Part shown: piece after piece, positions 1 to 37,146 of the stretch | How the letters are laid out: each line of letters starts with the position of its first letter | Numbering within the stretch: position 1 is the first letter of the stretch | Sequence record: KP010268 | Length of the DNA stretch: 37,146 nucleotides | Reading direction: 5' to 3' (one strand) | Source: Shigella phage SfMu | Made by a program: the position numbers and the translations under genes | Notes under the pieces: generated by a model | Told to the model about the DNA's origin: nothing | The model's database searches: none | What the model saw: only the letters and a program-made list of their open reading frames with translations

Positions 1-176
1 TGTATTGATTCACGAGAAGTACGAAAAATACCGGGAGGACATTGGATTATTCGGGATTTGACGGGATTTGATTTGGTGGGGCTTGCAAGCCTGTAGAGCA
101 GATTTTAGTCGTTAAGCCGTGAAACGCGAAAGATTACCAGATAATGGCTTTGTTTCATTAAAAATACGAAAAACAA
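1..176. mobile_element. Left end (attL) with three transposase-binding repeats (L1 about 6-28, L2 about 114-135, L3 about 151-176)
   Basis: Repeated ...GAAGTACGAAAAA / GTGAAACGCGAAAGA / GTTTCATTAAAAATACGAAAAAC motifs near the terminus, matching the Mu-family end-site pattern from recall. Confidence 0.8.
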
Positions 177-325
177 AATAACTACTGAACTTGCTTCTAA
201 ACAATTCAAAAAAGCTTCAAAACAAATAACAACAGGGCGACTGTTGAACGATTATACCGCAAAACAGTCTATAACATCCTAAACCCATTATTGAGGTAAG
301 CCGTGCTTTAGTTCGCTCCTGGTTG

Positions 326-850
326 TTATACAGCTTTTTTTACATCGTCTTCTCTTGCCGGGAGGTTGTGTTCCTTATTTTCATACTGAGATAAAATCTC
401 TCTCGCTTTTTCCGGCGGTAATGCTTGAAGTGTCTGTAGGGTTCTTTGTTGTTCCACAGTAACCCCCAATGCTTCTAACGCTTTATCTTTGCTAACAATT
501 GTCGGCATAAGACCTTTAATTCCTGCCACACGAATGATCTCAATAGCCGCAGCTTGCTCATCAGGCGTTAAGAAACTCATTGCATAAACTAGCCGCTCAT
601 CAACTGTATGATGGCTTGGTACATGTACTGGAGGGGTATCAGAAAATGATGCTCCCTTAATAGCCCTTTGGGTTTCTTCTGGTAAGCTGTTGATGTGATA
701 TTCATAAGCCACACCTTTTCCACCATGACGTTGACGTTTTACCCAATCTTCTGCCACAGCCTTTCTGGTAATGTTAGTCGCCAACTTTGGCACACCAGGC
801 ATCCCCTCCAGCTCTTTCGCATTAAACCATTCTTTGATTTCAAAAGACAT
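326..850 (-). CDS. c: Lysogenic repressor c (D108-type N-terminal DNA-binding domain, Mu-like C-terminus)
   Basis: 174 aa, leftward, first gene inside the left end; C-terminus ...LQALPPEKAREILSQYENKEH...VKKAV resembles Mu repressor; N-terminus [27 protein letters not shown] is visibly similar to the transposase N-terminus. Confidence 0.85.
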   Translation of the reverse strand: MSFEIKEWFNAKELEGMPGVPKLATNITRKAVAEDWVKRQRHGGKGVAYEYHINSLPEETQRAIKGASFSDTPPVHVPSHHTVDERLVYAMSFLTPDEQAAAIEIIRVAGIKGLMPTIVSKDKALEALGVTVEQQRTLQTLQALPPEKAREILSQYENKEHNLPAREDDVKKAV

Positions 851-1039
851 TGTTTAAAATCCCAATGATTTCATTAAAGTTGAAAAAAAATTACTTTAAA
901 TTTCAAATAATTAATCAAGATGCTGTAAAATCTTTTCAAATCATCATTGATTCCAAAAAGATTTCACTGTACATTGCTCGATATGCCGTGAGCTACTTTG
1001 CAGAGTAGCTCACGGGTGAATCTGAAAGGATTACATGAA
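851..1039. promoter_or_regulatory. Immunity control region between c and ner: divergent repressor/early promoters, operators, likely transposition enhancer (IAS)
   Basis: AT-rich 189-bp divergent intergenic region between repressor and ner, as in Mu/D108; individual operators not resolved. Confidence 0.6.
986..1015. promoter_or_regulatory. Perfect 11-bp inverted repeat CCGTGAGCTAC-N8-GTAGCTCACGG, probable Ner operator (D108 type)
   Basis: Read directly in the sequence, about 25 bp upstream of the ner start; matches my recollection of the D108 Ner binding site. Confidence 0.6.
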
Positions 1040-1261
1040 ATGCATATGAATAAAAGAGCTAACCGCCAAGACTGGCATCGGGCTGACATCGTTGCTGAGT
1101 TACGAAAACGCAATATGTCACTGGCCGAATTGGGAAGATCGAATCATCTTTCGTCTTCAACATTAAAAAATGCTTTAGATAAGAGATACCCAAAAGCGGA
1201 AAAAATCATTGCAGATGCATTGGGAATGACACCGCAGGATATCTGGCCATCTCGATACTAG
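1040..1261 (+). CDS. ner: Ner, early negative regulator (DNA-binding, 73 aa)
   Basis: [34 protein letters not shown]...; AAGGA RBS 9 nt upstream of ATG 1040; the six-frame ORF from 998 begins inside the operator palindrome so the internal start is preferred. Confidence 0.85.
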
Positions 1262-1268
1262 GTGCGCT

Positions 1269-3257
1269 ATGAAAGAGTGGTATACAGCGAAAGAATTGCT
1301 TGGTTTTGCTGGTTTGCCAAAGCAAGCAACTAACATTACACGTAAGGCACAAAGAGAAGGCTGGGTGTTTAGGCAAGTTACAGGTACTAAAGGTGTATCA
1401 TTTGAATTCAATATCAAATCATTTCCTGTTGCATTACGTGCTGAAATTTTATTGCAACAAGGAGGTATTGAAACAAGCCAGGGCCGTTTTGAAATCGCCC
1501 GCCCCACGCTGGAAGCCTATGATTATGATCGTGAGGCACTGTGGAGCAAATGGGATAACGCCAGCGATTCCCAGCGCAGACTTGCTGAAAAATGGTTGCC
1601 TGCGGTTCAGGCCGCAGACGAAATGCTGAACCAGGGGATTTCAACGAAAACGGCTTTTGCGACCGTTGCAGGGCATTACCAGGTCAGCGCATCCACTTTG
1701 CGTGACAAGTATTACCAGGTACAGAAGTTTGCGAAGCCTGACTGGGCGGCTGCTCTTGTTGATGGACGTGGTGCATCCCGTCGCAACGTTCACAAAAGTG
1801 AATTTGACGAGGATGCCTGGCAGTTTCTGATTGCAGATTATCTGCGACCGGAAAAACCCGCCTTCCGCAAATGTTATGAGCGTCTGGAACTGGCAGCCCG
1901 CGAGCATGGCTGGAGTATTCCCTCCCGTGCCACGGCCTTTCGCCGGATTCAGCAACTGGACGAGGCAATGGTTGTTGCCTGTCGTGAAGGTGAACATGCA
2001 CTGATGCATCTGATACCGGCACAGCAGCGAACTGTGGAACACCTGGACGCCATGCAGTGGATCAACGGCGACGGTTATCTGCATAACGTCTTTGTACGCT
2101 GGTTTAACGGTGATGTGATCCGTCCGAAAACATGGTTCTGGCAGGATGTGAAAACCCGAAAAATTCTGGGCTGGCGCTGCGATGTGAGCGAGAACATTGA
2201 TTCAATTCGCCTCTCGTTCATGGATGTTGTGACTCGCTACGGTATCCCGGAGGATTTTCACATCACCATTGATAACACCCGTGGTGCTGCGAATAAATGG
2301 CTGACGGGAGGCGCGCCCAATCGCTACCGCTTTAAGGTAAAAGAGGACGATCCAAAAGGACTGTTTTTACTGATGGGTGCGAAAATGCACTGGACAAGCG
2401 TTGTTGCCGGTAAAGGCTGGGGCCAGGCAAAACCTGTTGAACGTGCTTTCGGTGTTGGTGGGCTTGAGGAATACGTTGATAAGCATCCGGCACTGGCTGG
2501 CGCATATACGGGGCCAAATCCGCAGGCAAAACCTGATAACTATGGCGACCGCGCTGTTGATGCAGAGCTGTTTCTGAAAACCCTTGCCGAAGGTGTGGCG
2601 ATGTTCAATGCCAGAACAGGCCGTGAAACAGAAATGTGCGGGGGCAAACTCTCGTTTGATGATGTTTTCGAGCGTGAATACGCCAGAACGATTGTGCGTA
2701 AGCCAACCGAAGAACAAAAACGGATGCTGTTACTGCCTGCCGAGGCGGTGAACGTTTCACGCAAAGGCGAGTTTACGCTTAAAGTTGGCGGCTCCCTTAA
2801 AGGCGCGAAAAACGTTTATTACAACATGGCATTAATGAATGCCGGAGTGAAAAAAGTTGTGGTCAGATTTGATCCACAGCAGTTACACAGCACGGTTTAT
2901 TGCTACACCCTGGACGGTCGGTTTATCTGTGAAGCGGAATGTCTGGCACCTGTTGCGTTTAATGATGCTGCGGCAGGCCGTGAATATCGCCGCCGCCAGA
3001 AACAACTGAAATCTGCGACGAAAGCAGCGATTAAGGCACAGAAACAAATGGATGCACTGGAAGTGGCAGAGCTGCTGCCGCAGATAGCCGAATCTGAAGC
3101 ACCAGAATCACGAATTGTCGGCATTTTCCGGCCTTCCGGTAATACGGAACGGGTGAAGAATCAGGAGCGTGATGATGAATACGAAACTGAGCGTGATGAA
3201 TATCTGAATCATTCGCTGGATATTCTGGAACAGAACAGACGTAAAAAAGTCATTTAA
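1269..3257 (+). CDS. A: Transposase A (MuA-like DDE transposase)
   Basis: 662 aa, the size and position of MuA; N-terminal domain [27 protein letters not shown] paralogous to repressor N-terminus; follows ner. Confidence 0.92.
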
Positions 3258-3295
3258 TTAACGTTTTAACAAAATTTAATTACGAGGTTATTCAG

Positions 3296-4234
3296 ATGAA
3301 TATTTCCGATATTCGCGCAGGACTGCGCACGCTTGTAGAAAATGAAGAAACCACCTTTAAACAAATTGCTCTTGAGAGCGGGCTTTCTACCGGAACTATC
3401 AGTAGTTTTATCAATGATAAGTACAACGGGGATAACGAGCGTGTTTTACAAATGCTGCAACGCTGGCTGGAAAAATATCATGCAGTTGCAGAGCTACCTG
3501 AACCGCCCCGCTTTGTGGAAACGCAGACGGTAAAACAAATCTGGACAAGTATGCGTTTTGCCAGCCTGACTGAAAGTATTGCTGTTGTATGTGGCAATCC
3601 TGGTGTGGGCAAAACCGAAGCGGCCCGTGAATATCGCCGCACCAATAACAATGTCTGGATGATCACCATTACGCCATCCTGTGCCAGCGTTCTGGAATGT
3701 CTTACTGAACTGGCGTTTGAGCTGGGAATGAATGACGCACCACGCCGTAAAGGGCCGCTCTCCCGCGCCCTGCGACGTCGCCTTGAAGGTACACAGGGGC
3801 TGGTTATCATCGACGAAGCAGATCATCTTGGTACTGAAGCTCTGGAAGAACTCCGCCTGTTACAGGAATCAACCCATATTGGCCTTGTGCTGATGGGCAA
3901 TCACCGCGTTTATTCAAATATGACGGGGGGTAACAGAACGGTTGAATTTGCCCGTCTGTTTTCCCGTATTGCAAAGCCCACTGCAATTAATAAAACCAAA
4001 AAAGCCGATGTAAAAGCTATTGCGGATGCCTGGCATATTAACGGCGAAAAAGAACTGGAGTTATTACAGCAGATTGCGCAGAAACCCGGTGCGCTTCGCA
4101 TTCTGAATCATTCACTTCGCCTTGCCGCCATGACAGCCCATGGTAAAGGTGAGCGTGTTAATGAAGATTATCTGCGTCAGGCTTTCCGTGAATTAGACCT
4201 GGACGTTGATATTTCAACGCTGCTGCGTAATTAA
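3296..4234 (+). CDS. B: Transposition ATPase B (MuB-like AAA+ target DNA activator)
   Basis: 312 aa; Walker A GNPGVGKT and Walker B-like VIIDEADHL visible; directly downstream of A. Confidence 0.92.
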   Translation: MNISDIRAGLRTLVENEETTFKQIALESGLSTGTISSFINDKYNGDNERVLQMLQRWLEKYHAVAELPEPPRFVETQTVKQIWTSMRFASLTESIAVVCGNPGVGKTEAAREYRRTNNNVWMITITPSCASVLECLTELAFELGMNDAPRRKGPLSRALRRRLEGTQGLVIIDEADHLGTEALEELRLLQESTHIGLVLMGNHRVYSNMTGGNRTVEFARLFSRIAKPTAINKTKKADVKAIADAWHINGEKELELLQQIAQKPGALRILNHSLRLAAMTAHGKGERVNEDYLRQAFRELDLDVDISTLLRN

Positions 4235-4249
4235 GAAGGATAAGAAATT

Positions 4250-4477
4250 ATGATGGCCCGAAATATAAAAATGGCAACGGATGCGCAGAACTGGTTACAG
4301 GCGCGCGGGAGTCACGTGAATGAATCATATCTCGGCGTGGCGCGTCCGATCCTTGAAATCACTTACCCTCCGGTGGAACTGGTAAAAAGCGCGGTCAGAA
4401 TTATGGAGCATAAGTCCGGGGTAGCCCGTTCTGTATGGACGGCCCGTCTTAATGGTTGCCAGATTATCTGGAGATAA
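4250..4477 (+). CDS. Small early protein, Kil-like by position (75 aa)
   Basis: First gene after B, where Mu kil lies; name is by position only. Confidence 0.55.
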
Positions 4478-4479
4478 CG

Positions 4480-4710
4480 ATGTGTACTAAAGCTGAAAAA
4501 TATATTGAATGGGTTAAACGGGTACAGAATAACAATGTGGCTCTGACTGCATTTAATTGCCCCAAATGCAAAGAGCAAATTATGACGCAATGCTCACCAG
4601 AAAATGAAGTATGGGACTCCTTTGCATGTTGTCCGTGGTGCAGCGCAGTTTTCTTTAAGCAGGTAAAAGGCGCGAAGGTAAAAGCCAGCGCAGTTATTCA
4701 GAATCAATAA
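4480..4710 (+). CDS. Small early protein with zinc-ribbon Cys motifs (76 aa)
   Basis: CPKC ... CCPWC motifs; GGAG RBS 6 nt upstream of ATG 4480 (six-frame ORF extends to 4456). Confidence 0.6.
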   Translation: MCTKAEKYIEWVKRVQNNNVALTAFNCPKCKEQIMTQCSPENEVWDSFACCPWCSAVFFKQVKGAKVKASAVIQNQ

Positions 4711-4721
4711 GGAGAAACAAA

Positions 4722-4985
4722 ATGGCAAAAGTAATTATTGAAATTAAAAATACAGTATCTGGAATTAAAGGACGGAATTTGCGCACCAGCATTGCGGTTG
4801 ACGGTAGTGTGGAACTGGACGGTGATGAGGGGACACTTGCAGGTCTGGTGGCGTTACTGGTGCTTAATAAAAGCCAGAAAATAATTAATGAGTCAGCCCA
4901 TGAAGCTATCGAGATTTTGAAAAACGATGGTGTCATTACCGGTGGCCGTGTCACTGAAATGGCTGTTGAAAAAACATGCCACTGA
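4722..4985 (+). CDS. Hypothetical early protein (87 aa)
   Basis: Strong AAGGAG RBS upstream of ATG; tightly packed in the early operon. Confidence 0.65.
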   Translation: MAKVIIEIKNTVSGIKGRNLRTSIAVDGSVELDGDEGTLAGLVALLVLNKSQKIINESAHEAIEILKNDGVITGGRVTEMAVEKTCH

Positions 4986-4999
4986 AAGGAACGCTGACA

Positions 5000-5419
5000 A
5001 TGAACGTCAAAATCCGAAATGAAATCCGGGCATTAATTCGGATTAAAGAGCGTAATAACAATGGTGGAGACTTGCGCGAATTTATTTGTGCGCGCGAAGT
5101 TGAGGGGTATGGCGAAAAGACTTACCTGATTGCATTTGACCATTACAGCATTTGTGCGCGTTATTGCGGAGAGGCGGTATTCCGCGCCATTACGTTTGGC
5201 AATGCCTTCAATGTGGATTTATGGGAGTACGTCATGGACCGGGAATACATCTGCGCATCAGACCCTGAAGCCCGTGAAATGTGGCAGCGTATCTGGCGCG
5301 ATTACCGGTTAATGGCAAAAGGCTGGGCGCGCTGTTGTTATTCCTCGCTTGCCCTGAAAGCGGTTCAGTTATCGCTGCGGCATATTCCGGCATCACTGCG
5401 CGAGCCTCTGTTGTACTGA
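5000..5419 (+). CDS. Hypothetical early protein (139 aa)
   Basis: AAGGA RBS 9 nt upstream of ATG 5000; six-frame ORF extends to 4976 overlapping the previous gene. Confidence 0.6.
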   Translation: MNVKIRNEIRALIRIKERNNNGGDLREFICAREVEGYGEKTYLIAFDHYSICARYCGEAVFRAITFGNAFNVDLWEYVMDREYICASDPEAREMWQRIWRDYRLMAKGWARCCYSSLALKAVQLSLRHIPASLREPLLY

Positions 5420-5719
5420 GTGGTGACCGGAATGACGTGTAATCGTAAACGCTGGTCACGCGAAGACCGGGAATTTATCGAAGCCAGTGTCGGAAAAATG
5501 ACCGTCGAGGAAATGGCGAAAAAACTGAAAGTTGCCCCAACCGCCCTACAGGCACATGCCAGAAGGCACGGAATATCGTTGTGTGCATACCGGGTCAGTG
5601 AGCACGACAAATATTTATGCCGTGAACTTCATAAAGAAGGGCTGGCTATTCATGTGATAGCCAAAAAGATGGAATTAAGCAATCGTGCTGTATCCGGCAT
5701 TGTATACAGTGAATATTAA
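5420..5719 (+). CDS. Hypothetical early protein (99 aa), possible helix-turn-helix
   Basis: ORF abuts the previous stop; start codon uncertain (GTG 5420 or ATG 5432). Confidence 0.5.
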   Translation: MVTGMTCNRKRWSREDREFIEASVGKMTVEEMAKKLKVAPTALQAHARRHGISLCAYRVSEHDKYLCRELHKEGLAIHVIAKKMELSNRAVSGIVYSEY

Positions 5720-5737
5720 TTAACAGGAGCTTTATTT

Positions 5738-6262
5738 ATGGCTAAACCCGCAAAACGAATCAGGAACGCCGCAGCGGCTTATGTTCCGCAATCCCGCGAT
5801 GCTGTGGTATGTGATATCCGCCGGATTGGGGACCTGCAACGCGAAGCGGCACGACTTGAAACGGAAATGAATGATGCCATCGCGGAAATTACGGAGAAAT
5901 TTGCAGCCCGGATTGCACCGCTTAAAACCGATATTGAAACCCTTTCAAAAGGCGTTCAGGGATGGTGTGAAGCGAACCGCGACGAACTGACGAACGGCGG
6001 CAAAGTGAAGACGGCAAATCTTGTCACCGGCGATGTATCATGGCGTCAACGCCCGCCGTCAGTGAGCATTCGCGGCGTGGATGCCGTGATGGAAACGCTG
6101 GAGCGTCTTGGCCTGCAACGCTTTATTCGCACGAAGCAGGAAATCAACAGGGAAGCGATTTTACTGGAACCGAAAGCGGTCGCAGGCGTTGCCGGAATTA
6201 CGGTTAAATCAGGCATTGAGGATTTTTCTATTATTCCATTTGAACAGGAAGCCGGTATTTAA
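5738..6262 (+). CDS. gam: Gam, DNA-end-binding host-nuclease inhibitor (Ku-like)
   Basis: 174 aa MAKPAKRI...AAAAYVPQ...IPFEQEAGI recognised as Mu Gam; AGGAG RBS. Confidence 0.9.
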   Translation: MAKPAKRIRNAAAAYVPQSRDAVVCDIRRIGDLQREAARLETEMNDAIAEITEKFAARIAPLKTDIETLSKGVQGWCEANRDELTNGGKVKTANLVTGDVSWRQRPPSVSIRGVDAVMETLERLGLQRFIRTKQEINREAILLEPKAVAGVAGITVKSGIEDFSIIPFEQEAGI

Positions 6263-6359
6263 TACCACCATTAATATTTAATTAATTCACATTCTTTTAA
6301 TTATGGCGCGATGCGTCAGGGGACGACTCGCGCCTGAATCAGGACCAGAGGAAATGAAT

Positions 6360-6908
6360 ATGAAAGCATATGCTTATTTTAAACTGAGTGACGCAGCCGC
6401 TAACGGTTATACGATTCGCTGGCTGAAAGATGTTTCTGTTAAGCGTGACAAAATCATCTGCTCATTGCAGCGTGCGTTTGGCGCAGACGGTGTTTCCCTT
6501 GTCAGTAACAGAGGGTATGAACGGGTTGAATGTATCTGGATGAATCAATTAGCGCCGGAATTATGGCGTGGTAAATCAGACGGACTGTTTATTGGTGGAT
6601 TTCAGTTTTATGGCGTTGTACCGGATATAACAACACCGGAAGGCCGAAACAATGCGACGCTTATTCAGGAACATGAAGAGCAACTCCGGAAATATCCCAC
6701 ATTCCCGGTCTGGTTGTGTAATGAACTCGGGGTTGATGTTGTACCCAACATGTTTGATCTCAAATCAGTCTGGACGATGCACCACAGCCGTGACGGATTC
6801 GGCATTTTGTTTGAGGTGTGCCTGCTGGATGGTGAGGTTAAGGGACCGGTTCCTGCCGAATGCCAGCGCATTAAACATTCTGAATTTGTGGCACTGACGG
6901 AGGAATAA
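6360..6908 (+). CDS. Hypothetical early protein (182 aa)
   Basis: AGAGGA RBS 7 nt upstream of ATG 6360; six-frame ORF extends to 6303. Confidence 0.6.
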   Translation: MKAYAYFKLSDAAANGYTIRWLKDVSVKRDKIICSLQRAFGADGVSLVSNRGYERVECIWMNQLAPELWRGKSDGLFIGGFQFYGVVPDITTPEGRNNATLIQEHEEQLRKYPTFPVWLCNELGVDVVPNMFDLKSVWTMHHSRDGFGILFEVCLLDGEVKGPVPAECQRIKHSEFVALTEE

Positions 6909-6911
6909 CCG

Positions 6912-7442
6912 GTGATTGATGCAAAAGTTCTGAACGGTGTCAGCACATTATTACGGGCTCACGGGCGTCTGACCTGTGGGGTTCTGGCAGAGAAAATGCA
7001 AATGCCACCCTCTGCAATGGTGTATTTCCTGCGTGATGCGGTTGATGCCGGAGTGCTCACCGAATGCAACGGATTTTATGACGTTCCGCGCCCACGTCCG
7101 ACGCCGCCTGTAAGACGAAACGCAACTGAGCAGCCTGCTGTTGATGATGCGGTGTGGTGCAACTGGCGTCGCTCATTACCCTGGGTGGAAGGTAATACCA
7201 TCCCCGCGCTGGCAAAAGAGTTTGCGACGGGCGTGCTGACCTGTGAGTCAGTCCACATTGTTGCTGAGGTGGATAACAGAATGTGCGAACAGGGAATGCC
7301 CCGTTTTGTGATGGCTTATATCGATATCCGGCTGGGGCGTTTTATTTGCAGTTCAAGCGCCTGGAATATCACCGACCATGTACTGCGTTATCTCATTCTT
7401 GATTGTTCTCTGGCTCCCGCAGCGGTGCAGGAGGTGGCGTGA
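6912..7442 (+). CDS. Hypothetical early protein (176 aa), GTG start
   Basis: GGAGG RBS 8 nt upstream of GTG 6912, immediately after the previous stop. Confidence 0.55.
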   Translation: MIDAKVLNGVSTLLRAHGRLTCGVLAEKMQMPPSAMVYFLRDAVDAGVLTECNGFYDVPRPRPTPPVRRNATEQPAVDDAVWCNWRRSLPWVEGNTIPALAKEFATGVLTCESVHIVAEVDNRMCEQGMPRFVMAYIDIRLGRFICSSSAWNITDHVLRYLILDCSLAPAAVQEVA

Positions 7443-7601
7443 TGTTTTTTAAAACGTCAAATCCCGCAGCACTGCTGGCATGGGACCAGTTTATGGCGCT
7501 GCCTGAAACTACGCGAAGAAGCCCGCCATCTTGATAAGGTTCTGGGTTGTGGTTGCCGGTCAGTATTCAGCACAGGTATTGGTGGGCGTCATTTTCATGG
7601 C

Positions 7602-7970
7602 GTGAATTTTCCGGGGAATGAGCGACCTTTCTCGCCAGAGTTGTGGACTGTACAACGCTCCGCATCAGGTAACAGTTGCAGGCCAAGAACATCGCGCATT
7701 CCTGCACATCTGCGGGAGCAGTCAAAAGAGCTGGCGAAAATATGGCAGGAGAATATTCCGGTCACTTATGCCCGTACTGACGCTCTCTTACCCGCACTGG
7801 GACTGGATTTCAGCGCAACAATATTCGGCCCGCTCCGGTGGTTCCGTGTTGGTGATGTGATTTACGTCATGACAGGGATGACTCCCGCACAGGGCCGCAT
7901 GACTGAAATCCTTTCTGACGAATTTATCCGGGCGCAAAAACAGGCGGAGGTAAACAATGGAAAACAATGA
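7602..7970 (+). CDS. Hypothetical early protein (122 aa), start uncertain
   Basis: Only long same-strand ORF filling this interval; no convincing RBS at GTG 7602; competing 80-aa frame at 7618..7860 looks less protein-like. Confidence 0.4.
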   Translation: MNFPGNERPFSPELWTVQRSASGNSCRPRTSRIPAHLREQSKELAKIWQENIPVTYARTDALLPALGLDFSATIFGPLRWFRVGDVIYVMTGMTPAQGRMTEILSDEFIRAQKQAEVNNGKQ

Positions 7971-8139
7971 AACATCGTATTCGTGGCTGGGGAAATTTAC
8001 CACGGTGAAACAGGAATGCCCGACCTGCGGTAATGAATCCCCTGAATATCTGAAAGAGTGCCCTCATTGTGGCGGGCAGAAATGCAACCACTGCGATATG
8101 GGCGATGACACGGCGTGCATGAATTGTGAAGGTGAGTGA
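7957..8139 (+). CDS. Small double zinc-ribbon protein (60 aa)
   Basis: Four CxxC motifs (CPTC, CPHC, CNHC, CMNC); GGAGG RBS upstream of ATG. Confidence 0.6.
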   Translation: MENNETSYSWLGKFTTVKQECPTCGNESPEYLKECPHCGGQKCNHCDMGDDTACMNCEGE

Positions 8140-8140
8140 T

Positions 8141-8449
8141 ATGAATAATGGTGTATTTTCAAAATCAGAAGAGCTTGCCGCCCTGCTGATTGCCGGTGGT
8201 TTGCCGAAAAAAGAAGTGCATGACTTTGTGAATTTTGTATATGAGCCGTCTCATGAAAAAGCTATTGACGAGGTCATGGCGTACCGGTTTGGCATTGTTG
8301 CTGAGTCACTGAGTCCTCACTGGATTATTGAAAATCTCCGCGCTATTGCTGATGGCAACGATAAATCAGCAGCCGTTGCTGCACTGGATGTGTTACGGCA
8401 AATGAGTCTGAAATTTTATCCTGAATTTATTCTGAGGGCCGCAAAATGA
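8141..8449 (+). CDS. Hypothetical early protein (102 aa)
   Basis: ATG 8141 directly after previous stop with AGGTGA RBS; six-frame ORF from GTG 8126. Confidence 0.6.
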   Translation: MNNGVFSKSEELAALLIAGGLPKKEVHDFVNFVYEPSHEKAIDEVMAYRFGIVAESLSPHWIIENLRAIADGNDKSAAVAALDVLRQMSLKFYPEFILRAAK

Positions 8450-8748
8450 ACAATGAAGATAAATTTACTCCCCTTAATATTGATAACGTCATGGCTGAAA
8501 AAGGGATGCTGGAACGTGTTCGCGCTATCGTTGAATATGGTATTAAGCATAATCTCACCGCCAGAGAAGTCCGTGACATTATCAACCGCGAAATGAATCG
8601 TCTGGAAACAGTAGTGGCACTGCAAAATGAAACAGCCCGCGAGGAGTACATCCGCCGCAGGCTGGGGTTATCAGACCAGGATATTGTTACTGACGCTCAT
8701 GTGTTTGAGGCTTTTGAGATCCGTCAGCATCTGGGTCTAACGAACTGA
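8446..8748 (+). CDS. Hypothetical early protein (100 aa)
   Basis: ATGA start/stop overlap with previous gene, GAGGG RBS. Confidence 0.6.
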   Translation: MNNEDKFTPLNIDNVMAEKGMLERVRAIVEYGIKHNLTAREVRDIINREMNRLETVVALQNETAREEYIRRRLGLSDQDIVTDAHVFEAFEIRQHLGLTN

Positions 8749-8953
8749 TAATGTCTTCCATGATCTTTGACAGTTGCATGTTTTCGCGGCGGCTTGTTCT
8801 TATTGCAGGCGCATCTTTTAAAATCTCTGCTGAAGAGCTGAAAATGGCCTGGCCCTCTTCTGCGGTGATGATCGCCTTCTTCACCAGAAGGCGCACCAGT
8901 GCTGATGCAATCGCATAACCTGCAACATCATAAGGTTGTACATTATTTTCCAT
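8687..8953 (-). CDS. Candidate reverse-oriented small ORF (88 aa) in the early operon
   Basis: Minus-strand ORF spanning the 274-bp plus-strand gap before gemA; GAGG RBS 5 nt upstream of its ATG; no homology recognised. Confidence 0.3.
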   Translation of the reverse strand: MENNVQPYDVAGYAIASALVRLLVKKAIITAEEGQAIFSSSAEILKDAPAIRTSRRENMQLSKIMEDIISSLDPDADGSQKPQTHERQ

Positions 8954-9022
8954 AAAATCCTCTCTGATTGATGTGTAAATTCAGGCGGTGTTGCAGCACC
9001 GCCTCTTTCCGGAGGTACGATC

Positions 9023-9574
9023 ATGAATCGCACATCCCTGATTAAATTAATCCATGTCGCCCGTCGGGAGCTACAACTCGACGACGACACTTACCGCGCT
9101 TTTCTGATGCAGAAAACGGGCAAAATCAGTTGCCGCGAGCTGACGGTAACGCAACTGGAACAGGTGCTCGATGCCATGAAAGAACGCGGCTTTAAGAAGC
9201 TGAATAAACATCCACGTCGCCGCTTTAAGGGGCATGTCACGCCCCGCGAGAAGGTATACAAAGTCTGGCAGCAGATGGCAGAAGACGGTTTTATTACCGA
9301 TGGCGGTGATGTGGCGCTGGATAAATATGTTCAGCGCCTGACGGCGAAACGTAATGGCGGACAGGGTGTTTCCACGCTGGCGTGGTGTCATGGCGACACC
9401 CTGTTGATTGTTCTCGAAACTCTCAAGCAGTGGCATATCCGCTGTATTCGTGAAGCCTTTTCCCGTCACGGGCTTCCGTTGCCGGTCAGTCCGTCCGGGC
9501 GTGAACTGCGCGGCTATGATGCCATGACGGCGGCTTATGCCCATGCCAGAAAGACACGGAGGATGGCACAATGA
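9023..9574 (+). CDS. gemA: GemA-like early protein (183 aa)
   Basis: Size and position immediately upstream of mor match Mu gemA; GGAGG RBS. Confidence 0.6.
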   Translation: MNRTSLIKLIHVARRELQLDDDTYRAFLMQKTGKISCRELTVTQLEQVLDAMKERGFKKLNKHPRRRFKGHVTPREKVYKVWQQMAEDGFITDGGDVALDKYVQRLTAKRNGGQGVSTLAWCHGDTLLIVLETLKQWHIRCIREAFSRHGLPLPVSPSGRELRGYDAMTAAYAHARKTRRMAQ

Positions 9575-9960
9575 CGGAAGATTTATTTGGTGATTTGCAG
9601 GATGACACCATCCTGGCACATCTTGACAATCCCGCAGAGGATGCGTCACGCTTTCCGGCACTGCTGGCGGAGCTGAACGATTTACTGCGCGGGGAGTTGT
9701 CCCGGCTGGGTGTTGATCCTGCCCATTCACTGGAGATTGTTGTGGCTATCTGTAAGCATCTGGGTGGCGGTCAGGTCTACATTCCACGCGGTCAGGTTCT
9801 GGACTCGCTGATTCGGGATTTGCGTATCTGGAATGATTTTAACGGTCGCAACGTCAGCGAACTGACCACCCGTTATGGTGTCACTTTCAATACGGTTTAC
9901 AAGGCCATTCGCCGGATGCGACGGCTGAAATACCGCCAGTACCAGCCCTCACTTCTGTAA
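9571..9960 (+). CDS. mor: Mor, middle operon regulator (transcription activator)
   Basis: 129 aa MTEDLFGDLQDDTILAHLDNPAED... recognised as Mu Mor; last gene of early operon; paralogous to C downstream. Confidence 0.9.
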   Translation: MTEDLFGDLQDDTILAHLDNPAEDASRFPALLAELNDLLRGELSRLGVDPAHSLEIVVAICKHLGGGQVYIPRGQVLDSLIRDLRIWNDFNGRNVSELTTRYGVTFNTVYKAIRRMRRLKYRQYQPSLL

Positions 9961-9965
9961 ACAGT

Positions 9966-9990
9966 AAAGCCGGTTAATCCGGCTTTTTTT
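9966..9990 (+). terminator. Rho-independent terminator at end of early operon
   Basis: AAAGCCGG-TTAAT-CCGGCTTT hairpin followed by T-run, directly after mor stop. Confidence 0.8.
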
Positions 9991-10037
9991 ACGTCCTCAA
10001 TATCCTGTGATGAATAACCGTACCGGGGGAAATCATC

Positions 10038-10268
10038 ATGGGTAAAGGCTGGAATGCATCCTTTCATCTTGGCAGACGTGAGCGGCTGCGTCAGGAGGTT
10101 TTGCACCGTGTCGCCGGTGGGCCACGGCCTGCGCCCCGCGACTATACCGGTCATGATGGCACCCACGGCAGTTATTACATGAAAGGCTGGCAGTCAGTTG
10201 ATATGCCGGAAATTCTTCACCACTGTCAACGTTATAAGGAAAAATATTGTGTACAGAAAATTCAGTGA
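10038..10268 (+). CDS. Hypothetical middle-operon ORF (76 aa)
   Basis: ORF between early terminator and C; no recognisable RBS, basic and Gly/Pro-rich composition. Confidence 0.35.
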   Translation: MGKGWNASFHLGRRERLRQEVLHRVAGGPRPAPRDYTGHDGTHGSYYMKGWQSVDMPEILHHCQRYKEKYCVQKIQ

Positions 10269-10380
10269 TGAATGTTTCGGGCCGTCCACGCTGATTAATG
10301 CGATAAAAGTGATTGCCCTTGTGGTTCTGATAACCATCAGTGCCGTGGTGTATCTTTTTGTCTGTTAACCGGGGGAAAAT

Positions 10381-10803
10381 ATGCAGCATGATTTATTTGA
10401 ACACGATCCGGCAATTCGCCAGTTAATCGGGCATATTGATAACATCCCGGCCCCGGAACTGGAATCACGCTGGCCCCGTTCAGTGGTTGATCTGATTGAT
10501 GTTCTGGAAAACGAACTGAAACGCCAGAACGTCAGCAATCCCCGTGAGCTTGCCCGTAAACAGGCCGTTGCCCTGTCCTGTTTTCTGGGGGGGCGGCAGT
10601 TTTACATCCCCTGCGGCGATACGATCCTGACCGCGTTACGCGACGATTTGCTTTACTGCCAGTTCAATGGTCGTAACATGGAAGAACTGCGTCGCCAGTA
10701 CCGCCTGTCCCAGCCGCAGATCTACCAGATTATTGCCCGCCAGAGAAAGCTGCATACACGACGTCATCAGCCTGATCTGTTCTCACCTGAAAGCCAGAAA
10801 TAA
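10381..10803 (+). CDS. C: C, late gene transcription activator
   Basis: 140 aa MQHDLFEHDPAIRQLIGHIDNIPAPELE... recognised as Mu C; Mor paralog (shared ...FYIPCGDTIL / QVYIPRGQVL and ...CQFNGRNMEEL / NDFNGRNVSEL). Confidence 0.9.
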   Translation: MQHDLFEHDPAIRQLIGHIDNIPAPELESRWPRSVVDLIDVLENELKRQNVSNPRELARKQAVALSCFLGGRQFYIPCGDTILTALRDDLLYCQFNGRNMEELRRQYRLSQPQIYQIIARQRKLHTRRHQPDLFSPESQK

Positions 10804-10894
10804 CCGGCATCCTGCCGGTTATTTCCTGTCACCATAATCCCGCACCTGCCATCTGATTTTTTAGACTGCCATCAGAGCATTTTTTCAGGGAAGC
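10804..10894 (+). promoter_or_regulatory. Putative late promoter Plys (C-dependent), overlapping a hairpin at the C stop
   Basis: Motif CATAATCCCGCACCT about 48-56 bp upstream of lys ATG, shared with the region upstream of gene I; hairpin AACCGGCA-TCC-TGCCGGTT at 10802..10820. Confidence 0.5.
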
Positions 10895-11413
10895 ATGATG
10901 GCGGGGATACCAAAAAAACTGAAAGCCGCACTGCTGGCGGCAACGATTGCCGGTGGCGGTGTGGGTGGTTATCAGGAAATGACCCGTCATTCTCTGATCC
11001 ATCTGGAAAATATCGCTTATATGCCTTACCGCGATATTGCCAGTGTGCTTACGGTCTGTGTGGGACATACCGGGCCGGATATCGAAATGCGCCGTTACAG
11101 CCATGCGGAGTGTATGGCTTTTCTCGACAGTGATTTAAAACCGGTTTATGCGGCAATCGATCGTCTTGTCAGGGTGCCGCTGACGCCATATCAGAAAACG
11201 GCGCTGGCAACGTTTATTTTCAACACCGGTGTTACCGCATTCAGTAAATCAACGCTGCTGAAAAAACTCAATGCCGGTGATTACGCCGGAGCGCGTGACC
11301 AGATGGCCCGCTGGGTGTTTGCCGCAGGCCATAAATGGAAAGGACTGATGAACCGTCGCGAAGTGGAAATGGCTATCTGGAATATCAGGGGGGCGGATGA
11401 CCTTCGCCAGTAA
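10895..11413 (+). CDS. lys: Endolysin (lysozyme-like, SAR-type N-terminus)
   Basis: 172 aa; Gly/Ala-rich weakly hydrophobic N-terminus KKLKAALLAATIAGGGVGGY typical of signal-anchor-release endolysins; recognised as Mu Lys. Confidence 0.88.
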   Translation: MMAGIPKKLKAALLAATIAGGGVGGYQEMTRHSLIHLENIAYMPYRDIASVLTVCVGHTGPDIEMRRYSHAECMAFLDSDLKPVYAAIDRLVRVPLTPYQKTALATFIFNTGVTAFSKSTLLKKLNAGDYAGARDQMARWVFAAGHKWKGLMNRREVEMAIWNIRGADDLRQ

Positions 11414-11783
11414 AAGTTTACTGCTGGCAGCCGTGTTTGCCGCCGTTCTGTCCGGGGTGTTGTGGCACAGGCTGGACAGCACCCGCCACGATAACCAGAC
11501 GCTGCGCCGTGAATTACAGACGGAGCAACAGGCCCGCAACACGGCTGAATGGTTGTTACACAGTCAGGAACAGACGATGCAGGTATTTTCCGCTATCCGT
11601 GCCGCAAATCGTGCCGCGCGGCTGGCAGACGAGACAGAACATCATGATGCAAAACAAAAAATTACAACCGCCATTACCGGTGACAATTGCAGCACTCGTC
11701 CTGTGCCTGCCGTTGCTGCTGACAGGTTGCGGGAACTCGAAAAACGCACCCGTGCCATCGGTGGTGATCCTGCCCGAAACTGA
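11397..11783 (+). CDS. Inner-membrane spanin (i-spanin) candidate
   Basis: 128 aa with N-terminal transmembrane helix SLLLAAVFAAVLSGVLW then coiled-coil-like region; directly after endolysin. Confidence 0.7.
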   Translation: MTFASKSLLLAAVFAAVLSGVLWHRLDSTRHDNQTLRRELQTEQQARNTAEWLLHSQEQTMQVFSAIRAANRAARLADETEHHDAKQKITTAITGDNCSTRPVPAVAADRLRELEKRTRAIGGDPARN

Positions 11784-11985
11784 TGCAGAACTGACGGAAG
11801 CAACGCCCGTTCCGCCCATGCCACAGCCCCTGACGTGGGGAGCATCCCTGCTCTGGAATGCTGACCTGCTGATGGCGCTCGGGCAGTGCAACCGCGACAA
11901 GGCATCAGTCCGGGAACAGGAGACCCGGAGGAAAGAAATTTATGAACGAAGACCAGAACCGGGCGGTGGCGCTGCTGCTCGCTGA
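11644..11985 (+). CDS. Outer-membrane lipoprotein spanin (o-spanin) candidate, overlapping i-spanin in another frame
   Basis: MMQNKKLQPPLPVTIAALVLCLPLLLTGCGNSKN: signal peptide with lipobox LTGC; Pro-rich mature region; start embedded in the i-spanin gene. Confidence 0.7.
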   Translation: MMQNKKLQPPLPVTIAALVLCLPLLLTGCGNSKNAPVPSVVILPETDAELTEATPVPPMPQPLTWGASLLWNADLLMALGQCNRDKASVREQETRRKEIYERRPEPGGGAAAR

Positions 11986-12136
11986 ACTCTGGCAGGGGAA
12001 TACCCGTGATATTCCCCGTCCGGCGGCGTATGACCCGCCTGTATTGTGCGCCGGTTGCGGTCGTGAGCTGCGGCCTGATGTGCTGAGACAGCAGCCGATG
12101 GCGAACTACTGCCACTGGTGCCGTGGAGCAGAATAA
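11942..12136 (+). CDS. Small Cys-rich protein (64 aa) in lysis region
   Basis: CAGC ... CHWC zinc-ribbon-like motifs; GGAGG RBS upstream of ATG. Confidence 0.55.
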   Translation: MNEDQNRAVALLLAELWQGNTRDIPRPAAYDPPVLCAGCGRELRPDVLRQQPMANYCHWCRGAE

Positions 12137-12438
12137 TGGATTCAGTTTTAGCGTTATGGCCTTACCTGTTGTACCTGTTGCCTGTCGCCGCCGGTGGGGC
12201 CGTCTGGGCGATGCGTCGTAGTTTTGCCAGCACCGAGCGTGTGGAGCGTCTTGAAAACCGGATGACCGAAATGGAAACCCGCTACGCCAGCATCCCTGGC
12301 ACAGAAGATGTACACGAAATGCGCCTGCGAATTGCAGAGCTGTCCGGCGATATCCGGGTGCTGTCCCAGCGGGTGCAGTCATTTTCCCATCAACTGGAGC
12401 TGCTGCTTGAAAACGCAGTAAACCGGAGTAATTCATGA
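12136..12438 (+). CDS. Small membrane protein with coiled coil (100 aa), possible releasin-like lysis factor
   Basis: N-terminal hydrophobic helix LALWPYLLYLLPVAAGGAVWA then helical region; TAATG overlap with previous stop, GGAG RBS; function by position only. Confidence 0.5.
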   Translation: MDSVLALWPYLLYLLPVAAGGAVWAMRRSFASTERVERLENRMTEMETRYASIPGTEDVHEMRLRIAELSGDIRVLSQRVQSFSHQLELLLENAVNRSNS

Positions 12439-12725
12439 TTAACGATATTCTGACCGAAGACCGTCGTCTGGTCATCCTACGTTCCCTGATGGACTGCAAT
12501 AACGAAGCCAACGAATCCATCCTTCAGGACTGTCTGGATGCATACGGACACAACGTTTCCCGCGATGTGGTTCGCGGCCAGATTGACTGGCTGGCAGAGC
12601 AGCAACTGGTCACCGTGGAAAACCTGCGCGGCTTTTATGTCGTAACGCTGACCTCCCGAGGTCAGGATGTGGCGGAAGGTCGTGCCCGCGTTGCCGGTGT
12701 CAAGCGTCCTCGTCCCCGTGCATGA
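12435..12725 (+). CDS. Hypothetical late protein (96 aa)
   Basis: ATGA overlap with previous gene, GGAG RBS. Confidence 0.6.
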   Translation: MINDILTEDRRLVILRSLMDCNNEANESILQDCLDAYGHNVSRDVVRGQIDWLAEQQLVTVENLRGFYVVTLTSRGQDVAEGRARVAGVKRPRPRA

Positions 12726-13312
12726 CAGGAGGCGTGATGGACAGGAAAACACGGGGCCGGGCTTCAAAAGTGGATTTACTGCCGGAAAACGTACGTAAAA
12801 CGCTGCATGAAATGCTGCGTGATAAAGCGATCCCACAGGCCCGCATTCTGGAAGAAATTAACGCACTGATTGAAGACGCTGGCCTGCCGGATGAGATGAA
12901 ACTCTCCCGTTCCGGTCTGAACCGTTACGCGACGAACGTCGAGCAGGTAGGCCATAACCTGCGACAGATGCGTGAAATGACGTCAGCACTGACCGCAGAA
13001 CTTGGCGACAAGCCAATGGGAGAAACCACAAAGCTGATTCTGGAAATGGCCCGCAGCCAGCTTTTTAAGGCCATGATGCGGCAAATCGAAAACCCGGAAT
13101 CTGACGTGGATATTGACCTGCTGAAAAATGCCATGCTGGCGGCACAGCGTCTGGAATCCACGGCAATGTCCAGCCACCGGCGCGAGAAAGAAATCCGCCA
13201 GGCATTCGCAGAAGAAGCGGCAAACGCCGTCAGTGAAGAACTGCGCGGGCAGGATGGCATCAGCGAAGAGCTGGAGCAGCGTATCCGTGATGTGCTGCTG
13301 GGTAAGGCATGA
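12722..13312 (+). CDS. Putative terminase small subunit / DNA-binding packaging protein (start at 12722 or 12737)
   Basis: 191-196 aa protein immediately upstream of large terminase; assignment by position. Confidence 0.5.
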   Translation: MTGGVMDRKTRGRASKVDLLPENVRKTLHEMLRDKAIPQARILEEINALIEDAGLPDEMKLSRSGLNRYATNVEQVGHNLRQMREMTSALTAELGDKPMGETTKLILEMARSQLFKAMMRQIENPESDVDIDLLKNAMLAAQRLESTAMSSHRREKEIRQAFAEEAANAVSEELRGQDGISEELEQRIRDVLLGKA

Positions 13313-13319
13313 GAGGGTT

Positions 13320-14975
13320 ATGAACACCAGAGAAAACAATCTTAAAGCCCTTCATGCCCCCCGAAAAATCGACCTGCGTAAGGAAGCCGAACTGCTGGGC
13401 GTGAATATCGTTACCGATATCGGGGAAGCACAGCCTCGCAATGAACCGGTTTTTCTGGGTTATCAGCGCCGCTGGTTTGAGGATGAAAGCCAGATTTGTA
13501 TTGCTGAAAAATCCCGTCGTACCGGTCTGACATGGGCCGAAGCGGGCCGCAATGTCATGACGGCAGCAAAGCCGCGTCGCCGTGGCGGTCGCAACGTTTT
13601 TTATGTGGGTTCCCGTCAGGAAATGGCGCTGGAATACATTGCCGCCTGTGCCCTGTTTGCCCGCGCCTTTAACCAACTGGCAAAGGCTGACGTATGGGAG
13701 CAGACCTTCTGGGACAGCGACAAAAAAGAAGAAATCCTCACTTATATGATCCGTTTCCCTAACAGCGGATTTAAGGTGCAGGCGCTGTCAAGCCGTCCGT
13801 CTAACCTGCGTGGTTTGCAGGGGGACGTGGTGATTGATGAGGCGGCATTTCATGAAGCCCTGGACGAACTCCTGAAAGCGGCTTTTGCTCTCACCATGTG
13901 GGGTGCCCGCGTGCGGATCATATCGACACATAACGGCGTCGATAACCTGTTTAACCAGTACATTCAGGATGCGCGCGAGGGGCGCAAGGATTACAGCGTT
14001 CACCGCATCACGCTGGATGATGCCATCGCTGACGGGTTGTACCGACGTATCTGTTACGTCACGAATCAGCCGTGGTCGCCGGAAGCGGAAAAAGCCTGGC
14101 GTGATGGCCTGTACCGGAATGCGCCGAATAAAGAGAGTGCCGACGAGGAATACGGCTGCATTCCCAAAAAATCCGGGGGCGCTTATCTGTCACGCGTGCT
14201 GATTGAAGCCGCCATGACGCCAGTGCGGGATATCCCGATTCTGCGTTTTGAAGCCCCGGACGATTTTGAATCGCTGACACCACAAATGCGCCACGGCATC
14301 GTTCAGGACTGGTGTGAACAGGAGCTGCTCCCGTTGCTCGATGCGCTGTCGCCGCTCAATAAACACGTACTGGGCGAAGACTTTGCACGCCGTGGCGACC
14401 TGACGGTGTTTGTGCCGCTTGCCATCACTCCTGACTTACGCAAACGCGAATGTTTCCGCGTGGAGCTGCGTAATGTGACCTATGACCAGCAGCGACAAAT
14501 CCTTTTATTCATTCTGTCCCGTTTGCCCCGTTTTACCGGCGCTGCATTTGATGCCACCGGTAACGGCGGTTATCTGGCAGAAGCCGCCCGTCTGATTTAT
14601 GGCCCGGAGATGATCGACTGTGTGAATCTGACCGCATCCTGGTATCAGGAGTGGATGCCGAAACTGAAAGGCGAGTTTGAAGCGCAGAACATCACGATTG
14701 CCCGGCACCAGACCACACTTGATGACCTGCTCCACATCAAGGTGGACAAAGGTATTCCGCAGATTGATAAGGGGCGCACAAAAGATGAAGGCGGTAAAGG
14801 CCGACGACATGGCGACTTTGCCGTGGCGCTCTGTATGGCTGTCAGGGCGTCTTATATGAATGGTTTTGTTATCGACGAGGACAGCATACAGGCGCTGCCA
14901 CCACGCCACCGTGGTGATGATGTTGATAACGATGATTTTGATGATTATCACCAGTTTGAACGAGGGGGCTGGTAA
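13320..14975 (+). CDS. Terminase large subunit
   Basis: 551 aa; ATG 13320 with GAGAGGG RBS (six-frame ORF extends upstream to 13128); motif VVIDEAAFH; precedes portal. Confidence 0.8.
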   Translation: MNTRENNLKALHAPRKIDLRKEAELLGVNIVTDIGEAQPRNEPVFLGYQRRWFEDESQICIAEKSRRTGLTWAEAGRNVMTAAKPRRRGGRNVFYVGSRQEMALEYIAACALFARAFNQLAKADVWEQTFWDSDKKEEILTYMIRFPNSGFKVQALSSRPSNLRGLQGDVVIDEAAFHEALDELLKAAFALTMWGARVRIISTHNGVDNLFNQYIQDAREGRKDYSVHRITLDDAIADGLYRRICYVTNQPWSPEAEKAWRDGLYRNAPNKESADEEYGCIPKKSGGAYLSRVLIEAAMTPVRDIPILRFEAPDDFESLTPQMRHGIVQDWCEQELLPLLDALSPLNKHVLGEDFARRGDLTVFVPLAITPDLRKRECFRVELRNVTYDQQRQILLFILSRLPRFTGAAFDATGNGGYLAEAARLIYGPEMIDCVNLTASWYQEWMPKLKGEFEAQNITIARHQTTLDDLLHIKVDKGIPQIDKGRTKDEGGKGRRHGDFAVALCMAVRASYMNGFVIDEDSIQALPPRHRGDDVDNDDFDDYHQFERGGW

Positions 14976-16513
14976 TGGGCCGTATTCTGGATATTTCCGG
15001 GCAGCCGTTTGATTTTGACGATGAAATGCAGACCCGCAGCGATGAGCTGGCAATGGTCATGAAGCGCACGCAGGAGCATCCTTCCAGTGGTGTGACGCCA
15101 AACCGGGCCGCGCAGATGCTGCGTGATGCCGAACGCGGTGATCTGACAGCACAGGCTGACCTGGCCTTTGATATGGAAGAAAAGGACACCCACCTTTTTT
15201 CCGAACTGAGCAAACGCCGCCTTGCCATTCAGGCGCTGGAATGGCGCATCGCTCCGGCACGTGATGCCAGCGCACAGGAGAAAAAAGACGCTGACATGCT
15301 GAATGAATATCTGCATGATGCGGCGTGGTTTGAAGATGCCCTGTTTGATGCCGGTGATGCCATTCTCAAGGGTTATTCCATGCAGGAGATTGAATGGGGC
15401 TGGCTGGGAAAAATGCGCGTGCCGGTGGCGCTGCATCATCGCGATCCGGCGCTGTTCTGCGCGAACCCCGATAATCTGAACGAATTACGTTTGCGTGATA
15501 CGTCTTATCACGGGCTGGAGCTGCAACCATTCGGCTGGTTTATGCACCGGGCCAAATCCCGCACCGGGTACGTTGGCACCAATGGCCTTGTGCGCACGCT
15601 TATCTGGCCTTTTATTTTTAAAAACTATTCCGTGCGTGATTTTGCGGAGTTCCTGGAAATTTACGGACTCCCCATGCGCGTCGGTAAATATCCGACCGGC
15701 TCCACAAACCGCGAAAAAGCCACGCTGATGCAGGCCGTGATGGATATCGGGCGACGTGCCGGTGGCATTATTCCGATGGGGATGACGCTGGATTTTCAGA
15801 GCGCCGCAGATGGTCAGTCTGATCCCTTTATGGCGATGATTGGCTGGGCAGAAAAAGCGATTTCAAAAGCCATTCTGGGCGGCACCCTGACCACAGAGGC
15901 TGGCGATAAAGGTGCACGGTCGCTGGGTGAAGTGCATGATGAGGTTCGCCGGGAAATCCGTAACGCGGATGTGGGCCAGCTTGCCCGCAGTATTAACCGT
16001 GACCTGATTTATCCCCTGCTGGCACTGAACAGTGACAGCACCATTGATATTAACCGCCTGCCGGGCATTGTATTTGATACCAGTGAAGCGGGTGATATTA
16101 CGGCACTGTCTGACGCCATTCCGAAACTGGCGGCGGGAATGCGTATTCCGGTCTCCTGGATACAGGAAAAACTCCATATTCCGCAGCCGGTCGGTGATGA
16201 AGCCGTGTTTACTGCTCAACCGGTCGTCATGGATAACGGTCCGCAGAAAGAGGCCGCATTATCCGCTGAAGATATCCCGCAGGAGGATGATATCGACCGG
16301 ATGGGCGTCTCACCGGAAGATTGGCAGCGTTCGGTTGATCCCCTGCTGAAACCCGTCATTTTTTCTGTGCTGAAAGATGGCCCGGAAGCCGCCATGAACA
16401 AAGCTGCTTCATTATATCCGCAGATGGATGATGCAGAACTTATCGACATGCTGACCCGTGCCATTTTTGTTGCCGATATATGGGGGCGTCTGGATGCCGC
16501 AGCAGACCATTGA
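14975..16513 (+). CDS. Portal protein
   Basis: 512 aa directly after terminase with TAATG overlap; Mu portal-like by size and position. Confidence 0.8.
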   Translation: MGRILDISGQPFDFDDEMQTRSDELAMVMKRTQEHPSSGVTPNRAAQMLRDAERGDLTAQADLAFDMEEKDTHLFSELSKRRLAIQALEWRIAPARDASAQEKKDADMLNEYLHDAAWFEDALFDAGDAILKGYSMQEIEWGWLGKMRVPVALHHRDPALFCANPDNLNELRLRDTSYHGLELQPFGWFMHRAKSRTGYVGTNGLVRTLIWPFIFKNYSVRDFAEFLEIYGLPMRVGKYPTGSTNREKATLMQAVMDIGRRAGGIIPMGMTLDFQSAADGQSDPFMAMIGWAEKAISKAILGGTLTTEAGDKGARSLGEVHDEVRREIRNADVGQLARSINRDLIYPLLALNSDSTIDINRLPGIVFDTSEAGDITALSDAIPKLAAGMRIPVSWIQEKLHIPQPVGDEAVFTAQPVVMDNGPQKEAALSAEDIPQEDDIDRMGVSPEDWQRSVDPLLKPVIFSVLKDGPEAAMNKAASLYPQMDDAELIDMLTRAIFVADIWGRLDAAADH

Positions 16514-17813
16514 TCTGGCGTATGCCGCACGCCTCCCGCCAAAGGAGGCTGTCGCGTATTTCCGCGCCAAAGGCTACAACATCACCTGGAACTGGTACGA
16601 ACAACTGGCAGACGCGCACGCACGCGCCTTTACCGTTGCCAAAGCCACCCGGATGGATGTACTGACCACAATCCGTGAGGAAGTGGAGCGGGCTGTCAGT
16701 GAAGGCATCACCCGTGAGGAATTTACCCGCACACTGGCCCCCCGGCTGCAAAAACTCGGATGGTGGGGAAAACAAATCATCGTGGATGCAGACGTAAACG
16801 CAAAGGTAATCGAGCTGGGCAGTCCGCGTCGTCTGGCAACCATTTATAACGTCAATACCCGTACGGCGTATGGGGTAGGACGTTATGCGCAGATGATGAA
16901 TACCGCCGATTTGTACCCGTACTGGCAGTACATTGCCGTTATGGATGGCAGAACACGCCCGGAACATGCGCGGCTGCACAATATGGTTTTCCGGTATGAC
17001 GACATTTTCTGGCAGACGCATTACCCGCCCAATGGCTGGAACTGCCGCTGTCGCGTCCGGGCGCTGTCTGCGGCCCGCATGAAAGAACTGGGGTTACAGG
17101 TCAGTTATGGTGCGTCATTCATGAATACCCGCGAAGTGGATGCCGGTACGGATGAAAGCACCGGCGAGATTTTCCGCACATCGTCAACCACGTTTGACAA
17201 CGGTCGGGTAAAAATGACGCCGGATGTGGGCTGGTCATATAACCCCGGTTCGGCGGCATTTGGTACGGATCAGGCACTGATTCGAAAACTGGTGGAAATT
17301 CGCGACGCGCAGTTGCGTGAGCAGGTTGTTCAGACGCTGAATAACAGCCGGGAGCGTCAGCTTGCTTTTTCCCTCTGGCTTAAACGCCTGGCAGGATTAC
17401 GTCAGACCGGTCATGAAATCCGGGCACTGGGTTTTATGACGGAATCGGTAGCTGAAGCCGTACATCAGCGCACCGGGAATATGCCAGCCCGTCTGCTTGT
17501 GATGAACGGGAAAAGTCTGGCGACCACTGCTGATGCCGCCCTGAAACCGGAAGATTTACAGCGTCTGCCGTCGCTGATGGCAAAACCACAGGCGGTATTG
17601 TGGGACAGGGAGAACCACCAGTTGCTGTATGTTGTGGCAACCCGTGACGGCATGGCCCGGATTGTGGTCAGAACATCACAGACAGTCGGCAGGCAGAATG
17701 ACCGTGCGGATGTGCTGGTCAGTATCAGCCGCGTATCTGCACAGTCGCTTGAAGCCGCGATTGCTGACGGGATGATTGACGTACTGGAGGGGCATGTGGA
17801 GGTGAATAAGTGA
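16494..17813 (+). CDS. Head morphogenesis protein (Mu F-like)
   Basis: About 439 aa from ATG 16494 (six-frame ORF from 16458); follows portal as in Mu. Confidence 0.7.
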   Translation: MPQQTIDLAYAARLPPKEAVAYFRAKGYNITWNWYEQLADAHARAFTVAKATRMDVLTTIREEVERAVSEGITREEFTRTLAPRLQKLGWWGKQIIVDADVNAKVIELGSPRRLATIYNVNTRTAYGVGRYAQMMNTADLYPYWQYIAVMDGRTRPEHARLHNMVFRYDDIFWQTHYPPNGWNCRCRVRALSAARMKELGLQVSYGASFMNTREVDAGTDESTGEIFRTSSTTFDNGRVKMTPDVGWSYNPGSAAFGTDQALIRKLVEIRDAQLREQVVQTLNNSRERQLAFSLWLKRLAGLRQTGHEIRALGFMTESVAEAVHQRTGNMPARLLVMNGKSLATTADAALKPEDLQRLPSLMAKPQAVLWDRENHQLLYVVATRDGMARIVVRTSQTVGRQNDRADVLVSISRVSAQSLEAAIADGMIDVLEGHVEVNK

Positions 17814-18280
17814 GTCTTGATATGAACGTTGCCGTGGATGTGCGACGTATTCAGCTTGCACTGGATGAACTGGGAACCGTTACACGTGACCGCGCCATTC
17901 CCCGTGTGATGGCTGCGGCGCTGCTGTCATCCACGGAACAGGCATTTGAACGGCAGGCAGACCCGGATACAGGGAAAGGCTGGGAAGCGTGGAGCGATTC
18001 GTGGCTGGCATGGCGTCAGGATCATGGTTTTGTTCCGGGCAGTATCCTTACCCTGCATGGCGATCTGGCACGCAGCATTACCACCGATTATGGACAGGAT
18101 TATGCCCTGATTGGTTCGCCAAAAATTTATGCTGCCATTCATCAGTGGGGCGGTACACCCGATATGGCACCCCGCCCGGCAGGCGTTCCTGCGCGTCCTT
18201 ATATGGGGCTGGATAAGACCGGGGAACAGGAAATTTTTGATGCCATCAGAAAACGCGTCAGCGTCGCTCTGAGGCAATAA
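17810..18280 (+). CDS. Virion morphogenesis protein (Mu G-like)
   Basis: 156 aa; GTG start overlapping previous stop; position before gene I. Confidence 0.65.
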   Translation: MSLDMNVAVDVRRIQLALDELGTVTRDRAIPRVMAAALLSSTEQAFERQADPDTGKGWEAWSDSWLAWRQDHGFVPGSILTLHGDLARSITTDYGQDYALIGSPKIYAAIHQWGGTPDMAPRPAGVPARPYMGLDKTGEQEIFDAIRKRVSVALRQ

Positions 18281-18476
18281 ACAGAATCAGGCATAAAATC
18301 AGCCGCACAGATTTTTTAAAACGCGCCACGGGATTTTTAAACCGGTATTTAACGGTGTATGAATCCCGTTTTATCTTCCTTCCACTTTCTTTCTCCATTA
18401 CTCAAATAGCATAACCCCAGATTTTCCCGCACCTCCCGCAAACTGACTGCTCACAAACCATGATGAGCAGCAGGAC
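18281..18476. promoter_or_regulatory. Central intergenic region: probable strong gyrase site plus late promoter PI
   Basis: 196-bp non-coding gap at the genome midpoint between G and I; motif ATAACCCC...CCCGCACCT 43-60 bp upstream of I start. Confidence 0.55.
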
Positions 18477-19562
18477 ATGAAAAAACACGCGATTGGCATT
18501 GCCGCATTGAGTGCGCTGTCCATTGACGATGACGGCTGGTGCCAGCTATTGCCTGCCGGTCATTTCAGTGCCCGTGATGGTCGTCCGTTTGATGTGACAG
18601 GTGGTCAGGGGTGGTTCATCGACGGTGAGATTGCCGGGCGTCTGGTTGAAGGCGTTCGCGCGCTCAACCAGGACGTGCTGATTGATTACGAGCATAACCA
18701 GCTACGTAAGGACAAAGGATTACCCCCGGAACAACTCGTCGCGGCTGGCTGGTTTAACGCCGATGAAATGCAGTGGCGTGAAGGTGAAGGATTATTTATC
18801 CACCCACGCTGGACGGCGGCGGCACAGCAGCGCATCGATGACGGTGAATTTGGTTATCTCTCTGCGGTTTTTCCGTATGACACCGCCACCGGTGCGGTGC
18901 TGCAAATCCGCCTTGCTGCGCTGACCAATGACCCCGGTGCCACCGGCATGAAAAAGCTGACCGCACTGGCGGCAGACCTTCCCGACATCCTTCAACAGGA
19001 GAACAAACCCATGAATGAAACGCTGCGCAAGCTGCTTGCGCGTCTTGGGGTGACGGTCCCCGAAAATGCAGACATCACCGATGAACAGGCCAGCGCGGCC
19101 CTGAGTGCGCTTGATGCGCTCGAAACAGATGCCGGAAAAGTGGCGTCGTTATCCGCCGAACTGGAAAAGGCACAGAAAGCCGCCGTTGACCTGACGAAAT
19201 ACGTCCCGGTGGAAAGCTACAACGCCCTGCGTGATGAACTGGCACAGGCGACTGCACAAAGCGCCACAGCCAGCCTGAGCGCCGTTCTGGATAAGGCGGA
19301 ACAGGAAGGCCGCATTTTCAAAAGCGAACGTGCCTATCTGGAACAGCTTGGCGGTCAGATTGGCGTGGCGGCACTGTCGGCACAGCTTGAGAAAAAACAG
19401 CCCATCGCTGCGTTATCTGCCATGCAGACCACCACAGCGAAAATCCCGTCGCAGGAAAAAACGGCTGTGGCGGTGCTGTCTGCTGATGAACAGGCAGCAG
19501 TGAAGGCGCTCGGCATTACAGAGGCTGAGTATCTGAAAATGAAACAGGAACAAGAAAAATGA
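18477..19562 (+). CDS. I: Head maturation protease / scaffold protein (Mu I-like)
   Basis: 361 aa; Ala/Glu/Gln-rich helical C-terminal half typical of scaffold; position before major capsid gene. Confidence 0.75.
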   Translation: MKKHAIGIAALSALSIDDDGWCQLLPAGHFSARDGRPFDVTGGQGWFIDGEIAGRLVEGVRALNQDVLIDYEHNQLRKDKGLPPEQLVAAGWFNADEMQWREGEGLFIHPRWTAAAQQRIDDGEFGYLSAVFPYDTATGAVLQIRLAALTNDPGATGMKKLTALAADLPDILQQENKPMNETLRKLLARLGVTVPENADITDEQASAALSALDALETDAGKVASLSAELEKAQKAAVDLTKYVPVESYNALRDELAQATAQSATASLSAVLDKAEQEGRIFKSERAYLEQLGGQIGVAALSAQLEKKQPIAALSAMQTTTAKIPSQEKTAVAVLSADEQAAVKALGITEAEYLKMKQEQEK

Positions 19563-20476
19563 TTGTCACCCCGGCATCCATTAAAGCCCTGATGACCTCC
19601 TGGCGTAAGGATTTTCAGGGCGGTCTTGAAGACGCCCCGTCGCAGTACAGCAAAATTGCAATGGTGGTGAACTCTTCCACCCGCAGTAATACCTATGGCT
19701 GGCTGGGTAAATTCCCGACCCTGAAAGAATGGGTGGGTAAGCGAACCATTCAGCAAATGGAAGCGCATGGCTACTCCATCGCCAATAAAACGTTTGAAGG
19801 CACCGTGGGTATTTCCCGTGATGACTTCGAGGATGACAATCTGGGTATTTATGCGCCGATTTTTCAGGAGATGGGCCGTTCTGCGGCAGTTCAGCCGGAT
19901 GAGCTGATTTTTAAACTTCTGAAAGATGGCTTTACCCAGCCCTGCTATGACGGTCAGAACTTCTTCGACAAGGAGCATCCGGTATATCCGAATGTGGACG
20001 GCACGGGCAGCGCGGTTAATACCTCCAACATCGTTGAGCAGGACAGCTTCAGCGGTCTGCCATTCTATCTGCTGGACTGCTCCCGCGCAGTCAAACCGCT
20101 GATTTTCCAGGAGCGCCGCAAACCGGAACTGGTCGCACGTACCCGTATCGATGACGACCACGTTTTTATGGATAACGAGTTCCTGTTTGGTGCCAGCGCC
20201 CGCCGTGCTGCCGGTTACGGCTTCTGGCAGATGGCTGTCGCGGTAAAAGGCGATCTGACGCTGGATAACCTCTGGAAGGGCTGGCAACTGATGCGATCTT
20301 TTGAAGGTGATGGCGGTAAGAAGCTGGGCCTGAAGCCGACGCATATCGTTGTACCGGTCGGGCTGGAAAAAGCCGCAGAGCAACTGCTTAACCGTGAACT
20401 GTTCGCGGATGGCAATACCACCGTCTCCAACGAGATGAAGGGCAAGCTGCAACTGGTTGTCGCTGACTACCTGTAA
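19559..20476 (+). CDS. T: Major capsid protein (Mu T-like)
   Basis: 305 aa; ATGA overlap with I; followed by a strong terminator as expected for a highly expressed capsid gene. Confidence 0.8.
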   Translation: MIVTPASIKALMTSWRKDFQGGLEDAPSQYSKIAMVVNSSTRSNTYGWLGKFPTLKEWVGKRTIQQMEAHGYSIANKTFEGTVGISRDDFEDDNLGIYAPIFQEMGRSAAVQPDELIFKLLKDGFTQPCYDGQNFFDKEHPVYPNVDGTGSAVNTSNIVEQDSFSGLPFYLLDCSRAVKPLIFQERRKPELVARTRIDDDHVFMDNEFLFGASARRAAGYGFWQMAVAVKGDLTLDNLWKGWQLMRSFEGDGGKKLGLKPTHIVVPVGLEKAAEQLLNRELFADGNTTVSNEMKGKLQLVVADYL

Positions 20477-20484
20477 CCGTCATT

Positions 20485-20508
20485 AAAAGGCGGTTCAGAC
20501 CGCCTTTT
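20485..20508 (+). terminator. Rho-independent terminator after major capsid gene
   Basis: AAAAGGCGGT-TCAG-ACCGCCTTTT perfect hairpin with T-run. Confidence 0.8.
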
Positions 20509-20542
20509 AACCTGATTTAAAGGAAAAGGAGGAGCATGTGTT

Positions 20543-20953
20543 ATGTCAGGCACTTCGCTTAATTCACAACGGCTGGACACTTCTCGCATCACTTGCACGG
20601 CGATTATTAAATGCCTTCGTCCGGTCTACCGCCGCGCCGGAATCGCCTTTACACGTGGCGAAAACACCGTGGAAGTCACCGAAGAACAACTGGCGATCAT
20701 TCGTGCCGACAGCGTGCTGTCTGTGGTATCTGCATCGTCAGCAGAAACGCTCACTGAGGCTGGGGGGCTGGACGGTCTGGGTGTGGGCGATCTGAACGCC
20801 CGTATCCGTGCGACCGTTGCCGGTCTGGATAAGGCAAACCCGGAACACTTTACCGCAGGGGGGGAACCCAAAGTGAAAGCCGTCAGTGCGGCGCTGGGGG
20901 AACCGGTAAGCAGCGCGCAAATCAAAGCCGCGCTGGCTGAGGCACAAGCATGA
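20543..20953 (+). CDS. Hypothetical head protein (136 aa)
   Basis: AGGAGG RBS upstream; Ala-rich; position between capsid and head-tail genes. Confidence 0.55.
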   Translation: MSGTSLNSQRLDTSRITCTAIIKCLRPVYRRAGIAFTRGENTVEVTEEQLAIIRADSVLSVVSASSAETLTEAGGLDGLGVGDLNARIRATVAGLDKANPEHFTAGGEPKVKAVSAALGEPVSSAQIKAALAEAQA

Positions 20954-21372
20954 GCTATGCCACTCTTGACGACATGGTAAAGCGTTACCGGCGCAGCAGC
21001 CTGGACGCGCTGACATCGGATAAAACCGATTCGGGCGAACCGGATGACAGCCTGGTTGAACAGGCGTTACAGGATGCCCGTGCACTTATCGACAGCTATA
21101 TCAGCCCGCGTTATCCGTTGCCGTTATCTGTTGTGCCAGCCGCCCTGACCCGCGTCTGCTGTGATATTGCCTTCTATTACCTGTGTGATGCGCAGGCAAC
21201 CGAGCAGTGCACGCAACGTTATAAAGATGCCGTTAAGTGGCTGCATGACGTACTTAACGAAAAATTGCCGCTGGGAACGGACGCGCATGGCGCTGAACCG
21301 GTGAGCGAAAATCTGGTGGAAGTGAAATCTGATACCGCTGTTTTTTCCCGTAACCAGAGAGGATTCATCTGA
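20950..21372 (+). CDS. Head-tail connector/completion protein candidate (140 aa)
   Basis: ATGA overlap with previous gene; position as in Mu. Confidence 0.6.
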   Translation: MSYATLDDMVKRYRRSSLDALTSDKTDSGEPDDSLVEQALQDARALIDSYISPRYPLPLSVVPAALTRVCCDIAFYYLCDAQATEQCTQRYKDAVKWLHDVLNEKLPLGTDAHGAEPVSENLVEVKSDTAVFSRNQRGFI

Positions 21373-21920
21373 TGATTGCCACGACAGAAGCTGCGTTGCT
21401 TGAAACCGTTCGCGGGCTGTTCGGGCGAACGTTACGCGAAATCAAAACGCATCCGGGCACCTGGTCTGATGCCGCAATAAAAAAAATCCTGATTGCACCA
21501 CCGTCTGTTTATCTGGCGTGGCTGGGCTGCGGTGAAGGCCGCACCCGCCGTGAGGTGGAAAGCCGCTGGGTGTTTTATGTGGTGGCAAAAATGCTGAATG
21601 GTCGGGAGACCGACCGTCCGGGGATTTACCAGATTGTTGAGCGTCTGATTGCCGGGATGAATGGACAGACGTTTGGCCCGACTACCGGCCTGCGCCTGAC
21701 CAGCGTCCAGAACCTGTATACCAGTGCTCAGGGTAATTCAGGTGTCGCACTGTACGGCATCTATTTCAGTGGCATCACGCCGTTGCCGTCAGGTGTGGAC
21801 ATGGATTCGCTGGATGATTACGAGCGTCACTGGCAGACCTGGAAATTCCCGGACGAAACCCCGGAATTTGCCGCACATATCAATGTGAATCAGGAAGAGG
21901 ATCATGATGCTGAAAATTAA
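21372..21920 (+). CDS. Head-tail joining / tail terminator candidate (182 aa)
   Basis: Start overlaps previous stop; position before sheath gene. Confidence 0.6.
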   Translation: MIATTEAALLETVRGLFGRTLREIKTHPGTWSDAAIKKILIAPPSVYLAWLGCGEGRTRREVESRWVFYVVAKMLNGRETDRPGIYQIVERLIAGMNGQTFGPTTGLRLTSVQNLYTSAQGNSGVALYGIYFSGITPLPSGVDMDSLDDYERHWQTWKFPDETPEFAAHINVNQEEDHDAEN

Positions 21921-22110
21921 ACCCGCAGCGGGAAAAGCCATCCGTGACCCGCTCACGATGAAATTACTGGCGTCTGAGGGAGAAGAAAAGCCCCGTAACA
22001 GTTTCTGGATACGTCGCCTTGCAGCCGGTGATGTGGTTGAAGTCGGGAGCACCGAAAACACGGCGGATGATACCGACACTGCGCCGAAAAAACGGAGTAA
22101 ATCGAAATGA
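21904..22110 (+). CDS. Small hypothetical protein (68 aa)
   Basis: Short ORF overlapping both neighbours in the tail operon. Confidence 0.5.
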
Positions 22111-23594
22111 GCGATATTTCATTTAACGCGATCCCGTCAGATGTTCGCGTTCCTCTGACGTATATCGAATTTGATAACAGTAATGCCGTCAGCGGAACAC
22201 CGGCACCCCGTCAGCGCGTGCTGATGTTCGGGCAAAGCGGAAGTAAAGCCAGTGCGGCACCAGACGTGCCTGTCCGTATCCGTTCCGGCTCACAGGCCAG
22301 TGCGGCGTTTGGTCAGGGTTCCATGCTGGCACTGATGGCAGATGCATTCCTGAACGCTAACCGCGTGGCGGAGCTGTGGTGTATTCCGCAGGGGAGCGGC
22401 ACCGGTAATGCTGCTGTCGGTGAAATTTCACTGTCAGGAACGGCAGGCGAAAACGGCTCGCTTGTGACTTACATTGCCGGTCAGCGACTGGCGGTATCTG
22501 TCGCAGCAGGTGCAACGGGAGCGGCGCTGGCTGACCTGCTGGTTGCCCGAATCAAAGGCCAGCCTGATTTACCGGTGACGGCAGAAGTTCGCGCAGACAG
22601 TGGAGATGATGACACCCATGCGAATGTGGTTCTGAGTGCAAAATTTATTGGTGCATTATCTGCCGTGGACGTGCGCTGGAACTATTACGCGGGTGAAACC
22701 ACCCCTTACGGGATTATTACGGCATTCAAAGCCGCCACCGGGAAAAACGGCAACCCGGATATCAGCGCCAGTATCGCGGGGATGGGCGATCTGCAATACA
22801 AATACATTGTGATGCCCTATACCGATGAACCGAACCTGAACCTGTTACGCACGGAATTACAGGAACGCTGGGGACCGGTCAATCAGGCTGATGGCTTTGC
22901 CGTGACAGTGCTGTCCGGCACGTATGGCGATATTTCCACGTTTGGTGTCAGCCGTAATGACCATCTGATCTCCTGTATGGGGATTGCCGGTGCACCGGAA
23001 CCGTCATATCTGTACGCCGCCACACTGTGTGCCGTTGCCAGCCAGGCGCTTTCCATCGACCCGGCACGTCCGCTCCAGACGCTGACGCTGCCCGGCAGGC
23101 TACCGCCTGCGGTGGGCGATCGTTTCACCTGGTCAGAACGTAATGCGCTGCTGTTTGACGGCATCTCCACGTTTAACGTGAATGATGGCGGTGAAATGCA
23201 GATTGAACGCATGATCACAATGTACCGCACGAACAGGTACGGCGACAGTGACCCGTCTTATCTGAATGTGAACACCATCGCCACGCTGAGTTATCTGCGT
23301 TATTCGCTGCGAACCCGTATCACACAGAAATTCCCGCGCCACAAACTGGCAAGTGATGGCACCCGCTTTGCCACCGGTCAGGCGGTGGTGACACCTTCCG
23401 TGATCCGGACCGAGTTGCTGGCACTGTTTGAAGAATGGGAAAACGACGGGCTGGTTGAAGACTTCGACACGTTCAAAGAGGAGCTGTATGTCGTGCGTAA
23501 TACAGCCGATCAGGATCGTCTTGATGTGTTGTGCGGCCCGAACCTGATTAACCAGTTCCGCATCTTTGCGGCACAGATCCAGTTCATTCTGTAA
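22107..23594 (+). CDS. L: Tail sheath protein (Mu L-like)
   Basis: 495 aa; followed by tube gene; contractile-tail module order. Confidence 0.8.
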
Positions 23595-23603
23595 GGAGCA
23601 TTT

Positions 23604-23960
23604 ATGGCAGGAAATCAGCGTCAGGGGGTGGCGTACATCCGTGTCAATGGCATGGAGCTTGAATCAATGGAAGGTGCTTCCTTCACGCCGTCCGGCACCA
23701 CCCGTGAAGAAGTGACCGGCTCGCGGGTTTACGGCTGGAAAGGGAAACCCCGCGCCGCAAAGCTGGAATGCAAAATTCCGGGCGGTGGTGATATCGGTCT
23801 GGATGAAATCATCGGCTGGGAAAACATCACGGCAGAGTTTCAGGCAGACACCGGTGAAACCTGGATGATGGCGAATGCCTGGCAGGCAGATGAACCGAAA
23901 AACGACGGCGGCGAAATTTCGCTGGTACTGATGGCAAAACAAAGCAAACGCATTGCATAA
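23604..23960 (+). CDS. M: Tail tube protein (Mu M-like)
   Basis: 118 aa; AAGGAG RBS; directly after sheath. Confidence 0.8.
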   Translation: MAGNQRQGVAYIRVNGMELESMEGASFTPSGTTREEVTGSRVYGWKGKPRAAKLECKIPGGGDIGLDEIIGWENITAEFQADTGETWMMANAWQADEPKNDGGEISLVLMAKQSKRIA

Positions 23961-23969
23961 GGGGAAACA

Positions 23970-24404
23970 ATGGACGAAATGAATTTAAGTCCTGAAGCAC
24001 AGGAACTGCATGACAGCATTGTGGCAGAACTTCAGTCCGGCGGGCTGAAACTGAAAGACGGCCTGCCGTTCGGCACCGGTGACGAGACTGAAATGCAGTA
24101 TGACGTGACGCTGCGTGAACTGACCGCAGGCGATCTGATTGATGCCCAGATGGCGGCTGAAAAAGTGGTAATGAGCAAGGAAGGCCCGGTGCTGGTCAGT
24201 TCCCCGTCCCTGATGGGACTGGAAATGCTGCGCCGTCAGATTGCCGGTGTGGGCTGCCTCAAAGGCCCGTTATCACTGGCGCTGATGCGTAAGCTGTCCG
24301 TCGATGACTTCCAGCGTCTGTCGCTGGCAGTGGAGCTGCGCGACATGGCGGTGGCGGCATCGCTGACGCAAGAACGGGGGCGAGTGGCTGCGGTGCCGGA
24401 ATGA
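23970..24404 (+). CDS. Tail assembly chaperone candidate (144 aa)
   Basis: Acidic small protein between tube and tape measure genes. Confidence 0.6.
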   Translation: MDEMNLSPEAQELHDSIVAELQSGGLKLKDGLPFGTGDETEMQYDVTLRELTAGDLIDAQMAAEKVVMSKEGPVLVSSPSLMGLEMLRRQIAGVGCLKGPLSLALMRKLSVDDFQRLSLAVELRDMAVAASLTQERGRVAAVPE

Positions 24405-24548
24405 TATTGAGAAAGCGGCGACAGCGATTGGCATCATTCTGAAAAGTGGCCCGGAATGGGCCTTGTCCCTCCCGCTGTCCCGCTTTTTCCGGCACTGCCA
24501 GCAGGCGAAAACCCTCTCTCAATATCACCGTTAAATCAGGAGATTTCT
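24405..24548 (+). promoter_or_regulatory. Non-coding gap before tape measure gene, possible internal late promoter
   Basis: 144-bp gap in an otherwise overlapping operon; C-rich motifs CCCTCCCGCTGTCCCGC; small hairpin GGCCCGGAATGGGCC. Confidence 0.3.
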
Positions 24549-26621
24549 GTGACCGGGAAACGCTTAAAAGCGTCTGTCATTATTGATCTTAATGGCAATC
24601 TTTCCCGGCGTTCCCGCCAGTATTCGAACCAGATAAACGCCCTGTCCCGTAGCGGACAAAGTTCCCTGCGTGCCCTGCGTATGGAGGTTGTGCGCGTTTC
24701 TGGTGCCATTGACAGAATGGGTTCTCTGTCAACCCGTACATTCCGAATGCTGTCAGCCGGGGCGCTGGGTATCGCTGGCGTGGGTTACACCGCCAATAAA
24801 CTGTTTATTGGTGCAGCCGCCCAGCGTGAGCAGCAGATTATCGCCATGAACTCGCTCTATCACGGCGATAAGGCCAGAGCACAGGCCATGATGGCGTGGG
24901 CGAAGCAGAACGCAAAAGAAACCACCTGGGGGCTGGGTGGTGTTCTGCAGGAGATCCGCACATCAACTGCGTTTGGCATGACTGATGCCCAGGTAAAACA
25001 GTTCATCACCATGCTACAGAACCAGGGCGCGATGCATGGCTGGGATTTACCCACTGCACAGGGGGCTTCGTTACAGTTCAAACAGATGTTTGCCCGTCAG
25101 CAAATCACGGCGGCGGATGCCAACCTGCTGACCGGTTACGGTATCAACGTTTACAAGGTGCTGGCAGATGCAACGGGTGAGGATGAGAAAAAAATCCGTA
25201 AGCTGGGTGAAAAAGGCAAACTGGGCCTGAAATCCATCCTGACGGTGTTCAGAATCTTACTGGAACAGTCAAAAGGCGCACAGGCGGCGGCCATGAACTC
25301 CTGGGACGGGATGATGGCCCAGATGGAGGGCAATCTGCTTGAGTTTCGTACAAAGGTGGCAAACAGCGGCCCCTTTGAAGAAATCAAGAACGAGATGCGC
25401 CGGGTACTTAACTGGCACGACATGGCGGATAAATCCGGGGAACTTGACGCACTGGCAGAAAACATTGGTCAGAAATTTCTGACCACGTTCAGAACGGTAA
25501 AAATCGCGGCGCAGGAATTATGGCGCTGGCTGAAACCGGGTAAAGATGCGCTGGCATGGGTTGACCAGAATATTGCCAGCCTGAAAAAACTGGCTGCTGT
25601 TCTGGTGTCTGTCTGGCTTGCCAATAAAGCCCTGAGAGCAGGCTGGGCCGTGGCAAAACCTTCGTGGCAGGTTGCCAGTTACCCGTTTAAAACCGGGCGT
25701 CGTATGTGGCGCTGGATGCGGAACCGCAAACGTGGGCGGGCAGGTCTGCCGGTGCCGGATGCCATGACGTCTGAGACGCTGTTGCAGGGCACCGGCATTC
25801 AGCGTGTGTTTGTCATCAACTGGCCCCGTGGATTTGGTGGCTACGGGAGTGGCGGCGGTCGTCGCGGACGGAGCGGCGGAAGAATGGCCCCGCTGTTACC
25901 CCGCCAGCCGTTATTGCTGTCCGGGCCACAGCCGCTGGCATTACCTGCACCACGCCCTGTACTGGCATTACCCCCACCCGGCGTACCGGTAACGGCACGG
26001 CCTGCACCATTACCTTTACCCGGTAAATCCGGTCTTCTGAGCAGGCTTGCAGGCAGTGCTGCCGGGCAACTGGTTACGGGAACGGTCGGAAAGCTGGCTG
26101 ATGCCGGGCGTGCTGTTGGCGGGTGGTTTTCCGGTATCGGAAACAAACTTGCAGGCAGTGCGATCGGTCGGGTTGTGACAAAAGGTGCCGGGGCGCTGGG
26201 CTGGATGGGGAAAGGTGCCGGTCGTGCGTTGTCACGTCTGGGTGGCCCGGTAATGGGGGCACTCCAGCTTGCCCCCGTCCTGATGGATGAGCAGGCGTCA
26301 ACCCATGAAAAAGCAGGCGCAATTGGCAGTACAGCCGGTGCATGGCTCGGCGGTGCCGTTGGCAGCCTTGCCGGACCGCTGGGTACGGTTGCCGGTGCCA
26401 CGCTGGGCAGTGTCGCCGGGGAGTATCTGGGCGGTTTTGTAACCGACCTGTATCAGAAATGGACGGCCCCGGATAAGGAACCGCAGGAACAAAAAGTGAA
26501 TGCGGAAGCCTCGCTGCGCGTCGAACTTGGCGAGGGGTTACGCCTGACCAGTTCCCGCGTCACCGGGGATGGTATGGGGCTGAATATTTACGCGGGCGAT
26601 AACTACATTACGGGCTGGTAA
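24549..26621 (+). CDS. Tape measure protein
   Basis: 690 aa from GTG 24549 with AGGAG RBS (six-frame ORF from 24456); Ala/Gly-rich helical protein with Pro-rich and Gly-rich low-complexity tracts; located after sheath/tube/chaperone. Confidence 0.8.
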
Positions 26622-26625
26622 AACC

Positions 26626-28113
26626 ATGTTTGAAGATGCTTTAAATGCCGTTAATGCTGTCCGGGATAAAACCGGTGGAGGCAGGAAAACAACCGGCAAA
26701 GGCACGTTCCGTAACGTGCCGTTTCTCGTCATCGAGGAGCAAAAACAGGCTGGCGGACGTCGCCTGGTTAAACGCGAGTACCCGTTACGTGATACCGGCG
26801 GCGTCAATGACCTGGGGAAAAAGCTTCGCTCCCGTACATTCAGCGCCTGCATTCTGAACAGTAACGCAGAAACAGCCAGAGATGAAGCGGATGCGCTGAT
26901 GGATGCTCTTGATGCTCCGGGCAGCGGTGAGCTGGTACATCCTGATTTCGGCACTGTGGACGTCATGGTGGATTCATGGGAATGCCGCACTAAAGCGGAT
27001 GAACTGAATTATTACGCGTTCACCGTTACCGTTTATCCGTCGTTGCAGGATACTGCCCCGGACGCAGAAACAGACACCAGTGCAGCCGTACCGGCACAGG
27101 CTGTTGCTGTAACCGGTTCTCTGGGGGATACGCTGTCCTCTGTCTGGCAGACCGTAAAAGATGGCACTGCGGCGGCAACCGCCGTGATGGAAGCTGTAAC
27201 CGGTGTCATCGATGATATCAGTGATGCGGTGGACAATCTGGGGGTTACGCAGACTGTCAGCGGTCTGATGGGATCGCTTTCTGCGATGAAAGGCTCTGTG
27301 ACCAGCCTGATTAACCAGCCTGCCATGCTGGCCTCCTCGCTGATGGGGGCGCTGTCCGGCGTTTCATCGTTATGCGATACCCGGACAGCATTTTCCACAT
27401 GGAACCGTCTGGCGCAGCGATTCGAACGTCGCCATGCCGCCACCGCAGGCAGACAGGGGGCAATCACAACCTCGTACAACAGTCCGGTTGCAGAAAAAAA
27501 TATTGCCACACTGAACTACGTCATGCTGGCAGCGGCGCAGACATACCGGGCAGAAGCTGCCAGCCAGGCACTGACTGCGGCACTGGATTTCAGTCGCCGG
27601 ATGGATAATGCCGCCCGTGCACCTGTACTGGATGCCCCGTCCACCACAACCGGCACAGCCAGCGGGGCCAGCAGCACATCTGCTACCGTCACACAGGGAC
27701 AGTTACAGTTAACTGCCATAACCCCGGACGGCGGCTTTTCACAGGTATCCTTTTCAGACAGTGGTACAGCCACGCCCCCGGTATTTGAAAGTGTGTCCGA
27801 TATCGGAAAAACAGCCGCCATGCTGGGGGCTGCACTGGATACCGTCATTCTGACGGCATCTGAGCAGGGCTTTTCGACAGACAGCGTTCAGCTTACGCAA
27901 CTGCGTCTGCTGGTTGTTGCCGACCTGGAAAAACGCGGGCTGCAACTGGCGGGCAGTGAAACGCACCGCCTGCCGGAGACGATGCCTGCAATGGTGGCCC
28001 TGTACCGTTACACAGGAAACAGCCGGAACTGGCAACGGCTGGCCCGCAGGAACGGTATCAGCAACCCGTTGTTTGTTCCCGGTGGTGTCAGTATTGAGGT
28101 GATTAATGAGTAA
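26626..28113 (+). CDS. Tail/DNA circularisation protein (Mu N-like)
   Basis: 495 aa downstream of tape measure; assignment by position and size. Confidence 0.6.
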
Positions 28114-29239
28114 TACCGTCACGCTGCGAACGGATGGCAGGCTTTTTACCGGCTGGACGTCAGTCTCTGTCACCCGCTCGATTGAATCCGTAGCCGGATA
28201 TTTTGAGCTGGGGGTGAACGTGCCACCGGGTACGGATTTATCCGGGCTGGCACCGGGGAAGGCGTTCACGCTGGAAATCGGGGGGCAGATTGTCTGCACC
28301 GGTTATATCGATTCACGGCGACGCCAGATGACCGCTGACAGTATGAAAATCACTGTCGCCGGACGTGACAAAACGGCTGACCTGATTGACTGTGCTGCCG
28401 TTTACAGTGGCGGACAGTGGAAAAACCGCACACTGGAGCAGATTGCGCGTGACCTGTGCGCCCCTTATGGCGTTACCGTTCGCTGGGAGCTTTCCGATAA
28501 GGAAAGTTCGGCAGTTTTTCCCGGCTTCACGCTGGACCATTCAGAAACCGTTTATGAGGCGCTGGTGCGTGCCTCCCGCGCACGCGGTGTACTGATGACC
28601 AGCAATGCCGCCGGGGAGCTGGTATTCAGCCGGGCTGCCAGCACAGCCACTGATGAGCTGGTTCTCGGAGAAAATCTGCTGACACTGGATTTTGAGGAAG
28701 ACTTCCGCGACCGGTTCAGCGAATACACCGTCAAGGGGTATGCCCGCACAAATGGTGCTGAGGGTGATGATATTGATGCGAAAAGTATCGTCTCCCGGAA
28801 AGGGACCGCCACGGACAGTGATGTGACCCGTTACAGACCGATGATCATCATTGCTGACAGCAAAATTACGGCGAAGGATGCACAGGCCCGCGCCCTGCGT
28901 GAGCAGCGCCGCAGACTGGCAAAATCCATCACCTTTGAGGCAGAAATTGACGGATGGACACGCAAGGACGGGCAACTCTGGATGCCGAACCTGCTGGTCA
29001 CTATTGATGCCTCGAAATATGCCATCAAAACCACAGAATTACTGGTCAGCAAAGTCAACCTGATACTGAATGACCAGGACGGGCTGAAAACCCGCGTCAG
29101 CCTTTCACCACGCGAAGGCTTTCTGGTGCCGGTTGAAAGTGACCGTAAAAACAAAAGTGACAATAACGGCGGTATTGATGCGTTGGTTGAAGATTATTAT
29201 CGCAGACACCCGGAGAAAACGCCGCCGTGGAAAGAGTAA
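28106..29239 (+). CDS. Baseplate hub protein (Mu P-like)
   Basis: 377 aa; position in baseplate module. Confidence 0.65.
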
Positions 29240-29820
29240 ATGATTCCGCCATGAACCGCCTGCTGATGCCGCTGATGCGTCGTGTGCGCCTGATGCTTGC
29301 GCGTGCCGTTGTTAACGTGATTAACGACGGGCGAAAGGTTCAGAACCTGCAGGTTGGTCTGCTGGATGATGAGGAATCTGATGAAGTGGAGCGCCTGCAA
29401 AATTACGGGCATTTCAGCGTTCCTCTGCCGGGCGCAGAGGCGCTGATTGCCTGTGTGGGTGCACAACGTGATCAGGGGATTGCCGTTGTGGTGGAAGACC
29501 GCCGCTACCGCCCGACAAATCTTGAACCGGGTGATGCTGGCATTTACCACCACGAGGGGCATCGTATCAGGCTGACAAAGGACGGACGCTGCATCATTAC
29601 CTGTAAAACGGTTGAGGTTTACGCTGATGAAAGTATGACCGTTGACACACCCAGAACCACGTTTACCGGCGACGTTGAGATCCAGAAAGGTCTGGGCGTT
29701 AAAGGTAAAAGCCAGTTCGACAGCAATATTACTGCCCCGGATGCCATCATCAATGGCAAATCGACGGATAAGCATATCCACCGTGGCGATAGCGGCGGAA
29801 CCACGGGGCCAATGCAATGA
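29227..29820 (+). CDS. Baseplate spike / central puncturing protein (Mu gp45-like)
   Basis: 197 aa; position; start GTG 29227 or ATG 29251. Confidence 0.6.
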   Translation: MERVNDSAMNRLLMPLMRRVRLMLARAVVNVINDGRKVQNLQVGLLDDEESDEVERLQNYGHFSVPLPGAEALIACVGAQRDQGIAVVVEDRRYRPTNLEPGDAGIYHHEGHRIRLTKDGRCIITCKTVEVYADESMTVDTPRTTFTGDVEIQKGLGVKGKSQFDSNITAPDAIINGKSTDKHIHRGDSGGTTGPMQ

Positions 29821-30254
29821 CCGATTTAGCCATTATCTGGACGAACGGACGCGGCGATATTGCACAGGATGGCATTGATATGCTGACCGACGACAGCCTG
29901 ACAACCGATGTGACAATCTCCCTGTTTACCGACCGGCGCGCGCTGGATTCTGACACGCTGCCGGATGGTTCAGATGATCGCCGTGGATGGTGGGGTGACA
30001 GTTACCGCGACCGCCCCATCGGTTCGCGGTTGTGGCTGTTATCACGTGAAAAAGCCACACCGGATACGCTGGAACGCGCCAGAGGGTATGCCGAAGAGGC
30101 GCTGGAATGGCTGAAAACAGCGGGCCGGGTAAGTGCGATTAACGTCAGGGCGGAACAGTTACATCAGGGCTGGTTATACCTCTACATTGCACTGACATTA
30201 CCGGATGGTTCCGTTATTCCTTATGAGTTTAAAGCAGCATTTAACGGGGTTTAA
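29817..30254 (+). CDS. Baseplate protein (small, gp46-like)
   Basis: 145 aa, ATGA overlap. Confidence 0.6.
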   Translation: MTDLAIIWTNGRGDIAQDGIDMLTDDSLTTDVTISLFTDRRALDSDTLPDGSDDRRGWWGDSYRDRPIGSRLWLLSREKATPDTLERARGYAEEALEWLKTAGRVSAINVRAEQLHQGWLYLYIALTLPDGSVIPYEFKAAFNGV

Positions 30255-31337
30255 ATGGCTTATTCACCACCGACATTATCATCGCTGATTGCCCGTACAG
30301 AACAGAATATTGAACAGCGCCTGCCGGGTAGCTGGCCTCAGGCCCGTGAAAAAACGCTGAGTGCCATTGCTTATGCTCAGGCGGGCCTTGCTGCCGGTTG
30401 TCACGAGCATATTTCATGGGTCGGGCGACAGATTATCCCGTCGACAGCAGATGAAGATGAGTTGCTGGAGCACTGCCGGTTCTGGGGCGTGCGCCGCAAA
30501 CAGGCGACAGCCGCCAGCGGCCCGCTGACTGTCACCACATCGGCAGCGACCACCATTCCTGCCGGTACACGCTGGCAGCGTGCTGATGGTGTGGTTTACA
30601 GCCTGGCTGATGCCATTGTGATTGACCGTGCAGGAACGACGGAAATTACCGTTACCGCACTGGCTGCCGGTGAGGCAGGAAATACCGGTGAGAATACCCT
30701 TTTAACGTTGATTACTCCGGTTGCCTGTGTTGTTTCCGATGCCATCACTGTAAAAGGGTTTTCCGGTGGAGCTGATATTGAGAGTGCAGCGGAGCTGCTG
30801 TCACGGCTGGAATATCGTGTCCAGTATCCTCCGTTCGGCGGTAATCAGTTTGATTATGTTCGCTGGGCGCGTGAAGTCAGCGGCGTTACCCGTGCCTGGT
30901 GTTTTCCGACATGGAAAGGCGGTGGCACAGTCGGGGTGACGTTTGTTATGGATAACCGGAGCAATATTTTTCCACAACCGGCAGATGTGGAACGTGTGGC
31001 GGATTATATCGCCGGTCATACTGACCCGATAACCGGCCTGATTGTCGGGCAGCCTGATGGTGTAAATGTCACGGTATTTGCGCCAGAGTCAAAGCCGGTA
31101 AATCCACGGATTTATATATCACCGAAGACTGCCGAACTGAAACAGGCCATTACCCACGCCATTAATACCATGTTTTTTAATGAGGTGACGCCGGGCGGTG
31201 CACTTGCCCCCTCCCGTATTATCCGTGCGGTGGCAGGTGTTACCGGTCTGGATGATTTTGAAGTGCGTTTCCCGACAGAGATCCAGCGTTCGGAGAATAC
31301 GGAACTGTTAACACCGGGGACAATTGAATGGCTGTAA
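30255..31337 (+). CDS. Baseplate wedge protein (J-like, gp47-like)
   Basis: 360 aa; position. Confidence 0.65.
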   Translation: MAYSPPTLSSLIARTEQNIEQRLPGSWPQAREKTLSAIAYAQAGLAAGCHEHISWVGRQIIPSTADEDELLEHCRFWGVRRKQATAASGPLTVTTSAATTIPAGTRWQRADGVVYSLADAIVIDRAGTTEITVTALAAGEAGNTGENTLLTLITPVACVVSDAITVKGFSGGADIESAAELLSRLEYRVQYPPFGGNQFDYVRWAREVSGVTRAWCFPTWKGGGTVGVTFVMDNRSNIFPQPADVERVADYIAGHTDPITGLIVGQPDGVNVTVFAPESKPVNPRIYISPKTAELKQAITHAINTMFFNEVTPGGALAPSRIIRAVAGVTGLDDFEVRFPTEIQRSENTELLTPGTIEWL

Positions 31338-31870
31338 CACCCTATCAGACGGCCTTTCTGCAATTACTGCCGTCAGGGCTTGCCTGGAATAAAAGCCCCG
31401 ACAGCAAATTATCTGCGCTGGCGCAGGCCATCAGCGACGTGATTGCCACTGCGGCGGATGATGCGCGGCAAATGCTGCGGGAGCGTTTCCCGTCCACATC
31501 CCGCTGGTATCTGGGTGAGTGGGAATCACTTCTGGGGTTGCCGGACTGTACAAGCGAAAACGGCACCCTGTCCGAACGCCAGCGGGCTGCCGCGAATAAA
31601 ATGCGTATGACCGGCAATCTGAGTCGGCGCTTTTATGAATGGCTGGCTGCGCAGTACGGTTTTACCGTCAGGCTGACGGATTCCACAGAAGGCCAGTGGG
31701 TTACGCAGGTCAATATTTACGGTATTAAAAATTATCGCAACGCAACGGTGCTGGATAATGTTCTGACGCCGTTACGTGTTTATGAATCGGGTGCGCTGGA
31801 ATGTTTACTGGAGAAATATAAACCCGCGCATCAGATTTATAAATTTGTTTACCATGACGGAGATAACTAA
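31328..31870 (+). CDS. Baseplate / tail fibre attachment protein (gp48-like)
   Basis: 180 aa; overlaps neighbours; position before S. Confidence 0.6.
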   Translation: MAVTPYQTAFLQLLPSGLAWNKSPDSKLSALAQAISDVIATAADDARQMLRERFPSTSRWYLGEWESLLGLPDCTSENGTLSERQRAAANKMRMTGNLSRRFYEWLAAQYGFTVRLTDSTEGQWVTQVNIYGIKNYRNATVLDNVLTPLRVYESGALECLLEKYKPAHQIYKFVYHDGDN

Positions 31871-33336
31871 TGTTTTATATTGATAACGACAGCGGCGTAA
31901 CCGTCATGCCGCCCGTATCCGCCCAGCGTAGTGCTATCGTTCGCTGGTTTTCAGAAGGTGACGGGAATAATGTTATCACATGGCCCGGCATGGACTGGTT
32001 TAATATTGTGCAGGCGGAGTTATTAAACACGCTGGAAGAAGCCGGTATTCAACCGGATAAAACAAAATTAAACCAGCTTGCACTGTCCATTAAAGCCATT
32101 ATGAGCAATAACGCGCTGCTGATAAAAAATAACCTCAGCGAAATTAAAACTGCCGGGGCATCAGCACAGCGTACAGCACGTGAAAATCTGGATATCTATG
32201 ATGCCAGCCTGAACAAAAAAGGACTCGTTCAGCTAACCAGTGCCACTGACAGCCCCAGTGAAACGCTGGCAGCCACCGCAAAAGCGGTGAAAATTGCGAT
32301 GGATAATGCCAGTGCCCGTCTGGCAAAAGACCGGAACGGAGCAGATATTCCCAATAAGCCGCTGTTTATCCAAAACGTCGGTTTACAGGAAACGGTAAAT
32401 CAGGCTTCTGGCGCATTACAGAAAAACCAGAACGGTGCAGATATTCCAGGAAAAGATACCTTCACCAAAAATATTGGTGCCTGCCGCGCATATAGCGCAT
32501 GGGTGGATATTGGTGGCGATAGTCAGGTCTGGACAACTGCGCAATTTATTTCGTGGCTGGAGAGTCAGGGGGCATTTAACCATCCTTACTGGATGTGCAA
32601 AGGCTCATGGGCTTATGCAAATAATAAGGTCATTACAGATACAGGTTGCGGAAATATTTGTCTTGCAGGTGCTGTGGTGGAAGTTATTGGCACTCGCGGC
32701 GCAATGACCATACGTGTTACTACACCGAGTACGTCCAGCGGTGGCGGAATTACTAACGCTCAATTCACTTATATTAATCATGGCAATGCTTATGCTCCTG
32801 GCTGGCGACGAGACTACAACACGAAAAACCAGCAGCCTGCATTTGCTTTAGGGCAAACAGGAAATACCGTCGGAAACGACAAAGCCGTTGGCTGGAACTG
32901 GAATAGCGGTGTTTATGATGCAGATATCAGCGGTGCATCAACATTAATCCTCCACTTCAATAAGAATACGGGGAGCTGCCCTGCTGTACAGTTCCGTGTG
33001 AATTATAAGAACGGCGGTATTTTTTATCGTTCAGCGCGTGATGGTTATGGATTTGAGGCTGGCTGGTCAGAGTTTTACACCACAACACGCAAGCCATCAG
33101 CGAGAGATGTTGGCGCATATACGCAGGCAGAATGTAACTCAAGGTTTATTACAGGTATTCGCCTTGGTGGTCTGTCATCTGTTCGGACATGGAATGGTCC
33201 CGGCTGGTCTGACAGGTCAGGTTATGTTGTTACCGGTTCCGTTAACTCAAACAGAGATGAACTAATTGATACAACTCAGGCAAGGCCAGTTCAGTATTGC
33301 ATTAATGGGACGTGGTATAACGCGGGGAGTATTTAA
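31870..33336 (+). CDS. S: Tail fibre protein S: constant part fused to the variable part of the G segment in the current orientation
   Basis: 488 aa; gix recombination site lies inside the ORF at 32366..32391; C-terminus ...VQYCINGTWYNAGSI parallels the C-terminus of the inverted copy S'. Confidence 0.85.
   Translation: MFYIDNDSGVTVMPPVSAQRSAIVRWFSEGDGNNVITWPGMDWFNIVQAELLNTLEEAGIQPDKTKLNQLALSIKAIMSNNALLIKNNLSEIKTAGASAQRTARENLDIYDASLNKKGLVQLTSATDSPSETLAATAKAVKIAMDNASARLAKDRNGADIPNKPLFIQNVGLQETVNQASGALQKNQNGADIPGKDTFTKNIGACRAYSAWVDIGGDSQVWTTAQFISWLESQGAFNHPYWMCKGSWAYANNKVITDTGCGNICLAGAVVEVIGTRGAMTIRVTTPSTSSGGGITNAQFTYINHGNAYAPGWRRDYNTKNQQPAFALGQTGNTVGNDKAVGWNWNSGVYDADISGASTLILHFNKNTGSCPAVQFRVNYKNGGIFYRSARDGYGFEAGWSEFYTTTRKPSARDVGAYTQAECNSRFITGIRLGGLSSVRTWNGPGWSDRSGYVVTGSVNSNRDELIDTTQARPVQYCINGTWYNAGSI
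32366..32391. repeat. gixL recombination site
   Basis: TTATCCAAAACGTCGGTTTACAGGAA inside S. Confidence 0.8.
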
Positions 33337-33338
33337 CG

Positions 33339-33872
33339 ATGATGCACTTAAAAAACATTTCTGCTGGTAATCCTGAAACAAAAGAGCAATACCAGCTAAC
33401 GAAACAATTTAACATCAAATGGCTTTATACAGAGGATGGGAAAAACTGGTATGAGGAACAAAAGAACTTTCAGCCTGATACGTTGAAAATGGTCTATGAC
33501 CACAACGGCGTTATTATTTGTATTGAAAAGGATGTTTCAGCAATTAATCCGGAAGGCGCAAGCGTCGTTGAGGTTCCTGATATTACAGCAAATCGCCGGG
33601 CTGATATTTCAGGTAAATGGATGTTCAAAGATGGCGTAGTGATAAAGCGAACTTATACCGGGGAAGAGCAGAGGCAACAAGCGGAAAATGAAAAGCAAAG
33701 CCTGCTACAGCTCGTCAGGGATAAAACCCAGCTATGGGACTCACAGCTACGGCTGGGCATTATTTCCGACGAGAATAAACAAAAATTAACCGAGTGGATG
33801 CTCTATGCGCAGAAGGTCGAATCCACAGACACCTCCAGCCTGCCAGTAACGTTTCCCGAACAACCAGAATGA
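33339..33872 (+). CDS. U: Tail fibre assembly protein U
   Basis: 177 aa; N-terminal two-thirds nearly identical to minus-strand U' (MMHLKNI.AGN..T.EQY.LTK...[19 protein letters not shown]). Confidence 0.85.
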   Translation: MMHLKNISAGNPETKEQYQLTKQFNIKWLYTEDGKNWYEEQKNFQPDTLKMVYDHNGVIICIEKDVSAINPEGASVVEVPDITANRRADISGKWMFKDGVVIKRTYTGEEQRQQAENEKQSLLQLVRDKTQLWDSQLRLGIISDENKQKLTEWMLYAQKVESTDTSSLPVTFPEQPE

Positions 33873-33875
33873 AAC

Positions 33876-33895
33876 AAGGCCCGATATCGGGCCTT
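33876..33895. terminator. Bidirectional hairpin between convergent U and U'
   Basis: Self-complementary AAGGCCCGATATCGGGCCTT flanked by A/T runs on both sides. Confidence 0.7.
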
Positions 33896-33900
33896 AATTT

Positions 33901-34428
33901 TTATTCAGGCTTTTGTGGCCATTCAGGATTTGCCGTATCCACACGGCTGACCAGAACACTGTAGCGTTCCCATGACTCCAGTCGTGCGTGTTCCTCATCC
34001 GTCGCCATATTCAGCCTGACAGCGCGTTCCAGCGGCTGGATGACTGATTCAGCTTCGGAAAGTAACGCGGCCTTTTGTGATTCGGCCTGTTGCTGCTGTT
34101 CGTCTGCTGTATAAGTCCTCCTGACCACCGCTCCGTCCTTAAACATCCACTTCCCTGAATCATCGGCACGACGGTTAGCTGTTATATCGGGGATTTCAAC
34201 GACGCTAAAACCTTCAGGATTAAGCGTGGAGGCATCTTTAGTGACGGCGACAATAATATTATTTTCGTCGTAAACAATCTTTATTGTATCCGGCTGAAAG
34301 TTCTTCACTTCCTCATACCAGTTTTTCCCGTCTTCAGCGTAAAGCCAGATGACTCCGTGCTTCTTTGTTAACTCATACTGCTCCAGTGTTTTAGCATTAC
34401 CCGCTTTTATGTTCTTTAAGTGCATCAT
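33901..34428 (-). CDS. Alternative tail fibre assembly protein U'
   Basis: 175 aa paralog of U on the minus strand inside the G segment. Confidence 0.85.
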
Positions 34429-34429
34429 A

Positions 34430-35395
34430 TTAAACGCTCGCTACATTATACCATGTGCCATTTATATACTTTTGAACGGGTCTGTAATAAACGCCAGCTA
34501 TATTATCGGCAGAGTTTTTGCCTGTATCCTGAACATTAATACCAGACAATACATGACCTGAAGGGCACTGGAAATTCCATGTTTGCCAGTTATTCACACC
34601 ATAATATTGCTGTGAGCCAAGCCGGACATCTTTCACATATCTGGAGTCAAAATTGCCATAATTGCCGGGAATAACTTGCGCACCACAAAGCCAGTTACCG
34701 TTATTATCCATGTACGCCTGACCATCGGTGCCATTGGCTGTCCTTGAGTTATTAATCATGTAGATGCCAAATTGCTTATTTCCCAGACCGCCAATCATAA
34801 ATTTGCGGTCGGCATGGTCCTGACGGAGCAAAGCCTGAGCACCATCAGTGGATACCGCATTACGTCCCAAAATAACATTCTGGTCACGCATATGAATCCA
34901 CATGCCGGTACTACTGTTAATTGCAAAACGGTTTGCAAATATATCCCCTGTAACATCAAGACCATGCCCCATGCTTATCCGGCCAGTTCTGAGATTAAGC
35001 GTAAAGGGGCGTAGTGGCCCTATATTACCATTTTCCCCTTCATTCTCTCGTGTAGGGATGATATGCAGGCATTCTTCAGAACGACGAAAAATGGCACCAA
35101 AAGATGAATTAAATATCCTCAGTGCATTGACTGTCGATATTTTCACTTCACTGCTGAAAAGGGCTTCAACAAGAACAGACAAAGCATTCCATTTAAGATT
35201 CATCAGGTCTTTAGGCCGGGTGCCAATGATGCGGTGTCTCCATTTGAAATATTCATTGCCGTTGTTGCCTGTTTCAAACCACATGTAGGAATCGGTGTCT
35301 GCATCCGAATTATTTTTAAACCCAATCTTTGCCCAGTCAGTATTTCGAATCCAGGCAAGGATTGAGTCGTTTTCAAAAGTAAGTCCACCGGACAA
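34430..35395 (-). CDS. Alternative tail fibre variable part S' (no own start; expressed only after G inversion fuses it to the constant part of S)
   Basis: Minus-strand open frame continues through gixR without a start; C-terminus ...[15 protein letters not shown] matches end of S. Confidence 0.8.
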
Positions 35396-35440
35396 CGTAT
35401 CGCCTGTCTTTTGAACAGCGTTACCAGCCTTGTTTACCGT

Positions 35441-35466
35441 TTCCTGTAAACCGAGGTTTTAGATAA
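35441..35466. repeat. gixR recombination site
   Basis: TTCCTGTAAACCGAGGTTTTAGATAA, inverted copy of gixL with 2 mismatches. Confidence 0.8.
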
Positions 35467-35520
35467 TGGCCGTTTCTGGCCTGCATGGCATGATTTCCGC
35501 TTTTAAACGGGGAATTCAGC

Positions 35521-36114
35521 GTGCTGATTGGCTATGTAAGGGTATCAACAAATGACCAGAATACAGACCTGCAACGAAACGCTCTTGTTTGTGCAGGATG
35601 TGAACAAATATTTGAAGATAAATTAAGCGGAACAAGGACAGACAGACCTGGATTAAAACGCGCTTTAAAGCGTCTTCAAAAAGGTGACACACTGGTTGTC
35701 TGGAAACTGGATCGCCTCGGGCGAAGCATGAAACATTTGATTTCTCTCGTAGGGGAATTACGAGAGCGAGGGATTAATTTTCGCAGTCTTACTGACAGTA
35801 TTGATACGTCATCTCCAATGGGGCGTTTTTTCTTCCACGTTATGGGTGCCCTGGCTGAGATGGAACGAGAACTAATCATCGAGAGAACGATGGCTGGACT
35901 TGCTGCTGCCAGAAATAAAGGCCGTATCGGTGGGCGACCACCTAAACTAACCAAAGCGGAATGGGAGCAGGCCGGGCGTTTATTAGCACAAGGAATCCCC
36001 CGCAAGCAGGTCGCATTGATCTACGATGTGGCCCTGTCAACGCTGTATAAAAAACACCCCGCCAAACGAACACATATAGAAAACGACGATCGAATCAATC
36101 AAATCGATCGGTAA
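35521..36114 (+). CDS. gin: Gin serine invertase (G-segment DNA invertase)
   Basis: 197 aa MLIGYVRVSTNDQNTDLQRNAL...; resolvase/invertase catalytic Ser in VRVST; GTG start; adjacent to gixR. Confidence 0.92.
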   Translation: MLIGYVRVSTNDQNTDLQRNALVCAGCEQIFEDKLSGTRTDRPGLKRALKRLQKGDTLVVWKLDRLGRSMKHLISLVGELRERGINFRSLTDSIDTSSPMGRFFFHVMGALAEMERELIIERTMAGLAAARNKGRIGGRPPKLTKAEWEQAGRLLAQGIPRKQVALIYDVALSTLYKKHPAKRTHIENDDRINQIDR

Positions 36115-36196
36115 TATAGATCGATTATGCCCCAATAACCACACTCAACCCACGATGTTTTTTAAGATAGTGGCGAATTGATGCAAAGGAGGTGAG
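36088..36196 (+). promoter_or_regulatory. mom operon control region: three clustered GATC sites, C-activator site and Pmom
   Basis: GATC at about 36088, 36106 and 36119; ATTATGCCCCAATAACC immediately downstream; then AAGGAGG RBS for com. Confidence 0.75.
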
Positions 36197-36385
36197 ATGA
36201 AATCAATTCGCTGTAAAAACTGCAACAAACTGTTATTTAAGGCGGATTCCTTTGATCACATTGAAATCAGGTGTCCGCGTTGCAAACGTCACATCATAAT
36301 GCTGAATGCCTGCGAGCATCCCACGGAGAAACATTGTGGGAAAAGAGAAAAAATCACGCATTCTGACGAAACCGTGCGTTATTGA
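36197..36385 (+). CDS. com: Com, zinc-finger translational activator of mom
   Basis: 62 aa [32 protein letters not shown]... with CxxC...CxxC; AAGGAGG RBS. Confidence 0.9.
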
Positions 36386-37031
36386 GTATGAAGGCCAGAT
36401 TGTTGGCTATGGTTCAAAGGAGCTGCGCGTTGAAACCATATCCTGCTGGCTGGCCCGCACAATTATTCAGACAAAGCACTATTCCCGCCGTTTTGTGAAT
36501 AACTCTTACCTCCACCTGGGAGTATTCAGCGGACGCGATCTGGTTGGCGTTCTCCAGTGGGGATATGCCCTTAACCCCAACTCAGGTCGTCGTGTCGTGC
36601 TTGAAACGGATAACCGGGGCTATATGGAGTTGAATCGCATGTGGCTACACGACGACATGCCCCGCAACTCTGAATCACGGGCCATCAGCTACGCGCTGAA
36701 AGTTATCAGATTACTGTATCCGTCAGTGGAGTGGGTTCAGTCCTTTGCTGACGAACGCTGCGGACGCGCAGGCGTTGTGTATCAGGCGTCGAATTTTGAT
36801 TTTATTGGCAGCCATGAAAGCACGTTCTACGAGCTGGATGGTGAGTGGTATCACGAGATAACGATGAACGCGATTAAGCGAGGTGGACAACGAGGCGTGT
36901 ATTTACGGGCTAATAAAGAGCGTGCCGTGGTGCACAAATTTAATCAGTATCGCTACATCAGATTCCTGAACAAGCGAGCAAGGAAGCGGCTAAATACCAA
37001 GCTATTCAGGGTTCAGCCATACCCTAAGTGA
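36336..37031 (+). CDS. mom: Mom DNA modification enzyme (adenine modification, anti-restriction)
   Basis: Last gene before right end, overlapping com 3' end in another frame; GGAG RBS 7 nt upstream of GTG 36336 gives 231 aa; the six-frame ORF opens at ATG 36306 (241 aa) without an RBS. Confidence 0.8.
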
Positions 37032-37059
37032 TCCCCATGTAATGAATAAAAAGCAGTAA

Positions 37060-37146
37060 TTAATACTGCTGTTTCATTTGAAGCGCGAAAGCTAAAGTTT
37101 TCGCATTTATCGTGAAACGCTTTCGCGTTTTTCGTGCGCCGCTTCA
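37060..37146. mobile_element. Right end (attR) with transposase-binding repeats
   Basis: GTTTCATTTGAAGCGCGAAAG / CGTGAAACGCTTTCGCGTTTTTCG / TGCGCCGCTTCA terminal repeats mirroring the left-end sites. Confidence 0.8.

Follow-up and report, generated by a model that had tools for sequence, protein, structure and literature searches.

Here, we show that the 37,146-bp stretch of DNA analysed (the window) is almost certainly the complete genome of the temperate transposable phage SfMu (genus Muvirus, Shigella flexneri; KP010268), present as a prophage sequence trimmed from a lysogen assembly at attL and attR. The window is an already known, published reference phage genome. SfMu was described by Jakhetia & Verma (PLoS One 2015; PMC4406740; GenBank KP010268), who UV-induced it from S. 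flexneri SFL2241 and reported contractile-tailed virions and plaques. We based the identification on length, G+C content, the coordinates of 44 open reading frames (ORFs) and one full protein sequence. The length of 37,146 bp and the G+C content of 51.9% equal the published values, each of the 44 published ORF coordinates checked falls on a clean window ORF of matching length, and ORF49 (tail fibre) as published is identical to the window protein over 488 of 488 residues. Compared with Mu and D108, the proteins c, Ner, ORF6, ORF9, ORF36 and ORF37 also give the percent identities published for SfMu, orf15 and orf16 (8446-8748 and 8687-8953) overlap by 62 bp as in the paper, and no tRNAs were found in the window, which again matches the paper. 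A search of the window for Rfam families likewise found none. The paper and the window have in common a G(-) orientation of the invertible segment and a repeat mutation beside its crossover, and no difference from SfMu (KP010268) was detected in the features compared.

Near-identical DNA was found neither among 50,697 phage records nor among 5,426 complete E. coli genomes, collections from which KP010268 is absent; the best matches in them are approximately 96% identical over approximately 90% of the length. A 37-mer spanning the 2-bp deletion described below and a 45-mer of the left end had no exact match in IMG/VR, the GTDB representative genomes or the JGI metagenomes, and an exact-protein look-up of S found no record. 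This lack of an identical record would suit a separate Muvirus, not yet described and only similar to SfMu. However, the missing matches are explained by the absence of KP010268 from the collections searched, and the agreement in length, G+C content, 44 of 44 ORF coordinates and the 488-aa ORF49 makes an undescribed phage vanishingly unlikely. We therefore treat the window as SfMu.

Ends of the element

The two transposon ends lie at the outermost bases of the window.

1-172 (+): attL, left transposon end; starts 5'-TG; cores L1 16-27, L2 121-132 and L3 161-172
37070-37146 (-): attR, right transposon end, Mu-type; ends ...CA-3'; cores 37120-37131 (-), 37098-37109 (-) and 37080-37091 (+)

The window start, TGTATTGATTCAC, and the window end, GTGCGCCGCTTCA, correspond base for base to positions 1 and 36717 of Mu (NC_000929), and both are also in register with both ends of D108. 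The transposase-binding core RAARYRCGAAAR has five exact matches, all within the terminal 172 bp (left: 16-27, 121-132, 161-172) or 67 bp (right: 37080-37091 (+), 37120-37131 (-)), and a sixth copy with one mismatch at 37098-37109 (-). Judged from the sequence, this arrangement is the L1-L3 / R1-R3 layout of Mu.

Public assemblies provide the host junctions that the window itself lacks. On the left, all ten contigs with an identical repressor lose similarity right outside base 1 and have 10 different host flanks; on the right, all ten contigs with an identical Mom remain similar up to the final base, beyond which 8 different flanks are seen. Relatives with identical c or Mom are thus seen at many unrelated chromosomal insertion sites. 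Because the 20 junctions break at the window ends, the window carries no host flank and its termini do not lie inside a larger element. Three related prophages are bordered by 5-bp target duplications, GCGTT (strain XJ34), TCCCG (RM11911) and ATCTG (E148). The junctions are independent proof that the deposited SfMu ends are the true transposon ends.

The first-pass annotation had claimed that the window boundaries coincide with those of the element and that host flank is absent, which the Mu/D108 register and the 20 junctions bear out. The check it proposed, whole-genome alignment to Mu and D108, gave untruncated ends, full synteny and approximately 90% similarity to each. Its description of an exactly excised, complete Mu-type transposable phage holds in that the sequence is complete and was cut exactly at attL and attR, but 'excised' applies only to this in-silico cutting and not to a biological event. 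Excision is not known to be part of the life cycle of Mu-type phages.

The same annotation had also considered a virion-derived sequence. SfMu does form virions, Mu virion DNA is known to carry host DNA (50-150 bp at the left end, up to 2-3 kb at the right; PMC5977238), and an assembly of virion DNA with these heterogeneous host ends trimmed off would have equally clean termini. However, the SfMu paper states that the genome comes from Illumina reads of the lysogen and that PCR was used to link two contigs (PMC4406740), and the record of vB_YpM_3, a Muvirus isolated as free phage, retains non-phage DNA (108 bp left and 2378 bp right) of which the window has no equivalent. A virion origin is therefore highly improbable, and trimming from the lysogen assembly is preferred.

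Early region and gene completeness

The left part of the window carries the immunity, transposition, accessory early and middle genes.

326-850 (-): c repressor, 174 aa, D108-type; PF02316; same coordinates as published SfMu orf1
851-1039 (no strand): c-ner intergenic region; location of the operators and transposition enhancer in Mu, with a presumed like role here
1040-1261 (+): ner, 73 aa; 98.6% identical to D108 Ner
1269-3257 (+): transposase A, 662 aa; 98.6% identical to D108 A and 92.8% to Mu A
3296-4234 (+): transposition ATPase B, 312 aa; 98% identical to Mu B; PF09077 Phage-MuB_C
4250-10368 (+): accessory early region and middle-operon ORFs (kil, gp6 to gp9, gam, gp11, gp13 to gp15, gemA, mor, gp18, gp20), including the next six entries
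5738-6262 (+): gam
6354-6908 (+): orf11; phrog_2260 (unknown function); no counterpart in Mu or D108
7442-7970 (+): Mu gene 12 (E13) homologue, disrupted by loss of 2 bp between 7498 and 7499
8141-8449 (+): orf14; phrog_1988 (unknown function); no counterpart in Mu or D108
9023-9574 (+): gemA
9571-9960 (+): mor

Both the MuA-type DDE transposase and the MuB ATPase by which Muvirus is recognized are present, and a protein identical to transposase A has the Pfam families PF02316, PF09039, PF02914 and PF09299. The immunity and transposition type is that of D108 (NC_013594; overall similarity approximately 89%), with c 89.7%, Ner 98.6%, A 98.6% and Gin 99.5% identical, whereas the immunity region is unrelated to that of Mu (c approximately 31% and Ner 51% identical). 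Residues 1-65 of the repressor differ from D108 at two positions. The c-ner intergenic region, which has no match to Mu, is a point of difference from D108 too, being merely 79% identical; it contains a homopolymer run, A8 in the window (ending at 883) and A7 in the closest prophage.

The DNA around orf11 includes 554 bp of extra sequence (6343-6896). Searches of orf11 against Pfam, NCBIfam and PADLOC were without match, and the idea that the extra ORFs are defence genes was rejected, given that none of PADLOC, Pfam and NCBIfam returned a match.

Of the 54 Mu reference coding sequences, 53 have a counterpart in the window, 51 of these aligned at full length, and no within-gene alignment contains a stop. 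The alignment of gene S to Mu covers the variable part only, as expected for G(-). In the alignment to Mu, the window has no gene 19. In the homologue of gene 12 the frame stops after 30 codons, and Mu residues 21-176 continue in another frame with 95.5% identity. The published SfMu annotation leaves 7443-7956 empty and lists Mu orf12 as without homologue, whereas the window has the frameshifted homologue at that place. Hence, the annotation should be corrected: the gene-12 homologue is frameshifted, not missing.

This frameshift contradicts part of the first-pass annotation, which had described all modules as apparently intact, with no obvious frameshifts or truncations; the description stands for the transposition, regulation, lysis, head and tail genes, which are full length. 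The broken gene 12, the missing gene 19 and the two positions at which the G-segment repeats differ could also be taken as signs that the prophage is defective or cryptic, its completeness being only apparent. Against this, the transposition, regulation, lysis, head and tail genes contain no stops, and genes 12 and 19 both belong to the accessory early region, which is dispensable in Mu. Moreover, SfMu was induced and plated (PMC4406740), and a defective prophage is accordingly very unlikely. The suggestion of a functional, inducible element agrees with the UV induction and plaques reported for SfMu (PMC4406740).

Late genes, the G segment and the proposed life cycle

The remainder of the window comprises the late genes, the tail-fibre region and the right end.

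10381-10803 (+): C, late-gene activator; 98.6% identical to Mu C
10898-11783 (+): lysis genes, endolysin and Rz-like spanin
11942-20476 (+): small late ORFs gp24 to gp26, then the packaging/head module (gp27, terminase gp28, portal gp29, gp30, G, I/Z, T)
18201-18400 (no strand): homologue of the Mu central strong gyrase site, 98.5% identical, at 49% of genome length
20543-31870 (+): head-tail joining and tail module (gp35 to gp38, sheath L, tube, tape measure, N, P, baseplate gp45 to gp48)
31870-33336 (+): expressed tail fibre S, constant part plus Sv', 488 aa; published SfMu ORF49
32366-35466 (no strand): invertible G segment, G(-) relative to the Mu reference; 34-bp inverted repeats at 32366-32399 and 35433-35466
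33339-33872 (+): U', within the G segment
33901-34428 (-): U, within the G segment
34430-35395 (-): Sv, within the G segment
35521-36114 (+): gin, serine invertase, 197 aa; 99.5% identical to D108 Gin
36197-36385 (+): com, 100% identical to Mu
36306-37031 (+): mom, 99.6% identical to Mu (com/mom families PF10122 and PF25680)

The small late ORFs gp24 to gp26 and all packaging and head genes, including those for the protease/scaffold I/Z and the major head protein T, are full length. Simulating the G inversion in silico produces an intact 510-aa S followed by U, so that by this simulation the S and U ORFs are intact in both orientations; gin is intact and adjacent. The two repeat arms differ at two positions. 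At 32377, immediately next to the central crossover dinucleotide, a G replaces C in the left arm; the right arm is changed at 35461. The SfMu paper reports one repeat mutation, from which it suspects impaired G inversion, and it describes a host range that was unchanged between induced and infection-grown lysates (PMC4406740). The constant host range between lysates suggests that G inversion may be impaired, and the second mismatch also bears on the single host range of SfMu. From the repeat sequences it is conceivable, although we consider it rather doubtful, that the segment is locked or strongly slowed in the G(-) orientation, in which case the Sv-U cassette would be a silent reserve. This cassette is approximately 97% identical to the fibres of P2-like prophages. 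A mix-up in assembly between the G segment and a co-resident P2-like prophage was considered and rejected, since the identity between them is no more than 96.7%.

From homology and the published biology, a Mu-like life cycle can be proposed. The early promoter would be shut by the D108-type repressor c, and derepression would lead to the production of Ner, transposase A and ATPase B. Transposase A is predicted to bind three sites per end, to nick at the terminal CA and to join the ends to the target with a 5-bp stagger, which would produce the 5-bp duplications and replicative transposition. Mor and then C would turn on the lysis, head and tail genes, and packaging would probably proceed by a headful mechanism from the left end, with host DNA included. 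By inverting the G segment, Gin may exchange the tail-fibre pair S/U, and Com and Mom would modify the DNA.

Relationship to Mu, D108 and other prophages

Besides termini in the same register, the window shares its gene order with Mu at an overall similarity of approximately 90%, rising to 97.4% identity in the last 1.7 kb of the right end, and the strong gyrase site, gin, com and mom are common to both, as are the 53 of 54 coding sequences. Apart from immunity, the window differs from Mu in lacking gene 19, in its broken gene 12, in the two extra ORFs, in the divergent gp36 and gp37 (merely 50% and 72% identical), in a silent Sv that is merely 63% identical and in a G segment opposite to the Mu reference. 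Genes 7 and 56 of D108 are absent from the window, and the absence of gene 56 makes the right end Mu-type.

Through its exact transposase sequence, the closest left part was traced to a Mu-like prophage located beside flgI (GCA_000211975.2 and GCA_002968245.1), in which positions 1-5757 of the window are identical except for one homopolymer A; the left junction, ...GACGCT|TGTATTG, is shared by the two assemblies. S1 Table of the SfMu paper lists Shigella boydii 5216-82 as holding an identical c, Ner and transposase (PMC4406740). The exact N protein of the window was not found in the contigs of the flgI-adjacent prophages, so the late regions differ and SfMu and these prophages are mosaics of one another. 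Exact copies of the N, P, U, U' and Mom proteins matched other mosaics or P2-like prophages.

Element termini and insertion sites

The window starts with TGTATTGATTCAC... and ends with ...GTGCGCCGCTTCA. Aligned to Mu (NC_000929) and D108 (NC_013594), its base 1 is base 1 of both phages and its final base the final base of both, so that the alignment set as a check in the first-pass annotation paired both window ends with reference ends. Five exact matches to RAARYRCGAAAR, the core sequence of the transposase-binding consensus, occur in the 37 kb, all terminal. With a sixth site that has 1 mismatch, the layout of the cores is the L1-L3/R1-R3 arrangement of Mu.

Transposase-binding cores in the window
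16-27, + strand, left, exact match to RAARYRCGAAAR
121-132, + strand, left, exact match to RAARYRCGAAAR
161-172, + strand, left, exact match to RAARYRCGAAAR
37080-37091, + strand, right, exact match to RAARYRCGAAAR
37098-37109, - strand, right, sixth site, 1 mismatch to RAARYRCGAAAR
37120-37131, - strand, right, exact match to RAARYRCGAAAR

Junctions were collected from public contigs that encode the exact window repressor (10 places) or the exact window Mom (10 places). All ten left-end contigs keep 99.4-99.9% similarity up to window base 1 and lose it one base further out, with ten different host flanks; in all ten right-end contigs the similarity reaches the last window base, with eight different flanks. 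Because similarity in related contigs breaks exactly there, the window termini are transposon ends and not points inside a larger element. The earlier proposal that the window edges are the element termini, with no larger element enclosing them, thus holds on both the Mu/D108 end register and the 20 junctions. For related prophages in three complete E. coli genomes, both junctions could be recovered.

Insertions of related prophages
XJ34, in mdtO, GCGTT at both junctions
RM11911, in gspE, TCCCG at both junctions
E148, in a GntR-family regulator gene, ATCTG duplication

These junctions show that the phage family duplicates 5 bp at scattered insertion sites; the window's own duplication is unreadable because the window carries no flank. 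The XJ34 and RM11911 prophages (loci L003 and L004) are 99.5% identical to the window in the left end and early region; their Mu-like late region differs and their right end finishes CGCCGCCTCA. This comparison shows that Mu-like lineages exchange modules.

Identity and origin of the sequence

The window is phage SfMu, an already known object, and the result is therefore of little consequence. Its length and G+C content are exactly the published 37,146 bp and 51.9%, the identity figures for c, Ner, ORF6, ORF9, ORF36 and ORF37 are those of the window, and the printed 488-aa ORF49 is identical to the window translation (PMC4406740). In the available portion of S1 Table, 44 of 44 ORF coordinates correspond to clean window ORFs of the stated length (PMC4406740). 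Two ORFs are described there as unique, orf15 and orf16 as overlapping by 62 bp, and the G segment as G(-) (PMC4406740). The window sequence was absent from phage records, complete E. coli genomes, IMG/VR, GTDB representatives and JGI metagenomes because the SfMu record itself, KP010268, is not among them.

The SfMu genome was sequenced from lysogen SFL2241 on MiSeq and assembled with Velvet, and PCR linked the two contigs (PMC4406740). UV light induces the phage, which is Mu-like in morphology, forms plaques on S. flexneri of serotypes Y and 3b and has the O-antigen as its receptor (PMC4406740). Given the lysogen sequencing and the UV induction, the first-pass annotation was right to call the element complete, functional and inducible, and wrong in offering a virion-derived sequence. 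Its observation is confirmed, and its interpretation is supported apart from small corrections. The SfMu paper reports no insertion site, target duplication or frameshift (PMC4406740).

In Mu virions, the packaged DNA includes host sequence at both ends, 50-150 bp at the left and as much as 2-3 kb at the right (PMC5977238). The record of vB_YpM_3 (MT374852.1, locus L051), a Yersinia Muvirus isolated as free phage, has 108 bp of non-phage DNA on the left (1-108) and 2378 bp on the right (37010-39387), presumably host DNA from headful packaging. Within the non-phage part of this 'complete genome', dtd and insertion-sequence genes have been annotated as belonging to the phage.

Gene content and the gene-12 homologue

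The window has counterparts of 53 of the 54 Mu reference CDS, and full-length alignment was obtained for 51 of the 53. Gene S aligned over its variable part only, as expected because the G orientation of the window is opposite to that of the Mu reference. The left 4.7 kb is of D108 type (c 89.7%, Ner 98.6% and A 98.6% identical), whereas c and Ner are only 31% and 51% identical to those of Mu, and the right end is Mu-like. D108 gene 56 and Mu gene 19 are missing, and gp36 and gp37 share only 50% and 72% identity with their Mu counterparts. Overall similarity is ~90% to Mu and ~89% to D108, compared with 91% between Mu and D108. The region of the Mu central strong gyrase site is 98.5% conserved (18201-18400), and the window has no tRNAs or Rfam matches.

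The modules had been described as apparently intact, with no obvious frameshifts. No in-gene stop occurs in any alignment of Mu CDS to the window, but the gene-12 homologue is frameshifted. In this homologue of Mu gene 12 (E13; 7442-7970), 2 bp are deleted between 7498 and 7499 relative to Mu and D108, at a site with no homopolymer; the frame ends after 30 codons and the rest, in another frame, is 95.5% identical to Mu residues 21-176. A 37-mer spanning the deletion was absent from IMG/VR, GTDB representatives and JGI metagenomes. The SfMu paper gives Mu orf12 as having no homologue in SfMu (PMC4406740); the unannotated 514-bp gap between the published orf12 and orf13 (7443-7956) is the frameshifted gene-12 homologue.

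Extra DNA of 554 bp and 292 bp bears two ORFs with no Mu or D108 counterpart and no Pfam, NCBIfam or PADLOC (defence-system) match.

Extra accessory early ORFs
6354-6908, match to phrog_2260, function unknown
8141-8449, match to phrog_1988, function unknown

A few Mu-like prophages of E. coli have relatives of these ORFs beside gam, 85-93% identical; a 'DUF5420 family protein' is among the annotations under the match.

The exact window transposase was found in only three contigs. Prophages in GCA_002968245.1 and GCA_000211975.2 are identical to window 1-5757 save one A in the operator region between c and ner: the window has A8 at 876-883, and the GCA_002968245.1 prophage has A7. Both share a left junction (...GACGCT, then TGTATTG) immediately downstream of flgI. 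Their N protein differs from that of the window, and therefore so do their late regions.

G segment and tail fibres

Window 32366-34972 aligns in reverse with Mu 35037-32442; compared with the reference, the G segment therefore has the G(-) orientation.

Features of the G segment
31870-33336, + strand, expressed fibre of constant part and Sv', followed by U'
within the G segment, - strand, U and Sv
32366-32399 and 35433-35466, 34-bp inverted repeats

When G is inverted in silico, U follows an intact S of 510 aa, and both fibre cassettes are therefore coding. The two repeats mismatch at two positions, 32377 and 35461; at 32377 a G replaces C next to the central crossover dinucleotide. The SfMu paper mentions a single repeat mutation, beside the crossover (PMC4406740). 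The two mismatches may be relevant to the finding that host range did not change between induced and infection-grown SfMu lysates.

The G segment and the start of gin (32358-35876) match invertible fibre segments carried by P2-like prophages (comparison loci L027, L031, L036 and L052-L057) at about 95% identity, with a range of 91-98%, and tail-fibre assembly proteins of such prophages have the same protein sequences as U and U'. GCA_002968245.1, the genome with the closest Mu-like relative, also holds a P2-like prophage of this kind, with DNA only 96.7% identical.

Follow-up and report, generated by a model that had tools for sequence, protein, structure and literature searches.

What immunity does the left end of this Mu-like genome encode: that of Mu, that of D108, or one of its own? 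The window analyzed here is the whole stretch of DNA from Shigella phage SfMu (37,146 bp, 51.95% G+C), which aligns to both Mu and D108 from end to end and is therefore a complete Mu-like genome. Its first letters are TGTATTGATTCAC, as in Mu and D108, and its last letters are ...GCCGCTTCA. Taken as a whole, positions 1-1500 are best explained, and we hold this with high confidence, as a control cassette of the D108 type at the left end of a Mu-like transposable phage genome. Five elements make up the cassette: attL; the repressor gene c, read leftward; an AT-rich region with the putative operators and enhancer; the candidate early promoter Pe, reading rightward, with the presumed Ner operator directly after it; and ner together with ∼76 codons from the start of the transposase gene A (Table 1). 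The genes, domains, paralogy, inverted repeat, identities, junction, and allele distribution described below were established in this analysis, and what we say of DNA binding and regulation across the cassette we infer by analogy with the related phages.

Table 1. Features of the left-end cassette and the adjoining backbone, in window coordinates
Feature	Coordinates	Strand	Basis
attL, left end of the Mu-like genome with transposase end-binding sites	1-180	+	alignment with Mu and D108
Repressor gene c, 174 aa, D108 type	326-850	-	ORF, PF02316, identity to D108 c
AT-rich intergenic control region, putative repressor operators/enhancer (IAS)	851-985	.	analogy with Mu and D108
Candidate early promoter Pe, TTGATT-17-TACATT, reading toward ner-A-B	947-975	+	conserved hexamers
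Perfect inverted repeat CCGTGAGCTAC-TTTGCAGA-GTAGCTCACGG, presumed Ner operator	986-1015	.	homology to D108
ner, 73 aa, D108 type	1040-1261	+	PF13693, 71/72 identity to D108 Ner
Transposase gene A, 662 aa, B next	1269-3257	+	ORF
A 5′ part, domain Iα (aa 1-76), enhancer/operator-binding winged helix by homology, D108 type	1269-1496	+	
Rest of A (Iβ, Iγ, DDE core, C-terminal domain), Mu/D108 common backbone	1497-3257	+	PF09039, PF02914, PF09299
Right-hand mosaic junction	1457-1520	+	alignments, identity profile

The architecture of the region (attL, leftward c, operators, Pe, ner, A, B) and its protein families are shared with Mu (AF083977), and gene order and product lengths (c 174 aa, Ner 73 aa, A 662 aa) are shared with D108 (GQ357916); the Mu repressor is 196 aa long. 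With the left end of the genome at position 1, c adjoins attL and is transcribed leftward, divergently from the plus-strand genes ner-A-B, which begin at 1040. Within attL, the transposase-binding sites annotated in D108 at 11-27 and 156-172 align without gaps to identical coordinates in the window. Identity to Mu and D108 is 91-93% over positions 1-100 and declines to 50-75% over 101-300, where D108 itself is 50-68% identical to the window. Positions 14-15, in the left-end L1 region, read GA in place of the TT of Mu and D108; a prophage of E. coli RM11911, to which we return below, also has GA there. The first gene of the early operon, ner, runs from an ATG at 1040 to a stop at 1261, with the start codon and length of the D108 annotation, and encodes a small HTH protein that matches PF13693 HTH_35 (1e-28), Mu Ner (1NEQ, 1.5e-18), and EnrR (7F9H, 1e-22).

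The initial annotation had assigned the immunity module, with its Ner protein, to the D108 type rather than the Mu type, and pairwise alignments bear this out. The c protein is 90.2% identical to its D108 counterpart and 29.9% to that of Mu, and the corresponding figures for Ner are 98.6% and 49.3%. For A, identity over the first 120 residues is 95% to D108 and 63% to Mu, and over the whole protein 98.6% and 92.9%; the Iα domain is at most ∼40% identical to that of Mu. At the DNA level, D108 and the D108-like Mu_3F6 both match positions 300-1270 at 86% identity, while Mu gives no detectable match there; similarity to Mu is undetectable between ∼233 and 1457. The D108-like character of the SfMu c and Ner proteins has been known since 2015, when Jakhetia and Verma (PMC4406740) reported identities of 89% and 98% to the D108 proteins and of 24% and 47% to those of Mu.

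The N-terminus of c is a Mu-type winged-helix DNA-binding domain, and its C-terminal tail ends in VKKAV, as in Mu and D108. In Pfam, c matches PF02316 HTH_Tnp_Mu_1 (1e-44), and by phmmer its residues 7-64 match the solved structures 1TNS (1e-7) and 1G4D (1e-3), those of the Iα domain of MuA and of the DNA-binding domain of the Mu repressor, respectively. The transposase matches PF02316 (2e-39) as well as PF09039, PF02914, and PF09299, the full MuA domain series, and also the structures 1TNS, 1G4D, 2EZK, and 4FCY; the match of its residues 1-75 to 1TNS is distant (E = 7e-13), and that of residues 76-174 to Mu Iβ (2EZK) reaches 4e-61. Repressor and transposase had been read as paralogous at their N-termini, and they are: residues 5-57 of c align gap-free with residues 1-53 of A by BLASTP (E = 1e-18), with 32 of 53 positions identical (60%) and 39 of 53 positive, both proteins belong to PF02316, and both match 1TNS and 1G4D. 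Chance similarity is rejected by the same E value. The two peptides given in the initial annotation correspond exactly to the starts of c and A. The paralogy is shared with D108. We note a trace of it in the DNA, a 26-nt inverted repeat with 81% complementarity between 813-838 and 1269-1294; these are the facing N-terminal coding sequences of c and A, and it is possible that they serve as a substrate for recombination or gene conversion between the paralogous domains. The similarity itself is already known from publications of 1985-86: for Mu and D108, PMC3820752 cites Harshey et al. 1985 and Mizuuchi, Weisberg and Mizuuchi 1986, the latter of which names the repressor/transposase N-terminal similarity outright in its title.

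The intergenic region between c and the Ner repeat would, by analogy with Mu and D108, hold the repressor operators, and A Iα would bind this DNA as the transpositional enhancer (IAS). A scan of 826-985, which includes the first codons of c, finds five TGATTTCA-like repeats, at 835, 866, 936 (minus strand), 948, and 959, compared with 0.26 from the genome-wide expectation and 0.38 from composition-matched shuffles. Since this motif was chosen post hoc from the same region, the enrichment, though real, is exploratory. D108 has six copies, at positions corresponding to those of the window, and the repeats are suggestive of repressor binding sites. SfMu-type alleles that otherwise agree differ in the length or composition of a run of A in the operator spacer (880-887), which reads A8, A7, A6, or GAAGAAA. 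Toward the right of this region lies the candidate for Pe, which ends 10 nt ahead of the Ner repeat and keeps both of its hexamers in D108 and in every related locus. It agrees with the consensus at 8 of 12 positions, under the threshold of a generic promoter scan, and the generic sigma-70 scan accordingly did not call it, its sole call being another weak site at 902-931. We infer from the conserved hexamers that it is Pe, with a predicted transcript start at about 982. For the leftward promoter Pc, a simple pattern search to the right of the Ner repeat returned no convincing match.

If the cassette is of the D108 type, how close is it to that of D108 itself? Across the cassette the two phages are ∼86% identical (∼14% DNA divergence), compared with 96-100% immediately to its right and a divergence of 0-4% in the flanks. 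When window 1-1500 is used as a query against complete E. coli genomes, five chromosomes match at 99.6% (RM11911, RM13745, RM13752, XJ34, and XJ6-3) and many at ∼86%. The RM11911 prophage (NZ_CP044313.1) is 96-100% identical to the window in every 100-bp bin from 1 to 1500, with 100% in 11 of the 15 bins, and shares with it both the Ner repeat spacer TTTGCAGA and the GA at left-end positions 14-15. Beyond 1500, its identity is 94-100% in the rest of A and 71-91% in B, its late genes are ∼70% identical or unalignable, and it has different lysis genes (with a GH108 lysin), tail genes, and fibers. The prophage, at 2506500-2546000 of that chromosome, interrupts the type II secretion gene gspE.

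Scanning IMG/VR for the Ner repeat yields eight contigs, and the same scan of GTDB with one genome per species, in which E. coli and Shigella have one representative, finds none. The eight contigs, D108, the RM11911 prophage, and the window give 11 loci, in which the control region takes the form of two discrete alleles without intermediates. D108 and six of the contigs have the allele with spacer TTTATAGC, whereas the window, RM11911, and the other two contigs have the one with spacer TTTGCAGA, which differs from the D108 spacer at 3 of 8 positions. All 11 loci have the same repeat arms, promoter hexamers, and ner start. On its sequence, the cassette of the window is thus a second D108-type allele, distinct from that of D108 itself, and both the RM11911 match and the allele distribution indicate that the stretch spanning attL to A Iα behaves like a cassette that can be exchanged.

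Whether a second allele also means a second specificity is a separate matter. Compared with D108, the arms of the Ner repeat are identical and the positions of the candidate motifs are kept, while the intergenic DNA, at 73-85% identity, is that of a separate allele. The cassette could be read as a third type of immunity, heteroimmune to D108 as well as to Mu, in which the 14% DNA divergence, concentrated in the operator region, has altered repressor/operator recognition. The 73-85% identity between the two phages over 851-985 is what such a change would draw on, as are the existence of two discrete alleles with no intermediate among the related loci, the 17 differences among 173 aligned residues of c, and the 96-100% identity of the backbone beside the cassette, which implies that the cassettes diverged much earlier. 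However, c has one residue different from D108 in its DNA-binding part (aa 1-60) and A Iα has 5 of 76, the substitutions in c fall mostly in the linker and the C-terminal half, and the TGATTTCA-like repeats have roughly the same number (5 vs 6) and positions in both alleles. We therefore consider a third immunity type unlikely. The fuller version of this proposal, in which attL-c-operator-ner-A(Iα) forms a cassette with its junction fixed at the Iα/Iβ linker and the SfMu-type allele carries a new specificity heteroimmune to D108, seems to us equally doubtful. The near-identical DNA-binding domains suggest instead that the SfMu-type allele would be homoimmune with D108.

The Ner repeat consists of the arm CCGTGAGCTAC at 986-996 and its exact reverse complement GTAGCTCACGG at 1005-1015, with a spacer of 8 nt; in the window, the arms can be lengthened to 12 nt with a spacer of 6 nt. 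It ends 24 nt ahead of the ner start codon. Counting this one, the 37 kb contain just three perfect inverted repeats of at least 11 nt at a spacing of at most 12 nt, against a chance expectation of 0.03 per genome from shuffles and 0.12 from an analytic estimate. The other two are rho-independent terminators, one after gene C and one after the major head gene, which are also present in Mu and D108. The repeat had been recognized from the outset as that of D108 rather than Mu, and the alignment agrees: D108 has identical arms at the homologous position (996-1025), and Mu lacks the CCGTGAGCTAC repeat. The Ner operator of D108, between Pe and ner, has two 11-bp inverted repeats 8 bp apart, and Kukolj, Tolias and DuBow reportedly described the identical repeat in D108 as the Ner binding site. 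In addition, PMC10434027 cites a study of D108 Ner in complex with a 61-bp operator.

A different idea is that 986-1015 is no protein operator and acts chiefly through an RNA hairpin, formed in the 5′ leader of early mRNA, that affects stability or attenuation. The repeat does lie just downstream of the −10 element of the candidate Pe and hence would be transcribed, and the conservation of the arms with variation in the spacer is also compatible with a stem-loop. No T-run follows it, however, and a terminator scan makes no call there; moreover, the arms are invariant without compensatory changes, and invariance gives no support to a stem. The D108 description and the 61-bp operator study likewise weigh against an RNA function, which we judge quite improbable. 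By analogy with D108, then, 986-1015 is presumed to be the Ner operator and footprint.

The identity profile, computed per 100 bp over the left 4.5 kb and in 500-bp tiles further right, maps the extent of the D108-type block. Identity to Mu is 93% in 1-100, 31-54% in 201-1400, 70% in 1401-1500, and 99-100% from 1501; identity to D108 is 50-94% in 1-1500 and 96-100% in 1501-2600. In the remainder of A (1497-3257), each 100-bp bin is 93-100% identical to both phages, mostly 96-100%. The jump at ∼1457-1500 confirms that the region is a mosaic block, as the initial annotation had supposed. Mu similarity restarts at 1457, the final cluster of differences from D108 ends at ∼1487, and the identity to RM11911 decays after 1500. 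In A, ∼1457-1500 corresponds to codons 63-77, the boundary between Iα (aa 1-76) and Iβ; D108, too, switches to Mu-like sequence within A, close to where Iα ends. The description of the rest as a Mu-type backbone holds in that the sequence beyond the junction is Mu-like, but this backbone is common to Mu and D108 and does not discriminate between them.

Beyond 1500, most tiles are equally close to the two phages. Some are nearer D108 (for example 13501-14000, 14501-15000, and 19001-19500) and some nearer Mu (for example 4501-5000, 7001-7500, 8501-9000, and the right end), and the pieces 4754-4985, 8443-8984, and 37027-37146, the last at the right end, match Mu with no D108 match. The relation of D108 to Mu is mosaic in this way, too. 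We note that the right end (37027-37146) is 97.9% identical to Mu and lacks D108 gene 56, so the left end of the window is of D108 type and the right end of Mu type. That the window is simply a strain variant of D108 with evenly accumulated point mutations and no mosaic junction, as the best overall matches of the left 3.3 kb (D108 and the D108-like Mu_3F6) might invite one to think, is hardly credible and was rejected, given the leap in D108 identity at 1500, the presence of the same 1.5 kb at ∼100% in a prophage with a very different backbone, and, elsewhere, the Mu-like right end and the Mu-only pieces.

Other modules of the genome have been replaced or lost. The SfMu paper (PMC4406740) describes two unique early ORFs, no counterpart to Mu gene 12 or Mu gene 19, and diverged ORFs 36-37, and these unique, missing, and diverged genes are also seen when the window is compared with Mu and D108. 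The stretch 6342-6897, within an ORF at 6303-6908 (plus strand), has no Mu or D108 counterpart and replaces the region of the Mu gene 11/12 junction; the ORF, assigned to phrog_2260 (unknown function) and without a Pfam match, probably corresponds to the unique ORF11. Similarly, 8150-8443 is absent from both Mu and D108 and adjoins 8443-8984; the ORF in which it lies (8126-8449, plus strand, 107 aa) matches phrog_1988 (unknown function) and no Pfam family and is probably the unique ORF14. Near ∼10250, the 370 bp encoding gene 19 of Mu and D108 (D108 9511-9881), whose product is a predicted four-helix membrane protein, are absent, and the flanks join cleanly. Within a late region that is otherwise 96-99% identical, DNA similarity to Mu and D108 is undetectable at 20953-21500, which is a replaced module encoding gp36/gp37, the head-tail connector and tail terminator. 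The invertible G segment (32366-35466) has the opposite orientation to that in the Mu and D108 reference records. At ∼34500-35400, the variable end of the tail fiber is diverged (about 83-88%, with partial coverage), which fits the different, O-antigen receptor reported for SfMu.

How the elements of the cassette would work together can be proposed by analogy with Mu and D108. The repressor c would bind operators in 851-985 through its N-terminal winged helix and shut off Pe, giving lysogeny and immunity. During lytic growth, Ner would bind the 11-bp inverted repeat between Pe and ner and damp both early and repressor transcription. The Iα domain of A, as a paralogue of the DNA-binding domain of c, would use the same operator DNA as a transpositional enhancer. 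Sharing this DNA, c and A Iα would therefore compete for it, and the repressor would also inhibit transposition directly; such competition between repressor and transposase for the operator/enhancer is a feature of Mu that we ascribe to the window likewise. In this scheme, c, the operators, and A Iα would be inherited as one block because they must match one another, and the same need would place the junction at the end of Iα.

Since D108-like c and Ner proteins were already reported in 2015, the finding has little significance beyond correct annotation of the locus. It makes two modest additions: the D108-type control region exists as two discrete alleles, and the SfMu allele is a cassette of 1.5 kb that moves among Mu-like backbones of quite different kinds. 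The break of the cassette at the end of the operator-binding domain illustrates the joint exchange of the repressor, its operators, and the enhancer-binding domain of the transposase.

Follow-up and report, generated by a model that had tools for sequence, protein, structure and literature searches.

Layout and coding status of the B-gemA interval

With 37,146 bp and 51.95% GC, the window analysed here agrees with the published values for SfMu (37,146 bp, 51.9% GC) and is identified as that genome (KP010268). Twelve tightly packed rightward genes lie between B and gemA, at positions 4250-8748 (Table 1). The original prediction had counted about twelve such ORFs, a number that holds with the reservation that gp12 is not intact and persists as a GTG-started remnant of 122 aa. 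With a probability of roughly 0.85 for the explanation as a whole, this segment is the semi-essential (SE) early region of SfMu, a Shigella flexneri phage closely related to Mu, and overall it is an ordinary, already known region. The Mu SE region has been described as dispensable, early and largely uncharacterised, lying within the Pe transcript (PMC3820752), in agreement with the prediction of a dispensable early accessory region of a Mu-family phage.

Table 1. Features in and next to the SE block of SfMu (positions in the window; identities are between amino acid sequences).
Feature	Position	Strand	Product or structure	Closest comparison and family
Published SfMu ORF	3296..4234			same coordinates in SfMu Table S1
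kil (Mu gp5; SfMu ORF5)	4250..4477	+	75 aa	99% to Mu Kil; phrog_2743, E 4e-43
gp6 (Mu E5/Mup06; SfMu ORF6)	4480..4710	+	76 aa, zinc-ribbon-like	78% to Mu; phrog_3786
gp7 (Mu E6/Mup07 = gnarl2; SfMu ORF7)	4722..4985	+	87 aa	97% to NP_050611.1
gp8 (Mu E7/Mup08; SfMu ORF8)	5000..5419	+	139 aa, 6 Cys	92% to Mu; phrog_3690
gp9 (Mu E8/Mup09)	5420..5719	+	99 aa, helix-turn-helix protein	86% to Mu
gam (Mu gp10)	5738..6262	+	174 aa	94% to Mu Gam; PF07352 Phage_Mu_Gam, E 1.8e-41
Conserved hairpin in gam-X spacer	6305..6334	+	GGCGCGA-N16-TCGCGCC	
X (SfMu ORF11)	6354..6908	+	184 aa from ATG 6354, or 182 aa from ATG 6360	phrog_2260
gp11 (Mu E10-12/Mup11; SfMu ORF12)	6912..7442	+	176 aa, GTG start	95% to Mu
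gp12 (Mu E13/Mup12)	7442..7970	+	pseudogene, 'GA' absent between 7498 and 7499	
gp13 (Mu E14/Mup13; SfMu ORF13)	7957..8139	+	60 aa, putative double zinc finger	97% to Mu; phrog_5584
Y (SfMu ORF14)	8141..8449	+	102 aa	99% to YpM5, 81% to YpM3; phrog_1988
gp14 (Mu E15/Mup14; SfMu ORF15)	8446..8748	+	100 aa	99% to Mu; phrog_6075
gp15 (Mup15; SfMu ORF16)	8687..8953	-	88 aa	95% to Mu; phrog_8747

Intergenic gaps in the block range from -14 to +18 nt, with the sole exception of a 97-nt spacer after gam, and the overlaps and 0-18 nt spacings would fit translational coupling of the genes. By analogy with the operon structure of Mu, a long early transcript from Pe would cover the block; promoter and terminator scans of the region gave nothing distinctive. 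At the right border, the leftward gp15 overlaps gp14 by 62 bp, as also reported in the SfMu paper (PMC4406740). Pairwise dN/dS against relatives lies between 0.04 and 0.6 wherever dS could be measured, below 1 for all such genes, and each ORF matches a PHROG family (E <= 1e-39 overall, the match of gp9 to phrog_323 being given as 2e-26). The ORFs are therefore real genes rather than chance frames, and the genes of the block are under purifying selection.

Shared early genes and host-directed products

Five genes, kil, gp8, gp9, gam and gp11, are kept in nearly all of the Mu-like loci examined, with low dN/dS. Gam had been taken as the only recognisable product, an underestimate given the match of the first gene to a family labelled 'Kil protein for bacterial septation inhibition'. 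Kil blocks septation, and Gam, a host-nuclease inhibitor, binds DNA ends and blocks host exonuclease. In gp9, the PHROG match is to 'transcriptional regulator, D5-like', and the many helix-turn-helix Pfam matches are all sub-threshold. The product of gp11 carries PF25754 Gp11_C (E 3.6e-40) and also matches phrog_1949, while gp8 (dN/dS 0.04-0.23) found no match in Pfam or PDB sequence searches.

The presence of two Cys-rich, zinc-finger-like ORFs, also foreseen in the original prediction, is borne out by the motifs of gp6 (CPKC at residue 27, CCPWC at 50-54) and gp13 (four CxxC motifs). Cysteine makes up 9.2% of gp6 and 13.3% of gp13, compared with 4.3% of gp8, 4.0% of gp11 and a baseline of 0.9% in the long ORFs of the window. 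The zinc-ribbon Pfam matches of gp6 all score under the gathering thresholds, as do the DnaJ_CXXCXGXG and zinc-ribbon matches of gp13. The gp6 protein is 100% identical to the copy of Yersinia phage YpM5. In two E. coli prophages (L031 and L032), the gp13 module is fused to an unrelated N-terminal domain of about 175 aa. Among the small proteins gp6, gp8, gp9, gp11, gp13, gp14, X and Y there were no enzyme-domain matches, and most likely they would bind host or phage proteins or DNA.

A host-directed function is also assigned to gp7. Silas et al. (2023; bioRxiv 10.1101/2023.04.06.535777) studied its Mu homologue, NP_050611.1, as orf63/gnarl2, which moved O-antigen bands downward and sensitised wild E. 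coli to phage T5. Acting as gnarl2 does, SfMu gp7 would be predicted from its sequence to alter host O-antigen, which is the receptor of SfMu. In D108, YpM5, PhiR68_1 and Mu3F6, on the other hand, the same position is occupied by an unrelated 89-aa allele. In Gam, Kil and gnarl2 (Mup07), which modifies O-antigen, the region has the expected host-takeover and anti-nuclease content.

X, Y and the frameshifted gp12

The gam-X spacer holds a hairpin whose stem shows no change across 22 sequences (the SfMu window and 21 loci), with a minimum free energy of -15 to -20 kcal/mol, no T-run after it and no match in an Rfam search. The junction of the X cassette lies just downstream. X is absent from Mu, D108, YpM5, PhiR68_1 and Mu3F6 and is 71% identical to the YpM3 copy at the amino acid level. 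It has no direct Pfam match, PF17457 (DUF5420) not being reached at E <= 0.1; its distant profile matches (P0025, P0028) match PF17457 and pass the DUF5420 threshold. In addition, a C-terminal I-K-x-S-E-F-[IV]-A-L-T-E-E motif is common to X and DUF5420 proteins, and the PGAP name of a 99%-identical E. coli copy is 'DUF5420 family protein'. Judged from these similarities, X is a distant DUF5420 relative, which is a new detail. A search for PDB neighbours of X found none, and a structure search of BFVD with X, the AF2 model of which has a pLDDT of 83.9, returned seven viral proteins, all uncharacterised and close to X in size (E <= 1e-3).

For Y, also absent from Mu and D108, homologues were found only in Enterobacteriaceae. 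It gave nothing in Pfam, NCBIfam, PADLOC or PDB searches, and its AF2 model is all-helical and of low confidence (pLDDT 54.5).

X and gp12, which flank gp11, are probably remote homologues, a relationship that is new and is absent from the databases consulted. Their profiles align with hhalign over 158 columns (Prob 79.7%, E 1.5e-5), at a score of 39.4 against a mean of 13.0 (sd 2.2, max 20.2) for 200 column shuffles, that is, z of about 12, and 14.3 for the reversed alignment. At the profile-to-sequence level the similarity is weak (best 7.6 bits, per-comparison p ~2e-4); PHROGs places the two in separate families. Intact gp12 homologues carry PF26885 (Mu-Gp12). Among other prophages the two genes are mostly alternatives: gp12 can be detected in 3 of the 18 distinct loci that carry X and in all five Muvirus phages without X, a pattern that is not a clean statistic because X served as the query for gathering the X-carrying loci, which are also related by phylogeny. 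They are not incompatible, since two loci (L011 and L017) carry both intact. SfMu itself has both, with gp12 inactivated by the 2-nt deletion.

The reading frames of gp12 are split, with residues 1-19 in one (7442-7498) and 21-176 in another (7500-7967). Seven relatives have ATGGCGGACTGC at the deletion site and encode 174-176 aa, and in E. coli each of the 14 full-length matches exceeds the SfMu copy by 2 nt. In the published SfMu table, ORF12 ends at 7442 and ORF13 starts at 7957, leaving 7443-7956 empty, and Mu orf12 was described as having no SfMu homologue (Jakhetia & Verma 2015; PMC4406740). Here the homologue is found: SfMu retains a frameshifted gp12 that had been overlooked and that bears a private deletion of 2 nt, which is a new detail. 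The frameshift is recent, as the remnant is 100% identical in amino acids to YpM5 gp12, with dS 0.009. The same lack of further decay would be expected if the deletion had arisen in sequencing or assembly and the true SfMu gp12 were an intact protein of 176 aa, and the Velvet assembly from MiSeq reads, in which PCR closed one gap, as well as the intactness of gp12 in every relative examined, point the same way. Clean 2-nt deletions outside homopolymers are, however, uncommon Illumina errors, the authors report that contig accuracy was checked by mapping the reads back, and most X-carrying prophages naturally lack gp12, so that its loss is tolerated. An artefact is accordingly judged unlikely, and a genuine frameshift is the preferred reading.

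Candidate roles and comparison with Mu-like phages

It has been proposed that anti-defence functions would be found in this region. Dedicated anti-defence proteins acting against restriction, CRISPR or abortive infection, with X, Y, gp6 and gp13 as the foremost candidates, are a tentative possibility. The block is early, dispensable and of fast turnover, it adjoins the counter-defence or host-directed Gam and gnarl2, its genes come and go among prophages as cassettes, and X, Y and gp6 (dN/dS ~0.4, for gp6 against the Mu allele) evolve faster than gp8, gp11 and gp12. For X and Y, the ties to anti-defence are limited to location, faster evolution and cassette-like turnover. The 200-gene counter-defence and cell-death library of Silas et al. 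(bioRxiv 10.1101/2023.04.06.535777) included Mup06, 07, 08, 13, 14 and 15, chosen as accessory genes; the Mu proteins rather than the SfMu alleles were screened, and X, Y, gp11 and gp12 were not included. Of those six, however, only Mup07 (gnarl2) has a reported phenotype, and the others, gp6 (orf137, 'Zn finger'), gp13 (orf114, 'Double Zn finger'), gp8 (orf119), gp14 (orf134) and gp15 (orf85), go unmentioned in the text of that work. Moreover, X and Y resemble no characterised protein in domain, sequence and structure searches. No ORF of the block matched a PADLOC defence model, and only the gp7 homologue scored in the screen.

Genetically defined activities of the Mu SE region include cim, arm and lig/gem, and the uncharacterised products of the block might instead mainly serve the programme of the phage itself, in early transcription, transposition-replication or immunity regulation. 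This is consistent with the regulator-like matches of gp9, the near-universal and conserved set of five genes, the SfMu table's entry of 'protein cim' as a best match of ORF5 and the modulation of host ligase and gyrase by gem, from the same region (PMC3820752). Nevertheless, X, gp12, Y, gp13, gp14, gp6 and gp7 are variable and dispensable across natural prophages, SfMu plaques despite its broken gp12 (PMC4406740), and the tested phenotype of gp7 is host-directed; this reading is as tentative as the anti-defence one.

Gene content varies through the exchange of cassettes, for which there are three hot spots: gp6/gp7, the gam-gp11 junction (X), and the stretch from gp12 to gemA (gp12, gp13, Y, gp14 and gp15). 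As a new detail, cassette deletions retain the 3'-terminal codons that hold the ribosome-binding site or start codon of the next gene. The Shine-Dalgarno sequence of gp11 is embedded in the last codons of X, Mu retains 'actgaggaataa' upstream of gp11, corresponding to the last codons of X plus the stop, and the gp11 product of YpM3 terminates in the last residues of gp12.

Mu (NC_000929, Mup05-Mup15) and D108 have the same B-gemA position and gene order, and ten SfMu genes (kil, gp6, gp7, gp8, gp9, gam and gp11-gp14) are syntenic with Mu gp5-gp14, at 78-99% amino acid identity. The interval holds 12 rightward genes in SfMu versus 10 in Mu, which has 3 nt in place of 554 bp (X), lacks Y (292 bp), as does D108, and has an intact gp12. 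Further differences of D108 are its gp7 allele, the lack of gp15 and a gp14 that has diverged to 36% identity. This gene-by-gene comparison leaves X and Y without a Mu or D108 counterpart; not every ORF has a homologue of known function there, and the original prediction survives, partly supported overall. Its suggestion of gene gain relative to Mu is correct, X and Y being extra genes, although for SfMu it had already been published in 2015 (PMC4406740). That annotation (KP010268) gives the same coordinates for ORF4-ORF15 and calls ORF11 and ORF14, here X and Y, 'unique' to SfMu, whereas the two also occur among Yersinia Mu-like phages (X in YpM3, Y in YpM3 and YpM5) and among prophages of E. 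coli and Salmonella.

Layout of the early block and its relation to Mu

The semi-essential (SE) early region between B and gemA comprises, as had been anticipated, twelve packed rightward ORFs on the same strand as both flanking genes. Intergenic distances range from -14 to +18 nt, the sole exception being a 97-nt spacer 3' of gam. Each of the 12 genes matches a PHROG family at E <= 1e-39, and pairwise dN/dS against relatives, wherever dS is measurable, lies between 0.04 and 0.6; on these grounds the 12 ORFs are genes rather than chance ORFs. Table S1 of the SfMu paper lists identical coordinates for ORF4 (3296..4234) to ORF6 and for ORF10 to ORF15, and the paper reports a maximum overlap of 62 bp between orf15 and orf16, that is, gp14 and gp15 (Jakhetia & Verma 2015, PMC4406740).

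Genes of the SfMu early region (gp numbers follow Mu; identities are at the amino acid level)
Gene	Coordinates	Strand	Remarks
B	3296-4234	+	
kil	4250-4477	+	SfMu ORF5; 99% to Mu
gp6	4480-4710	+	SfMu ORF6; 78% to Mu, 100% to Yersinia phage YpM5
gp7	4722-4985	+	97% to Mu
gp8	5000-5419	+	92% to Mu
gp9	5420-5719	+	86% to Mu
gam	5738-6262	+	SfMu ORF10; 94% to Mu; PF07352, E 1.8e-41
X	6360-6908	+	SfMu ORF11 (6354..6908 in Table S1); 182 aa; no Mu/D108 counterpart
gp11	6912-7442	+	SfMu ORF12; 95% to Mu; PF25754 Gp11_C
gp12	7442-7970	+	frameshifted; 96-100% to Mu across two frames
gp13	7957-8139	+	SfMu ORF13; 97% to Mu
Y	8141-8449	+	SfMu ORF14; no Mu/D108 counterpart
gp14	8446-8748	+	SfMu ORF15; 99% to Mu
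gp15	8687-8953	-	leftward gene within the rightward early operon; 62-bp overlap with gp14
gemA	9023-9574	+	
mor	9571-9960	+	

By megablast the window (GC 51.95%; 51.9% in the SfMu paper) belongs to Muvirus, with ~96% identity to Mu and D108 over ~90% of its length. The gene-by-gene comparison with Mu found all ten homologues of gp5-gp14 present in order, at 78-99% amino acid identity and including the Gam domain, with gp12 frameshifted, and no counterpart of ORF11 or ORF14. The suspicion that the ORF count exceeds that of Mu through gene gain is therefore right, and was already published in 2015 (PMC4406740). In Mu, the SE region lies within the Pe early transcript and its functions are mostly undescribed, Gam being a Ku orthologue (PMC3820752). 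By analogy with Mu (PMC3820752), transcription from Pe and dispensability for plaque formation would extend to SfMu. Two promoter-like sites were found (one on the minus strand) against 7.6 expected from shuffles, a scarcity compatible with transcription from Pe.

The two Cys-rich, zinc-ribbon-like ORFs are also as described: gp6 carries CPKC and CCPWC (9.2% Cys) and gp13 four CxxC motifs (13.3% Cys), against a baseline of 0.9% in the long ORFs of the window. The paired CxxC of gp6 is kept between SfMu (CPKC/CPWC) and Mu (CPGC/CPWC) despite only 78% identity, and the four of gp13 are kept in all its homologues. No zinc-ribbon Pfam model exceeded its gathering score on gp6 (best, zf-LITAF-like, 16.4 bits vs a cutoff of 23.8), nor did any such model on gp13 (best, DnaJ_CXXCXGXG, 19.2 bits vs 32.7). 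By motif, both are predicted zinc ribbons or zinc fingers. Two E. coli prophages (L031 and L032, 4679-5374) encode a 231-aa protein (phrog_6418) in which the double zinc finger of gp13 follows, by in-frame fusion, an unrelated N-terminal domain of ~175 aa; a gp12-like or ORF11-like origin of this domain was considered and rejected, since comparison showed neither. The fusion of the module to an unrelated domain hints that gp13 works with whatever the upstream gene encodes.

A broken gp12 and its probable relative ORF11

According to the SfMu paper, Mu orf12 has no homologue in SfMu, and Table S1 is blank at 7443-7956, 514 bp (PMC4406740). In fact gp12 is present, broken by a private 2-nt deletion, and was overlooked in the published annotation. 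Homology to Mu gp12 is full-length: codons 1-19 (7442-7498) are 100% identical and codons 21-176 (7500-7967, in another frame) 95.5% identical at the amino acid level. The interval 7442-7970 matches phrog_2314 (E 3e-68), and intact homologues contain PF26885 (Mu-Gp12). The window has ATGGCGCTGCC where seven relatives have ATGGCGGACTGCC, which places the missing 'GA' between 7498 and 7499; the deletion follows codon 19 and leads to a stop at 7532-7534. The products of all seven relatives measure 174-176 aa, and each of the 14 E. coli sequences that match 7400-8450 over its full length exceeds the window by 2 nt. The remnant is 100% identical in amino acids to gp12 of YpM5, with a dS of 0.009, so that the lesion is either very recent or an error; an artefactual frameshift, to which such a pristine remnant would also correspond, seems unlikely.

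The SfMu paper called ORF11 and ORF14 unique to SfMu (PMC4406740), which they are not. ORF11 shares 71% identity with a protein of Yersinia phage YpM3, and copies at 97-100% identity are carried by IMG/VR contigs and by prophages of E. coli, while ORF14 reaches 99% identity in YpM5, 81% in YpM3 and 42-56% in other enterobacterial Mu-like prophages. Homologues of ORF11 occur at 11 IMG/VR loci, and an IMG/VR contig (L011), 94% identical to and collinear with window 3167-10900, holds 12 of the 12 genes; a contig scan of species-representative genomes confirmed none. In an E. coli VL40 locus (L008, 3598-4146), a 99%-identical ORF11 is interrupted by an internal stop and annotated by PGAP as two fragments, so this gene, too, can decay in nature.

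ORF11 matches no Pfam family at E <= 0.1, does not reach the gathering score of PF17457 (DUF5420; 26 bits) and has no direct NCBIfam match. Its family is small: run against 1.84 billion representative proteins, the profile picked up only 14 at E <= 1e-3, several of which exceed the PF17457 threshold. The ORF11 profile reaches two proteins over their full length, P0025 (E 1.8e-7) and P0028 (E 1.2e-6); against PF17457 these reach 48.3 and 43.4 bits. A 99%-identical copy is labelled 'DUF5420 family protein' by PGAP, and the C-terminal motif I-K-x-S-E-F-[IV]-A-L-T-E-E is common to ORF11 and to members down to ~25% identity. These intermediate sequences, together with the motif, point to ORF11 as a DUF5420 relative. 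A link between DUF5420 and Gam, based on adjacency in Mu-like prophages, was dropped, as distant members lie in unrelated mobile-element contexts without gam. The AlphaFold model of ORF11 is confident (pLDDT 83.9), with no meaningful PDB neighbour (Foldseek best E 0.23) and matches in BFVD only to uncharacterised viral proteins of similar size; that of ORF14 (pLDDT 54.5) is too poor for a fold search, and the ORF14 profile found nothing below E 0.9 among PDB sequences.

A guess of the SfMu authors was that the proteins they called unique could be diverged counterparts, by homology, of those found only in Mu (PMC4406740). BLASTP finds no match between ORF11 and gp12. Aligning the ORF11/DUF5420 profile with a diverse gp12 (PF26885) alignment by hhalign gave a probability of 79.7%, E 1.5e-5 and a score of 39.4 over 158 columns, near full length; shuffled gp12 columns (n=200) scored 13.0 on average (sd 2.2, maximum 20.2) and a reversed alignment 14.3. 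The profile-to-sequence signal is weak, the best sequence scoring 7.6 bits. From these alignments, ORF11 and gp12 are probably homologous. Moreover, gp12 is detectable in 3 of 18 distinct ORF11-carrying loci (L011, L017 and, in broken form, the window) and in all five Muvirus phages without ORF11, a distribution that fits homology and is suggestive only, given that the loci are interrelated and were chosen for carrying ORF11. Likely kinship combined with a mostly either/or distribution suggests functional redundancy.

Cassette turnover around gam and gp11

The spacer 3' of gam (6263-6359) contains, after an AT-rich stretch, a hairpin GGCGCGA-N16-TCGCGCC at 6305-6334, whose stem is invariant in 22 of 22 sequences (21 loci and the window) and whose loop varies; no T-run follows it, and Rfam contains nothing that matches. 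The ORF11 cassette junction falls just 3' of this hairpin. Directly downstream of it Mu has 'actgaggaataa' followed by ATG, where the window has the whole ORF11 gene ending in 'ctgacggaggaataa', so Mu looks like a deletion that kept the last codons of ORF11, within which the Shine-Dalgarno sequence of gp11 lies. GC dips to 0.42-0.46 over ORF11 (window 6200-6800) against 0.53-0.57 in gam and gp11, and is also low, ~0.45, in ORF14. In YpM3 (L004, 4164-4715), gp12 has been removed by a clean deletion of 529 nt; the gp11 product there ends in the final residues of gp12, which overlap the start of gp13. This end fusion parallels the ORF11 codons retained upstream of gp11 in Mu. Two unrelated alleles of gp7 exist among relatives. 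Local duplication was rejected for both extra genes, neither ORF11 and gp11 nor ORF14 and gp14 being paralogues by BLASTP.

A bolder scheme, which we consider improbable as a whole, would make ORF11 and gp12 one hitherto unlinked superfamily of interchangeable early cassettes flanking gp11 and acting as host-specific binders for counter-defence or takeover, with gp13 as a possible partner, given that some E. coli prophages have it joined to yet another cassette that is unrelated to both; SfMu would then be caught midway in a swap from a just inactivated gp12 to ORF11.

Possible functions and comparison with other Mu-type phages

On the best-supported reading, the block would be an early operon whose genes are coupled in translation and whose products are small binding proteins, for the most part without enzymatic activity, aimed at host or phage; within it, cassettes turn over in modular fashion. 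PADLOC returned one marginal match (gp9, E 0.0097), and NCBIfam, Rfam and promoter/terminator scans added nothing. Literature searches found no paper on DUF5420, PF17457, Mu-Gp12 or PF25754, and under the locus names Mup06-Mup14 only papers on mouse urinary proteins. Literature support for a defence-related or anti-defence role extends to gp7 and Gam only; that ORF11, ORF14, gp6 and gp13 are anti-defence proteins is a possibility to be held tentatively, and the same holds for the alternative that these four serve the phage's own regulation.

It has been reported that a screen of 200 accessory genes took in six Mu genes from the block, Mup06 ('Zn finger'), Mup07, Mup08, Mup13 ('Double Zn finger'), Mup14 and Mup15 (Silas et al. 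2023, bioRxiv 10.1101/2023.04.06.535777). Among these six, the text of that work describes phenotypes for Mup07 (orf63, gnarl2) only, and gives none for orf85, the Mu gp15 homologue. Mup07, assayed as the Mu protein only, shifts O-antigen bands downward and strongly sensitises cells to T5 (Silas et al. 2023). SfMu gp7 is 97% identical over 87 aa to this protein (NP_050611.1; supplementary file 19 of the same work). The receptor of SfMu is the O-antigen, which might be masked after infection by the gnarl2 that the phage itself encodes. An O-antigen-adsorbing phage that encodes an O-antigen modifier might use it for receptor masking or superinfection exclusion, and SfMu is a convenient system in which to study the role of gnarl proteins in their own phage. 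The library of Silas et al. lacks ORF11, ORF14, gp11 and gp12, which are concrete, cheap candidates for assays of the same type.

Taken together, the original prediction was correct in what it observed and reasonable in its interpretation, and most of it had already been published; homologues of half the genes of the block had even been screened for counter-defence activity. What is new here is the gp12 pseudogene, the connection of ORF11 to DUF5420 and gp12, and the anatomy of the junctions. Mu-type phages are well known for an accessory early region, and this block is that region; it differs from that of Mu in that window 6343-6896, the position of ORF11, corresponds to only 3 nt in Mu, and window 8151-8442, that of ORF14, has no equivalent there.

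Follow-up and report, generated by a model that had tools for sequence, protein, structure and literature searches.

What occupies the interval between gene 14 and gemA in Shigella phage SfMu, and does it encode a protein? The window analysed here is the whole sequence of record KP010268 (37,146 nucleotides). A first-pass annotation had singled out an 88-codon open reading frame (ORF) running leftward in this interval, against the rightward early operon, and proposed that it could be an antisense-encoded accessory gene, a regulator of gemA and mor, or a chance ORF. All coordinates given there hold: the ORF itself, a GAGG motif (complement of 8959-8962) 5 nt 5' of its ATG (complement of 8951-8953), an overlap of ~60 bp with gene 14 (62 bp, gene 14 ending at 8748), a 274-bp gap up to the gemA ATG at 9023, and an inverted repeat at 8984-9003. 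The features of the region are as follows.

8446..8748, plus strand: gene 14 (Mup14; phrog_6075), 100 aa, convergent with gene 15, which its last 62 nt overlap
8623..8664, minus strand: intrinsic-terminator-like element, with a hairpin at 8633-8664 and a U-rich tract, UUUCAUUUUG, at 8623-8632
8687..8953, minus strand: gene 15 (homologue of Mu gp15/Mup15), 88 aa plus stop
8746..8968, no strand: 223-bp segment absent from natural deletion variants, from alignment
8751..8918, plus strand: 'shadow' ORF of 55 aa, equal to Mu_54 (AAF01092.2) of AF083977.1, in our judgement not a gene
8958..8965, minus strand: ribosome-binding site of gene 15, AGAGAGGA, read from the sequence
8984..9003, no strand: perfect 7-bp inverted repeat GGCGGTG-N6-CACCGCC (N6 = TTGCAG), between gene 15 and gemA
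9023..9574, plus strand: gemA (Pfam GemA PF06252, E = 2.5e-30)
9966-9986: bidirectional terminator-like hairpin, just past mor

The leftward ORF is gene 15 of phage Mu

Judged by sequence comparison, the ORF at 8687..8953 is Mu gene 15, which is already catalogued without an assigned function. Its product shares 95% amino-acid identity with Mu gp15 (NP_050619.1) over 88 aa, with four substitutions (Q35K, I51M, N58K and M59L), and matches phrog_8747 at E = 1.3e-60 over positions 1-88 of 88. The two ORFs are alike in length (88 aa), position, strand, ribosome-binding site and overlap with gene 14. In Yersinia phage vB_YpM_5, otherwise the closest to the phage of the window, the interval is 100% identical. 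The first-pass annotation recognised no motif in the product, and indeed no family or fold match points to a function, but it missed that the ORF is an annotated gene of Mu; the profile search that it proposed as a check returned the phrog_8747 match and no functional family.

The gene was listed as 'putative F-134' in M64097, the left-end sequence of 1991, and RefSeq NC_000929.1 annotates gp15 at 7896..8162 complement. In AF083977.1, the updated GenBank record of Mu, gp15 was swapped for the plus-strand 55-aa Mu_54, so that the two public annotations of Mu, a reference phage, conflict over the 274-bp gap, one placing a leftward gene in it and the other a rightward ORF. The NCBI annotation pipeline (PGAP) calls the gene 15 ORF in all six of the examined E. 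coli genomes with a full-length copy. We found no mention of Mup15 in the literature, and no strand-specific RNA-seq or transcriptome of Mu.

Coding evidence for gene 15

Across their first 66 codons, which align without indels, copies of the Mu, STEC388 and Salmonella types are 48-52% identical at the amino-acid level, and the sense frame is free of stops in all three types while the other five frames hold 1-7 stops each. Frame, start codon and ribosome-binding-site position are preserved across lineages at ~60% nucleotide identity, and a Shine-Dalgarno-like purine-rich element stands at the equivalent position in the STEC388, Salmonella, D108 and Stx1-prophage lineages. Between the Mu and STEC388 types, differences in the 205 nt outside gene 14 at codon positions 1, 2 and 3 number 22, 18 and 38, and dN/dS outside the gene 14 overlap is ~0.29 (0.27-0.31). 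Unsaturated pairs within the Stx1-prophage lineage give pN/pS of 0.17-0.42, the sense frame being lowest in every pair. The alignment with relatives that had been proposed as a check therefore favoured the minus-strand frame, which is kept and changes by coding-type substitutions.

Codon usage gave a similar picture. The gene 15 core scores 0.342 bits/codon, where true genes average 0.324 +/- 0.144 and antisense pieces -0.276 +/- 0.142; none of the 108 wobble-sharing antisense pieces reaches 0.342, and control chance ORFs score -0.044 and -0.613 bits/codon. The tail that overlaps gene 14, residues 69-88, scores -0.074 bits/codon, and the frame has a dN/dS of ~1.3 in the overlap. By these measures residues 1-68 are a constrained core and residues 69-88 an unconstrained tail, in which the frame runs through gene 14 to the next stop. 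All full-length copies whose frame was checked, 23 of them IMG/VR loci, are intact and lie between gemA and gene 14. Each of the 23 loci has an ORF of 88 or 79 aa that converges on gene 14 with overlap, and on every contig long enough to include gemA, that gene lies ~70 nt upstream on the opposite strand. Fourteen of these loci are gp15-type.

Two other accounts of the interval have to be weighed against these data. A chance ORF or decaying remnant, its conservation mere recent common ancestry of the prophages, would fit with a tiny family restricted to E. coli and Salmonella, with natural deletions and two damaged copies (P0004, frameshifted; P0007, IS-truncated), and with a dN/dS near 1 among the closest relatives (window vs Mu, 5 differences of which 4 are non-synonymous; STEC388 vs RIVM, 0.71 from few differing sites), which implies weak constraint or few recent changes. 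Long antisense ORFs do arise by chance in this genome, one of 219 aa lying on the minus strand antisense to gemA/mor (9071..9730); its codon usage, however, is non-coding (-0.044 bits/codon), so that the length of an ORF is by itself no evidence for a gene. What raises 8687..8953 above chance is the combination of a frame, start and ribosome-binding-site position conserved at ~60% nucleotide identity, coding-like substitutions and gene-like codon usage, and homologues without any remaining DNA match hold the same site and strand. With the frame open, coding-like and syntenic across five lineages, the chance ORF entertained in the first-pass annotation is highly improbable.

The other account takes the plus-strand ORF as the real gene, translationally coupled to gene 14 as part of the unidirectional early operon, and the minus-strand ORF as its shadow. 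The interval had been described as occupied by the leftward ORF instead of a rightward gene; the leftward ORF is there, but not alone, as Mu_54 covers the same DNA (8751..8918) on the opposite strand. Mu_54 was the curators' choice over gp15 in the current GenBank record. In Mu its ATG follows the stop of gene 14 at a distance of 2 nt; in the STEC388 lineage start and stop overlap (TGATG). Its frame is open in both lineages with some third-position bias and a dN/dS of 0.47. Its wobble positions are shared with gene 15, however, and the frame stays open as a by-product of this. The Salmonella lineage has no counterpart of the ORF, its Mu_54 frame being closed by three stops in the stretch aligned with codons 1-66 of gene 15, while in the D108 and Stx1-prophage lineages the gap is spanned by a minus-strand homologue and by no plus-strand ORF. 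The stop of Mu_54 also varies in position, giving products of 55 aa in Mu and 61 aa in STEC388, and the most conserved nucleotides, those encoding QPYDVAGY, fall past it in Mu. Its codon usage of 0.049 bits/codon is at about the 2nd percentile of true genes, and it lacks a Shine-Dalgarno sequence, the annotated ribosome-binding site being just 3 nt. Comparison with the Salmonella, D108 and Stx1-prophage lineages thus largely refutes Mu_54, and we give very little weight to it as the gene of this gap. Collectively, the comparisons make it quite likely that gene 15 is a genuine, non-essential protein-coding gene directed leftward against the early operon.

A small family at a fixed position

Gene 15 belongs to a small, fast-evolving family with at least five lineages (Mu, STEC388 type, Salmonella type, Stx1-prophage type and D108 type) that is restricted to Mu-type phages of E. 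coli and Salmonella. Its position is constant: members lie in the interval between gene 14 and gemA, on the opposite strand, converging on the 3' end of gene 14, and a gene 14 homologue stands beside the leftward ORF in all five lineages. The gp15-type layout is seen in Mu, vB_YpM_5, E. coli and Salmonella prophages, and the gp15-type IMG/VR loci.

Two further protein families have members at the gene 15 site. The family phrog_32893 consists of a 79-aa ORF of Mu-like prophages, for example inside Stx1 phage LC727895, on the gene 15 strand; phrog_38610 is a 119-aa ORF of D108 and Mu_3F6, likewise on the reverse strand. Both converge on gene 14 with overlap, as gene 15 does, and have in common with gp15 an N-terminal helical domain of the approximate pattern [YFL][DG][VI][AT][GA][YF]..[AV][SG].L...L...[GA].I[TSN]. 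They differ from gp15 in length and in their C-terminal parts, DNA similarity is gone and pairwise BLASTP is not significant. The Stx1-prophage ORF is a member of phrog_32893 (E 2e-40) and matches the D108 ORF by BLASTP at E = 3e-7; phrog_32893 in turn matches gp15-type proteins at E 2e-4 to 5e-8 and the D108 ORF at 5e-7. Kinship between gp15 and the D108 ORF rests on this intermediate, since direct BLASTP of the two is not significant and hhalign (E = 0.0035, probability 9%) is suggestive only. The D108 copy is unannotated in both GQ357916 and NC_013594.

Wider searches did not extend this range. Only copies from E. coli and Salmonella prophages came back when gp15, the D108 ORF and a joint profile were used in word-indexed searches and when 1.84 billion representatives were searched in full with phmmer; a scan of one genome per species gave zero gene 15 homologues. 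A 1438-aa repeat protein, P0005, was rejected as a homologue because its match is a summed-repeat artefact. Paralogy of gp14 and gp15 through an inverted duplication was likewise rejected (hhalign probability 0.8%).

Natural deletions and comparison with morons

The accessory-gene option of the first-pass annotation gained support from natural deletion variants. The isolated phages vB_YpM_3 and vB_YpM_23 and E. coli JCKP02 lack precisely the 223-bp segment, which takes out codons 1-68 of gene 15 together with the ribosome-binding site; the junction is uncertain by 4 nt owing to a TGAT repeat at both ends. In JCKP02 and vB_YpM_3 the gap between gene 14 and gemA is accordingly 51 bp rather than 274 bp. 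E. coli OZ040490 gives a two-piece match like those of the deletion variants, known from the match pattern alone, and in FDAARGOS_1058 and elppa5 gene 15 is missing along with gene 14. The precise deletion in isolated, named phages indicates that gene 15 is dispensable, and the sequence comparison supports its classification as an accessory gene.

Phage morons are independently transcribed accessory cassettes of lambdoid phages. Gene 15 is moron-like in being dispensable, in its presence or absence among otherwise near-identical phages in a variable slot, in having its own terminator-like element and in an orientation that escapes the promoter of the surrounding operon. Unlike morons, it has no promoter detectable in sigma-70-like scans, and its family, instead of being scattered, keeps a single position beside gene 14 from lineage to lineage. 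The terminator-like element also lies in the backbone, within gene 14, outside the deletable segment. Finally, codon usage is phage-typical and the G+C content (0.46-0.49) is much like that of the neighbouring region of gene 14, so that nothing in gene 15 looks foreign.

The inverted repeat and the control of gemA

Gene 15 and gemA are divergent with start codons 69 bp apart, and the perfect inverted repeat lies between them. As plus-strand RNA the repeat folds at -18 kcal/mol (z = -2.4), followed by a T tract that is weak in the window (TCTTTCC) and strong in other lineages. Its stem is invariant and its loop variable in 8 of 8 aligned sequences, including D108 and Kp4866-3, the latter with unrelated content in the slot, and variants deleted for gene 15 retain it. 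By this alignment the repeat belongs to the conserved backbone on the gemA side and not to gene 15. As a repeated operator it was rejected, the window holding a single exact copy.

The first-pass annotation had also raised a regulator of gemA and mor, and gene 15 might act on this divergent unit through the palindrome. The divergent layout invites this reading, and the GenBank Mu record annotates the 'semi-early' or constitutive gem promoter of gemA/mor exactly there (Mu 8151..8217). According to the account in PMC3820752, the gem operon is constitutively expressed in lysogens (Paolozzi and Ghelardini 1992). However, the stem is unchanged where the slot holds an unrelated gene (Kp4866-3) or is empty (vB_YpM_3, JCKP02), which argues against a gene-15-specific operator, and phages without gene 15 have been isolated and named, which implies that gemA-mor control does not require it. 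No helix-turn-helix or other DNA-binding family was matched in Pfam, NCBIfam or PHROGs, and the helices in the structural model, 16-17 residues long, would fit a helical hairpin better than a helix-turn-helix. We therefore consider a regulatory role of this kind very unlikely.

A predicted terminator and the expression of gene 15

The terminator-like element begins 23 nt past the gene 15 stop, inside the coding sequence of gene 14, and its hairpin has a free energy of -21.3 kcal/mol (z = -3.05). In a sample of four lineages only, the 10 outer pairs are paired in 100% of cells; two pairs show compensatory double changes, and four vary on one side and stay paired, with G-U at all four, which on the plus strand would be A-C mismatches. 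The minus-strand hairpin is the more stable in the window (-21.3 vs -17.9 kcal/mol), in D108 (-20.0 vs -13.7) and in Salmonella (-23.7 vs -13.8), and the element was found in L023 as well. Part of the conservation is due to gene 14, as the hairpin lies within the codons of a conserved motif of that gene, AREEY-IRRRLG. These features predict that gene 15 has its own same-strand terminator.

Promoter searches were negative. A consensus scan of 8400-9300 came back empty, as did the leftward strand of 8000-12000; in a position-weight-matrix scan of six sequences the best scores, 4.5-7.3, stayed under the median shuffle maximum (7.5) for every lineage. Independent transcription of gene 15 is thus putative, no sigma-70-like promoter upstream exceeding shuffle level in any lineage; its promoter may be non-canonical or dependent on an activator. 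Rfam gave no meaningful match in 8300-9300.

The arrangement suggests that gene 15 would form its own leftward transcription unit, whose mRNA would end at the intrinsic terminator written antisense into gene 14. Such a unit could not be expressed from the early promoter Pe and would need a promoter between 8965 and the hairpin at 9966-9986. Expression would be likeliest in the lysogen, with Pe silent, and after induction convergent transcription from Pe would oppose it.

The functional product of such a unit might instead be the leftward RNA, or transcription itself, damping read-through of the early operon into gemA-mor and setting middle-phase timing. The means envisaged are convergent transcription and an antisense RNA over the gene 14 3' end. 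All five lineages preserve the convergent overlap of the two genes, a minus-strand terminator-like element lies inside gene 14 and a plus-strand terminator-like hairpin lies directly ahead of gemA, all consistent with this idea. However, a dN/dS of ~0.3, the conserved N-terminal domain and the conserved ribosome-binding site argue that the peptide itself is selected, and the scans identified no promoter. An RNA mechanism could also accompany the protein function instead of replacing the protein, and as the sole product of the locus we consider RNA extremely unlikely.

The gene 15 protein

Returning to the protein, the product is apparently a small, soluble helical protein. AlphaFold2 predicts three helices, with pLDDT of 78-90 at residues 11-40 and <50 in the tail; the conserved helical hairpin spans residues 6-47 and leads into a variable middle, the third helix and the disordered tail. 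No family of known anti-phage defence proteins in PADLOC-DB was matched at E <= 0.1 by gp15, the Salmonella type, the D108 ORF or the Kp4866-3 ORF. The conserved hairpin with a fast-evolving remainder points away from an enzyme or classical DNA-binding regulator and suggests a protein-binding accessory factor directed at the host or a competing phage.

More specific proposals are tentative. Gene 15 and its diverged counterparts could be a conserved, lysogen-expressed leftward unit that gates early read-through into gemA-mor, or a prophage inhibitor of a host or rival-phage target; we hold this pair of readings to be unlikely as stated. Gating past the hairpin at 8984-9003 could be by convergent transcription or by the small helical protein. 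A parallel is offered by Fc02, a transposable Pseudomonas phage for which PMC9936078 describes overlapping opposite-strand genes with superinfection-exclusion activity. As described there, Fc02 is Mu-like, its small opposite-strand genes overlap near the early operon, and one of them is transcribed in lysogens, in which the early operon is kept repressed. The Fc02 genes lie beside the repressor and ner, however, whereas gene 15 lies beside gemA, and there is no sequence relationship.

Significance

Gene 15 is an ordinary, known gene and represents no new kind of system. The comparative evidence decides the annotation of the gap in favour of gp15, a modest correction, and shows that D108 has a counterpart that its records omit. 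It also unites phrog_8747, phrog_32893 and phrog_38610 in one small family of fixed position and orientation. As the only gene of the Mu early region that could not be driven by Pe, gene 15 is a candidate for a lysogen-expressed function. Should the gating reading be true, the convergent module of gene 14 and gene 15, its terminator lying antisense within coding DNA, would add a new regulatory feature to a textbook phage, and gene 15 would help to set the timing of the transition from lysogeny to lytic growth in Mu-type phages.

Locus and annotation history

Yersinia phages vB_YpM_5 and vB_YpM_6 match the window at 100% identity over 8400-9100, and bacteriophage Mu does so at 98% starting at 8443, so this is a Muvirus (Mu-type) genome. 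The first-pass annotation had placed a reverse-oriented 88-codon ORF in the gap before gemA, and its coordinates were all borne out. The ATG has a GAGG 5 nt ahead of it, the convergent overlap with gene 14, first put at about 60 bp, measures 62 bp, and the inverted repeat GGCGGTG-TTGCAG-CACCGCC is present at 8984-9003.

Features of the locus
8446..8748, plus strand: gene 14, an ORF convergent with gene 15
8687..8953, minus strand: gene 15, an ORF of 88 aa
9023, plus strand: ATG of gemA, 274 bp past gene 14
8633-8664, minus strand: terminator-like hairpin within gene 14, 23 nt past the gene 15 stop, then UUUCAUUUUG

The minus-strand ORF is a real finding, though not a new one: it is Mu gene 15, catalogued before. 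The Mu RefSeq record NC_000929.1 annotates this very ORF as Mup15/gp15 (7896..8162 complement), whose product is 95% identical to that of the window. A 'putative F-134' was entered at this site as early as the 1991 left-end sequence M64097, the ORF is annotated in the vB_YpM_5 record, and the NCBI pipeline PGAP calls it in all six of the opened E. coli genomes with a full-length copy. The updated GenBank record AF083977.1, revised by Jacobs-Sera and Hatfull according to the 2022 mBio paper on Mu lysis, instead carries a plus-strand 55-aa CDS, Mu_54 (AAF01092.2, window 8751..8918), and marks Mu 8151..8217 as a 'semi-early promoter'. Because the two records disagree, the question becomes which strand codes.

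Several flanking features were also seen. Genes 13 and 14 are separated by a 107-aa plus-strand gene at 8126..8449 that the vB_YpM_5 record annotates and Mu lacks, since the Mu match begins at 8443; its product has no Pfam match and by eye resembles a 102-aa ORF of Klebsiella phage Kp4866-3. The ~420 bp from mor to the C-like gene (9960..10380; C-like gene 10381..10803) hold short ORFs only, and G+C drops to 40% at 10200-10399. After mor, Mu has gp18 and gp19 first, and the window apparently departs from Mu here.

The minus strand codes

The length of the gene 15 ORF is uninformative by itself, because a 219-aa ORF with non-coding codon usage lies antisense to gemA/mor (9071..9730, minus strand). 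That ORF, which has equivalents in D108 and PhiR68_1, is best read from its codon usage as a chance shadow ORF.

Comparison with relatives, which the first-pass annotation had proposed together with a profile search of the product, gave a minus-strand frame conserved with coding-type substitutions. The homologous interval is ~72% identical in DNA in prophages of 27 complete E. coli genomes, and in the two examined, STEC388 and RIVM_C019217, the ORF is exactly 88 aa with 50-51% identity to the window protein and no indels. In a Salmonella enterica lineage, found by a full phmmer search and contig look-up, it has 86 aa and 45% identity and is likewise flanked by gemA and the gene 14 homologue. 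Over the 205 nt that do not overlap gene 14, Mu-type and STEC388-type sequences differ at 22, 18 and 38 sites in codon positions 1, 2 and 3 of the minus-strand frame, with dN/dS 0.29 and 51% amino-acid identity.

The rival reading, that Mu_54 is the coding gene in the gap, has in its favor a frame that is open in the Mu and STEC388 lineages, with mild third-position bias, dN/dS 0.47 and 42% identity. These two frames have common wobble positions, and this sharing accounts for both the openness and the bias. The Mu_54 stop, however, varies in position (55 versus 61 aa), and the equivalent ORF is gone in the Salmonella lineage, where three stops interrupt the frame over the aligned gene 15 codons 1-66. 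Only the minus-strand frame, of all six, is free of stops across the Mu, STEC388 and Salmonella lineages. Codon usage, scored as log-odds trained on the window's 24 long plus-strand genes, bears both on Mu_54 and on the proposal that gene 15 is a chance ORF.

Codon scores (bits/codon)
Gene 15 core, residues 1-68: 0.342
True-gene pieces of 68 codons each: 0.324 +/- 0.144
Wobble-sharing antisense pieces: -0.276 +/- 0.142, maximum 0.172
Mu_54 frame, plus strand: 0.049
Chance-ORF control 9071..9730, minus strand: -0.044
Chance-ORF control 8427..8651, minus strand: -0.613

The GC skew also goes negative at 8800-9100, which is what a gene on the opposite strand should produce. Gene 15 is thus very probably a real protein-coding gene, which leaves little room for a chance ORF or for a function carried by the RNA only.

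The constraint does not extend to the final 20 codons, which overlap gene 14. There the constraint rests on the gene 14 frame (dN/dS 0.32) and not on that of gene 15 (~1.3), whose codon usage in this stretch is non-coding; the tail is therefore a run-on to the next stop. Between lineages, identity is highest at residues 1-37 (59-68%), falls to 26-32% at residues 38-68 and is absent in the tail. From a seven-sequence alignment AlphaFold2 predicts three helices (residues 10-25, 31-47 and 61-72), with pLDDT of 78-90 at residues 11-40 and below 50 at residues 78-88. The product has been proposed as a regulator of gemA-mor, a less likely reading; its size, helical hairpin and fast-evolving remainder lead us to guess that gp15 works by binding another protein.

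A leftward gene family between gene 14 and gemA

Mu and D108 have no DNA similarity from gene 13 to the palindrome at 8984-9003. The 377-bp gene 14-gemA gap of D108, 'empty' in its record, nevertheless holds an unannotated ORF that overlaps the end of gene 14.

L005:1111..1470 (~7853..8212 complement in GQ357916 / NC_013594), minus strand: D108 ORF of 119 aa, phrog_38610

At the equivalent position in a Mu-like prophage inside the Stx1 phage LC727895 lies a minus-strand ORF of 79 aa belonging to phrog_32893 (E = 2.4e-40). The profile search of the 88-aa product yielded family links through phrog_32893, which matches gp15-type proteins at E from 2e-4 to 5e-8 and the D108 ORF at E 5e-7. Through it the D108 ORF is seen to have the N-terminal domain of Mu gp15; hhalign aligns gp15 residues 3-39 with D108 residues 29-65, and BLASTP of the 79-aa ORF against the D108 ORF gives E = 3e-7. 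Among nine IMG/VR loci of the 79-aa type, pN/pS is lowest in the sense frame whichever are compared (0.17-0.42), and no other frame is free of stops. IMG/VR loci of either type are all intact and converge on gene 14 (23/23), with gemA ~70 nt upstream on the opposite strand wherever the contig reaches that far. Synteny, profile links and frame data together show that a leftward gene is kept at this site in five lineages.

One further candidate was rejected. The metagenomic protein P0005 (1438 aa, repetitive, acidic) reached E = 1e-23 against gp15 as the sum of 12 weak repeat matches and is a false positive, a caution for phmmer tables obtained with short queries.

Salmonella Mu-like prophages also carry, in two contigs (L010 and L011, 5052..5387), a second reverse gene, of 111 aa, between gemA and mor. 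It adjoins a 63-aa forward gene, has no significant family and is absent from contigs L012 and L013.

Natural deletions and variable content

A 223-bp deletion (window 8746-8968, TGAT at both junctions) in Yersinia phages vB_YpM_3 and vB_YpM_23 and in E. coli JCKP02 takes out gene 15 codons 1-68 and the ribosome-binding site, leaving a gene 14-gemA gap of 51 bp. E. coli OZ040490 gives a two-piece search match like that of these variants. FDAARGOS_1058 is without genes 14 and 15, elppa5 is without genes 13-15, and two further copies are damaged, one by a frameshift and one by an IS256-family element. The site holds only rightward genes in PhiR68_1, and in the unannotated Kp4866-3 record an ORF unrelated to gene 15 again runs leftward, convergent on the upstream plus-strand gene.

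L016:3001..4444: in a Salmonella Aberdeen prophage, IS256-family transposase gene (Transposase_mut) inserted in the gene 15 homologue at its 3' end, with replacement of the protein tail
L015:1066..1470, minus strand: Kp4866-3 ORF of 134 aa, phrog_585 (E = 1.5e-15), weak DUF2513 match (E = 0.014)

Given these deletions and the variability of the region, gene 15 is an accessory gene, yet it differs from a sporadic insert in that the family keeps company with gene 14 and holds one orientation.

Candidate transcription signals

The hairpin at 8633-8664 folds at -21.3 kcal/mol (z = -3.05). Its 10 outer pairs are paired in every cell of the Mu, STEC388, Salmonella and D108 alignment, with compensatory double changes at two pairs; four others vary on one side with pairing kept, and each of these includes G-U pairs, which would read as A-C mismatches on the plus strand. 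The Stx1-prophage lineage also has the hairpin, then AUUUUGUUUU. This conservation is partly owed to the gene 14 codons that contain the hairpin. Since the minus-strand form is the more stable in D108 (-20.0 versus -13.7 kcal/mol), Salmonella (-23.7 versus -13.8) and the window (-21.3 versus -17.9), the hairpin points to a candidate terminator for a leftward transcript.

Consensus scans came back empty for sigma-70-like sites in 8400-9300 and for leftward ones in 8000-12000; when the 250 nt ahead of the start codon were scanned in six sequences with a position-weight matrix, the top hits scored 4.5-7.3 against a shuffle median maximum of 7.5. A bidirectional-looking terminator-like hairpin at 9966-9986, directly past mor, presumably terminates the early operon, in which case any gene 15 promoter has to fall between there and ~8965. 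Gene 15 would probably be an independent leftward unit terminating inside gene 14. More tentatively, its orientation suggests that it might be on in the lysogen while the early promoter Pe is silent, and that convergent early transcription might oppose it after induction.

The palindrome at 8984-9003, single-copy in the window, has an invariant stem and a variable loop in all eight aligned sequences, including D108 and Kp4866-3 with their unrelated content, and is kept in the gene-15-deleted variants. This constancy argues against a gene-15-specific operator and suggests that the palindrome is part of the gemA-side backbone. The plus-strand T tract after it is weak in the window (TCTTTCC), whereas Salmonella has a strong one, TCTTTTTC, as does the Stx1-prophage lineage, ATTTTTTAT. 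Judged from sequence, the palindrome resembles a plus-strand attenuator or terminator separating the accessory genes from gemA-mor, or else an RNA structure preceding gemA.

For the Mu-like phages, the analysis resolves the annotation conflict between gene 15 and Mu_54, adds an unannotated D108 homologue, joins three PHROG families as one and identifies a candidate terminator embedded antisense in gene 14.

Follow-up and report, generated by a model that had tools for sequence, protein, structure and literature searches.

The window analysed here is the whole of sequence record KP010268 from Shigella phage SfMu (37,146 nt), and all coordinates are positions in that record, on the + strand unless stated. 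Within it we examined a short hydrophobic reading frame, gene 20, lying between the gene 18 orthologue and the late activator gene C. The features of the locus are as follows.

9953..10023, + strand: putative middle promoter region Pm, Mor-activated, placed by homology (Mu 9163-9233, offset +790)
9966-9986, + strand: mor terminator hairpin inside the Pm region, a terminator-like site found by scan
10038..10268, + strand: gene 18 orthologue, 76 aa, soluble (PHROG 2121, E 1.5e-37)
10236..10240, + strand: Shine-Dalgarno-like AAGGA, 8 nt 5' of the gene 20 GTG
10248..10249, no strand: deletion junction relative to Mu, 372 bp of Mu (9459-9830) absent
10249..10368, + strand: gene 20 (gp20), 39 codons plus TAA (95% identity to Mu gp20, AAF01097.1; PHROG 19823)
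10249..10275, + strand: N-terminal motif (M/V)-Y-R-K-F-S-D-E-C, predicted cytoplasmic, invariant across Mu-type alleles
10309..10365, + strand: transmembrane (tail-anchor) segment, residues 21-39, from hydropathy and an AlphaFold2 helix, preceded by the conserved K20
10344..10390, + strand: predicted RNA hairpin pairing gene 20's final 8 codons to the Shine-Dalgarno sequence (GGGGG, 10371-10375) and AUG of C, with the TAA in the loop
10381..10803, + strand: gene C, late transcription activator of the Mor/C family, 140 aa, last gene of the middle operon (Pfam PF08765, E 9e-34; Mu annotation)
10801..10824, + strand: middle-transcript terminator, placed by homology (Mu 10383-10406; Mu and D108 annotations)

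Gene 20 opens at a GTG (10249-10251) and ends at a TAA (10366-10368), and the 39 codons encode the product VYRKFSDECFGPSTLINAIKVIALVVLITISAVVYLFVC. Its 5' end overlaps the final 20 nt of the gene 18 frame, and 12 nt (10369-10380) separate its stop from the ATG of C at 10381, a gap that is identical in Mu. The original prediction had placed a short hydrophobic ORF here, and its start, stop, distance to C, AAGGA and overlap with gene 18 are all as we read them in KP010268. The duplex of AAGGA with the anti-Shine-Dalgarno sequence is predicted at -6.2 kcal/mol, where -5 is reached by about 22% of random 22-mers from KP010268. At the same place, other lineages carry AAAGGGG (-7.0, Mu), GGAGG (-9.5, the Escherichia coli SE11 prophage) and AAGGAGG (-11.7, a metagenomic phage, L046, described below), so that a Shine-Dalgarno sequence precedes gene 20 in four of five independent contexts, those of the divergent lineages included. 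Together with conservation of the frame, this signal supports the earlier proposal of a small membrane-peptide gene that is probably translated.

After K20, residues 21-39 of gp20 form one hydrophobic stretch. Its 19-residue Kyte-Doolittle hydropathy (2.96) is the highest among the 426 six-frame ORFs of at least 30 aa in KP010268, and a value of 2.5 or more occurs in only 3 of the 321 ORFs of 30-80 aa. The AlphaFold2 model of gp20 contains helices at residues 3-9 and 12-38 (mean pLDDT 83). Hydropathy and structure prediction thus both agree with the C-terminal transmembrane helix that had been proposed from the sequence. The Mu record AF083977 likewise describes gp20 as a 'transmembrane domain-containing protein', N-in and C-out with one transmembrane domain (Phobius, TMHMM).

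On sequence comparison, this ORF is the orthologue of bacteriophage Mu gene 20; it is already known and annotated, not new. The peptide is 95% identical to Mu gp20 (tblastn) and 92% to D108 gp20, and it matches PHROG 19823 over its full length (E 2.6e-30, residues 1-39 on profile positions 1-39). With this full-length profile match, a place directly before C and about 39 aa carrying a single C-terminal helix, it has every feature by which the Mu gp20 family is recognized. The exact peptide is recorded as AIY32319.1 (SfMu) and as an E. coli 'putative membrane protein', and the Mu allele as UniProt VG20_BPMU ('Uncharacterized protein gp20') and GenBank AAF01097.1. Gene 20 is also annotated in D108 (ACV50278.1), and in PhiR68_1 as 'hypothetical protein Mup20'. 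The Mu, D108 and SfMu proteins are all 39 aa, like the one here (92-100% identity), and in Mu and D108, as in KP010268, gene 20 is the middle-operon gene directly 5' of C and comes after gene 18; the single N-in/C-out helix predicted for Mu gp20 is also shared. The Mu allele differs in starting with ATG rather than GTG and in having serine rather than phenylalanine at residue 37. As a discovery the ORF therefore carries little weight: its annotation dates back to the sequencing of the Mu genome, the SfMu record carries it too, and a study of Mu lysis has cloned and tested it. What this analysis adds is cross-lineage selection on gp20 as an anchor with a motif, its retention without gene 19, its linkage to C, and a record of how annotation pipelines pass over it. 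Gene 20 is usually missed by automatic pipelines such as PGAP, which leaves it unannotated in Mu-type E. coli prophages, and the annotation of phage vB_YpM_Tongde also omits it. The original prediction had missed two points, namely that the ORF is the annotated gene 20 of Mu and that gene 19 is gone here.

In the Mu record (AF083977), gene 20 belongs to the Mor-dependent middle operon, where it has gene 19 on one side and C, the late activator gene, on the other. KP010268 is 98.9% identical to Mu over positions 9900-10500 outside the indel, and the region around gene 20 is 98.9-99.7% identical to Mu-family phages. The absent 372 bp comprise gene 19 in its entirety, whose Mu product is a multi-pass membrane protein of 120 aa, together with its spacer, as seen in alignments with Mu, D108, Tongde and PhiR68_1. 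The gap begins exactly at the first base of the gene 19 start codon and extends to the corresponding base in that of gene 20, with ATGT at both edges in Mu. Because the deletion extends from start codon to start codon, gene 20 in KP010268 occupies the translational slot held by gene 19 in Mu, and consequently it shares sequence with the end of gene 18 and has another Shine-Dalgarno sequence than in Mu. The same allele in the same arrangement had already been recorded from SfMu, vB_YpM_Tongde and many E. coli prophages, and SfMu has been reported to lack a homologue of Mu orf19 (PMC4406740).

Loss of gene 19 is common. The region is present in 41 of 5,426 complete E. coli genomes, and among the 40 E. 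coli matches listed, 18 contain the 372 bp and 22 do not. In our Mu-type set of 40 gene 20-bearing sequences (KP010268 and the fetched loci), gene 19 is missing from 23 and present in 17, across three distinct upstream contexts. Viable isolated phages without gene 19 include vB_YpM_Tongde, PhiR68_1 and the vB_YpM series. All that the metagenomic phage L046 has left of gene 19 is a 5' remnant of about 58 nt, which indicates a loss independent of the clean deletion in KP010268. Comparison of these loci demonstrates that gene 20 has been kept through repeated (at least two independent) losses of gene 19, and its persistence is to that extent independent of gp19.

Conservation of the frame in related Mu-like phages had been set beforehand as the check on the prediction, and the frame proved to be conserved both in close relatives and in two lineages diverged by about 40% at the nucleotide level. 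It is intact in all 40 Mu-type sequences. Its only structural change, seen at loci L008 and L013, is the loss of 2 bp toward the 3' end of gene 20, which keeps the helix and moves the stop to 11 nt inside C. Within the Mu clade, about five nonsynonymous changes against two synonymous ones look neutral and are too few for a selection test; the divergent L008 allele carries six synonymous and five nonsynonymous changes (pN/pS 0.27, binomial P 0.03-0.08).

A word-indexed search of 5.8 billion proteins returned no relative below 82% identity, and when 1.84 billion representative proteins were searched exhaustively with HMMER, a single distant member was gained, P0006 (MYRKFSEECAGLSALLTMMKVITVIALVVIVICICLSVH; 39 aa), from a divergent metagenomic Mu-like phage (L046/L047). 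The gene order at this locus is Mor, GH108 muramidase, gene 18, the gene 19 remnant, gp20, C and lysozyme; AAGGAGG stands upstream of the gp20 homologue, whose stop lies 14 nt 5' of a C gene 81% identical to that of KP010268. A further homologue of 41 aa (MMYRRFSNECSGMATLLMVMKGITVIALLAVVTGICLLVFR; PGAP WP_254901872.1) is found in the E. coli SE11 prophage, with GGAGG upstream and 10 nt between it and C. Both are about 40% identical to KP010268 gp20 in amino acids and about 60% in nucleotides. The three lineages nonetheless keep M-Y-R-[KR]-F-S-x-E-C-x-G, K20, a length of 39-41 residues, a hydrophobic tail (19 residues in L046/L047 and SE11, as here) and the place before C, the stop falling 10-14 nt short of it. 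Unlike KP010268, both divergent loci carry a GH108 muramidase gene after Pm, and gene 19 is full in SE11. Across 2.9 million viral contigs, a DNA pattern for the N-terminal motif gave 15 matches, every one of them gene 20.

The pattern of substitution between these lineages is that of a constrained peptide. For the three lineage pairs, dN/dS of gene 20 is 0.65, 0.40 and 0.24; the synonymous excess is significant between L046 and SE11 (binomial P = 0.009) and not between Mu and L046 (P = 0.25). Gene 20 has a between-lineage pN of 0.22-0.37; for C the range is 0.10-0.13, and for gene 18 it is 0.07-0.08. KP010268 and L046 differ at 27 of the 54 nt of the helix region, whose mean hydropathy is 2.98 in the former and 3.37 in the latter. 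In 20,000 simulations of random substitution there, such a hydropathy was never reached, and only 0.2% were free of a polar residue, a charged residue or a stop. Constraint on motif, length and hydrophobicity across lineages points to a genuine protein-coding gene selected as a membrane anchor. Judged by these alignments, gene 20 evolves fast, yet selection keeps its product a membrane anchor with a specific motif at the N-terminus.

The gene is not universal among Mu-like phages. It is absent from the Erwinia-type relatives, which are the next closest bearers of C (67% identical), and the presence of C without gene 20 there indicates that Mu-like phages in general do not need it. In more distant C-bearing viral contigs (C 54-67% identical), no small hydrophobic ORF preceded the C/Mor gene; the 54%-identical matches look like Mor rather than C. 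Scanning the GTDB species-representative genomes with the gp20 alignment gave no confirmed locus, and with C as query the same genomes gave one locus only, in Erwinia tracheiphila, without a gp20-like ORF. Searches with gp20 against Pfam, NCBIfam, PADLOC and the PDB found no match.

Taking this evidence together, we consider it likely that the ORF is best explained as the Mu gene 20 orthologue encoding a predicted single-pass inner-membrane microprotein, an accessory protein in which a tethered motif or the helix may bind a membrane partner. By homology with Mu, gene 20 would be transcribed with genes 18 and C from the Mor-dependent Pm and would be silent in the lysogen. The inverted repeat AACCGGCA...TGCCGGTT is visible at the terminator position 10801..10824, although a simple terminator scan did not call this site, and the terminator sets genes 18-20-C apart from the late lys operon. 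A scan of 9500-11200 against Rfam gave a sub-threshold sroD match on the mor terminator and nothing else. The anatomy of the junction, where the gene 18 stop falls 17 nt into gene 20, suggests that gene 20 translation is probably coupled to that of gene 18, with help from the AAGGA. The resulting peptide would comprise an N-terminal segment of about 20 residues, predicted to be cytoplasmic and carrying MYR(K/R)FSxEC and K20, and a C-terminal tail-anchor helix of 19 residues with essentially no periplasmic domain. A tail-anchored N-in/C-out topology is suggested by R3, K4 and K20 on the N side and by nothing following the helix. Insertion into the membrane would be post-translational, because all 39 residues fit in the ribosome exit tunnel. 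We speculate that gp20, through its helix or its N-terminal motif, binds an inner-membrane partner of host or phage during the middle-to-late phase of infection, conferring a conditional fitness benefit. As a possible secondary effect, ribosomes terminating 12 nt before the start of C might aid initiation of C.

An alternative hypothesis links gene 20 in function to the late activator C and not to lysis: its translation would set the amount or timing of C, or its membrane-tethered MYRKFSxEC would bind C or a host factor that C needs. The genetic linkage itself is clear. Gene 18 is under strong purifying selection (pN 0.07-0.09 against pS 0.6-0.86), and in several relatives compared with KP010268 it approaches synonymous saturation (pS 0.77-0.86) where gene 20 has zero synonymous differences and C a pS of 0.05-0.07. 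Saturation on one side and near-identity on the other place a mosaic boundary at the 18/20 junction, with gene 20 in the block of C. Conversely, an STEC1575-type Mu-like prophage has the GH108 gene, a gene 18 homologue and a gene 19-like multi-pass protein, and neither gene 20 nor C there, which indicates that gene 20 does not travel with that module. Gene 20 is thus tied to C in its inheritance and not to the GH108-18-19 block. If the tie were also functional, it would explain the 10-14 nt spacing in three lineages, the shared mosaic block and the survival of gene 20 through losses of gene 19; even so, we regard a dedicated role in C function as unlikely.

A narrower version of this idea, that gene 20 matters solely as a translated upstream ORF which brings ribosomes to C or unmasks its ribosome-binding site while the peptide itself is irrelevant, seems to us quite unlikely. 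Its stop near the downstream start is what is expected of translationally coupled upstream ORFs as a general class, and so is a hairpin to the downstream ribosome-binding site. The distance to the C start stays short in every lineage (12 nt here, 10-14 nt in the others, and in the frameshift allele a stop 11 nt beyond that start), gene 20 is always found with C and in its mosaic block (zero synonymous differences where gene 18 pS is up to 0.86), and the KP010268 hairpin joins the last 8 codons to the Shine-Dalgarno sequence and AUG of C with the stop in its loop. Unlike members of that class, however, gene 20 has a constrained peptide sequence and a hairpin that relatives do not conserve. The hairpin is predicted at -17.6 kcal/mol in KP010268 (z about -2.0 to -2.2), but in the commoner Mu allele it is no better than shuffles (z -0.8), and it is lost in the L008 allele. 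No equivalent was found in L046 or SE11, where the consensus is -0.5 kcal/mol with no covariation or compensatory pairs. Moreover, C has its own Shine-Dalgarno sequence in every lineage, Erwinia-type relatives have C without such an ORF, and the motif, K20, the length of 39-41 aa and the hydrophobic helix are kept beyond what translation alone requires. Constraint on the peptide, the separate Shine-Dalgarno sequence of C and the Erwinia-type arrangement argue that coupling cannot be the sole reason for the ORF; simple coupling to C by termination and reinitiation may occur as a side effect.

As a conserved regulatory device, a hairpin masking the ribosome-binding site is disfavored by its lack of conservation and covariation; the structure at 10344..10390 is probably incidental. 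The original prediction had also raised a leader peptide. An attenuator-type leader is excluded because only 12 nt lie between the gene 20 stop and the C start, with no terminator and a single, unconserved hairpin.

Small phage-encoded inner-membrane proteins often serve superinfection exclusion, and gp20 might accordingly be a defense-type membrane peptide acting against incoming phage DNA. The rapid evolution of gene 20 relative to C would suit a gene in conflict. By homology with Mu, however, the gene would be expressed only from the Mor-dependent middle promoter during lytic growth and not from the prophage, and no PADLOC defense model matched gp20 at E <= 1. We therefore consider an exclusion role very unlikely.

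A role in the timing of lysis, either as a holin or as the antiholin partner of the four-helix gp19, has a longer history. Samanta et al. 2021 proposed gp19 and gp20 as the holin-antiholin pair of Mu (as related by Chamblee et al. 2022, PMC9239132), and a part in lysis timing was also among the possibilities raised by the original prediction. Like lambda S105/S107 and phage 21's pinholin S68/S71, gp20 is a small phage-encoded membrane protein with its gene no more than about 0.5 kb from an endolysin gene, and it has one transmembrane helix. In some relatives a GH108 muramidase gene is followed by genes 18 and 19 in the same operon, an arrangement that makes the region look like a former lysis cassette. 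Yet gp20 differs from holins and antiholins in belonging to the middle rather than the late operon, in having a single helix and in lacking a periplasmic or cytoplasmic regulatory tail of the holin type. A holin is expected in a late lysis cassette co-transcribed with the endolysin, and gene 20 lies upstream of C instead; homology with Mu places two elements, the terminator of C and the late promoter Plys, between gene 20 and lys. The GH108-18-19 arrangement also occurs without gene 20 in the STEC1575-type prophage.

Experiments on the Mu allele bear directly on this question. In the experiments described in PMC9239132, cells induced for Mu gp19, gp20, both, or a clone of all candidates remained fully viable on DNP triggering, where lambda S105 and phage 21 S68 were lethal. 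Small hydrophobic toxins, such as type I toxins and single-gene lysis peptides, would be expected to arrest growth or lyse cells when made alone. Arabinose induction of Mu gp20 left viability unimpaired (Chamblee et al. 2022, PMC9239132), from a plain, untagged construct for which the passages on gp20 in that paper do not report protein detection (PMC9239132). A gp22-gp25 clone without genes 18-21 still lysed cells in the same account (PMC9239132). Toxicity of the peptide alone, named in the original prediction as a further check, had in effect already been assessed in these experiments on the Mu allele (residue 37 S, here F), with a negative outcome (PMC9239132). On this literature, as far as PMC9239132 describes it, Mu gp20 is an accessory, non-essential protein: it is neither a holin nor toxic, and it is dispensable for lysis. 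Mu lysis uses an SAR endolysin and the releasin gp25 in place of a holin.

Natural variation leads to the same view. A holin pair would include gp19, which is missing from KP010268 and from more than half of its relatives, and the retention of gene 20 without gene 19 is an independent natural argument against an obligate gp19/gp20 holin-antiholin pair. The non-lethality of Mu gp20 after DNP, with or without gp19, in the experiments of PMC9239132 and the natural variants without gene 19 both disfavor the lysis-timing idea, and we regard it as highly improbable.

Finally, so short a frame, left unannotated by PGAP in Mu-type E. coli prophages and varying in a neutral-looking way within the clade, might be suspected of having arisen by chance in a non-coding spacer that separates gene 18 from C, but it is the most hydrophobic of 426 ORFs in KP010268, shares length, motif, Shine-Dalgarno sequence and position across three lineages, has a dN/dS below 1 and keeps its hydrophobicity against simulation, and the cross-lineage conservation effectively refutes that reading.

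Relative to bacteriophage Mu (AF083977), gene 19, which encodes a 120-aa multi-pass membrane protein at Mu 9459-9830, is wholly missing at window position 10248/10249, so that gene 20, encoding the 39-residue membrane peptide gp20, stands next to gene 18. This 372-bp indel begins and ends precisely at a start codon, and Mu carries ATGT at each edge. The lack of an orf19 homologue in SfMu is already stated in a published study (PMC4406740). The form without gene 19 occurs in 22 of the 40 E. coli Mu prophages among the matches listed, or about half, and likewise in several isolated phages. In the metagenomic Mu-like phage L046, a 58-nt remnant lies between genes 18 and 20 (3908-3990), with ~74% identity to the 5' end of the SE11-type gene 19, and codes for a stub of only 27 aa. 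This marks a second loss of gene 19, independent of the first, in a phage that has kept gene 20.

The junction of genes 18 and 20 is also an abrupt mosaic boundary when the window (gene 18, 10038-10268) is compared with loci L006, L010, L018 and L040. Synonymous sites in gene 18 are near saturation in these comparisons (pS 0.77 to 0.86), and on the other side of the boundary gene 20 has no synonymous differences and C, the late activator gene, has a pS of 0.05 to 0.07. The gp20 peptide of the window is identical to AIY32319.1 from SfMu, and the top match to the window in the phage collection is Yersinia phage vB_YpM_Tongde (99.7%). Gene 20 is left uncalled by PGAP and by some phage annotations in Mu-type prophages (E. 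coli loci L005 to L008; vB_YpM_Tongde, L003), which produces a seeming gap of 112 nt ahead of C; the SE11-type homologue is called by PGAP (WP_254901872.1).

One allele of gene 20 (L008 1450-1590 and L013; proteins P0001 and P0005) has a 2-bp deletion close to the 3' end and an unusually high local divergence, with a pS of 0.25 compared to 0.06 in the flanks. The encoded protein has 46 aa, retaining the helix and adding a TGGKYAA tail, and the frame ends 11 nt within C. In some annotations this allele appears as 63 aa from an upstream TTG, or as 83 aa reading through into C. In the window itself, a hairpin at 10344-10390 (-17.6 kcal/mol) pairs the Shine-Dalgarno sequence and start codon of C with the last eight codons of gene 20, and the window's F37 (TTT) allele makes it stronger than the S37 (TCT) of Mu. 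Conservation of the hairpin does not extend to other lineages.

In some relatives of Mu, the gene immediately 3' of the middle promoter codes for a GH108 muramidase with a PG_binding_3 domain:
L005, L006, L007, L009 (649-1209), GH108 muramidase gene
L046 3143-3703, GH108 muramidase gene
L048 842-1402, GH108 muramidase gene
L049 2468-3064, GH108 muramidase gene
In every such relative the next gene is a gene 18 homologue, and an STEC1575-type prophage has the order GH108, 18-like, 19-like, with both C and gene 20 missing. From this gene order, genes 18 and 19 may be parts of a GH108 lysis module that is either alternative or ancestral. The gene 18 product is under strong conservation (pN ~0.08).

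A further reading frame of the window overlaps genes 18 and 20:
window 10036-10389, minus strand, 117-aa ORF antisense across genes 18 and 20
It is probably spurious; it would be broken in relatives containing gene 19. A sub-threshold Rfam match to sroD at window 9933-9991 (20 bits, gathering score 50; E 0.52) coincides with the mor terminator hairpin within the Pm region and is almost certainly a chance match. In the E. coli SE11 prophage, the gene 3' of C (L048 2632-3060) belongs to the lysozyme family and encodes just 142 aa; the N-terminus of its product (…LAIVVLAACGGWQ) resembles a lipobox-bearing lipoprotein signal, not the SAR domain found in Mu gp22.

Follow-up and report, generated by a model that had tools for sequence, protein, structure and literature searches.

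The late promoters of a Mu-type phage genome

The gene for the late activator C is followed by a hairpin, at the place where the Mu record puts a terminator at the end of C, then by the late promoter Plys, and then by lys, the ATG of which is at 10895. A second late promoter, PI, is located between genes G and I, with the ATG of I at 18477. The window (the whole stretch of DNA that was analysed, 37,146 bp) is the complete genome of a Mu-type transposable phage; it aligns collinearly with Mu AF083977 and is 95-98% identical to it. (Relative to AF083977, the left end with the immunity region, positions 1-1450 of the window, is without a megablast match, there is unmatched or extra DNA near 6.3-6.9 kb (6342-6897), and the invertible G segment, in the interval 32366-35466 of the window, is inverted.)

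The annotation of AF083977 gives Plys, PI, PP, and Pmom each as a 67-mer, and all four of these late promoters could be placed on the window at 98-100% identity (Table 1). For these four experimentally mapped, C-dependent late promoters the record cites Margolin et al. 1989 (Margolin, Rao and Howe; PMID 2522923). For Plys and PI the genomic places are the same in Mu and in the window, Plys between C and lys and PI between G and I, with no difference in either the -10 hexamers or the CATAAYCCC box. At Plys the window reads GCCATCTG where Mu reads GCCACCTG, and GAGCAT where Mu reads GAGAAT; at PI the first base of the 67-mer is T in the window and G in Mu. The differences in the two promoters are thus single-base changes that leave the box, the -10 hexamer, and the 10-mer considered below untouched; Mu itself carries this 10-mer in both Plys and PI, as does the window.

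Table 1. Coordinates of gene C, of the four late promoters, and of their elements in the window
Feature	Position	Strand	Remarks
Gene C	10381-10803	+	Late activator, 140 aa; 98.6% identical to Mu C
Hairpin	10802-10822	+	AACCGGCAtcctGCCGGTT, then ATTT
Plys 67-mer	10821-10887	+	About 98% identical to AF083977 Plys
Plys dyad slot	10823-10838	+	TTCCTGTCACCATAAT, 16-bp imperfect dyad, centre about -43.5; proximal core CATAATCCC at 10833-10841
10-mer in Plys	10838-10847	+	TCCCGCACCT; about -36 to -27; directly adjoins the ATAA half-site; only TCC(C) within the conserved box
Plys -10 hexamer	10862-10867	+	TAGACT; predicted start 10874/10875
PI 67-mer	18398-18464	+	About 98% identical to AF083977 PI
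PI dyad slot	18400-18415	+	ACTCAAATAGCATAAC; proximal core CATAACCCC at 18410-18418
10-mer in PI	18425-18434	+	TCCCGCACCT; about -26 to -17; falls within the spacer that separates C box and -10 hexamer
PI -10 hexamer	18439-18444	+	CAAACT; predicted start 18451/18452
PP 67-mer	27705-27771	+	AF083977 PP mapped to the window
PP late promoter	27707-27751	+	Inside gene N; dyad slot AGTTAACTGCCATAAC; core CATAACCCC at 27717-27725; -10 TATCCT at 27746-27751
Pmom 67-mer	36122-36188	+	AF083977 Pmom mapped to the window
Pmom late promoter	36124-36168	+	C site ATTATGCCCCAATAAC(C); proposed -35 ACCACA at 36138-36143; -10 TAAGAT at 36163-36168

A consensus scan for sigma-70 promoters found no complete promoter at the Plys or the PI site; both have a recognisable -10 hexamer and lack a usable -35 hexamer. 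The absence of a full sigma-70 match fits expectation, because activator-dependent promoters of this kind have no -35 hexamer. Judged by their sequences, both sites are the classical C-activated late promoters Plys and PI, which were already known; C-dependent transcription from them is carried over from the Mu literature. The first-pass annotation, which had noticed a 9-mer, CCCGCACCT, upstream of both lys and I, was therefore correct in assigning both copies to C-dependent late promoters, given 67-mers about 98% identical to those of AF083977 and the same neighbouring genes. The related element that it had mentioned ahead of com and mom, ATTATGCCCCAATAACC, is present once (36124-36140) and is the textbook C site of Pmom. 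PP, the fourth late promoter, had been missed, and it is without the 9-mer.

The activator C and its probable mode of action

The C protein keeps near-consensus beta-clamp-binding motifs, QHDLF (residues 2-6; 10381-10398) and QPDLF (residues 130-134; 10768-10782), both of which are also kept in diverged C homologues and were reported in 2026 to be needed for late transcription (PMC12867686). On the best-supported account, which is the established one, host sigma-70 RNA polymerase uses the -10 hexamers TAGACT and CAAACT of Plys and PI, there being no usable -35 hexamer. C, which belongs to the Mor/C family, binds TTAT-N5-6-ATAA, an imperfect dyad with its centre at about -43.5; CATAAYCCC is the conserved, promoter-proximal half, and the ATAAYCCC box is the proximal B half-site. 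For a long time models of C had it as a dimer; in a 2025 cryo-EM preprint the Pmom complex is described as a C tetramer that occupies an A site together with the B site and has an extended footprint (bioRxiv 10.1101/2025.05.02.651988). According to the Mu literature, C speeds the isomerisation of the closed to the open complex at Plys, PI, and PP. The Mu middle promoter Pm follows a like logic, in that an activator of the Mor/C family sits on a dyad just 5' of a defective -35; unlike the late promoters, however, Pm has another box sequence, requires both the alpha-CTD and the sigma-CTD, and is without the 10-mer. (Note that in what follows coordinates, register, conservation, and promoter homology were computed, and that C binding, footprints, required bases, and the kinetic step come from the literature.)

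A word common to Plys and PI, offset by 10 bp

The 9-mer CCCGCACCT is present in the window as exactly two plus-strand copies, 10839-10847 and 18426-18434; the lys ATG is 48 nt from the first and the I ATG 43 nt from the second, as had been annotated. The identity reaches one base further left, so that the shared word is the 10-mer TCCCGCACCT (the 9-mer plus a 5' T), which is the longest, and the only 10-bp, word common to Plys and PI. It had also been claimed that ATAA(T/C)C precedes the 9-mer. This is true at Plys, where CATAAT runs directly into CCCGCACCT, but not at PI, where the ten bases CCCAGATTTT stand between ATAAC and the 9-mer (the PI ATAACC is at 18411-18416).

The four late-promoter 67-mers align without gaps. 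In all of them ATAA occupies positions 14-17 and the -10 hexamer positions 42-47, such that ATAA starts exactly 28 bp ahead of the -10 hexamer at four of the four promoters, and the only block common to them in register is ccATAAcCcC. In this frame the 10-mer takes up positions 18-27 in Plys (+4 to +13 relative to the box) and 28-37 in PI (+14 to +23), a displacement of 10 bp. No copy of the 10-mer with up to two mismatches was found in PP or Pmom.

The box, and not the word, picks out the late promoters. Exact CATAAYCCC has three matches in the window, namely Plys, PI, and PP. The composite pattern ATAAYCMM-N21-A-N3-T, which was designed only after the four promoters had been seen, gives four hits, one at each late promoter (0.6 hits expected; four reached in none of 100 shuffles). 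The strict dyad TTAT-N5-6-ATAA, also tried as a genome-wide discriminator, proved poor and was set aside: it has six matches in the window versus 0.67 expected (3408, 4401, 4464, 8943, 32099, and 36125), and the sole late promoter among them is Pmom (36125). (The match at 8943-8955 coincides with an annotation of the Mu record as a "semi-early promoter".)

The C site has been published as a 16-bp "imperfect dyad" centred at -43.5 (PMC2582627, Jiang & Howe) with the consensus TTAT-N5-6-ATAA (PMC12867686), and in keeping with this imperfection the distal half-site is a weak match at both Plys and PI. When set against the C site of Mu, which is best studied at Pmom, the ATAA(T/C)C part of the first-pass motif is the promoter-proximal half of the published site (PMC12867686, PMC2582627), with a fixed spacing to the -10 hexamer at each of the four promoters. 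The 9-mer, by contrast, is outside the dyad, and only its first two to three bases at Plys are among the adjacent downstream bases that are important (PMC2582627).

Further features of these promoters can be noted. The hairpin at the end of C stops one base short of the distal C half-site of Plys, into which its ATTT tail extends by two bases. The sequence TTTTTTA is found in register at Plys (10857-10863) and Pmom (36158-36164), just 5' of the -10 hexamer; it is the "6T stretch" already marked by Swapna et al. 2015 (PMC4461284). Three other ideas about the surroundings of the 10-mer were discarded. A second C half-site ahead of the PI 10-mer is not credible, as the ATTT there is without the AA that is invariant in the Plys and PI boxes of the representatives of nine lineages. 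A minus-strand reading has only one overlapping open reading frame on that strand, 10829-11104, which starts far off and is unsupported. Finally, nothing joins the 10-mer to the nearby strong gyrase site, the cut site of which is about 125 bp away.

The 10-mer relative to the start site and the C footprint

Counted along the 67-mers, the transcription start was set at position 54 or 55 on three independent lines: the 16-bp dyad at -43.5 (PMC2582627), the -35-like ACCACA of Pmom with its 19-bp spacer (PMC2582627), and promoter oligos made with 20 nt downstream of +1 (PMC4461284). (The start positions are accordingly those implied by secondary citations and by oligo design.) C is reported to protect about -30 to -55 on Plys and Pmom, and the bases immediately downstream of the dyad are described as important (PMC2582627). 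In the same paper, point mutations in Plys are cited as showing that bases -52 to -34 and those of the -10 region are needed; on such secondary citations, -33 to -27 would be dispensable.

Against these limits, the Plys 10-mer has seven bases in the footprint zone and its first three bases in the required region, whereas the PI 10-mer lies wholly outside the equivalent of the C footprint. The start positions, together with the published limits for C, thus put the PI word in the spacer and outside the zone of the activator. (No C footprint on PI itself was found in the accessible literature.)

These results bear directly on the first-pass proposal that C binds the 9-mer plus ATAA(T/C)C at both promoters. 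It is the case that both copies are within C-dependent promoters, and that the Plys word adjoins ATAA and has its first bases in the footprint and the required region. However, the register of the word differs by 10 bp between Plys and PI, the PI copy is 3' of the -30 to -55 zone, at Plys only the first three bases are within -52 to -34, the word is missing from PP and Pmom, and, as described below, it is not conserved where the ATAAYCCC box is kept, while the box is conserved and co-varies with C. We therefore regard this proposal as extremely improbable: TCCCGCACCT is not the binding site of the activator, and the ATAAYCCC-containing element just upstream is. The grounds for rejection that the first-pass annotation had named were frequent occurrence elsewhere in the genome and late transcripts that do not start downstream. 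The 9-mer is in fact rare (two copies genome-wide), and late transcripts begin 3' of it (with the starts known second-hand); neither property, however, is able to tell a word within a late promoter from the site of the activator.

How unusual is the match?

For the window as a whole, 0.42 copies of the 9-mer are expected, and at least two copies were present in 6 of 100 shuffles. To put a figure on the chance of a match between two promoters, we used pairs of 67-mers drawn from the window or dinucleotide shuffles of Plys and PI. The probability that two given 67-mers have a 9-mer in common is about 0.025, and the corresponding probability for a 10-mer is about 0.005-0.006, or about 0.03 over the six promoter pairs. 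The 10-mer match is nominally unusual, but not compelling. A probability of about 0.005 (about 0.03 over six pairs) does leave pure chance uncomfortable, and counts as evidence against it; the fact that two C-rich tracts are involved makes a chance match likelier. Moreover, Plys and PP share an 8-mer, ACTGCCAT, that is likewise out of register, which shows that matches of this sort do occur.

The best gapped local alignment between Plys and PI covers 12 of 13 bases, a score equalled in 2.7% of shuffles. Overall identity between the two promoters peaks at offset 0 (26/61; 43%), is near-equal at +13 (21/48), and is unremarkable at +10 (18/51; 35%). The alignment is of relevance to the idea that the word is a relic of shared ancestry or recombination, PI having arisen, for example, from a Plys-like promoter by insertion of the 10 bp CCCAGATTTT after ATAAC. 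Removing CCCAGATTTT from PI yields CATAAC-CCCGCACCT, which is nearly Plys, and the 12 of 13 aligned bases are what such a history would leave. Yet the same removal cuts the distance from the box to the -10 hexamer to 18 bp, where 28 bp is invariant in all lineages, nothing similar is seen past 13 nt, with 35% identity at the 10-bp shift versus 43% in register, and the word has left no trace in diverged relatives. Shared ancestry or recombination as the source of the word seems to us highly improbable.

Note that the match is on record already. According to the legend to Fig 1B of Swapna et al. 2015 (PMC4461284) a Plys/PI match is marked by underlining, and it is given no function; since TCCCGCACCT is the sole 10-bp word that the two promoters share, the underlined match is this one. 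Both promoter oligos of that study contain the 9-mer. What is added here is that the match is out of register and that it is not conserved outside the Mu clade.

Conservation of the box and of the 10-mer in related phages and prophages

A DNA-level search of a phage collection returned relatives that were all at least 95% identical and thus uninformative on constraint. Similarly, among E. coli genomes with the region, 41 of 41 keep the PI segment at no less than 98.9% identity, and this set shows neither constraint nor its absence because the divergence is too low. We compared 42 related loci that were obtained by protein-guided retrieval on relatives of protein I, 35 of them from IMG/VR and seven from genomes (Kluyvera, Erwinia, Edwardsiella, Apirhabdus, and another enterobacterium), and chose nine lineage representatives in which the C protein is 53-100% identical.

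When the sequences were anchored on the box, the arrangement of a box, 28 bp, and then a -10 hexamer of the form xAxxxT was found across lineages ahead of lys, ahead of I, and about 390 bp upstream of P. Information content was averaged over the nine representatives, a sample small enough for bias to inflate every value given here by about 0.2-0.3 bits. On this scale the box (-2 to +8) has 1.26 bits in the Plys set and 1.25 bits in the PI set, and the -10 hexamer 1.61 and 1.49 bits, respectively. In the Plys 10-mer slot, the TCCC part (+4 to +7) has 1.63 bits and the GCACCT part (+8 to +13) 0.25 bits. The PI 10-mer slot (+14 to +23) has 0.58 bits, and is thus conserved about as little as the rest of the PI spacer (+9 to +27; 0.69 bits).

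Individual lineages give the same picture. The box ATAA(Y)CCC is present in the Mu clade and in lineages with C 72-75% identical, and the latter (L019-26 and L039) have the same CCATAAYCCC box and unrelated sequence in both 10-mer slots. In all but one of the non-Mu lineages the longest word common to the two promoters includes the box and is in register, with lengths of up to 21 nt (Kluyvera and Erwinia type); in the exception, L034, it is a chance 7-mer. A longest word that is out of register is seen in the Mu clade only. In a near-identical Mu prophage, L017 (9930-9950), TTTCCCCGCCCCT stands instead of TTTTCCCGCACCT; these are the only two substitutions in the 126 nt 5' of I, and both are within the PI 10-mer. 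(The changes in L017 could reflect relaxed constraint or an assembly error in runs of C.)

The box itself changes together with the activator. In Kluyvera- and Erwinia-type prophages (loci L027-L032, L035, L040, L041, L044, and L045) all three promoters, Plys, PI, and PP, have CCGGAATC(A/C/T)C instead, ATAA having become GGAA; the corresponding boxes of the window are at 10834, 18411, and 27718. The C protein of the GGAA-box lineage is about 64-67% identical and has the changes Q116D and P112T in the recognition helix. A joint switch from ATAA to GGAA that goes along with a change in the recognition helix is the behaviour expected of a true recognition element.

The spacers, compared in the window over 10848-10861 for Plys and 18415-18438 for PI, differ by promoter class in a manner that is kept across lineages (L004-L045), Plys being T-rich just 5' of the -10 hexamer and PI being C/G-rich (CCCG, CGCGT). 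This composition may be tied to the differing kinetics of the promoters. (In L031, at about 2235-2300, and at the matching 5' end of lys in L045, a 9-bp tandem repeat, (CCCCAAAAG)n, in the first part of the lys homologue encodes a repeated Pro-Lys-Ser tract.)

Does the 10-mer have a function?

With these data we considered whether the 10-mer could be a real functional element of the Mu clade, in contact with the C tetramer or with RNA polymerase (sigma region 4 or the spacer), that tunes isomerisation and tolerates a shift of one turn. The nominal probability of about 0.005 speaks for a function, as does the offset of exactly 10 bp, which is one helical turn and would leave both copies facing the same side of the duplex. 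That Mu workers underlined the match in their Fig 1B (legend, PMC4461284), that the kinetic step on which C works is common to Plys and PI, and that the C tetramer has an extended footprint (bioRxiv 10.1101/2025.05.02.651988) would also be in keeping with it. On the other hand, PP lacks the 10-mer and is activated likewise, and the word is unconserved at either promoter where the ATAAYCCC box is kept and C is 72-75% identical. The required bases of Plys, as cited in PMC2582627, stop at -34, the PI word is in the spacer of the polymerase rather than in the activator zone, L017 has two changes inside the 10-mer, and the similarity is limited to 13 nt. On balance a functional element of this general kind is very unlikely. 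The more specific form of the idea, that TCCCGCACCT is an auxiliary element of the Mu clade which the downstream dimer of the C tetramer, or else RNA polymerase, recognises from a single face of the helix, is in our estimation likewise very unlikely; if it were true, the element would determine how strongly or at what time the lysis operon (Plys) and the head operon (PI) are expressed relative to PP and Pmom.

We consider it highly likely that the two sites are known promoters that carry a non-functional, lineage-specific word match, a coincidence of two C-rich stretches. The Plys word opens with TCC(C), the 3' flank of the box, and then crosses the -35 zone, and the PI word falls within a C-rich spacer, displaced downstream by one turn of the helix. 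The 10-mer meets the C machinery solely through TCC(C) at Plys. The GCACCT part is most likely without function.

Implications for Mu-type late promoters

The first-pass annotation is thus partly supported, in that the promoters and the ATAAYC element were right and the core motif was wrong. Since textbook promoters and a match that had already been drawn were re-identified, the result carries little weight beyond correct annotation. With regard to such annotation, what is diagnostic of Mu-type late promoters is CATAAYCCC 28 bp before the -10 hexamer, and not the 9-mer; the composite pattern of box and -10 hexamer finds all four late promoters of the window and nothing else. The comparative data provide an example of an activator box that co-varies with its Mor/C-family activator across enterobacterial Mu-like prophages, and this co-variation could help to predict late promoters in transposable phages that are as yet unannotated.

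Follow-up and report, generated by a model that had tools for sequence, protein, structure and literature searches.

A Mu-type late lysis cassette in Shigella phage SfMu predicted to act without a holin

The region 10895-12438 of Shigella phage SfMu is identified by homology as a Mu-type late lysis cassette encoding gp22, gp23, gp23.1, gp24 and gp25. Very probably (about 93%), this cassette serves a Mu-type transposable phage as its late lysis operon and works in the way shown for Mu, with no holin involved. The same mechanism is assumed because of homology, as the determinants of gp22, gp23.1 and gp25 are all kept and the cytoplasmic domain of gp25 is identical to that of Mu. Holin-less lysis of this kind is an already known system, which was described experimentally for Mu in 2022. 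As that phage is 97.6% identical here, the analysed stretch of 37,146 bases (record KP010268, hereafter the window) adds little as discovery. The natural loss of gp19, the one multi-pass membrane protein that Mu has, is one small addition to the known system.

Genome context of the cassette

In BLASTN, phage Mu (AF083977, 36,717 bp) was colinear with the window from the first to the last base, with 95-98% nucleotide identity. The immunity region (234-1448) was divergent from Mu, additional DNA was found at about 6342-6897 and 8150-8443, the segment at 20953-21512 was replaced, and the G segment was inverted compared with the Mu record. On the basis of the end-to-end colinearity together with these differences, the window is classified as a full-length, heteroimmune Mu-like (Muvirus) genome. 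Over the cassette region, Yersinia phage vB_YpM_Tongde (98.7%) and Escherichia phage PhiR68_1 (98.4%) are the nearest database relatives, and D108 (97.7%) and Mu (97.6%) are also close. Similar prophages were found in 44 of 5,426 complete genomes of E. coli. The whole window gave no Rfam family at the gathering threshold.

Organization and control of the cassette

The cassette resembles that of Mu in gene order, overlaps and promoter, with 96-98% identity of the proteins, and every functionally mapped residue is kept. The Mu record AF083977 annotates a SAR endolysin, an i-spanin, an o-spanin and a releasin at positions homologous to it. From the raw sequence alone, the original prediction had recognised the SAR endolysin and the spanin pair in different frames, had noted that a holin was missing, and had proposed a comparison with the characterised Mu lysis genes. 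In this comparison, all five ORFs matched their Mu counterparts, and the Pfam hits to Phage_lysozyme, LysC and DUF2730 all exceeded their cut-offs. The features of the region are as follows.

10220..10249, + strand: junction lacking Mu gene 19 (a 4-TMD protein, Mu 9459-9830), located by alignment to Mu
10249..10368, + strand: gene 20 homologue of the middle operon, 39 aa, one TMD, GTG start (Mu gp20 homology)
10381..10803, + strand: gene C, late transcription activator of the Mor family, acting on the lysis promoter (PF08765 Mor, 116 bits; AF083977 annotation)
10821..10887, + strand: Plys, C-dependent late promoter (placed by homology to Mu 10403-10469)
10898..11413, + strand: gp22, SAR endolysin, GH24-type muramidase (PF00959 Phage_lysozyme, 126 bits; Mu gp22 homology)
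11397..11783, + strand: gp23, i-spanin (N-terminal TMD; PHROG 214 'Rz-like spanin'; Mu gp23 homology)
11644..11985, + strand: gp23.1, o-spanin, outer-membrane lipoprotein (PF23793 LysC, 55 bits; lipobox LTGC)
11942..12136, + strand: gp24, C4 zinc-ribbon protein of 64 aa (Mu gp24 homology; PHROG 3260, unknown function)
12136..12438, + strand: gp25, releasin (DUF2730), 100 aa (PF10805, 50.4 bits against a cut-off of 24.9; Mu gp25 homology)

The activator C is identical to Mu C at 138 of 140 residues. The surroundings of Plys are conserved to a similar degree, with 95 of 97 positions identical between window 10804-10900 and Mu 10386-10482. The promoter scan found no sigma-70 consensus promoter upstream of gp22, which is expected because Plys depends on activator C.

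The SAR endolysin gp22

The endolysin ORF spans 10895-11413, and its second ATG, at 10898, corresponds to the annotated start in Mu and gives a protein of 171 aa. Following the Mu annotation, 10898 is probably the start. The protein is identical to Mu gp22 at 167 of 171 positions, and the four substitutions are V15A in the SAR domain, Q31H, G49S and L75F. The muramidase triad E-x8-D-x5-T is present as E37, D46 and T52, and G49S falls between catalytic D46 and T52.

The N-terminus of gp22 (MAGIPKKLKAALLAATIAGGGVGGY) begins with a cytoplasmic stub, MAGIPKKLK, which carries K6, K7 and K9 and is identical to that of Mu. The SAR domain occupies approximately residues 6-25. Residues 10-25 (AALLAATIAGGGVGGY) consist of 69% Gly, Ala, Thr and Ser, and the best 19-residue Kyte-Doolittle mean is 0.97. 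As this value is well under the 1.6 cut-off for ordinary TMDs, the N-terminus is weakly hydrophobic. A SAR-type endolysin with a Gly/Ala-rich, weakly hydrophobic N-terminus had been predicted originally, and these values bear it out. In Mu, either K6A or K7A in gp22 removes the requirement for gp25, while changing K to R leaves it in place and K9 plays no part, according to Chamblee et al. (mBio 2022, PMC9239132).

The closest solved chains to gp22 were 4zpu ('Lysozyme RrrD') and 3hde ('Lysozyme'), with E-values about 1e-36. Both alignments start at gp22 residue 5, reach its end and take in the N-terminal region. We take 3hde to be R21 of phage 21. The endolysins of phage 21 (R21) and of the E. 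coli DLP12 prophage (RrrD) are related chains with a near full-length match to gp22. Their lysis systems differ from that of the window in employing a membrane-depolarising pinholin (S21-68 in phage 21), whereas no holin is found here and release is putatively assigned to a cytoplasm-facing DUF2730 protein. The SAR domain of gp22 also differs from these systems in having Gly at six of seven consecutive positions, and the N-terminal stub of gp22 contains the K6/K7 lock. Mu gp22 can be released by S21-68, the pinholin of phage 21 (PMC9239132).

The releasin gp25

The gp25 gene is the fourth after gp22. The protein has a single N-terminal TMD in N-out/C-in orientation, with an RR pair at the membrane-cytoplasm junction in line with the positive-inside rule, followed by a helical cytoplasmic domain of 74 residues with heptad repeats. 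In the heptads of residues 57-98, LIVMF residues occupy 83% of a/d positions against 17% of the other positions, a bias reached by 3 of 2000 shuffles. The original description of a 100-aa single-pass membrane protein with a coiled coil is consistent with this structure; it listed the protein without recognising the gp25 releasin as the trigger. Residues 23-100, which represent the cytoplasmic domain, are 100% identical to Mu gp25, and the RR pair is kept.

An AlphaFold2 model of gp25 built from a 19-sequence alignment was all-helical, with helices at 8-30, 36-50 and 57-98. Its confidence is low (mean pLDDT 58, pTM 0.25), and the model is therefore too uncertain for fold comparison. No solved structure matched gp25 or gp24, the best E-values being above 0.1.

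The spanin pair gp23 and gp23.1

The original prediction placed an i-spanin at 11397..11783, and the N-terminal TMD, the PHROG 214 assignment and the identity to Mu gp23 at 123 of 128 residues are in agreement with it. The protein has its TMD at residues 4-22, a periplasmic domain and a single Cys (C98). The periplasmic domain of Mu gp23 is described as helical (PMC9239132). The partner gp23.1 is identical to Mu gp23.1 at 108 of 113 residues. Its lipobox, LTGC, contains Cys29, and the mature protein is rich in Pro, with 10 in 84 residues.

The gp23.1 gene begins within gp23 out of frame, continues 202 nt beyond the gp23 stop and shares its last 44 nt with the beginning of gp24. As it runs past the gp23 stop, the arrangement is 'overlapped', as in P2 lysB/lysC, and not 'embedded', as in lambda Rz/Rz1. 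Accordingly, the predicted out-of-frame position and LTGC lipobox of the o-spanin were retained, while its description as embedded was corrected. With both P2 lysB/lysC and lambda Rz/Rz1, the pair shares an inner-membrane TMD subunit and an outer-membrane lipoprotein encoded in another frame. From these features, gp23 and gp23.1 are classified as a two-component spanin. In Mu, gp23 and gp23.1 form a two-component spanin; cells become spherical when amber mutations affect it, and lambda RzRz1 complements the Mu spanin amber mutants, including the 23.1 amber (PMC9239132).

Search for a holin and the loss of gene 19

In the search for a holin, every ORF of 30 aa or more in the six frames of the window, 426 in total, was scanned for Kyte-Doolittle hydropathy, which is a simple threshold method and not a trained topology predictor. 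Among the Mu-homologous genes of the + strand, the scan found TM segments only in gp20, gp23, gp23.1 (as the signal peptide) and gp25. Four ORFs of the whole window had two predicted TM segments. Three of them (4694-4954, 14505-15053 and 19355-20452) were rejected as non-coding, as they lie antisense inside early, large terminase subunit or capsid genes. The fourth (32435-32707, + strand, 90 aa) is situated in the inverted G segment and had weak scores of 1.69 and 1.62. The hydropathy scan thus found no credible multi-pass membrane ORF in the window. A canonical holin or pinholin was not found in the late operon, whose TM proteins are the spanins and gp25 only, gp20 belonging to the middle operon.

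Mu has four TMD proteins, gp19, gp20, gp23 and gp25, with 4 TMDs in gp19 (PMC9239132). Gene 19 lies about 650 bp upstream of the cassette in Mu, whereas in the window it is absent and gene 20 starts with GTG. At the junction, gene 20 follows the ribosome-binding site of gene 19, and gene 18 gains a different C-terminus. No Mu gp19 homologue was found elsewhere in the window, the best tblastn E-value being 0.41. The same junction without gene 19 runs uninterrupted in six phage isolates (Tongde, PhiR68_1 and vB_YpM_3, 23, 5 and 6), and of the E. coli prophages that matched best, most likewise have the short form. Gene 19 is carried by Mu, D108 and Mu_3F6. In Mu it is a middle gene, dispensable for lysis and not lethal on depolarisation, according to the same source (PMC9239132). 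The absence of gp19 here, in six Muvirus isolates and in many E. coli prophages therefore gives independent support to Mu-type lysis without a holin. The original prediction saw no multi-pass holin ORF nearby, and a conserved multi-TM holin gene adjacent to the cassette was to count against it; no such gene was found.

gp24 and the DUF2730 neighbourhood

The 64-aa Cys-rich protein noticed originally corresponds to gp24, which is identical to Mu gp24 at 63 of 64 residues. It has four Cys in the pattern C36xxC39-x17-C57xxC60. This CxxC-x17-CxxC pattern fits the spacing of TraR/DksA zinc fingers. The counterpart in PhiR68_1 is annotated as 'TraR/YbiI family protein', and no Pfam or NCBIfam model matched gp24 at cut-off. 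The accessible text of the Mu lysis paper does not use the name gp24 and describes no gp24 test (PMC9239132). As gp22 and gp25 suffice for lysis in Mu, lysis does not require gp24, which might still have a modulatory role.

Pseudoalteromonas HS6, Pasteurella AFS-2018a and Klebsiella Kp4866-3 share one order of the DUF2730, gp26-like and small terminase genes. In HS6 and Kp4866-3, the gene directly upstream of DUF2730 encodes a zinc ribbon and equals gp24 in size, while Pasteurella AFS-2018a is without one. The zinc ribbons at this position in HS6 and Kp4866-3 showed no BLASTP similarity to gp24. In Mu, HS6 and Kp4866-3, the C4 zinc-ribbon gene overlaps the DUF2730 gene, despite DUF2730 identity of only about 31%. 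As the zinc-ribbon gene adjoins and overlaps DUF2730 in these three, gp24 may be imagined as a partner or timer of the releasin, or the DUF2730-gp26-terminase block may reflect a primary DUF2730 role linking lysis to packaging; such a reading is considered unlikely.

Predicted lysis pathway and alternative explanations

According to Chamblee et al., Mu has no holin and is called the first tailed phage known to lack one, and gp25 is named 'releasin' and is needed for SAR endolysin release (PMC9239132). DNP delays Mu lysis and does not trigger it. The non-canonical trigger for endolysin release suggested in the original prediction is in agreement with this established pathway, given proteins 96-98% identical. 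By analogy, C would activate Plys, and gp22 would be exported by Sec and tethered inactive in the inner membrane through its Gly/Ala-rich SAR domain, with the basic pair K6/K7 in the cytoplasmic stub locking it there. The type I membrane protein gp25, consisting mostly of a cytoplasmic helical heptad-repeat domain, would let the SAR domain exit the bilayer without depolarisation. The freed gp22 would then refold and degrade the peptidoglycan, after which the gp23/gp23.1 spanin complex would disrupt the outer membrane. The gp25 dependence, the role of K6/K7, the function of the spanins and the insensitivity to depolarisation are expected in the window from 96-100% identity to Mu. No observation spoke against this reading, although the deviating releasin TMD allele and the gp22 changes V15A and G49S call for some caution.

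Several other explanations may be considered. SAR endolysins can generally escape spontaneously without a holin (PMC9239132), and slow escape of this kind might drive lysis alone, leaving the 100-aa protein without a lysis role. In the same paper, a 25::cam Mu lysogen does not lyse sharply at about 40 min but only after about 3 h, and plasmid-borne gp22 by itself causes no lysis, while gp22 and gp25 together suffice. With the K6/K7 lock conserved in gp22 of the window, spontaneous escape as the sole cause is very improbable. A cryptic holin or pinholin, formed by the 39-aa gp20 (10249-10368) alone or with an unrecognised partner, would find some basis in the strong TMD of this protein (Kyte-Doolittle mean 2.96; 37 of 39 residues identical to Mu gp20). 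It also recalls the proposals of Samanta et al. 2021, as cited in PMC9239132, in which gp19 is the holin and gp19/gp20 are a holin/antiholin pair on the basis of topology. Against it, gene 20 belongs to the middle and not the late operon, and the proposed partner gp19 is absent here and from six plaque-forming relatives. In Mu, gp19, gp20, gp25, and gp19 with gp20 jointly, were all non-lethal after DNP, and earlier genetics had found gp19 and gp20 dispensable (PMC9239132). gp20 was hence rejected as a holin, Mu gp20 being dispensable and non-lethal on DNP, and a cryptic holin of this kind is extremely improbable.

The main role of DUF2730 might also be other than SAR release and be tied to gp26 and the terminase, so that endolysin release in Mu would be secondary or indirect. 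The gene order kept in HS6, AFS-2018a and Kp4866-3 speaks for this, as does the DUF2730 block of Pasteurella AFS-2018a, which is accompanied by an amidase and two small TM proteins. According to the Mu paper, DUF2730 also occurs alongside endolysins without SAR domains (PMC9239132). Such a role is quite unlikely to be the main one, since according to the same source gp22 and gp25 reconstitute lysis and three unrelated SAR endolysins are released faster with gp25. The plasmid reconstitution and the effect on three other SAR endolysins therefore argue for a direct lysis function of DUF2730 in Mu, whatever else the family does. For the action of the releasin in Mu-type lysis, several proposals have been made: the stub might be cleaved by proteolysis, the acidic cytoplasmic domain might neutralise the charge of the gp22 N-terminus or shield it, a transient TAT-like channel might form around this N-terminus, or a host factor might be used (PMC9239132). 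As far as it could be searched, the literature after 2022 on releasin or DUF2730 held no paper settling the mechanism.

Natural alleles of the releasin TMD

The window gp25 is 100 aa long compared with 99 aa in Mu. It is without L3-I4, has an additional YLL (giving YLLYLL) and shows one V-to-A change. The N-terminal allele is thus MDSVLALWPYLLYLLPVAAGG in the window versus MDLISVLALWPYLLPVVAGG in Mu, and the two natural TMD alleles are MDLISVLALWPYLLPVV and MDSVLALWPYLLYLLPVA. Relative to Mu, the window allele is accounted for by the loss of 6 nt, the tandem duplication of 9 nt and base substitutions leading to the single V-to-A. The N-terminal sequence of Mu is common to the five other phages examined. 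The idea that the window variant is a rare allele was rejected, as the exact 100-aa releasin was found on 975 contigs in public assemblies and is the commonest allele there. The prophages that carry it show three upstream arrangements: gene 19 absent, gene 19 present, or an extra GH108 gene.

Within the releasin family, the TMD is the variable part. A juxtamembrane stretch, W-A-M/L-R-R-x-F-A-S-T-E-R-V-E, and a C-terminal stretch, H-Q-L-E-L-L-L-E-N-A-V, are nearly invariant. The natural TMD alleles could tune lysis timing in a phage without a holin clock.

Absence of gene 19 and arrangement of genes 18 to 20

Mu gene 19 encodes a protein with four transmembrane domains (TMDs) and its product was formerly proposed to be the holin. 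Comparison with Mu (AF083977) revealed a clean absence of this gene from the window.

Window 10220-10249: junction lacking gene 19; Mu AF083977 9459-9830 is missing
Window 10507-10541, minus strand: inverted match in gene C to Mu gene 19 nt 310-343

Gene 20 of the window has a GTG start and the ribosome-binding site of gene 19, and the C-terminus of gp18 differs from that of Mu and is longer (76 aa vs 72 aa). Six isolated Muvirus phages share this gene 19-less arrangement, as do most of the best-matching E. coli prophages. Over 35 nt, Mu gene 19 also showed 91% identity with gene C in inverted orientation, a match which is probably incidental.

Releasin allele and gene order in distant phages

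The releasin of the window possesses a variant TMD allele compared with Mu.

Window 12136-12200: variant releasin TMD allele

It lacks L3-I4 of Mu through a 6-nt deletion, has YLLYLL formed by a 9-nt tandem duplication TACCTGTTG and carries a single V-to-A change; the cytoplasmic domain is invariant. With 975 contigs, this allele is the most frequent one in public assemblies.

Pseudoalteromonas phage HS6 and Klebsiella phage Kp4866-3 have a C4 zinc-ribbon gene of ~75 aa directly upstream of the DUF2730 gene and overlapping it, like gp24-gp25 of Mu.

HS6 locus (L014) 2200-2737: C4 zinc-ribbon and DUF2730 genes
Kp4866-3 locus (L016) 2209-2722: C4 zinc-ribbon and DUF2730 genes

The order DUF2730, gp26-like and TerS is kept even in Pasteurella phage AFS-2018a, which, unlike HS6, Kp4866-3 and Mu, has no zinc-ribbon gene.

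Additional gene in the middle operon of relatives

An additional gene of 186 aa, which the window lacks, is located in the middle operon of some close relatives that share the gp22/gp25 cassette; it lies between gene 18 and mor.

L008 350-910 and L009 350-910 (close relatives): extra gene with Glyco_hydro_108 and PG_binding_3 domains
L005 (vB_YpM_5) 405-965: gene of equal size at the same position, the domain assignment coming from L008 and L009 only

The product in L008 and L009 could be a second, cytoplasmic muramidase. The gp22 of vB_YpM_5 has Ser in place of Thr52 of the catalytic triad (VLSVCVGH).

Other regions differing from Mu

Window 234-1448: immunity region, divergent from Mu
Window 326-850, minus strand: repressor of 174 aa with a Mu DNA-binding domain
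Window 6303-6908, plus strand: ORF of 201 aa flanked by gam and the gene 11 homologue
Window 32366-35466: invertible G segment, in the reverse orientation compared with the Mu reference record

The divergence of the immunity region, with its 174-aa repressor and a ner-like gene different from that of Mu, indicates that the phage is heteroimmune to Mu. The 201-aa ORF lies within DNA missing from Mu; it matched no Pfam family and no TMD was predicted in it. The G segment is partly more divergent from Mu, with 85-92% identity.

Follow-up and report, generated by a model that had tools for sequence, protein, structure and literature searches.

In this study, we examined a window of 37,146 bp, a term used here for the whole stretch of DNA that was analysed, and in particular the region 36088-36385 within it. 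The window has TG at its start and the right-end sequence of phage Mu (...CGCCGCTTCA) at its finish; within its first 25 kb, about 90% of the length aligns with phages Mu and D108 at about 96% identity, and 35900-37146 is 98.2% identical to Mu. These ends and identities mark the window as the complete genome of a Mu-type phage (Muvirus). The com-mom control region sits near the right end of this genome, with gin on one side and mom on the other, and the genes and sites found there are as follows.

35521..36114, plus strand: gin, coding for a DNA invertase of 197 aa (Pfam Resolvase and HTH_7; alignment with Mu and D108)
36085..36130: putative OxyR repressor site lying over the three GATC sites (best OxyR-consensus matches, 13/20 positions, in two registers)
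36088..36091: GATC-1, a Dam site, at about -87 to -84 from the Pmom start
36106..36109: GATC-2, a Dam site, at about -69 to -66 from the Pmom start
36119..36122: GATC-3, a Dam site, at about -56 to -53 and 2 nt upstream of the C site
36125..36138, plus strand: C-activator binding dyad TTATGCCCCAATAA (TTAT-N6-ATAA), at -50 to -37, centred at -43.5 and identical to Mu
36138..36168, plus strand: Pmom core, with a poor -35 (ACCACA), a 19-bp spacer and the -10 TAAGAT
36197..36385, plus strand: com, coding for a zinc-ribbon translational activator of 62 aa (Pfam PF10122 Zn_ribbon_Com, E 2.7e-9)
36306..36319, plus strand: Com-target RNA hairpin, with stem AUGC/GCAU, the 6-nt loop CUGCGA and the motif CC(N)2-3GAG
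36319..36341, plus strand: predicted translation-inhibition stem-loop (TIS), UCCCACGG/UUGUGGGA, sequestering half of the Shine-Dalgarno sequence and the whole GUG
36325..36328, plus strand: mom Shine-Dalgarno sequence GGAG, with a 7-nt spacer to the GTG and an RBS at the equivalent position of AF083977
36336..37031, plus strand: mom coding sequence, 231 aa from the GTG (Pfam PF25680 Mom, E 2.5e-75, 253 bits)
37052..37070, plus strand: terminator-like hairpin after mom and before the Mu right end, a pattern match only

An alignment with Mu, D108 and PhiR68_1 showed that 36088-36385 (298 bp) matches the control region of the Mu mom operon at 99% identity and differs from it by three SNPs: 36100 (C here, T in Mu), 36117 at -58 (T here, C in Mu) and 36153 at -22 in the promoter spacer (C here, T in Mu). 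The same combination of three alleles was found in one IMG/VR contig (L051), and zero differences from Mu are seen in com, in its overlap with mom, in the Com target or around the mom start. The SNP at 36100 removes the stop codon of Mu gin, so that gin runs on to the TAA at 36112-36114, four codons beyond the Mu stop, and Gin has 197 aa as in D108. A preliminary description of this DNA, made from the sequence alone, had called the region a mom control region, and this is borne out by the 99% identity and by the finding of all elements at Mu-equivalent order, spacing and coordinates; every sequence feature that it named is present at, or not more than 1-2 nt from, the position it gave. The region is almost certainly the com-mom operon control region of a Mu-type phage, working as in Mu, and none of the data speak against this reading. 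The same operon is present at 97-99% identity in D108, PhiR68_1, Mu_3F6, the Yersinia vB_YpM phages and prophages, and a Muvirus operon was found in 47 of 5426 complete E. coli genomes. In D108-type phages, which share the long Gin, mom is followed by a further gene and the spacer of the C site is a variant one (GTCTCA), whereas the right end of the window after mom is of the Mu type. For the account that follows, the identity with Mu, the motifs, the presence of C, com and mom, the hairpin predictions with the covariation in them, and the conservation of the GATC sites and of the start codon were computed here, and the dependence on OxyR and Dam, the binding of C and of Com, and the melting of the stem-loop are taken from the literature.

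The preliminary description had placed a C-site-like sequence downstream of the GATC sites. This sequence is the dyad TTAT-N6-ATAA at 36125-36138, which matches the C site of Mu and is enclosed by ATTATGCCCCAATAACC at 36124-36140, and the window encodes the cognate activator: gene C at 10381-10800 is 98.6% identical to Mu C and matches Pfam Mor (E 9e-34). It has been reported that C binds TTAT-N5-6-ATAA (PMC12867686), and that at Pmom a 16-bp C dyad is centred at -43.5 and overlaps the -35 region, which reads ACCACA and is followed by a spacer of 19 bp (PMC2582627). In the window, ACCACA is located at 36138-36143, a T6 run falls within the spacer at 36158-36163 and TAAGAT follows at 36163-36168. 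From the dyad at -43.5, the ACCACA and 19-bp spacer (PMC2582627) and a published Pmom oligonucleotide spanning -58 to +20 (PMC4461284), we infer that transcription from Pmom starts near 36175. A dyad near -43.5, a recognizable -10 and the lack of a good -35 are the marks of a C-dependent late promoter, and all three are seen here; by comparison with the oligonucleotides in PMC4461284, the other three of the late promoters, namely Plys, PI and PP, could also be recognized. A scan for consensus sigma-70 promoters found none at Pmom, which is expected since Pmom is activator-dependent, and this is hence no evidence against a promoter at this position. According to the literature on Mu, the weak Pmom would fire only when the late activator C binds to the dyad at -43.5.

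Three GATC sites within about 35 bp had also been described, and they are indeed found at 36088, 36106 and 36119, spanning 35 bp directly upstream of the C dyad, at positions identical to those in Mu. GATC is depleted across the window (68 sites compared with 130 +/- 10 in shuffles) and no other GATC triplet of the window is packed as closely, the nearest competitor spanning 72 bp; however, under random placement a triple this tight would occur somewhere in 37 kb with P ~0.09, which is weak on its own, and therefore conservation was tested instead.

As BLASTN searches of the phage collection for distant matches added zero diverged relatives, diverged loci were reached via the Mom protein, which yielded 108 Mom-relative loci drawn from species-representative genomes and IMG/VR. 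Together with Mu, D108, PhiR68_1 and the window itself, 112 loci were searched for Com. Of the 112, 93 proved to have a Com homologue, and the regions upstream of these homologues fall into 26 lineages that have few 8-mers in common. In 19 of these 26 lineages, two to four GATC sites are present between -135 and -45 relative to the com start, at fixed spacings of 18/19, 13 or 31 (= 18 + 13) bp. The density of GATC in this interval is 0.021/nt compared with 0.0036/nt in the rest of the same loci, a sixfold difference. When the proximal GATC is used as the anchor, the columns of GATC align, but the flanks and the inverted repeat that follows, presumed to be the activator site, differ; the cluster geometry (18/13 or 31/13 bp) is retained while its surroundings, including the presumed activator site, diverge. 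In seven mom loci without a detectable com, the GATC cluster is still located directly upstream of mom, as a triplet at 31/13 spacing in six of the seven and as a tight triplet at 13/18 in L006. The cluster is absent, with 0 or 1 GATC, from the loci of Rhodopseudomonas, an alphaproteobacterium, Pseudomonas, Oleidesulfovibrio, Parathalassolituus and Endobugula, and in an Oceanospirillaceae MAG there is no more than a pair, located atypically at -39 and -8; we infer that Dam is absent from these non-enterobacterial hosts without the cluster. Because the spacing is kept amid diverged flanks and the sites are enriched sixfold, their conservation provides strong evidence, of a comparative kind, that the GATC sites are functional.

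These data also bear on the idea that the triplet is a chance cluster or has another purpose, such as coding for the C terminus of Gin, rather than a role in methylation-dependent control. Apart from the weak within-window statistic, this idea could draw on the location of GATC-1 and GATC-2 inside the last gin codons of this phage. However, the shorter gin of Mu itself ends before GATC-2, the same geometry recurs in front of com in lineages with unrelated flanks, at loci that are not preceded by gin and at mom loci that lack com, and it is missing from loci of non-enterobacterial hosts; in addition, control of Pmom transcription by Dam and OxyR has been documented (PMC3378877; PMC2909390). We consider the probability of a chance cluster or of an unrelated purpose to be close to nil, and take the triplet to be a methylation-dependent control element. 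OxyR, the reader of the methylation state, went unnamed in the preliminary description. In a scan with an OxyR consensus, 36085-36121 and 36094-36130 were two of the window's four tied best matches, at a modest 13/20 positions. According to the published mechanism, when the GATC sites are unmethylated, host OxyR would bind to this putative OxyR-type site and repress Pmom, and methylation of the three GATC sites by Dam would prevent OxyR from binding.

The transcript made from Pmom carries com first. The com gene starts with the ATG at 36197, which is preceded by the Shine-Dalgarno sequence GGAGG at 36188-36192, and ends with the TGA at 36383-36385. Its product is 100% identical to Mu Com and scores 36.8 bits against a Pfam cutoff of 22.9; it has the N-terminal CxxC...CxxC zinc ribbon of the family, formed by the cysteine pairs C6/C9 and C26/C29, and is encoded, as is typical of Com, just upstream of and overlapping mom. 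A search of the PDB returned no Com structure. It had been noted that com ends inside mom in a different frame, and we find the same, with a frame offset of 2 and the end of com 50 nt inside mom when counted from the GTG. The mom product is, by homology, a tRNA-Gly-dependent adenine-modifying GNAT enzyme: PDB entry 8bv8 matches residues 11-241 of the long open reading frame and differs from it only by the engineered S124A and one K/R exchange.

Two starts have been used for mom. Its frame opens at the ATG at 36306, and the GTG at 36336 lies in the same frame. RefSeq/PGAP and the D108 annotation begin mom at the ATG, whereas the curated record, the literature and our comparison point to the GTG. 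In AF083977, the curated Mu record, which also has features for the late promoter and for the RBS and coding sequence of com, the mom RBS is given at 35896-35899 and the coding sequence from 35907; with an offset of +429 these correspond to 36325-36328 and 36336. Among 120 homologues, most of those at 65-93% identity begin with 'MGK...', which aligns with V11 of the long open reading frame. In two diverged loci the frame is closed by an in-frame stop upstream of the GTG, four codons before it in L004 and one codon before it in L019. In four others (L007, L020, L022 and L012), the conserved position holds a GTG or ATG that follows GGAG at an unchanged distance, and no other start occurs there or upstream; in L026, which has a further GTG and ATG upstream, GGAG precedes only the ATG at the conserved position. 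In L005 both the ATG and the GTG are conserved. Overall, the start at the position of 36336 is the only one conserved across diverged mom loci. It has also been reported that a Mom protein without its first ten residues, identical to the product of the GTG start, retains full activity (PMC13219725); this is the form that was crystallized (8bv8), and the 231-aa form was used in a further study (PMC7261163).

If mom instead began at the ATG at 36306, the protein would have 241 aa and the GTG would merely be an internal valine codon. This ATG is the first of the open frame, it serves as the mom start in the GenBank record of D108 and in E. coli prophages annotated by RefSeq/PGAP, residues are numbered from it in PMC13219725, and L005 retains it alongside the GTG. 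However, the sequence upstream of 36306, ACATCATAATGCTGA, contains no Shine-Dalgarno sequence, and the AUG makes up one side, the 5' arm, of the hairpin to which Com binds. Relatives have GUG, GCG or GCA in place of the AUG, and because these replacements are compensated on the other arm, it is conserved as a structure and not as a codon. The in-frame stops of L004 and L019 lie between the two positions, most homologues start at the GTG-equivalent position, AF083977 and the Com literature (PMC6483171) use the GUG, and deletion of the ten additional residues leaves activity unaffected (PMC13219725). A start at 36306, without a Shine-Dalgarno sequence, in a hairpin arm and not conserved, was rejected and is very improbable. 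The choice made in the preliminary description, which had preferred the GTG with its GGAG ribosome-binding site over the first ATG, agrees with the curated record and with the comparative and folding results. Based on the curated record and the Com literature, the homologue starts, the stops in relatives, the ATG without a Shine-Dalgarno sequence and the ten dispensable residues, the GTG at 36336 is well supported as the start of mom.

The preliminary description had proposed folding of the RNA at 36300..36360 as a check for a hairpin that sequesters the mom start, and such a hairpin is predicted: a stem-loop at 36319-36341 buries the GUG. The minimum-energy fold of 36290-36365 includes this stem-loop, which as an isolated hairpin has a free energy of -9.5 kcal/mol, although the stability of the complete 76-nt fold is unremarkable (z = -1.1). 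In a model of a 286-nt transcript, the unpaired probability is 0.00 for the mom GUG versus 0.48 for the com AUG. The Com target published as 5'-GAAUGCCUGCGAGCAUCCCACGGAG (PMC6483171) equals 36304-36328 of the window, and the hairpin at 36306-36319 has what is expected of such a target, namely a C-G closing pair, the published loop motif CC(N)2-3GAG (PMC6483171) and a location immediately 5' of the start-codon stem-loop. Neither the Com target nor the TIS is represented by a family in Rfam; the only match, to IS102, was rejected as noise, as its 21.5 bits fall below the gathering score of 46.

A structural alignment of 34 columns and 18 distinct relatives, the rows of which were chosen by the pattern CCCAY...RTGGG, was used to examine both hairpins. 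In the Com hairpin, compensatory changes on both sides were seen in the relatives at three of the four pairs, 97.5% of cells are paired compared with 23-58% for slid controls, and its covariation score was reached by no shuffle. In the TIS, the closing U-A pair is changed to C-G in seven sequences; the five inner pairs are invariant, in part through the selection of rows, and this is not independent proof of structure, nor is the conservation of the TIS bases, which are doubly coding and specify conserved Com and Mom residues. More distant loci provide independent support for sequestration of the start, on the level of predicted folds, as hairpins of unrelated sequence bury the start codon or the Shine-Dalgarno sequence in L006, L011, L023, L024, L025, L007/L022 and L026. 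The nucleotide U36319 is common to both helices and is compatible with both partners in 18 of the 18 sequences. Because this nucleotide is shared and covaries with both partners, the modelled structures suggest that binding of Com wins a one-base competition at U36319 and by this starts the unzipping of the TIS.

It has been well documented that the Com protein binds mom mRNA (PMC3378877; PMC6483171), and it is the model in the literature that Com melts the stem-loop and so admits the 30S subunit, though the melting step was not observed in PMC6483171 itself. Public automatic annotation (RefSeq/PGAP, D108) labels Com as a DNA-binding transcription regulator, whereas the curated record, the literature and the comparison point to an RNA-binding role. 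Applied to the window, the mom GUG at 36336 and part of the GGAG would be locked in the stem-loop at 36319-36341, and Com would, following the published model, bind to the adjacent small hairpin at 36306-36319, which has one nucleotide in common with the stem-loop, and open the mom initiation site. Mom (231 aa) would then be made only late, and only once Com has accumulated.

The preliminary description had spoken of translational coupling together with control by Com. Control by Com stands, on the strength of the literature, but coupling in the classical sense does not: the com stop is 47 nt downstream of the GTG at 36336 and not at or near the mom start, and because of this geometry termination-reinitiation coupling does not fit and was rejected. 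A related proposal would be that ribosomes translating com open the stem-loop at 36319-36341 in cis, and that this, rather than binding of the Com protein, activates mom. In line with such a proposal, the com frame extends across the entire initiation region of mom before ending inside mom, and nearly all diverged loci examined retain such an overlap, of 26-62 nt, which implies that the passage of com ribosomes is conserved as well. Besides the distant com stop, the Com-target hairpin speaks against it, since it covaries and keeps its loop motif as expected of a protein-binding site. Com is also said to work in trans, as it was reportedly effective when supplied in this way in the work of Hattman in 1987 and of Wulczyn and Kahmann in 1987-1991. 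Activation of mom by com ribosomes in place of the Com protein is very unlikely; these ribosomes may make a minor contribution in cis to an activation that we attribute to the binding of Com.

The gate in front of Pmom has known counterparts. In agn43 (Ag43) of E. coli and in gtr of Salmonella and P22, an OxyR site contains GATC sites whose methylation blocks the repressor (PMC2909390), and the putative OxyR site in front of Pmom would work in this way. However, agn43 and gtr are heritable phase-variation switches of host genes and mom is not known to be phase-variable (PMC2909390), and mom, unlike these systems, adds the phage activator C and a translational lock. Com itself has been compared with Tat-TAR (PMC6483171): in both cases a small protein recognizes a hairpin loop and alters the fate of the RNA (PMC6483171), but Com acts on translation initiation by destabilizing a neighbouring stem-loop and Tat acts on transcription elongation.

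Judged by its alignment with Mu, the control region is a near-identical copy of a textbook system and as such already known, and the main value of finding it is as confirmation that a functional phage of the Mu type is present in the window. What is new is modest and comes from the comparison: the GATC geometry, its host-limited absence, its persistence without com, and the covariation and the shared nucleotide of the two hairpins; the conservation of the GATC sites extends the Mu paradigm modestly. That the Dam-site cluster is a conserved module of Enterobacterales mom loci, which persists without com and is lacking where the host falls outside the Dam-bearing gamma-proteobacteria, and that the two hairpins compete for the shared nucleotide U36319 are readings of sequence comparison, which have perhaps not been described before, although we put this forward tentatively and with somewhat less than even confidence. 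The hypermodification of DNA by mom shields phage DNA from many restriction systems and is toxic to the host. Control of mom is a classic case of layered regulation, in which an epigenetic gate formed by Dam and OxyR, a dedicated activator and an RNA lock opened by a protein are combined, and the switch region keeps the toxic mom gene silent until late in infection.

GATC is strongly under-represented in the window: it occurs 68 times, whereas dinucleotide-preserving shuffles (n=100) give 130 +/- 10, and none of them (0/100) reached a count as low. Because of this genome-wide depletion, the local triplet of the mom control region is the more conspicuous. One further site lies nearby and is kept among close Mu relatives:

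36254-36257: fourth GATC, within the com coding sequence (CCTTTGATCAC), 132 bp 3' of the third site of the triplet (GATC-3)

Two promoter-region positions distinguish the window from Mu, namely 36117 (-58 relative to the inferred start of the mom promoter, Pmom), where Mu C is replaced by T between GATC-2 and GATC-3, and 36153 (-22), where Mu T is replaced by C within the 19-bp Pmom spacer. One IMG/VR contig, L051, shares the three-SNP allele of the window. The gin stop codon TAA of Mu reads CAA at 36100 in the window (region 36100-36114), and Gin is therefore 197 aa long rather than 193 aa as in Mu, with the final gin codons crossing GATC-1 and GATC-2. A 197-aa Gin is likewise encoded by D108; however, the sequence 3' of mom in the window is of the Mu type and lacks the D108-specific gene, and the right end is therefore mosaic. 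Just within this right end, 21 nt 3' of the mom stop codon, lies a hairpin that is probably the operon terminator:

37052-37070: terminator-like hairpin, AGCAGTAATTAATACTGCT, with a T-rich tail 3' of it

In the curated Mu record and in the literature, mom starts at GTG and encodes 231 aa, and Com is described as an RNA-binding translational activator. In contrast, the RefSeq/PGAP annotation of an Escherichia coli MEI3O-23 prophage (L112, 1058-1892) starts mom at ATG (241 aa), as does the D108 record (L002), and the RefSeq/PGAP name for Com is 'Com family DNA-binding transcriptional regulator'. In several prophage copies mom is merely a 'hypothetical protein'.

Among the collected mom loci of relatives, com was not detected in L006, L009, L010, L099, L102, L103 and L105, all of which carry a GATC cluster immediately 5' of mom (250 nt upstream examined). 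In all but L006 (6/7) this is a triplet with 31/13-bp spacing only ~20-60 nt upstream of mom, while L006 has a tight triplet with 13/18 spacing, ~80-110 nt upstream, and a UUG start buried by a 13-bp hairpin. These loci may represent variants that are Com-independent, yet Dam-gated.

Com-type hairpins were found in two further loci:

L028, ~1360-1410, and L024, ~1365-1410: Com-type hairpin (Pseudomonas and Rhodopseudomonas loci)

These hairpins (ACGC-CCGCGA-GCGU, or GCGCCGCGAGCG) retain the CC(N)2-3GAG loop motif, and their 3' arm could instead pair with a segment downstream, adjoining the AUG; this alternative points to a switch between two mutually exclusive hairpins.

The GATC cluster is absent upstream of com in the Parathalassolituus, Endobugula, alphaproteobacterium, Rhodopseudomonas, Oleidesulfovibrio and Pseudomonas loci (loci considered: L012, L013, L023, L024, L025, L026, L028 and L109); L026, from an Oceanospirillaceae MAG, has just one GATC pair there, in an atypical placement. 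These loci retain com, the com-mom overlap and a start-sequestering hairpin, and this combination fits a Dam/OxyR layer that is specific to Dam-bearing hosts.
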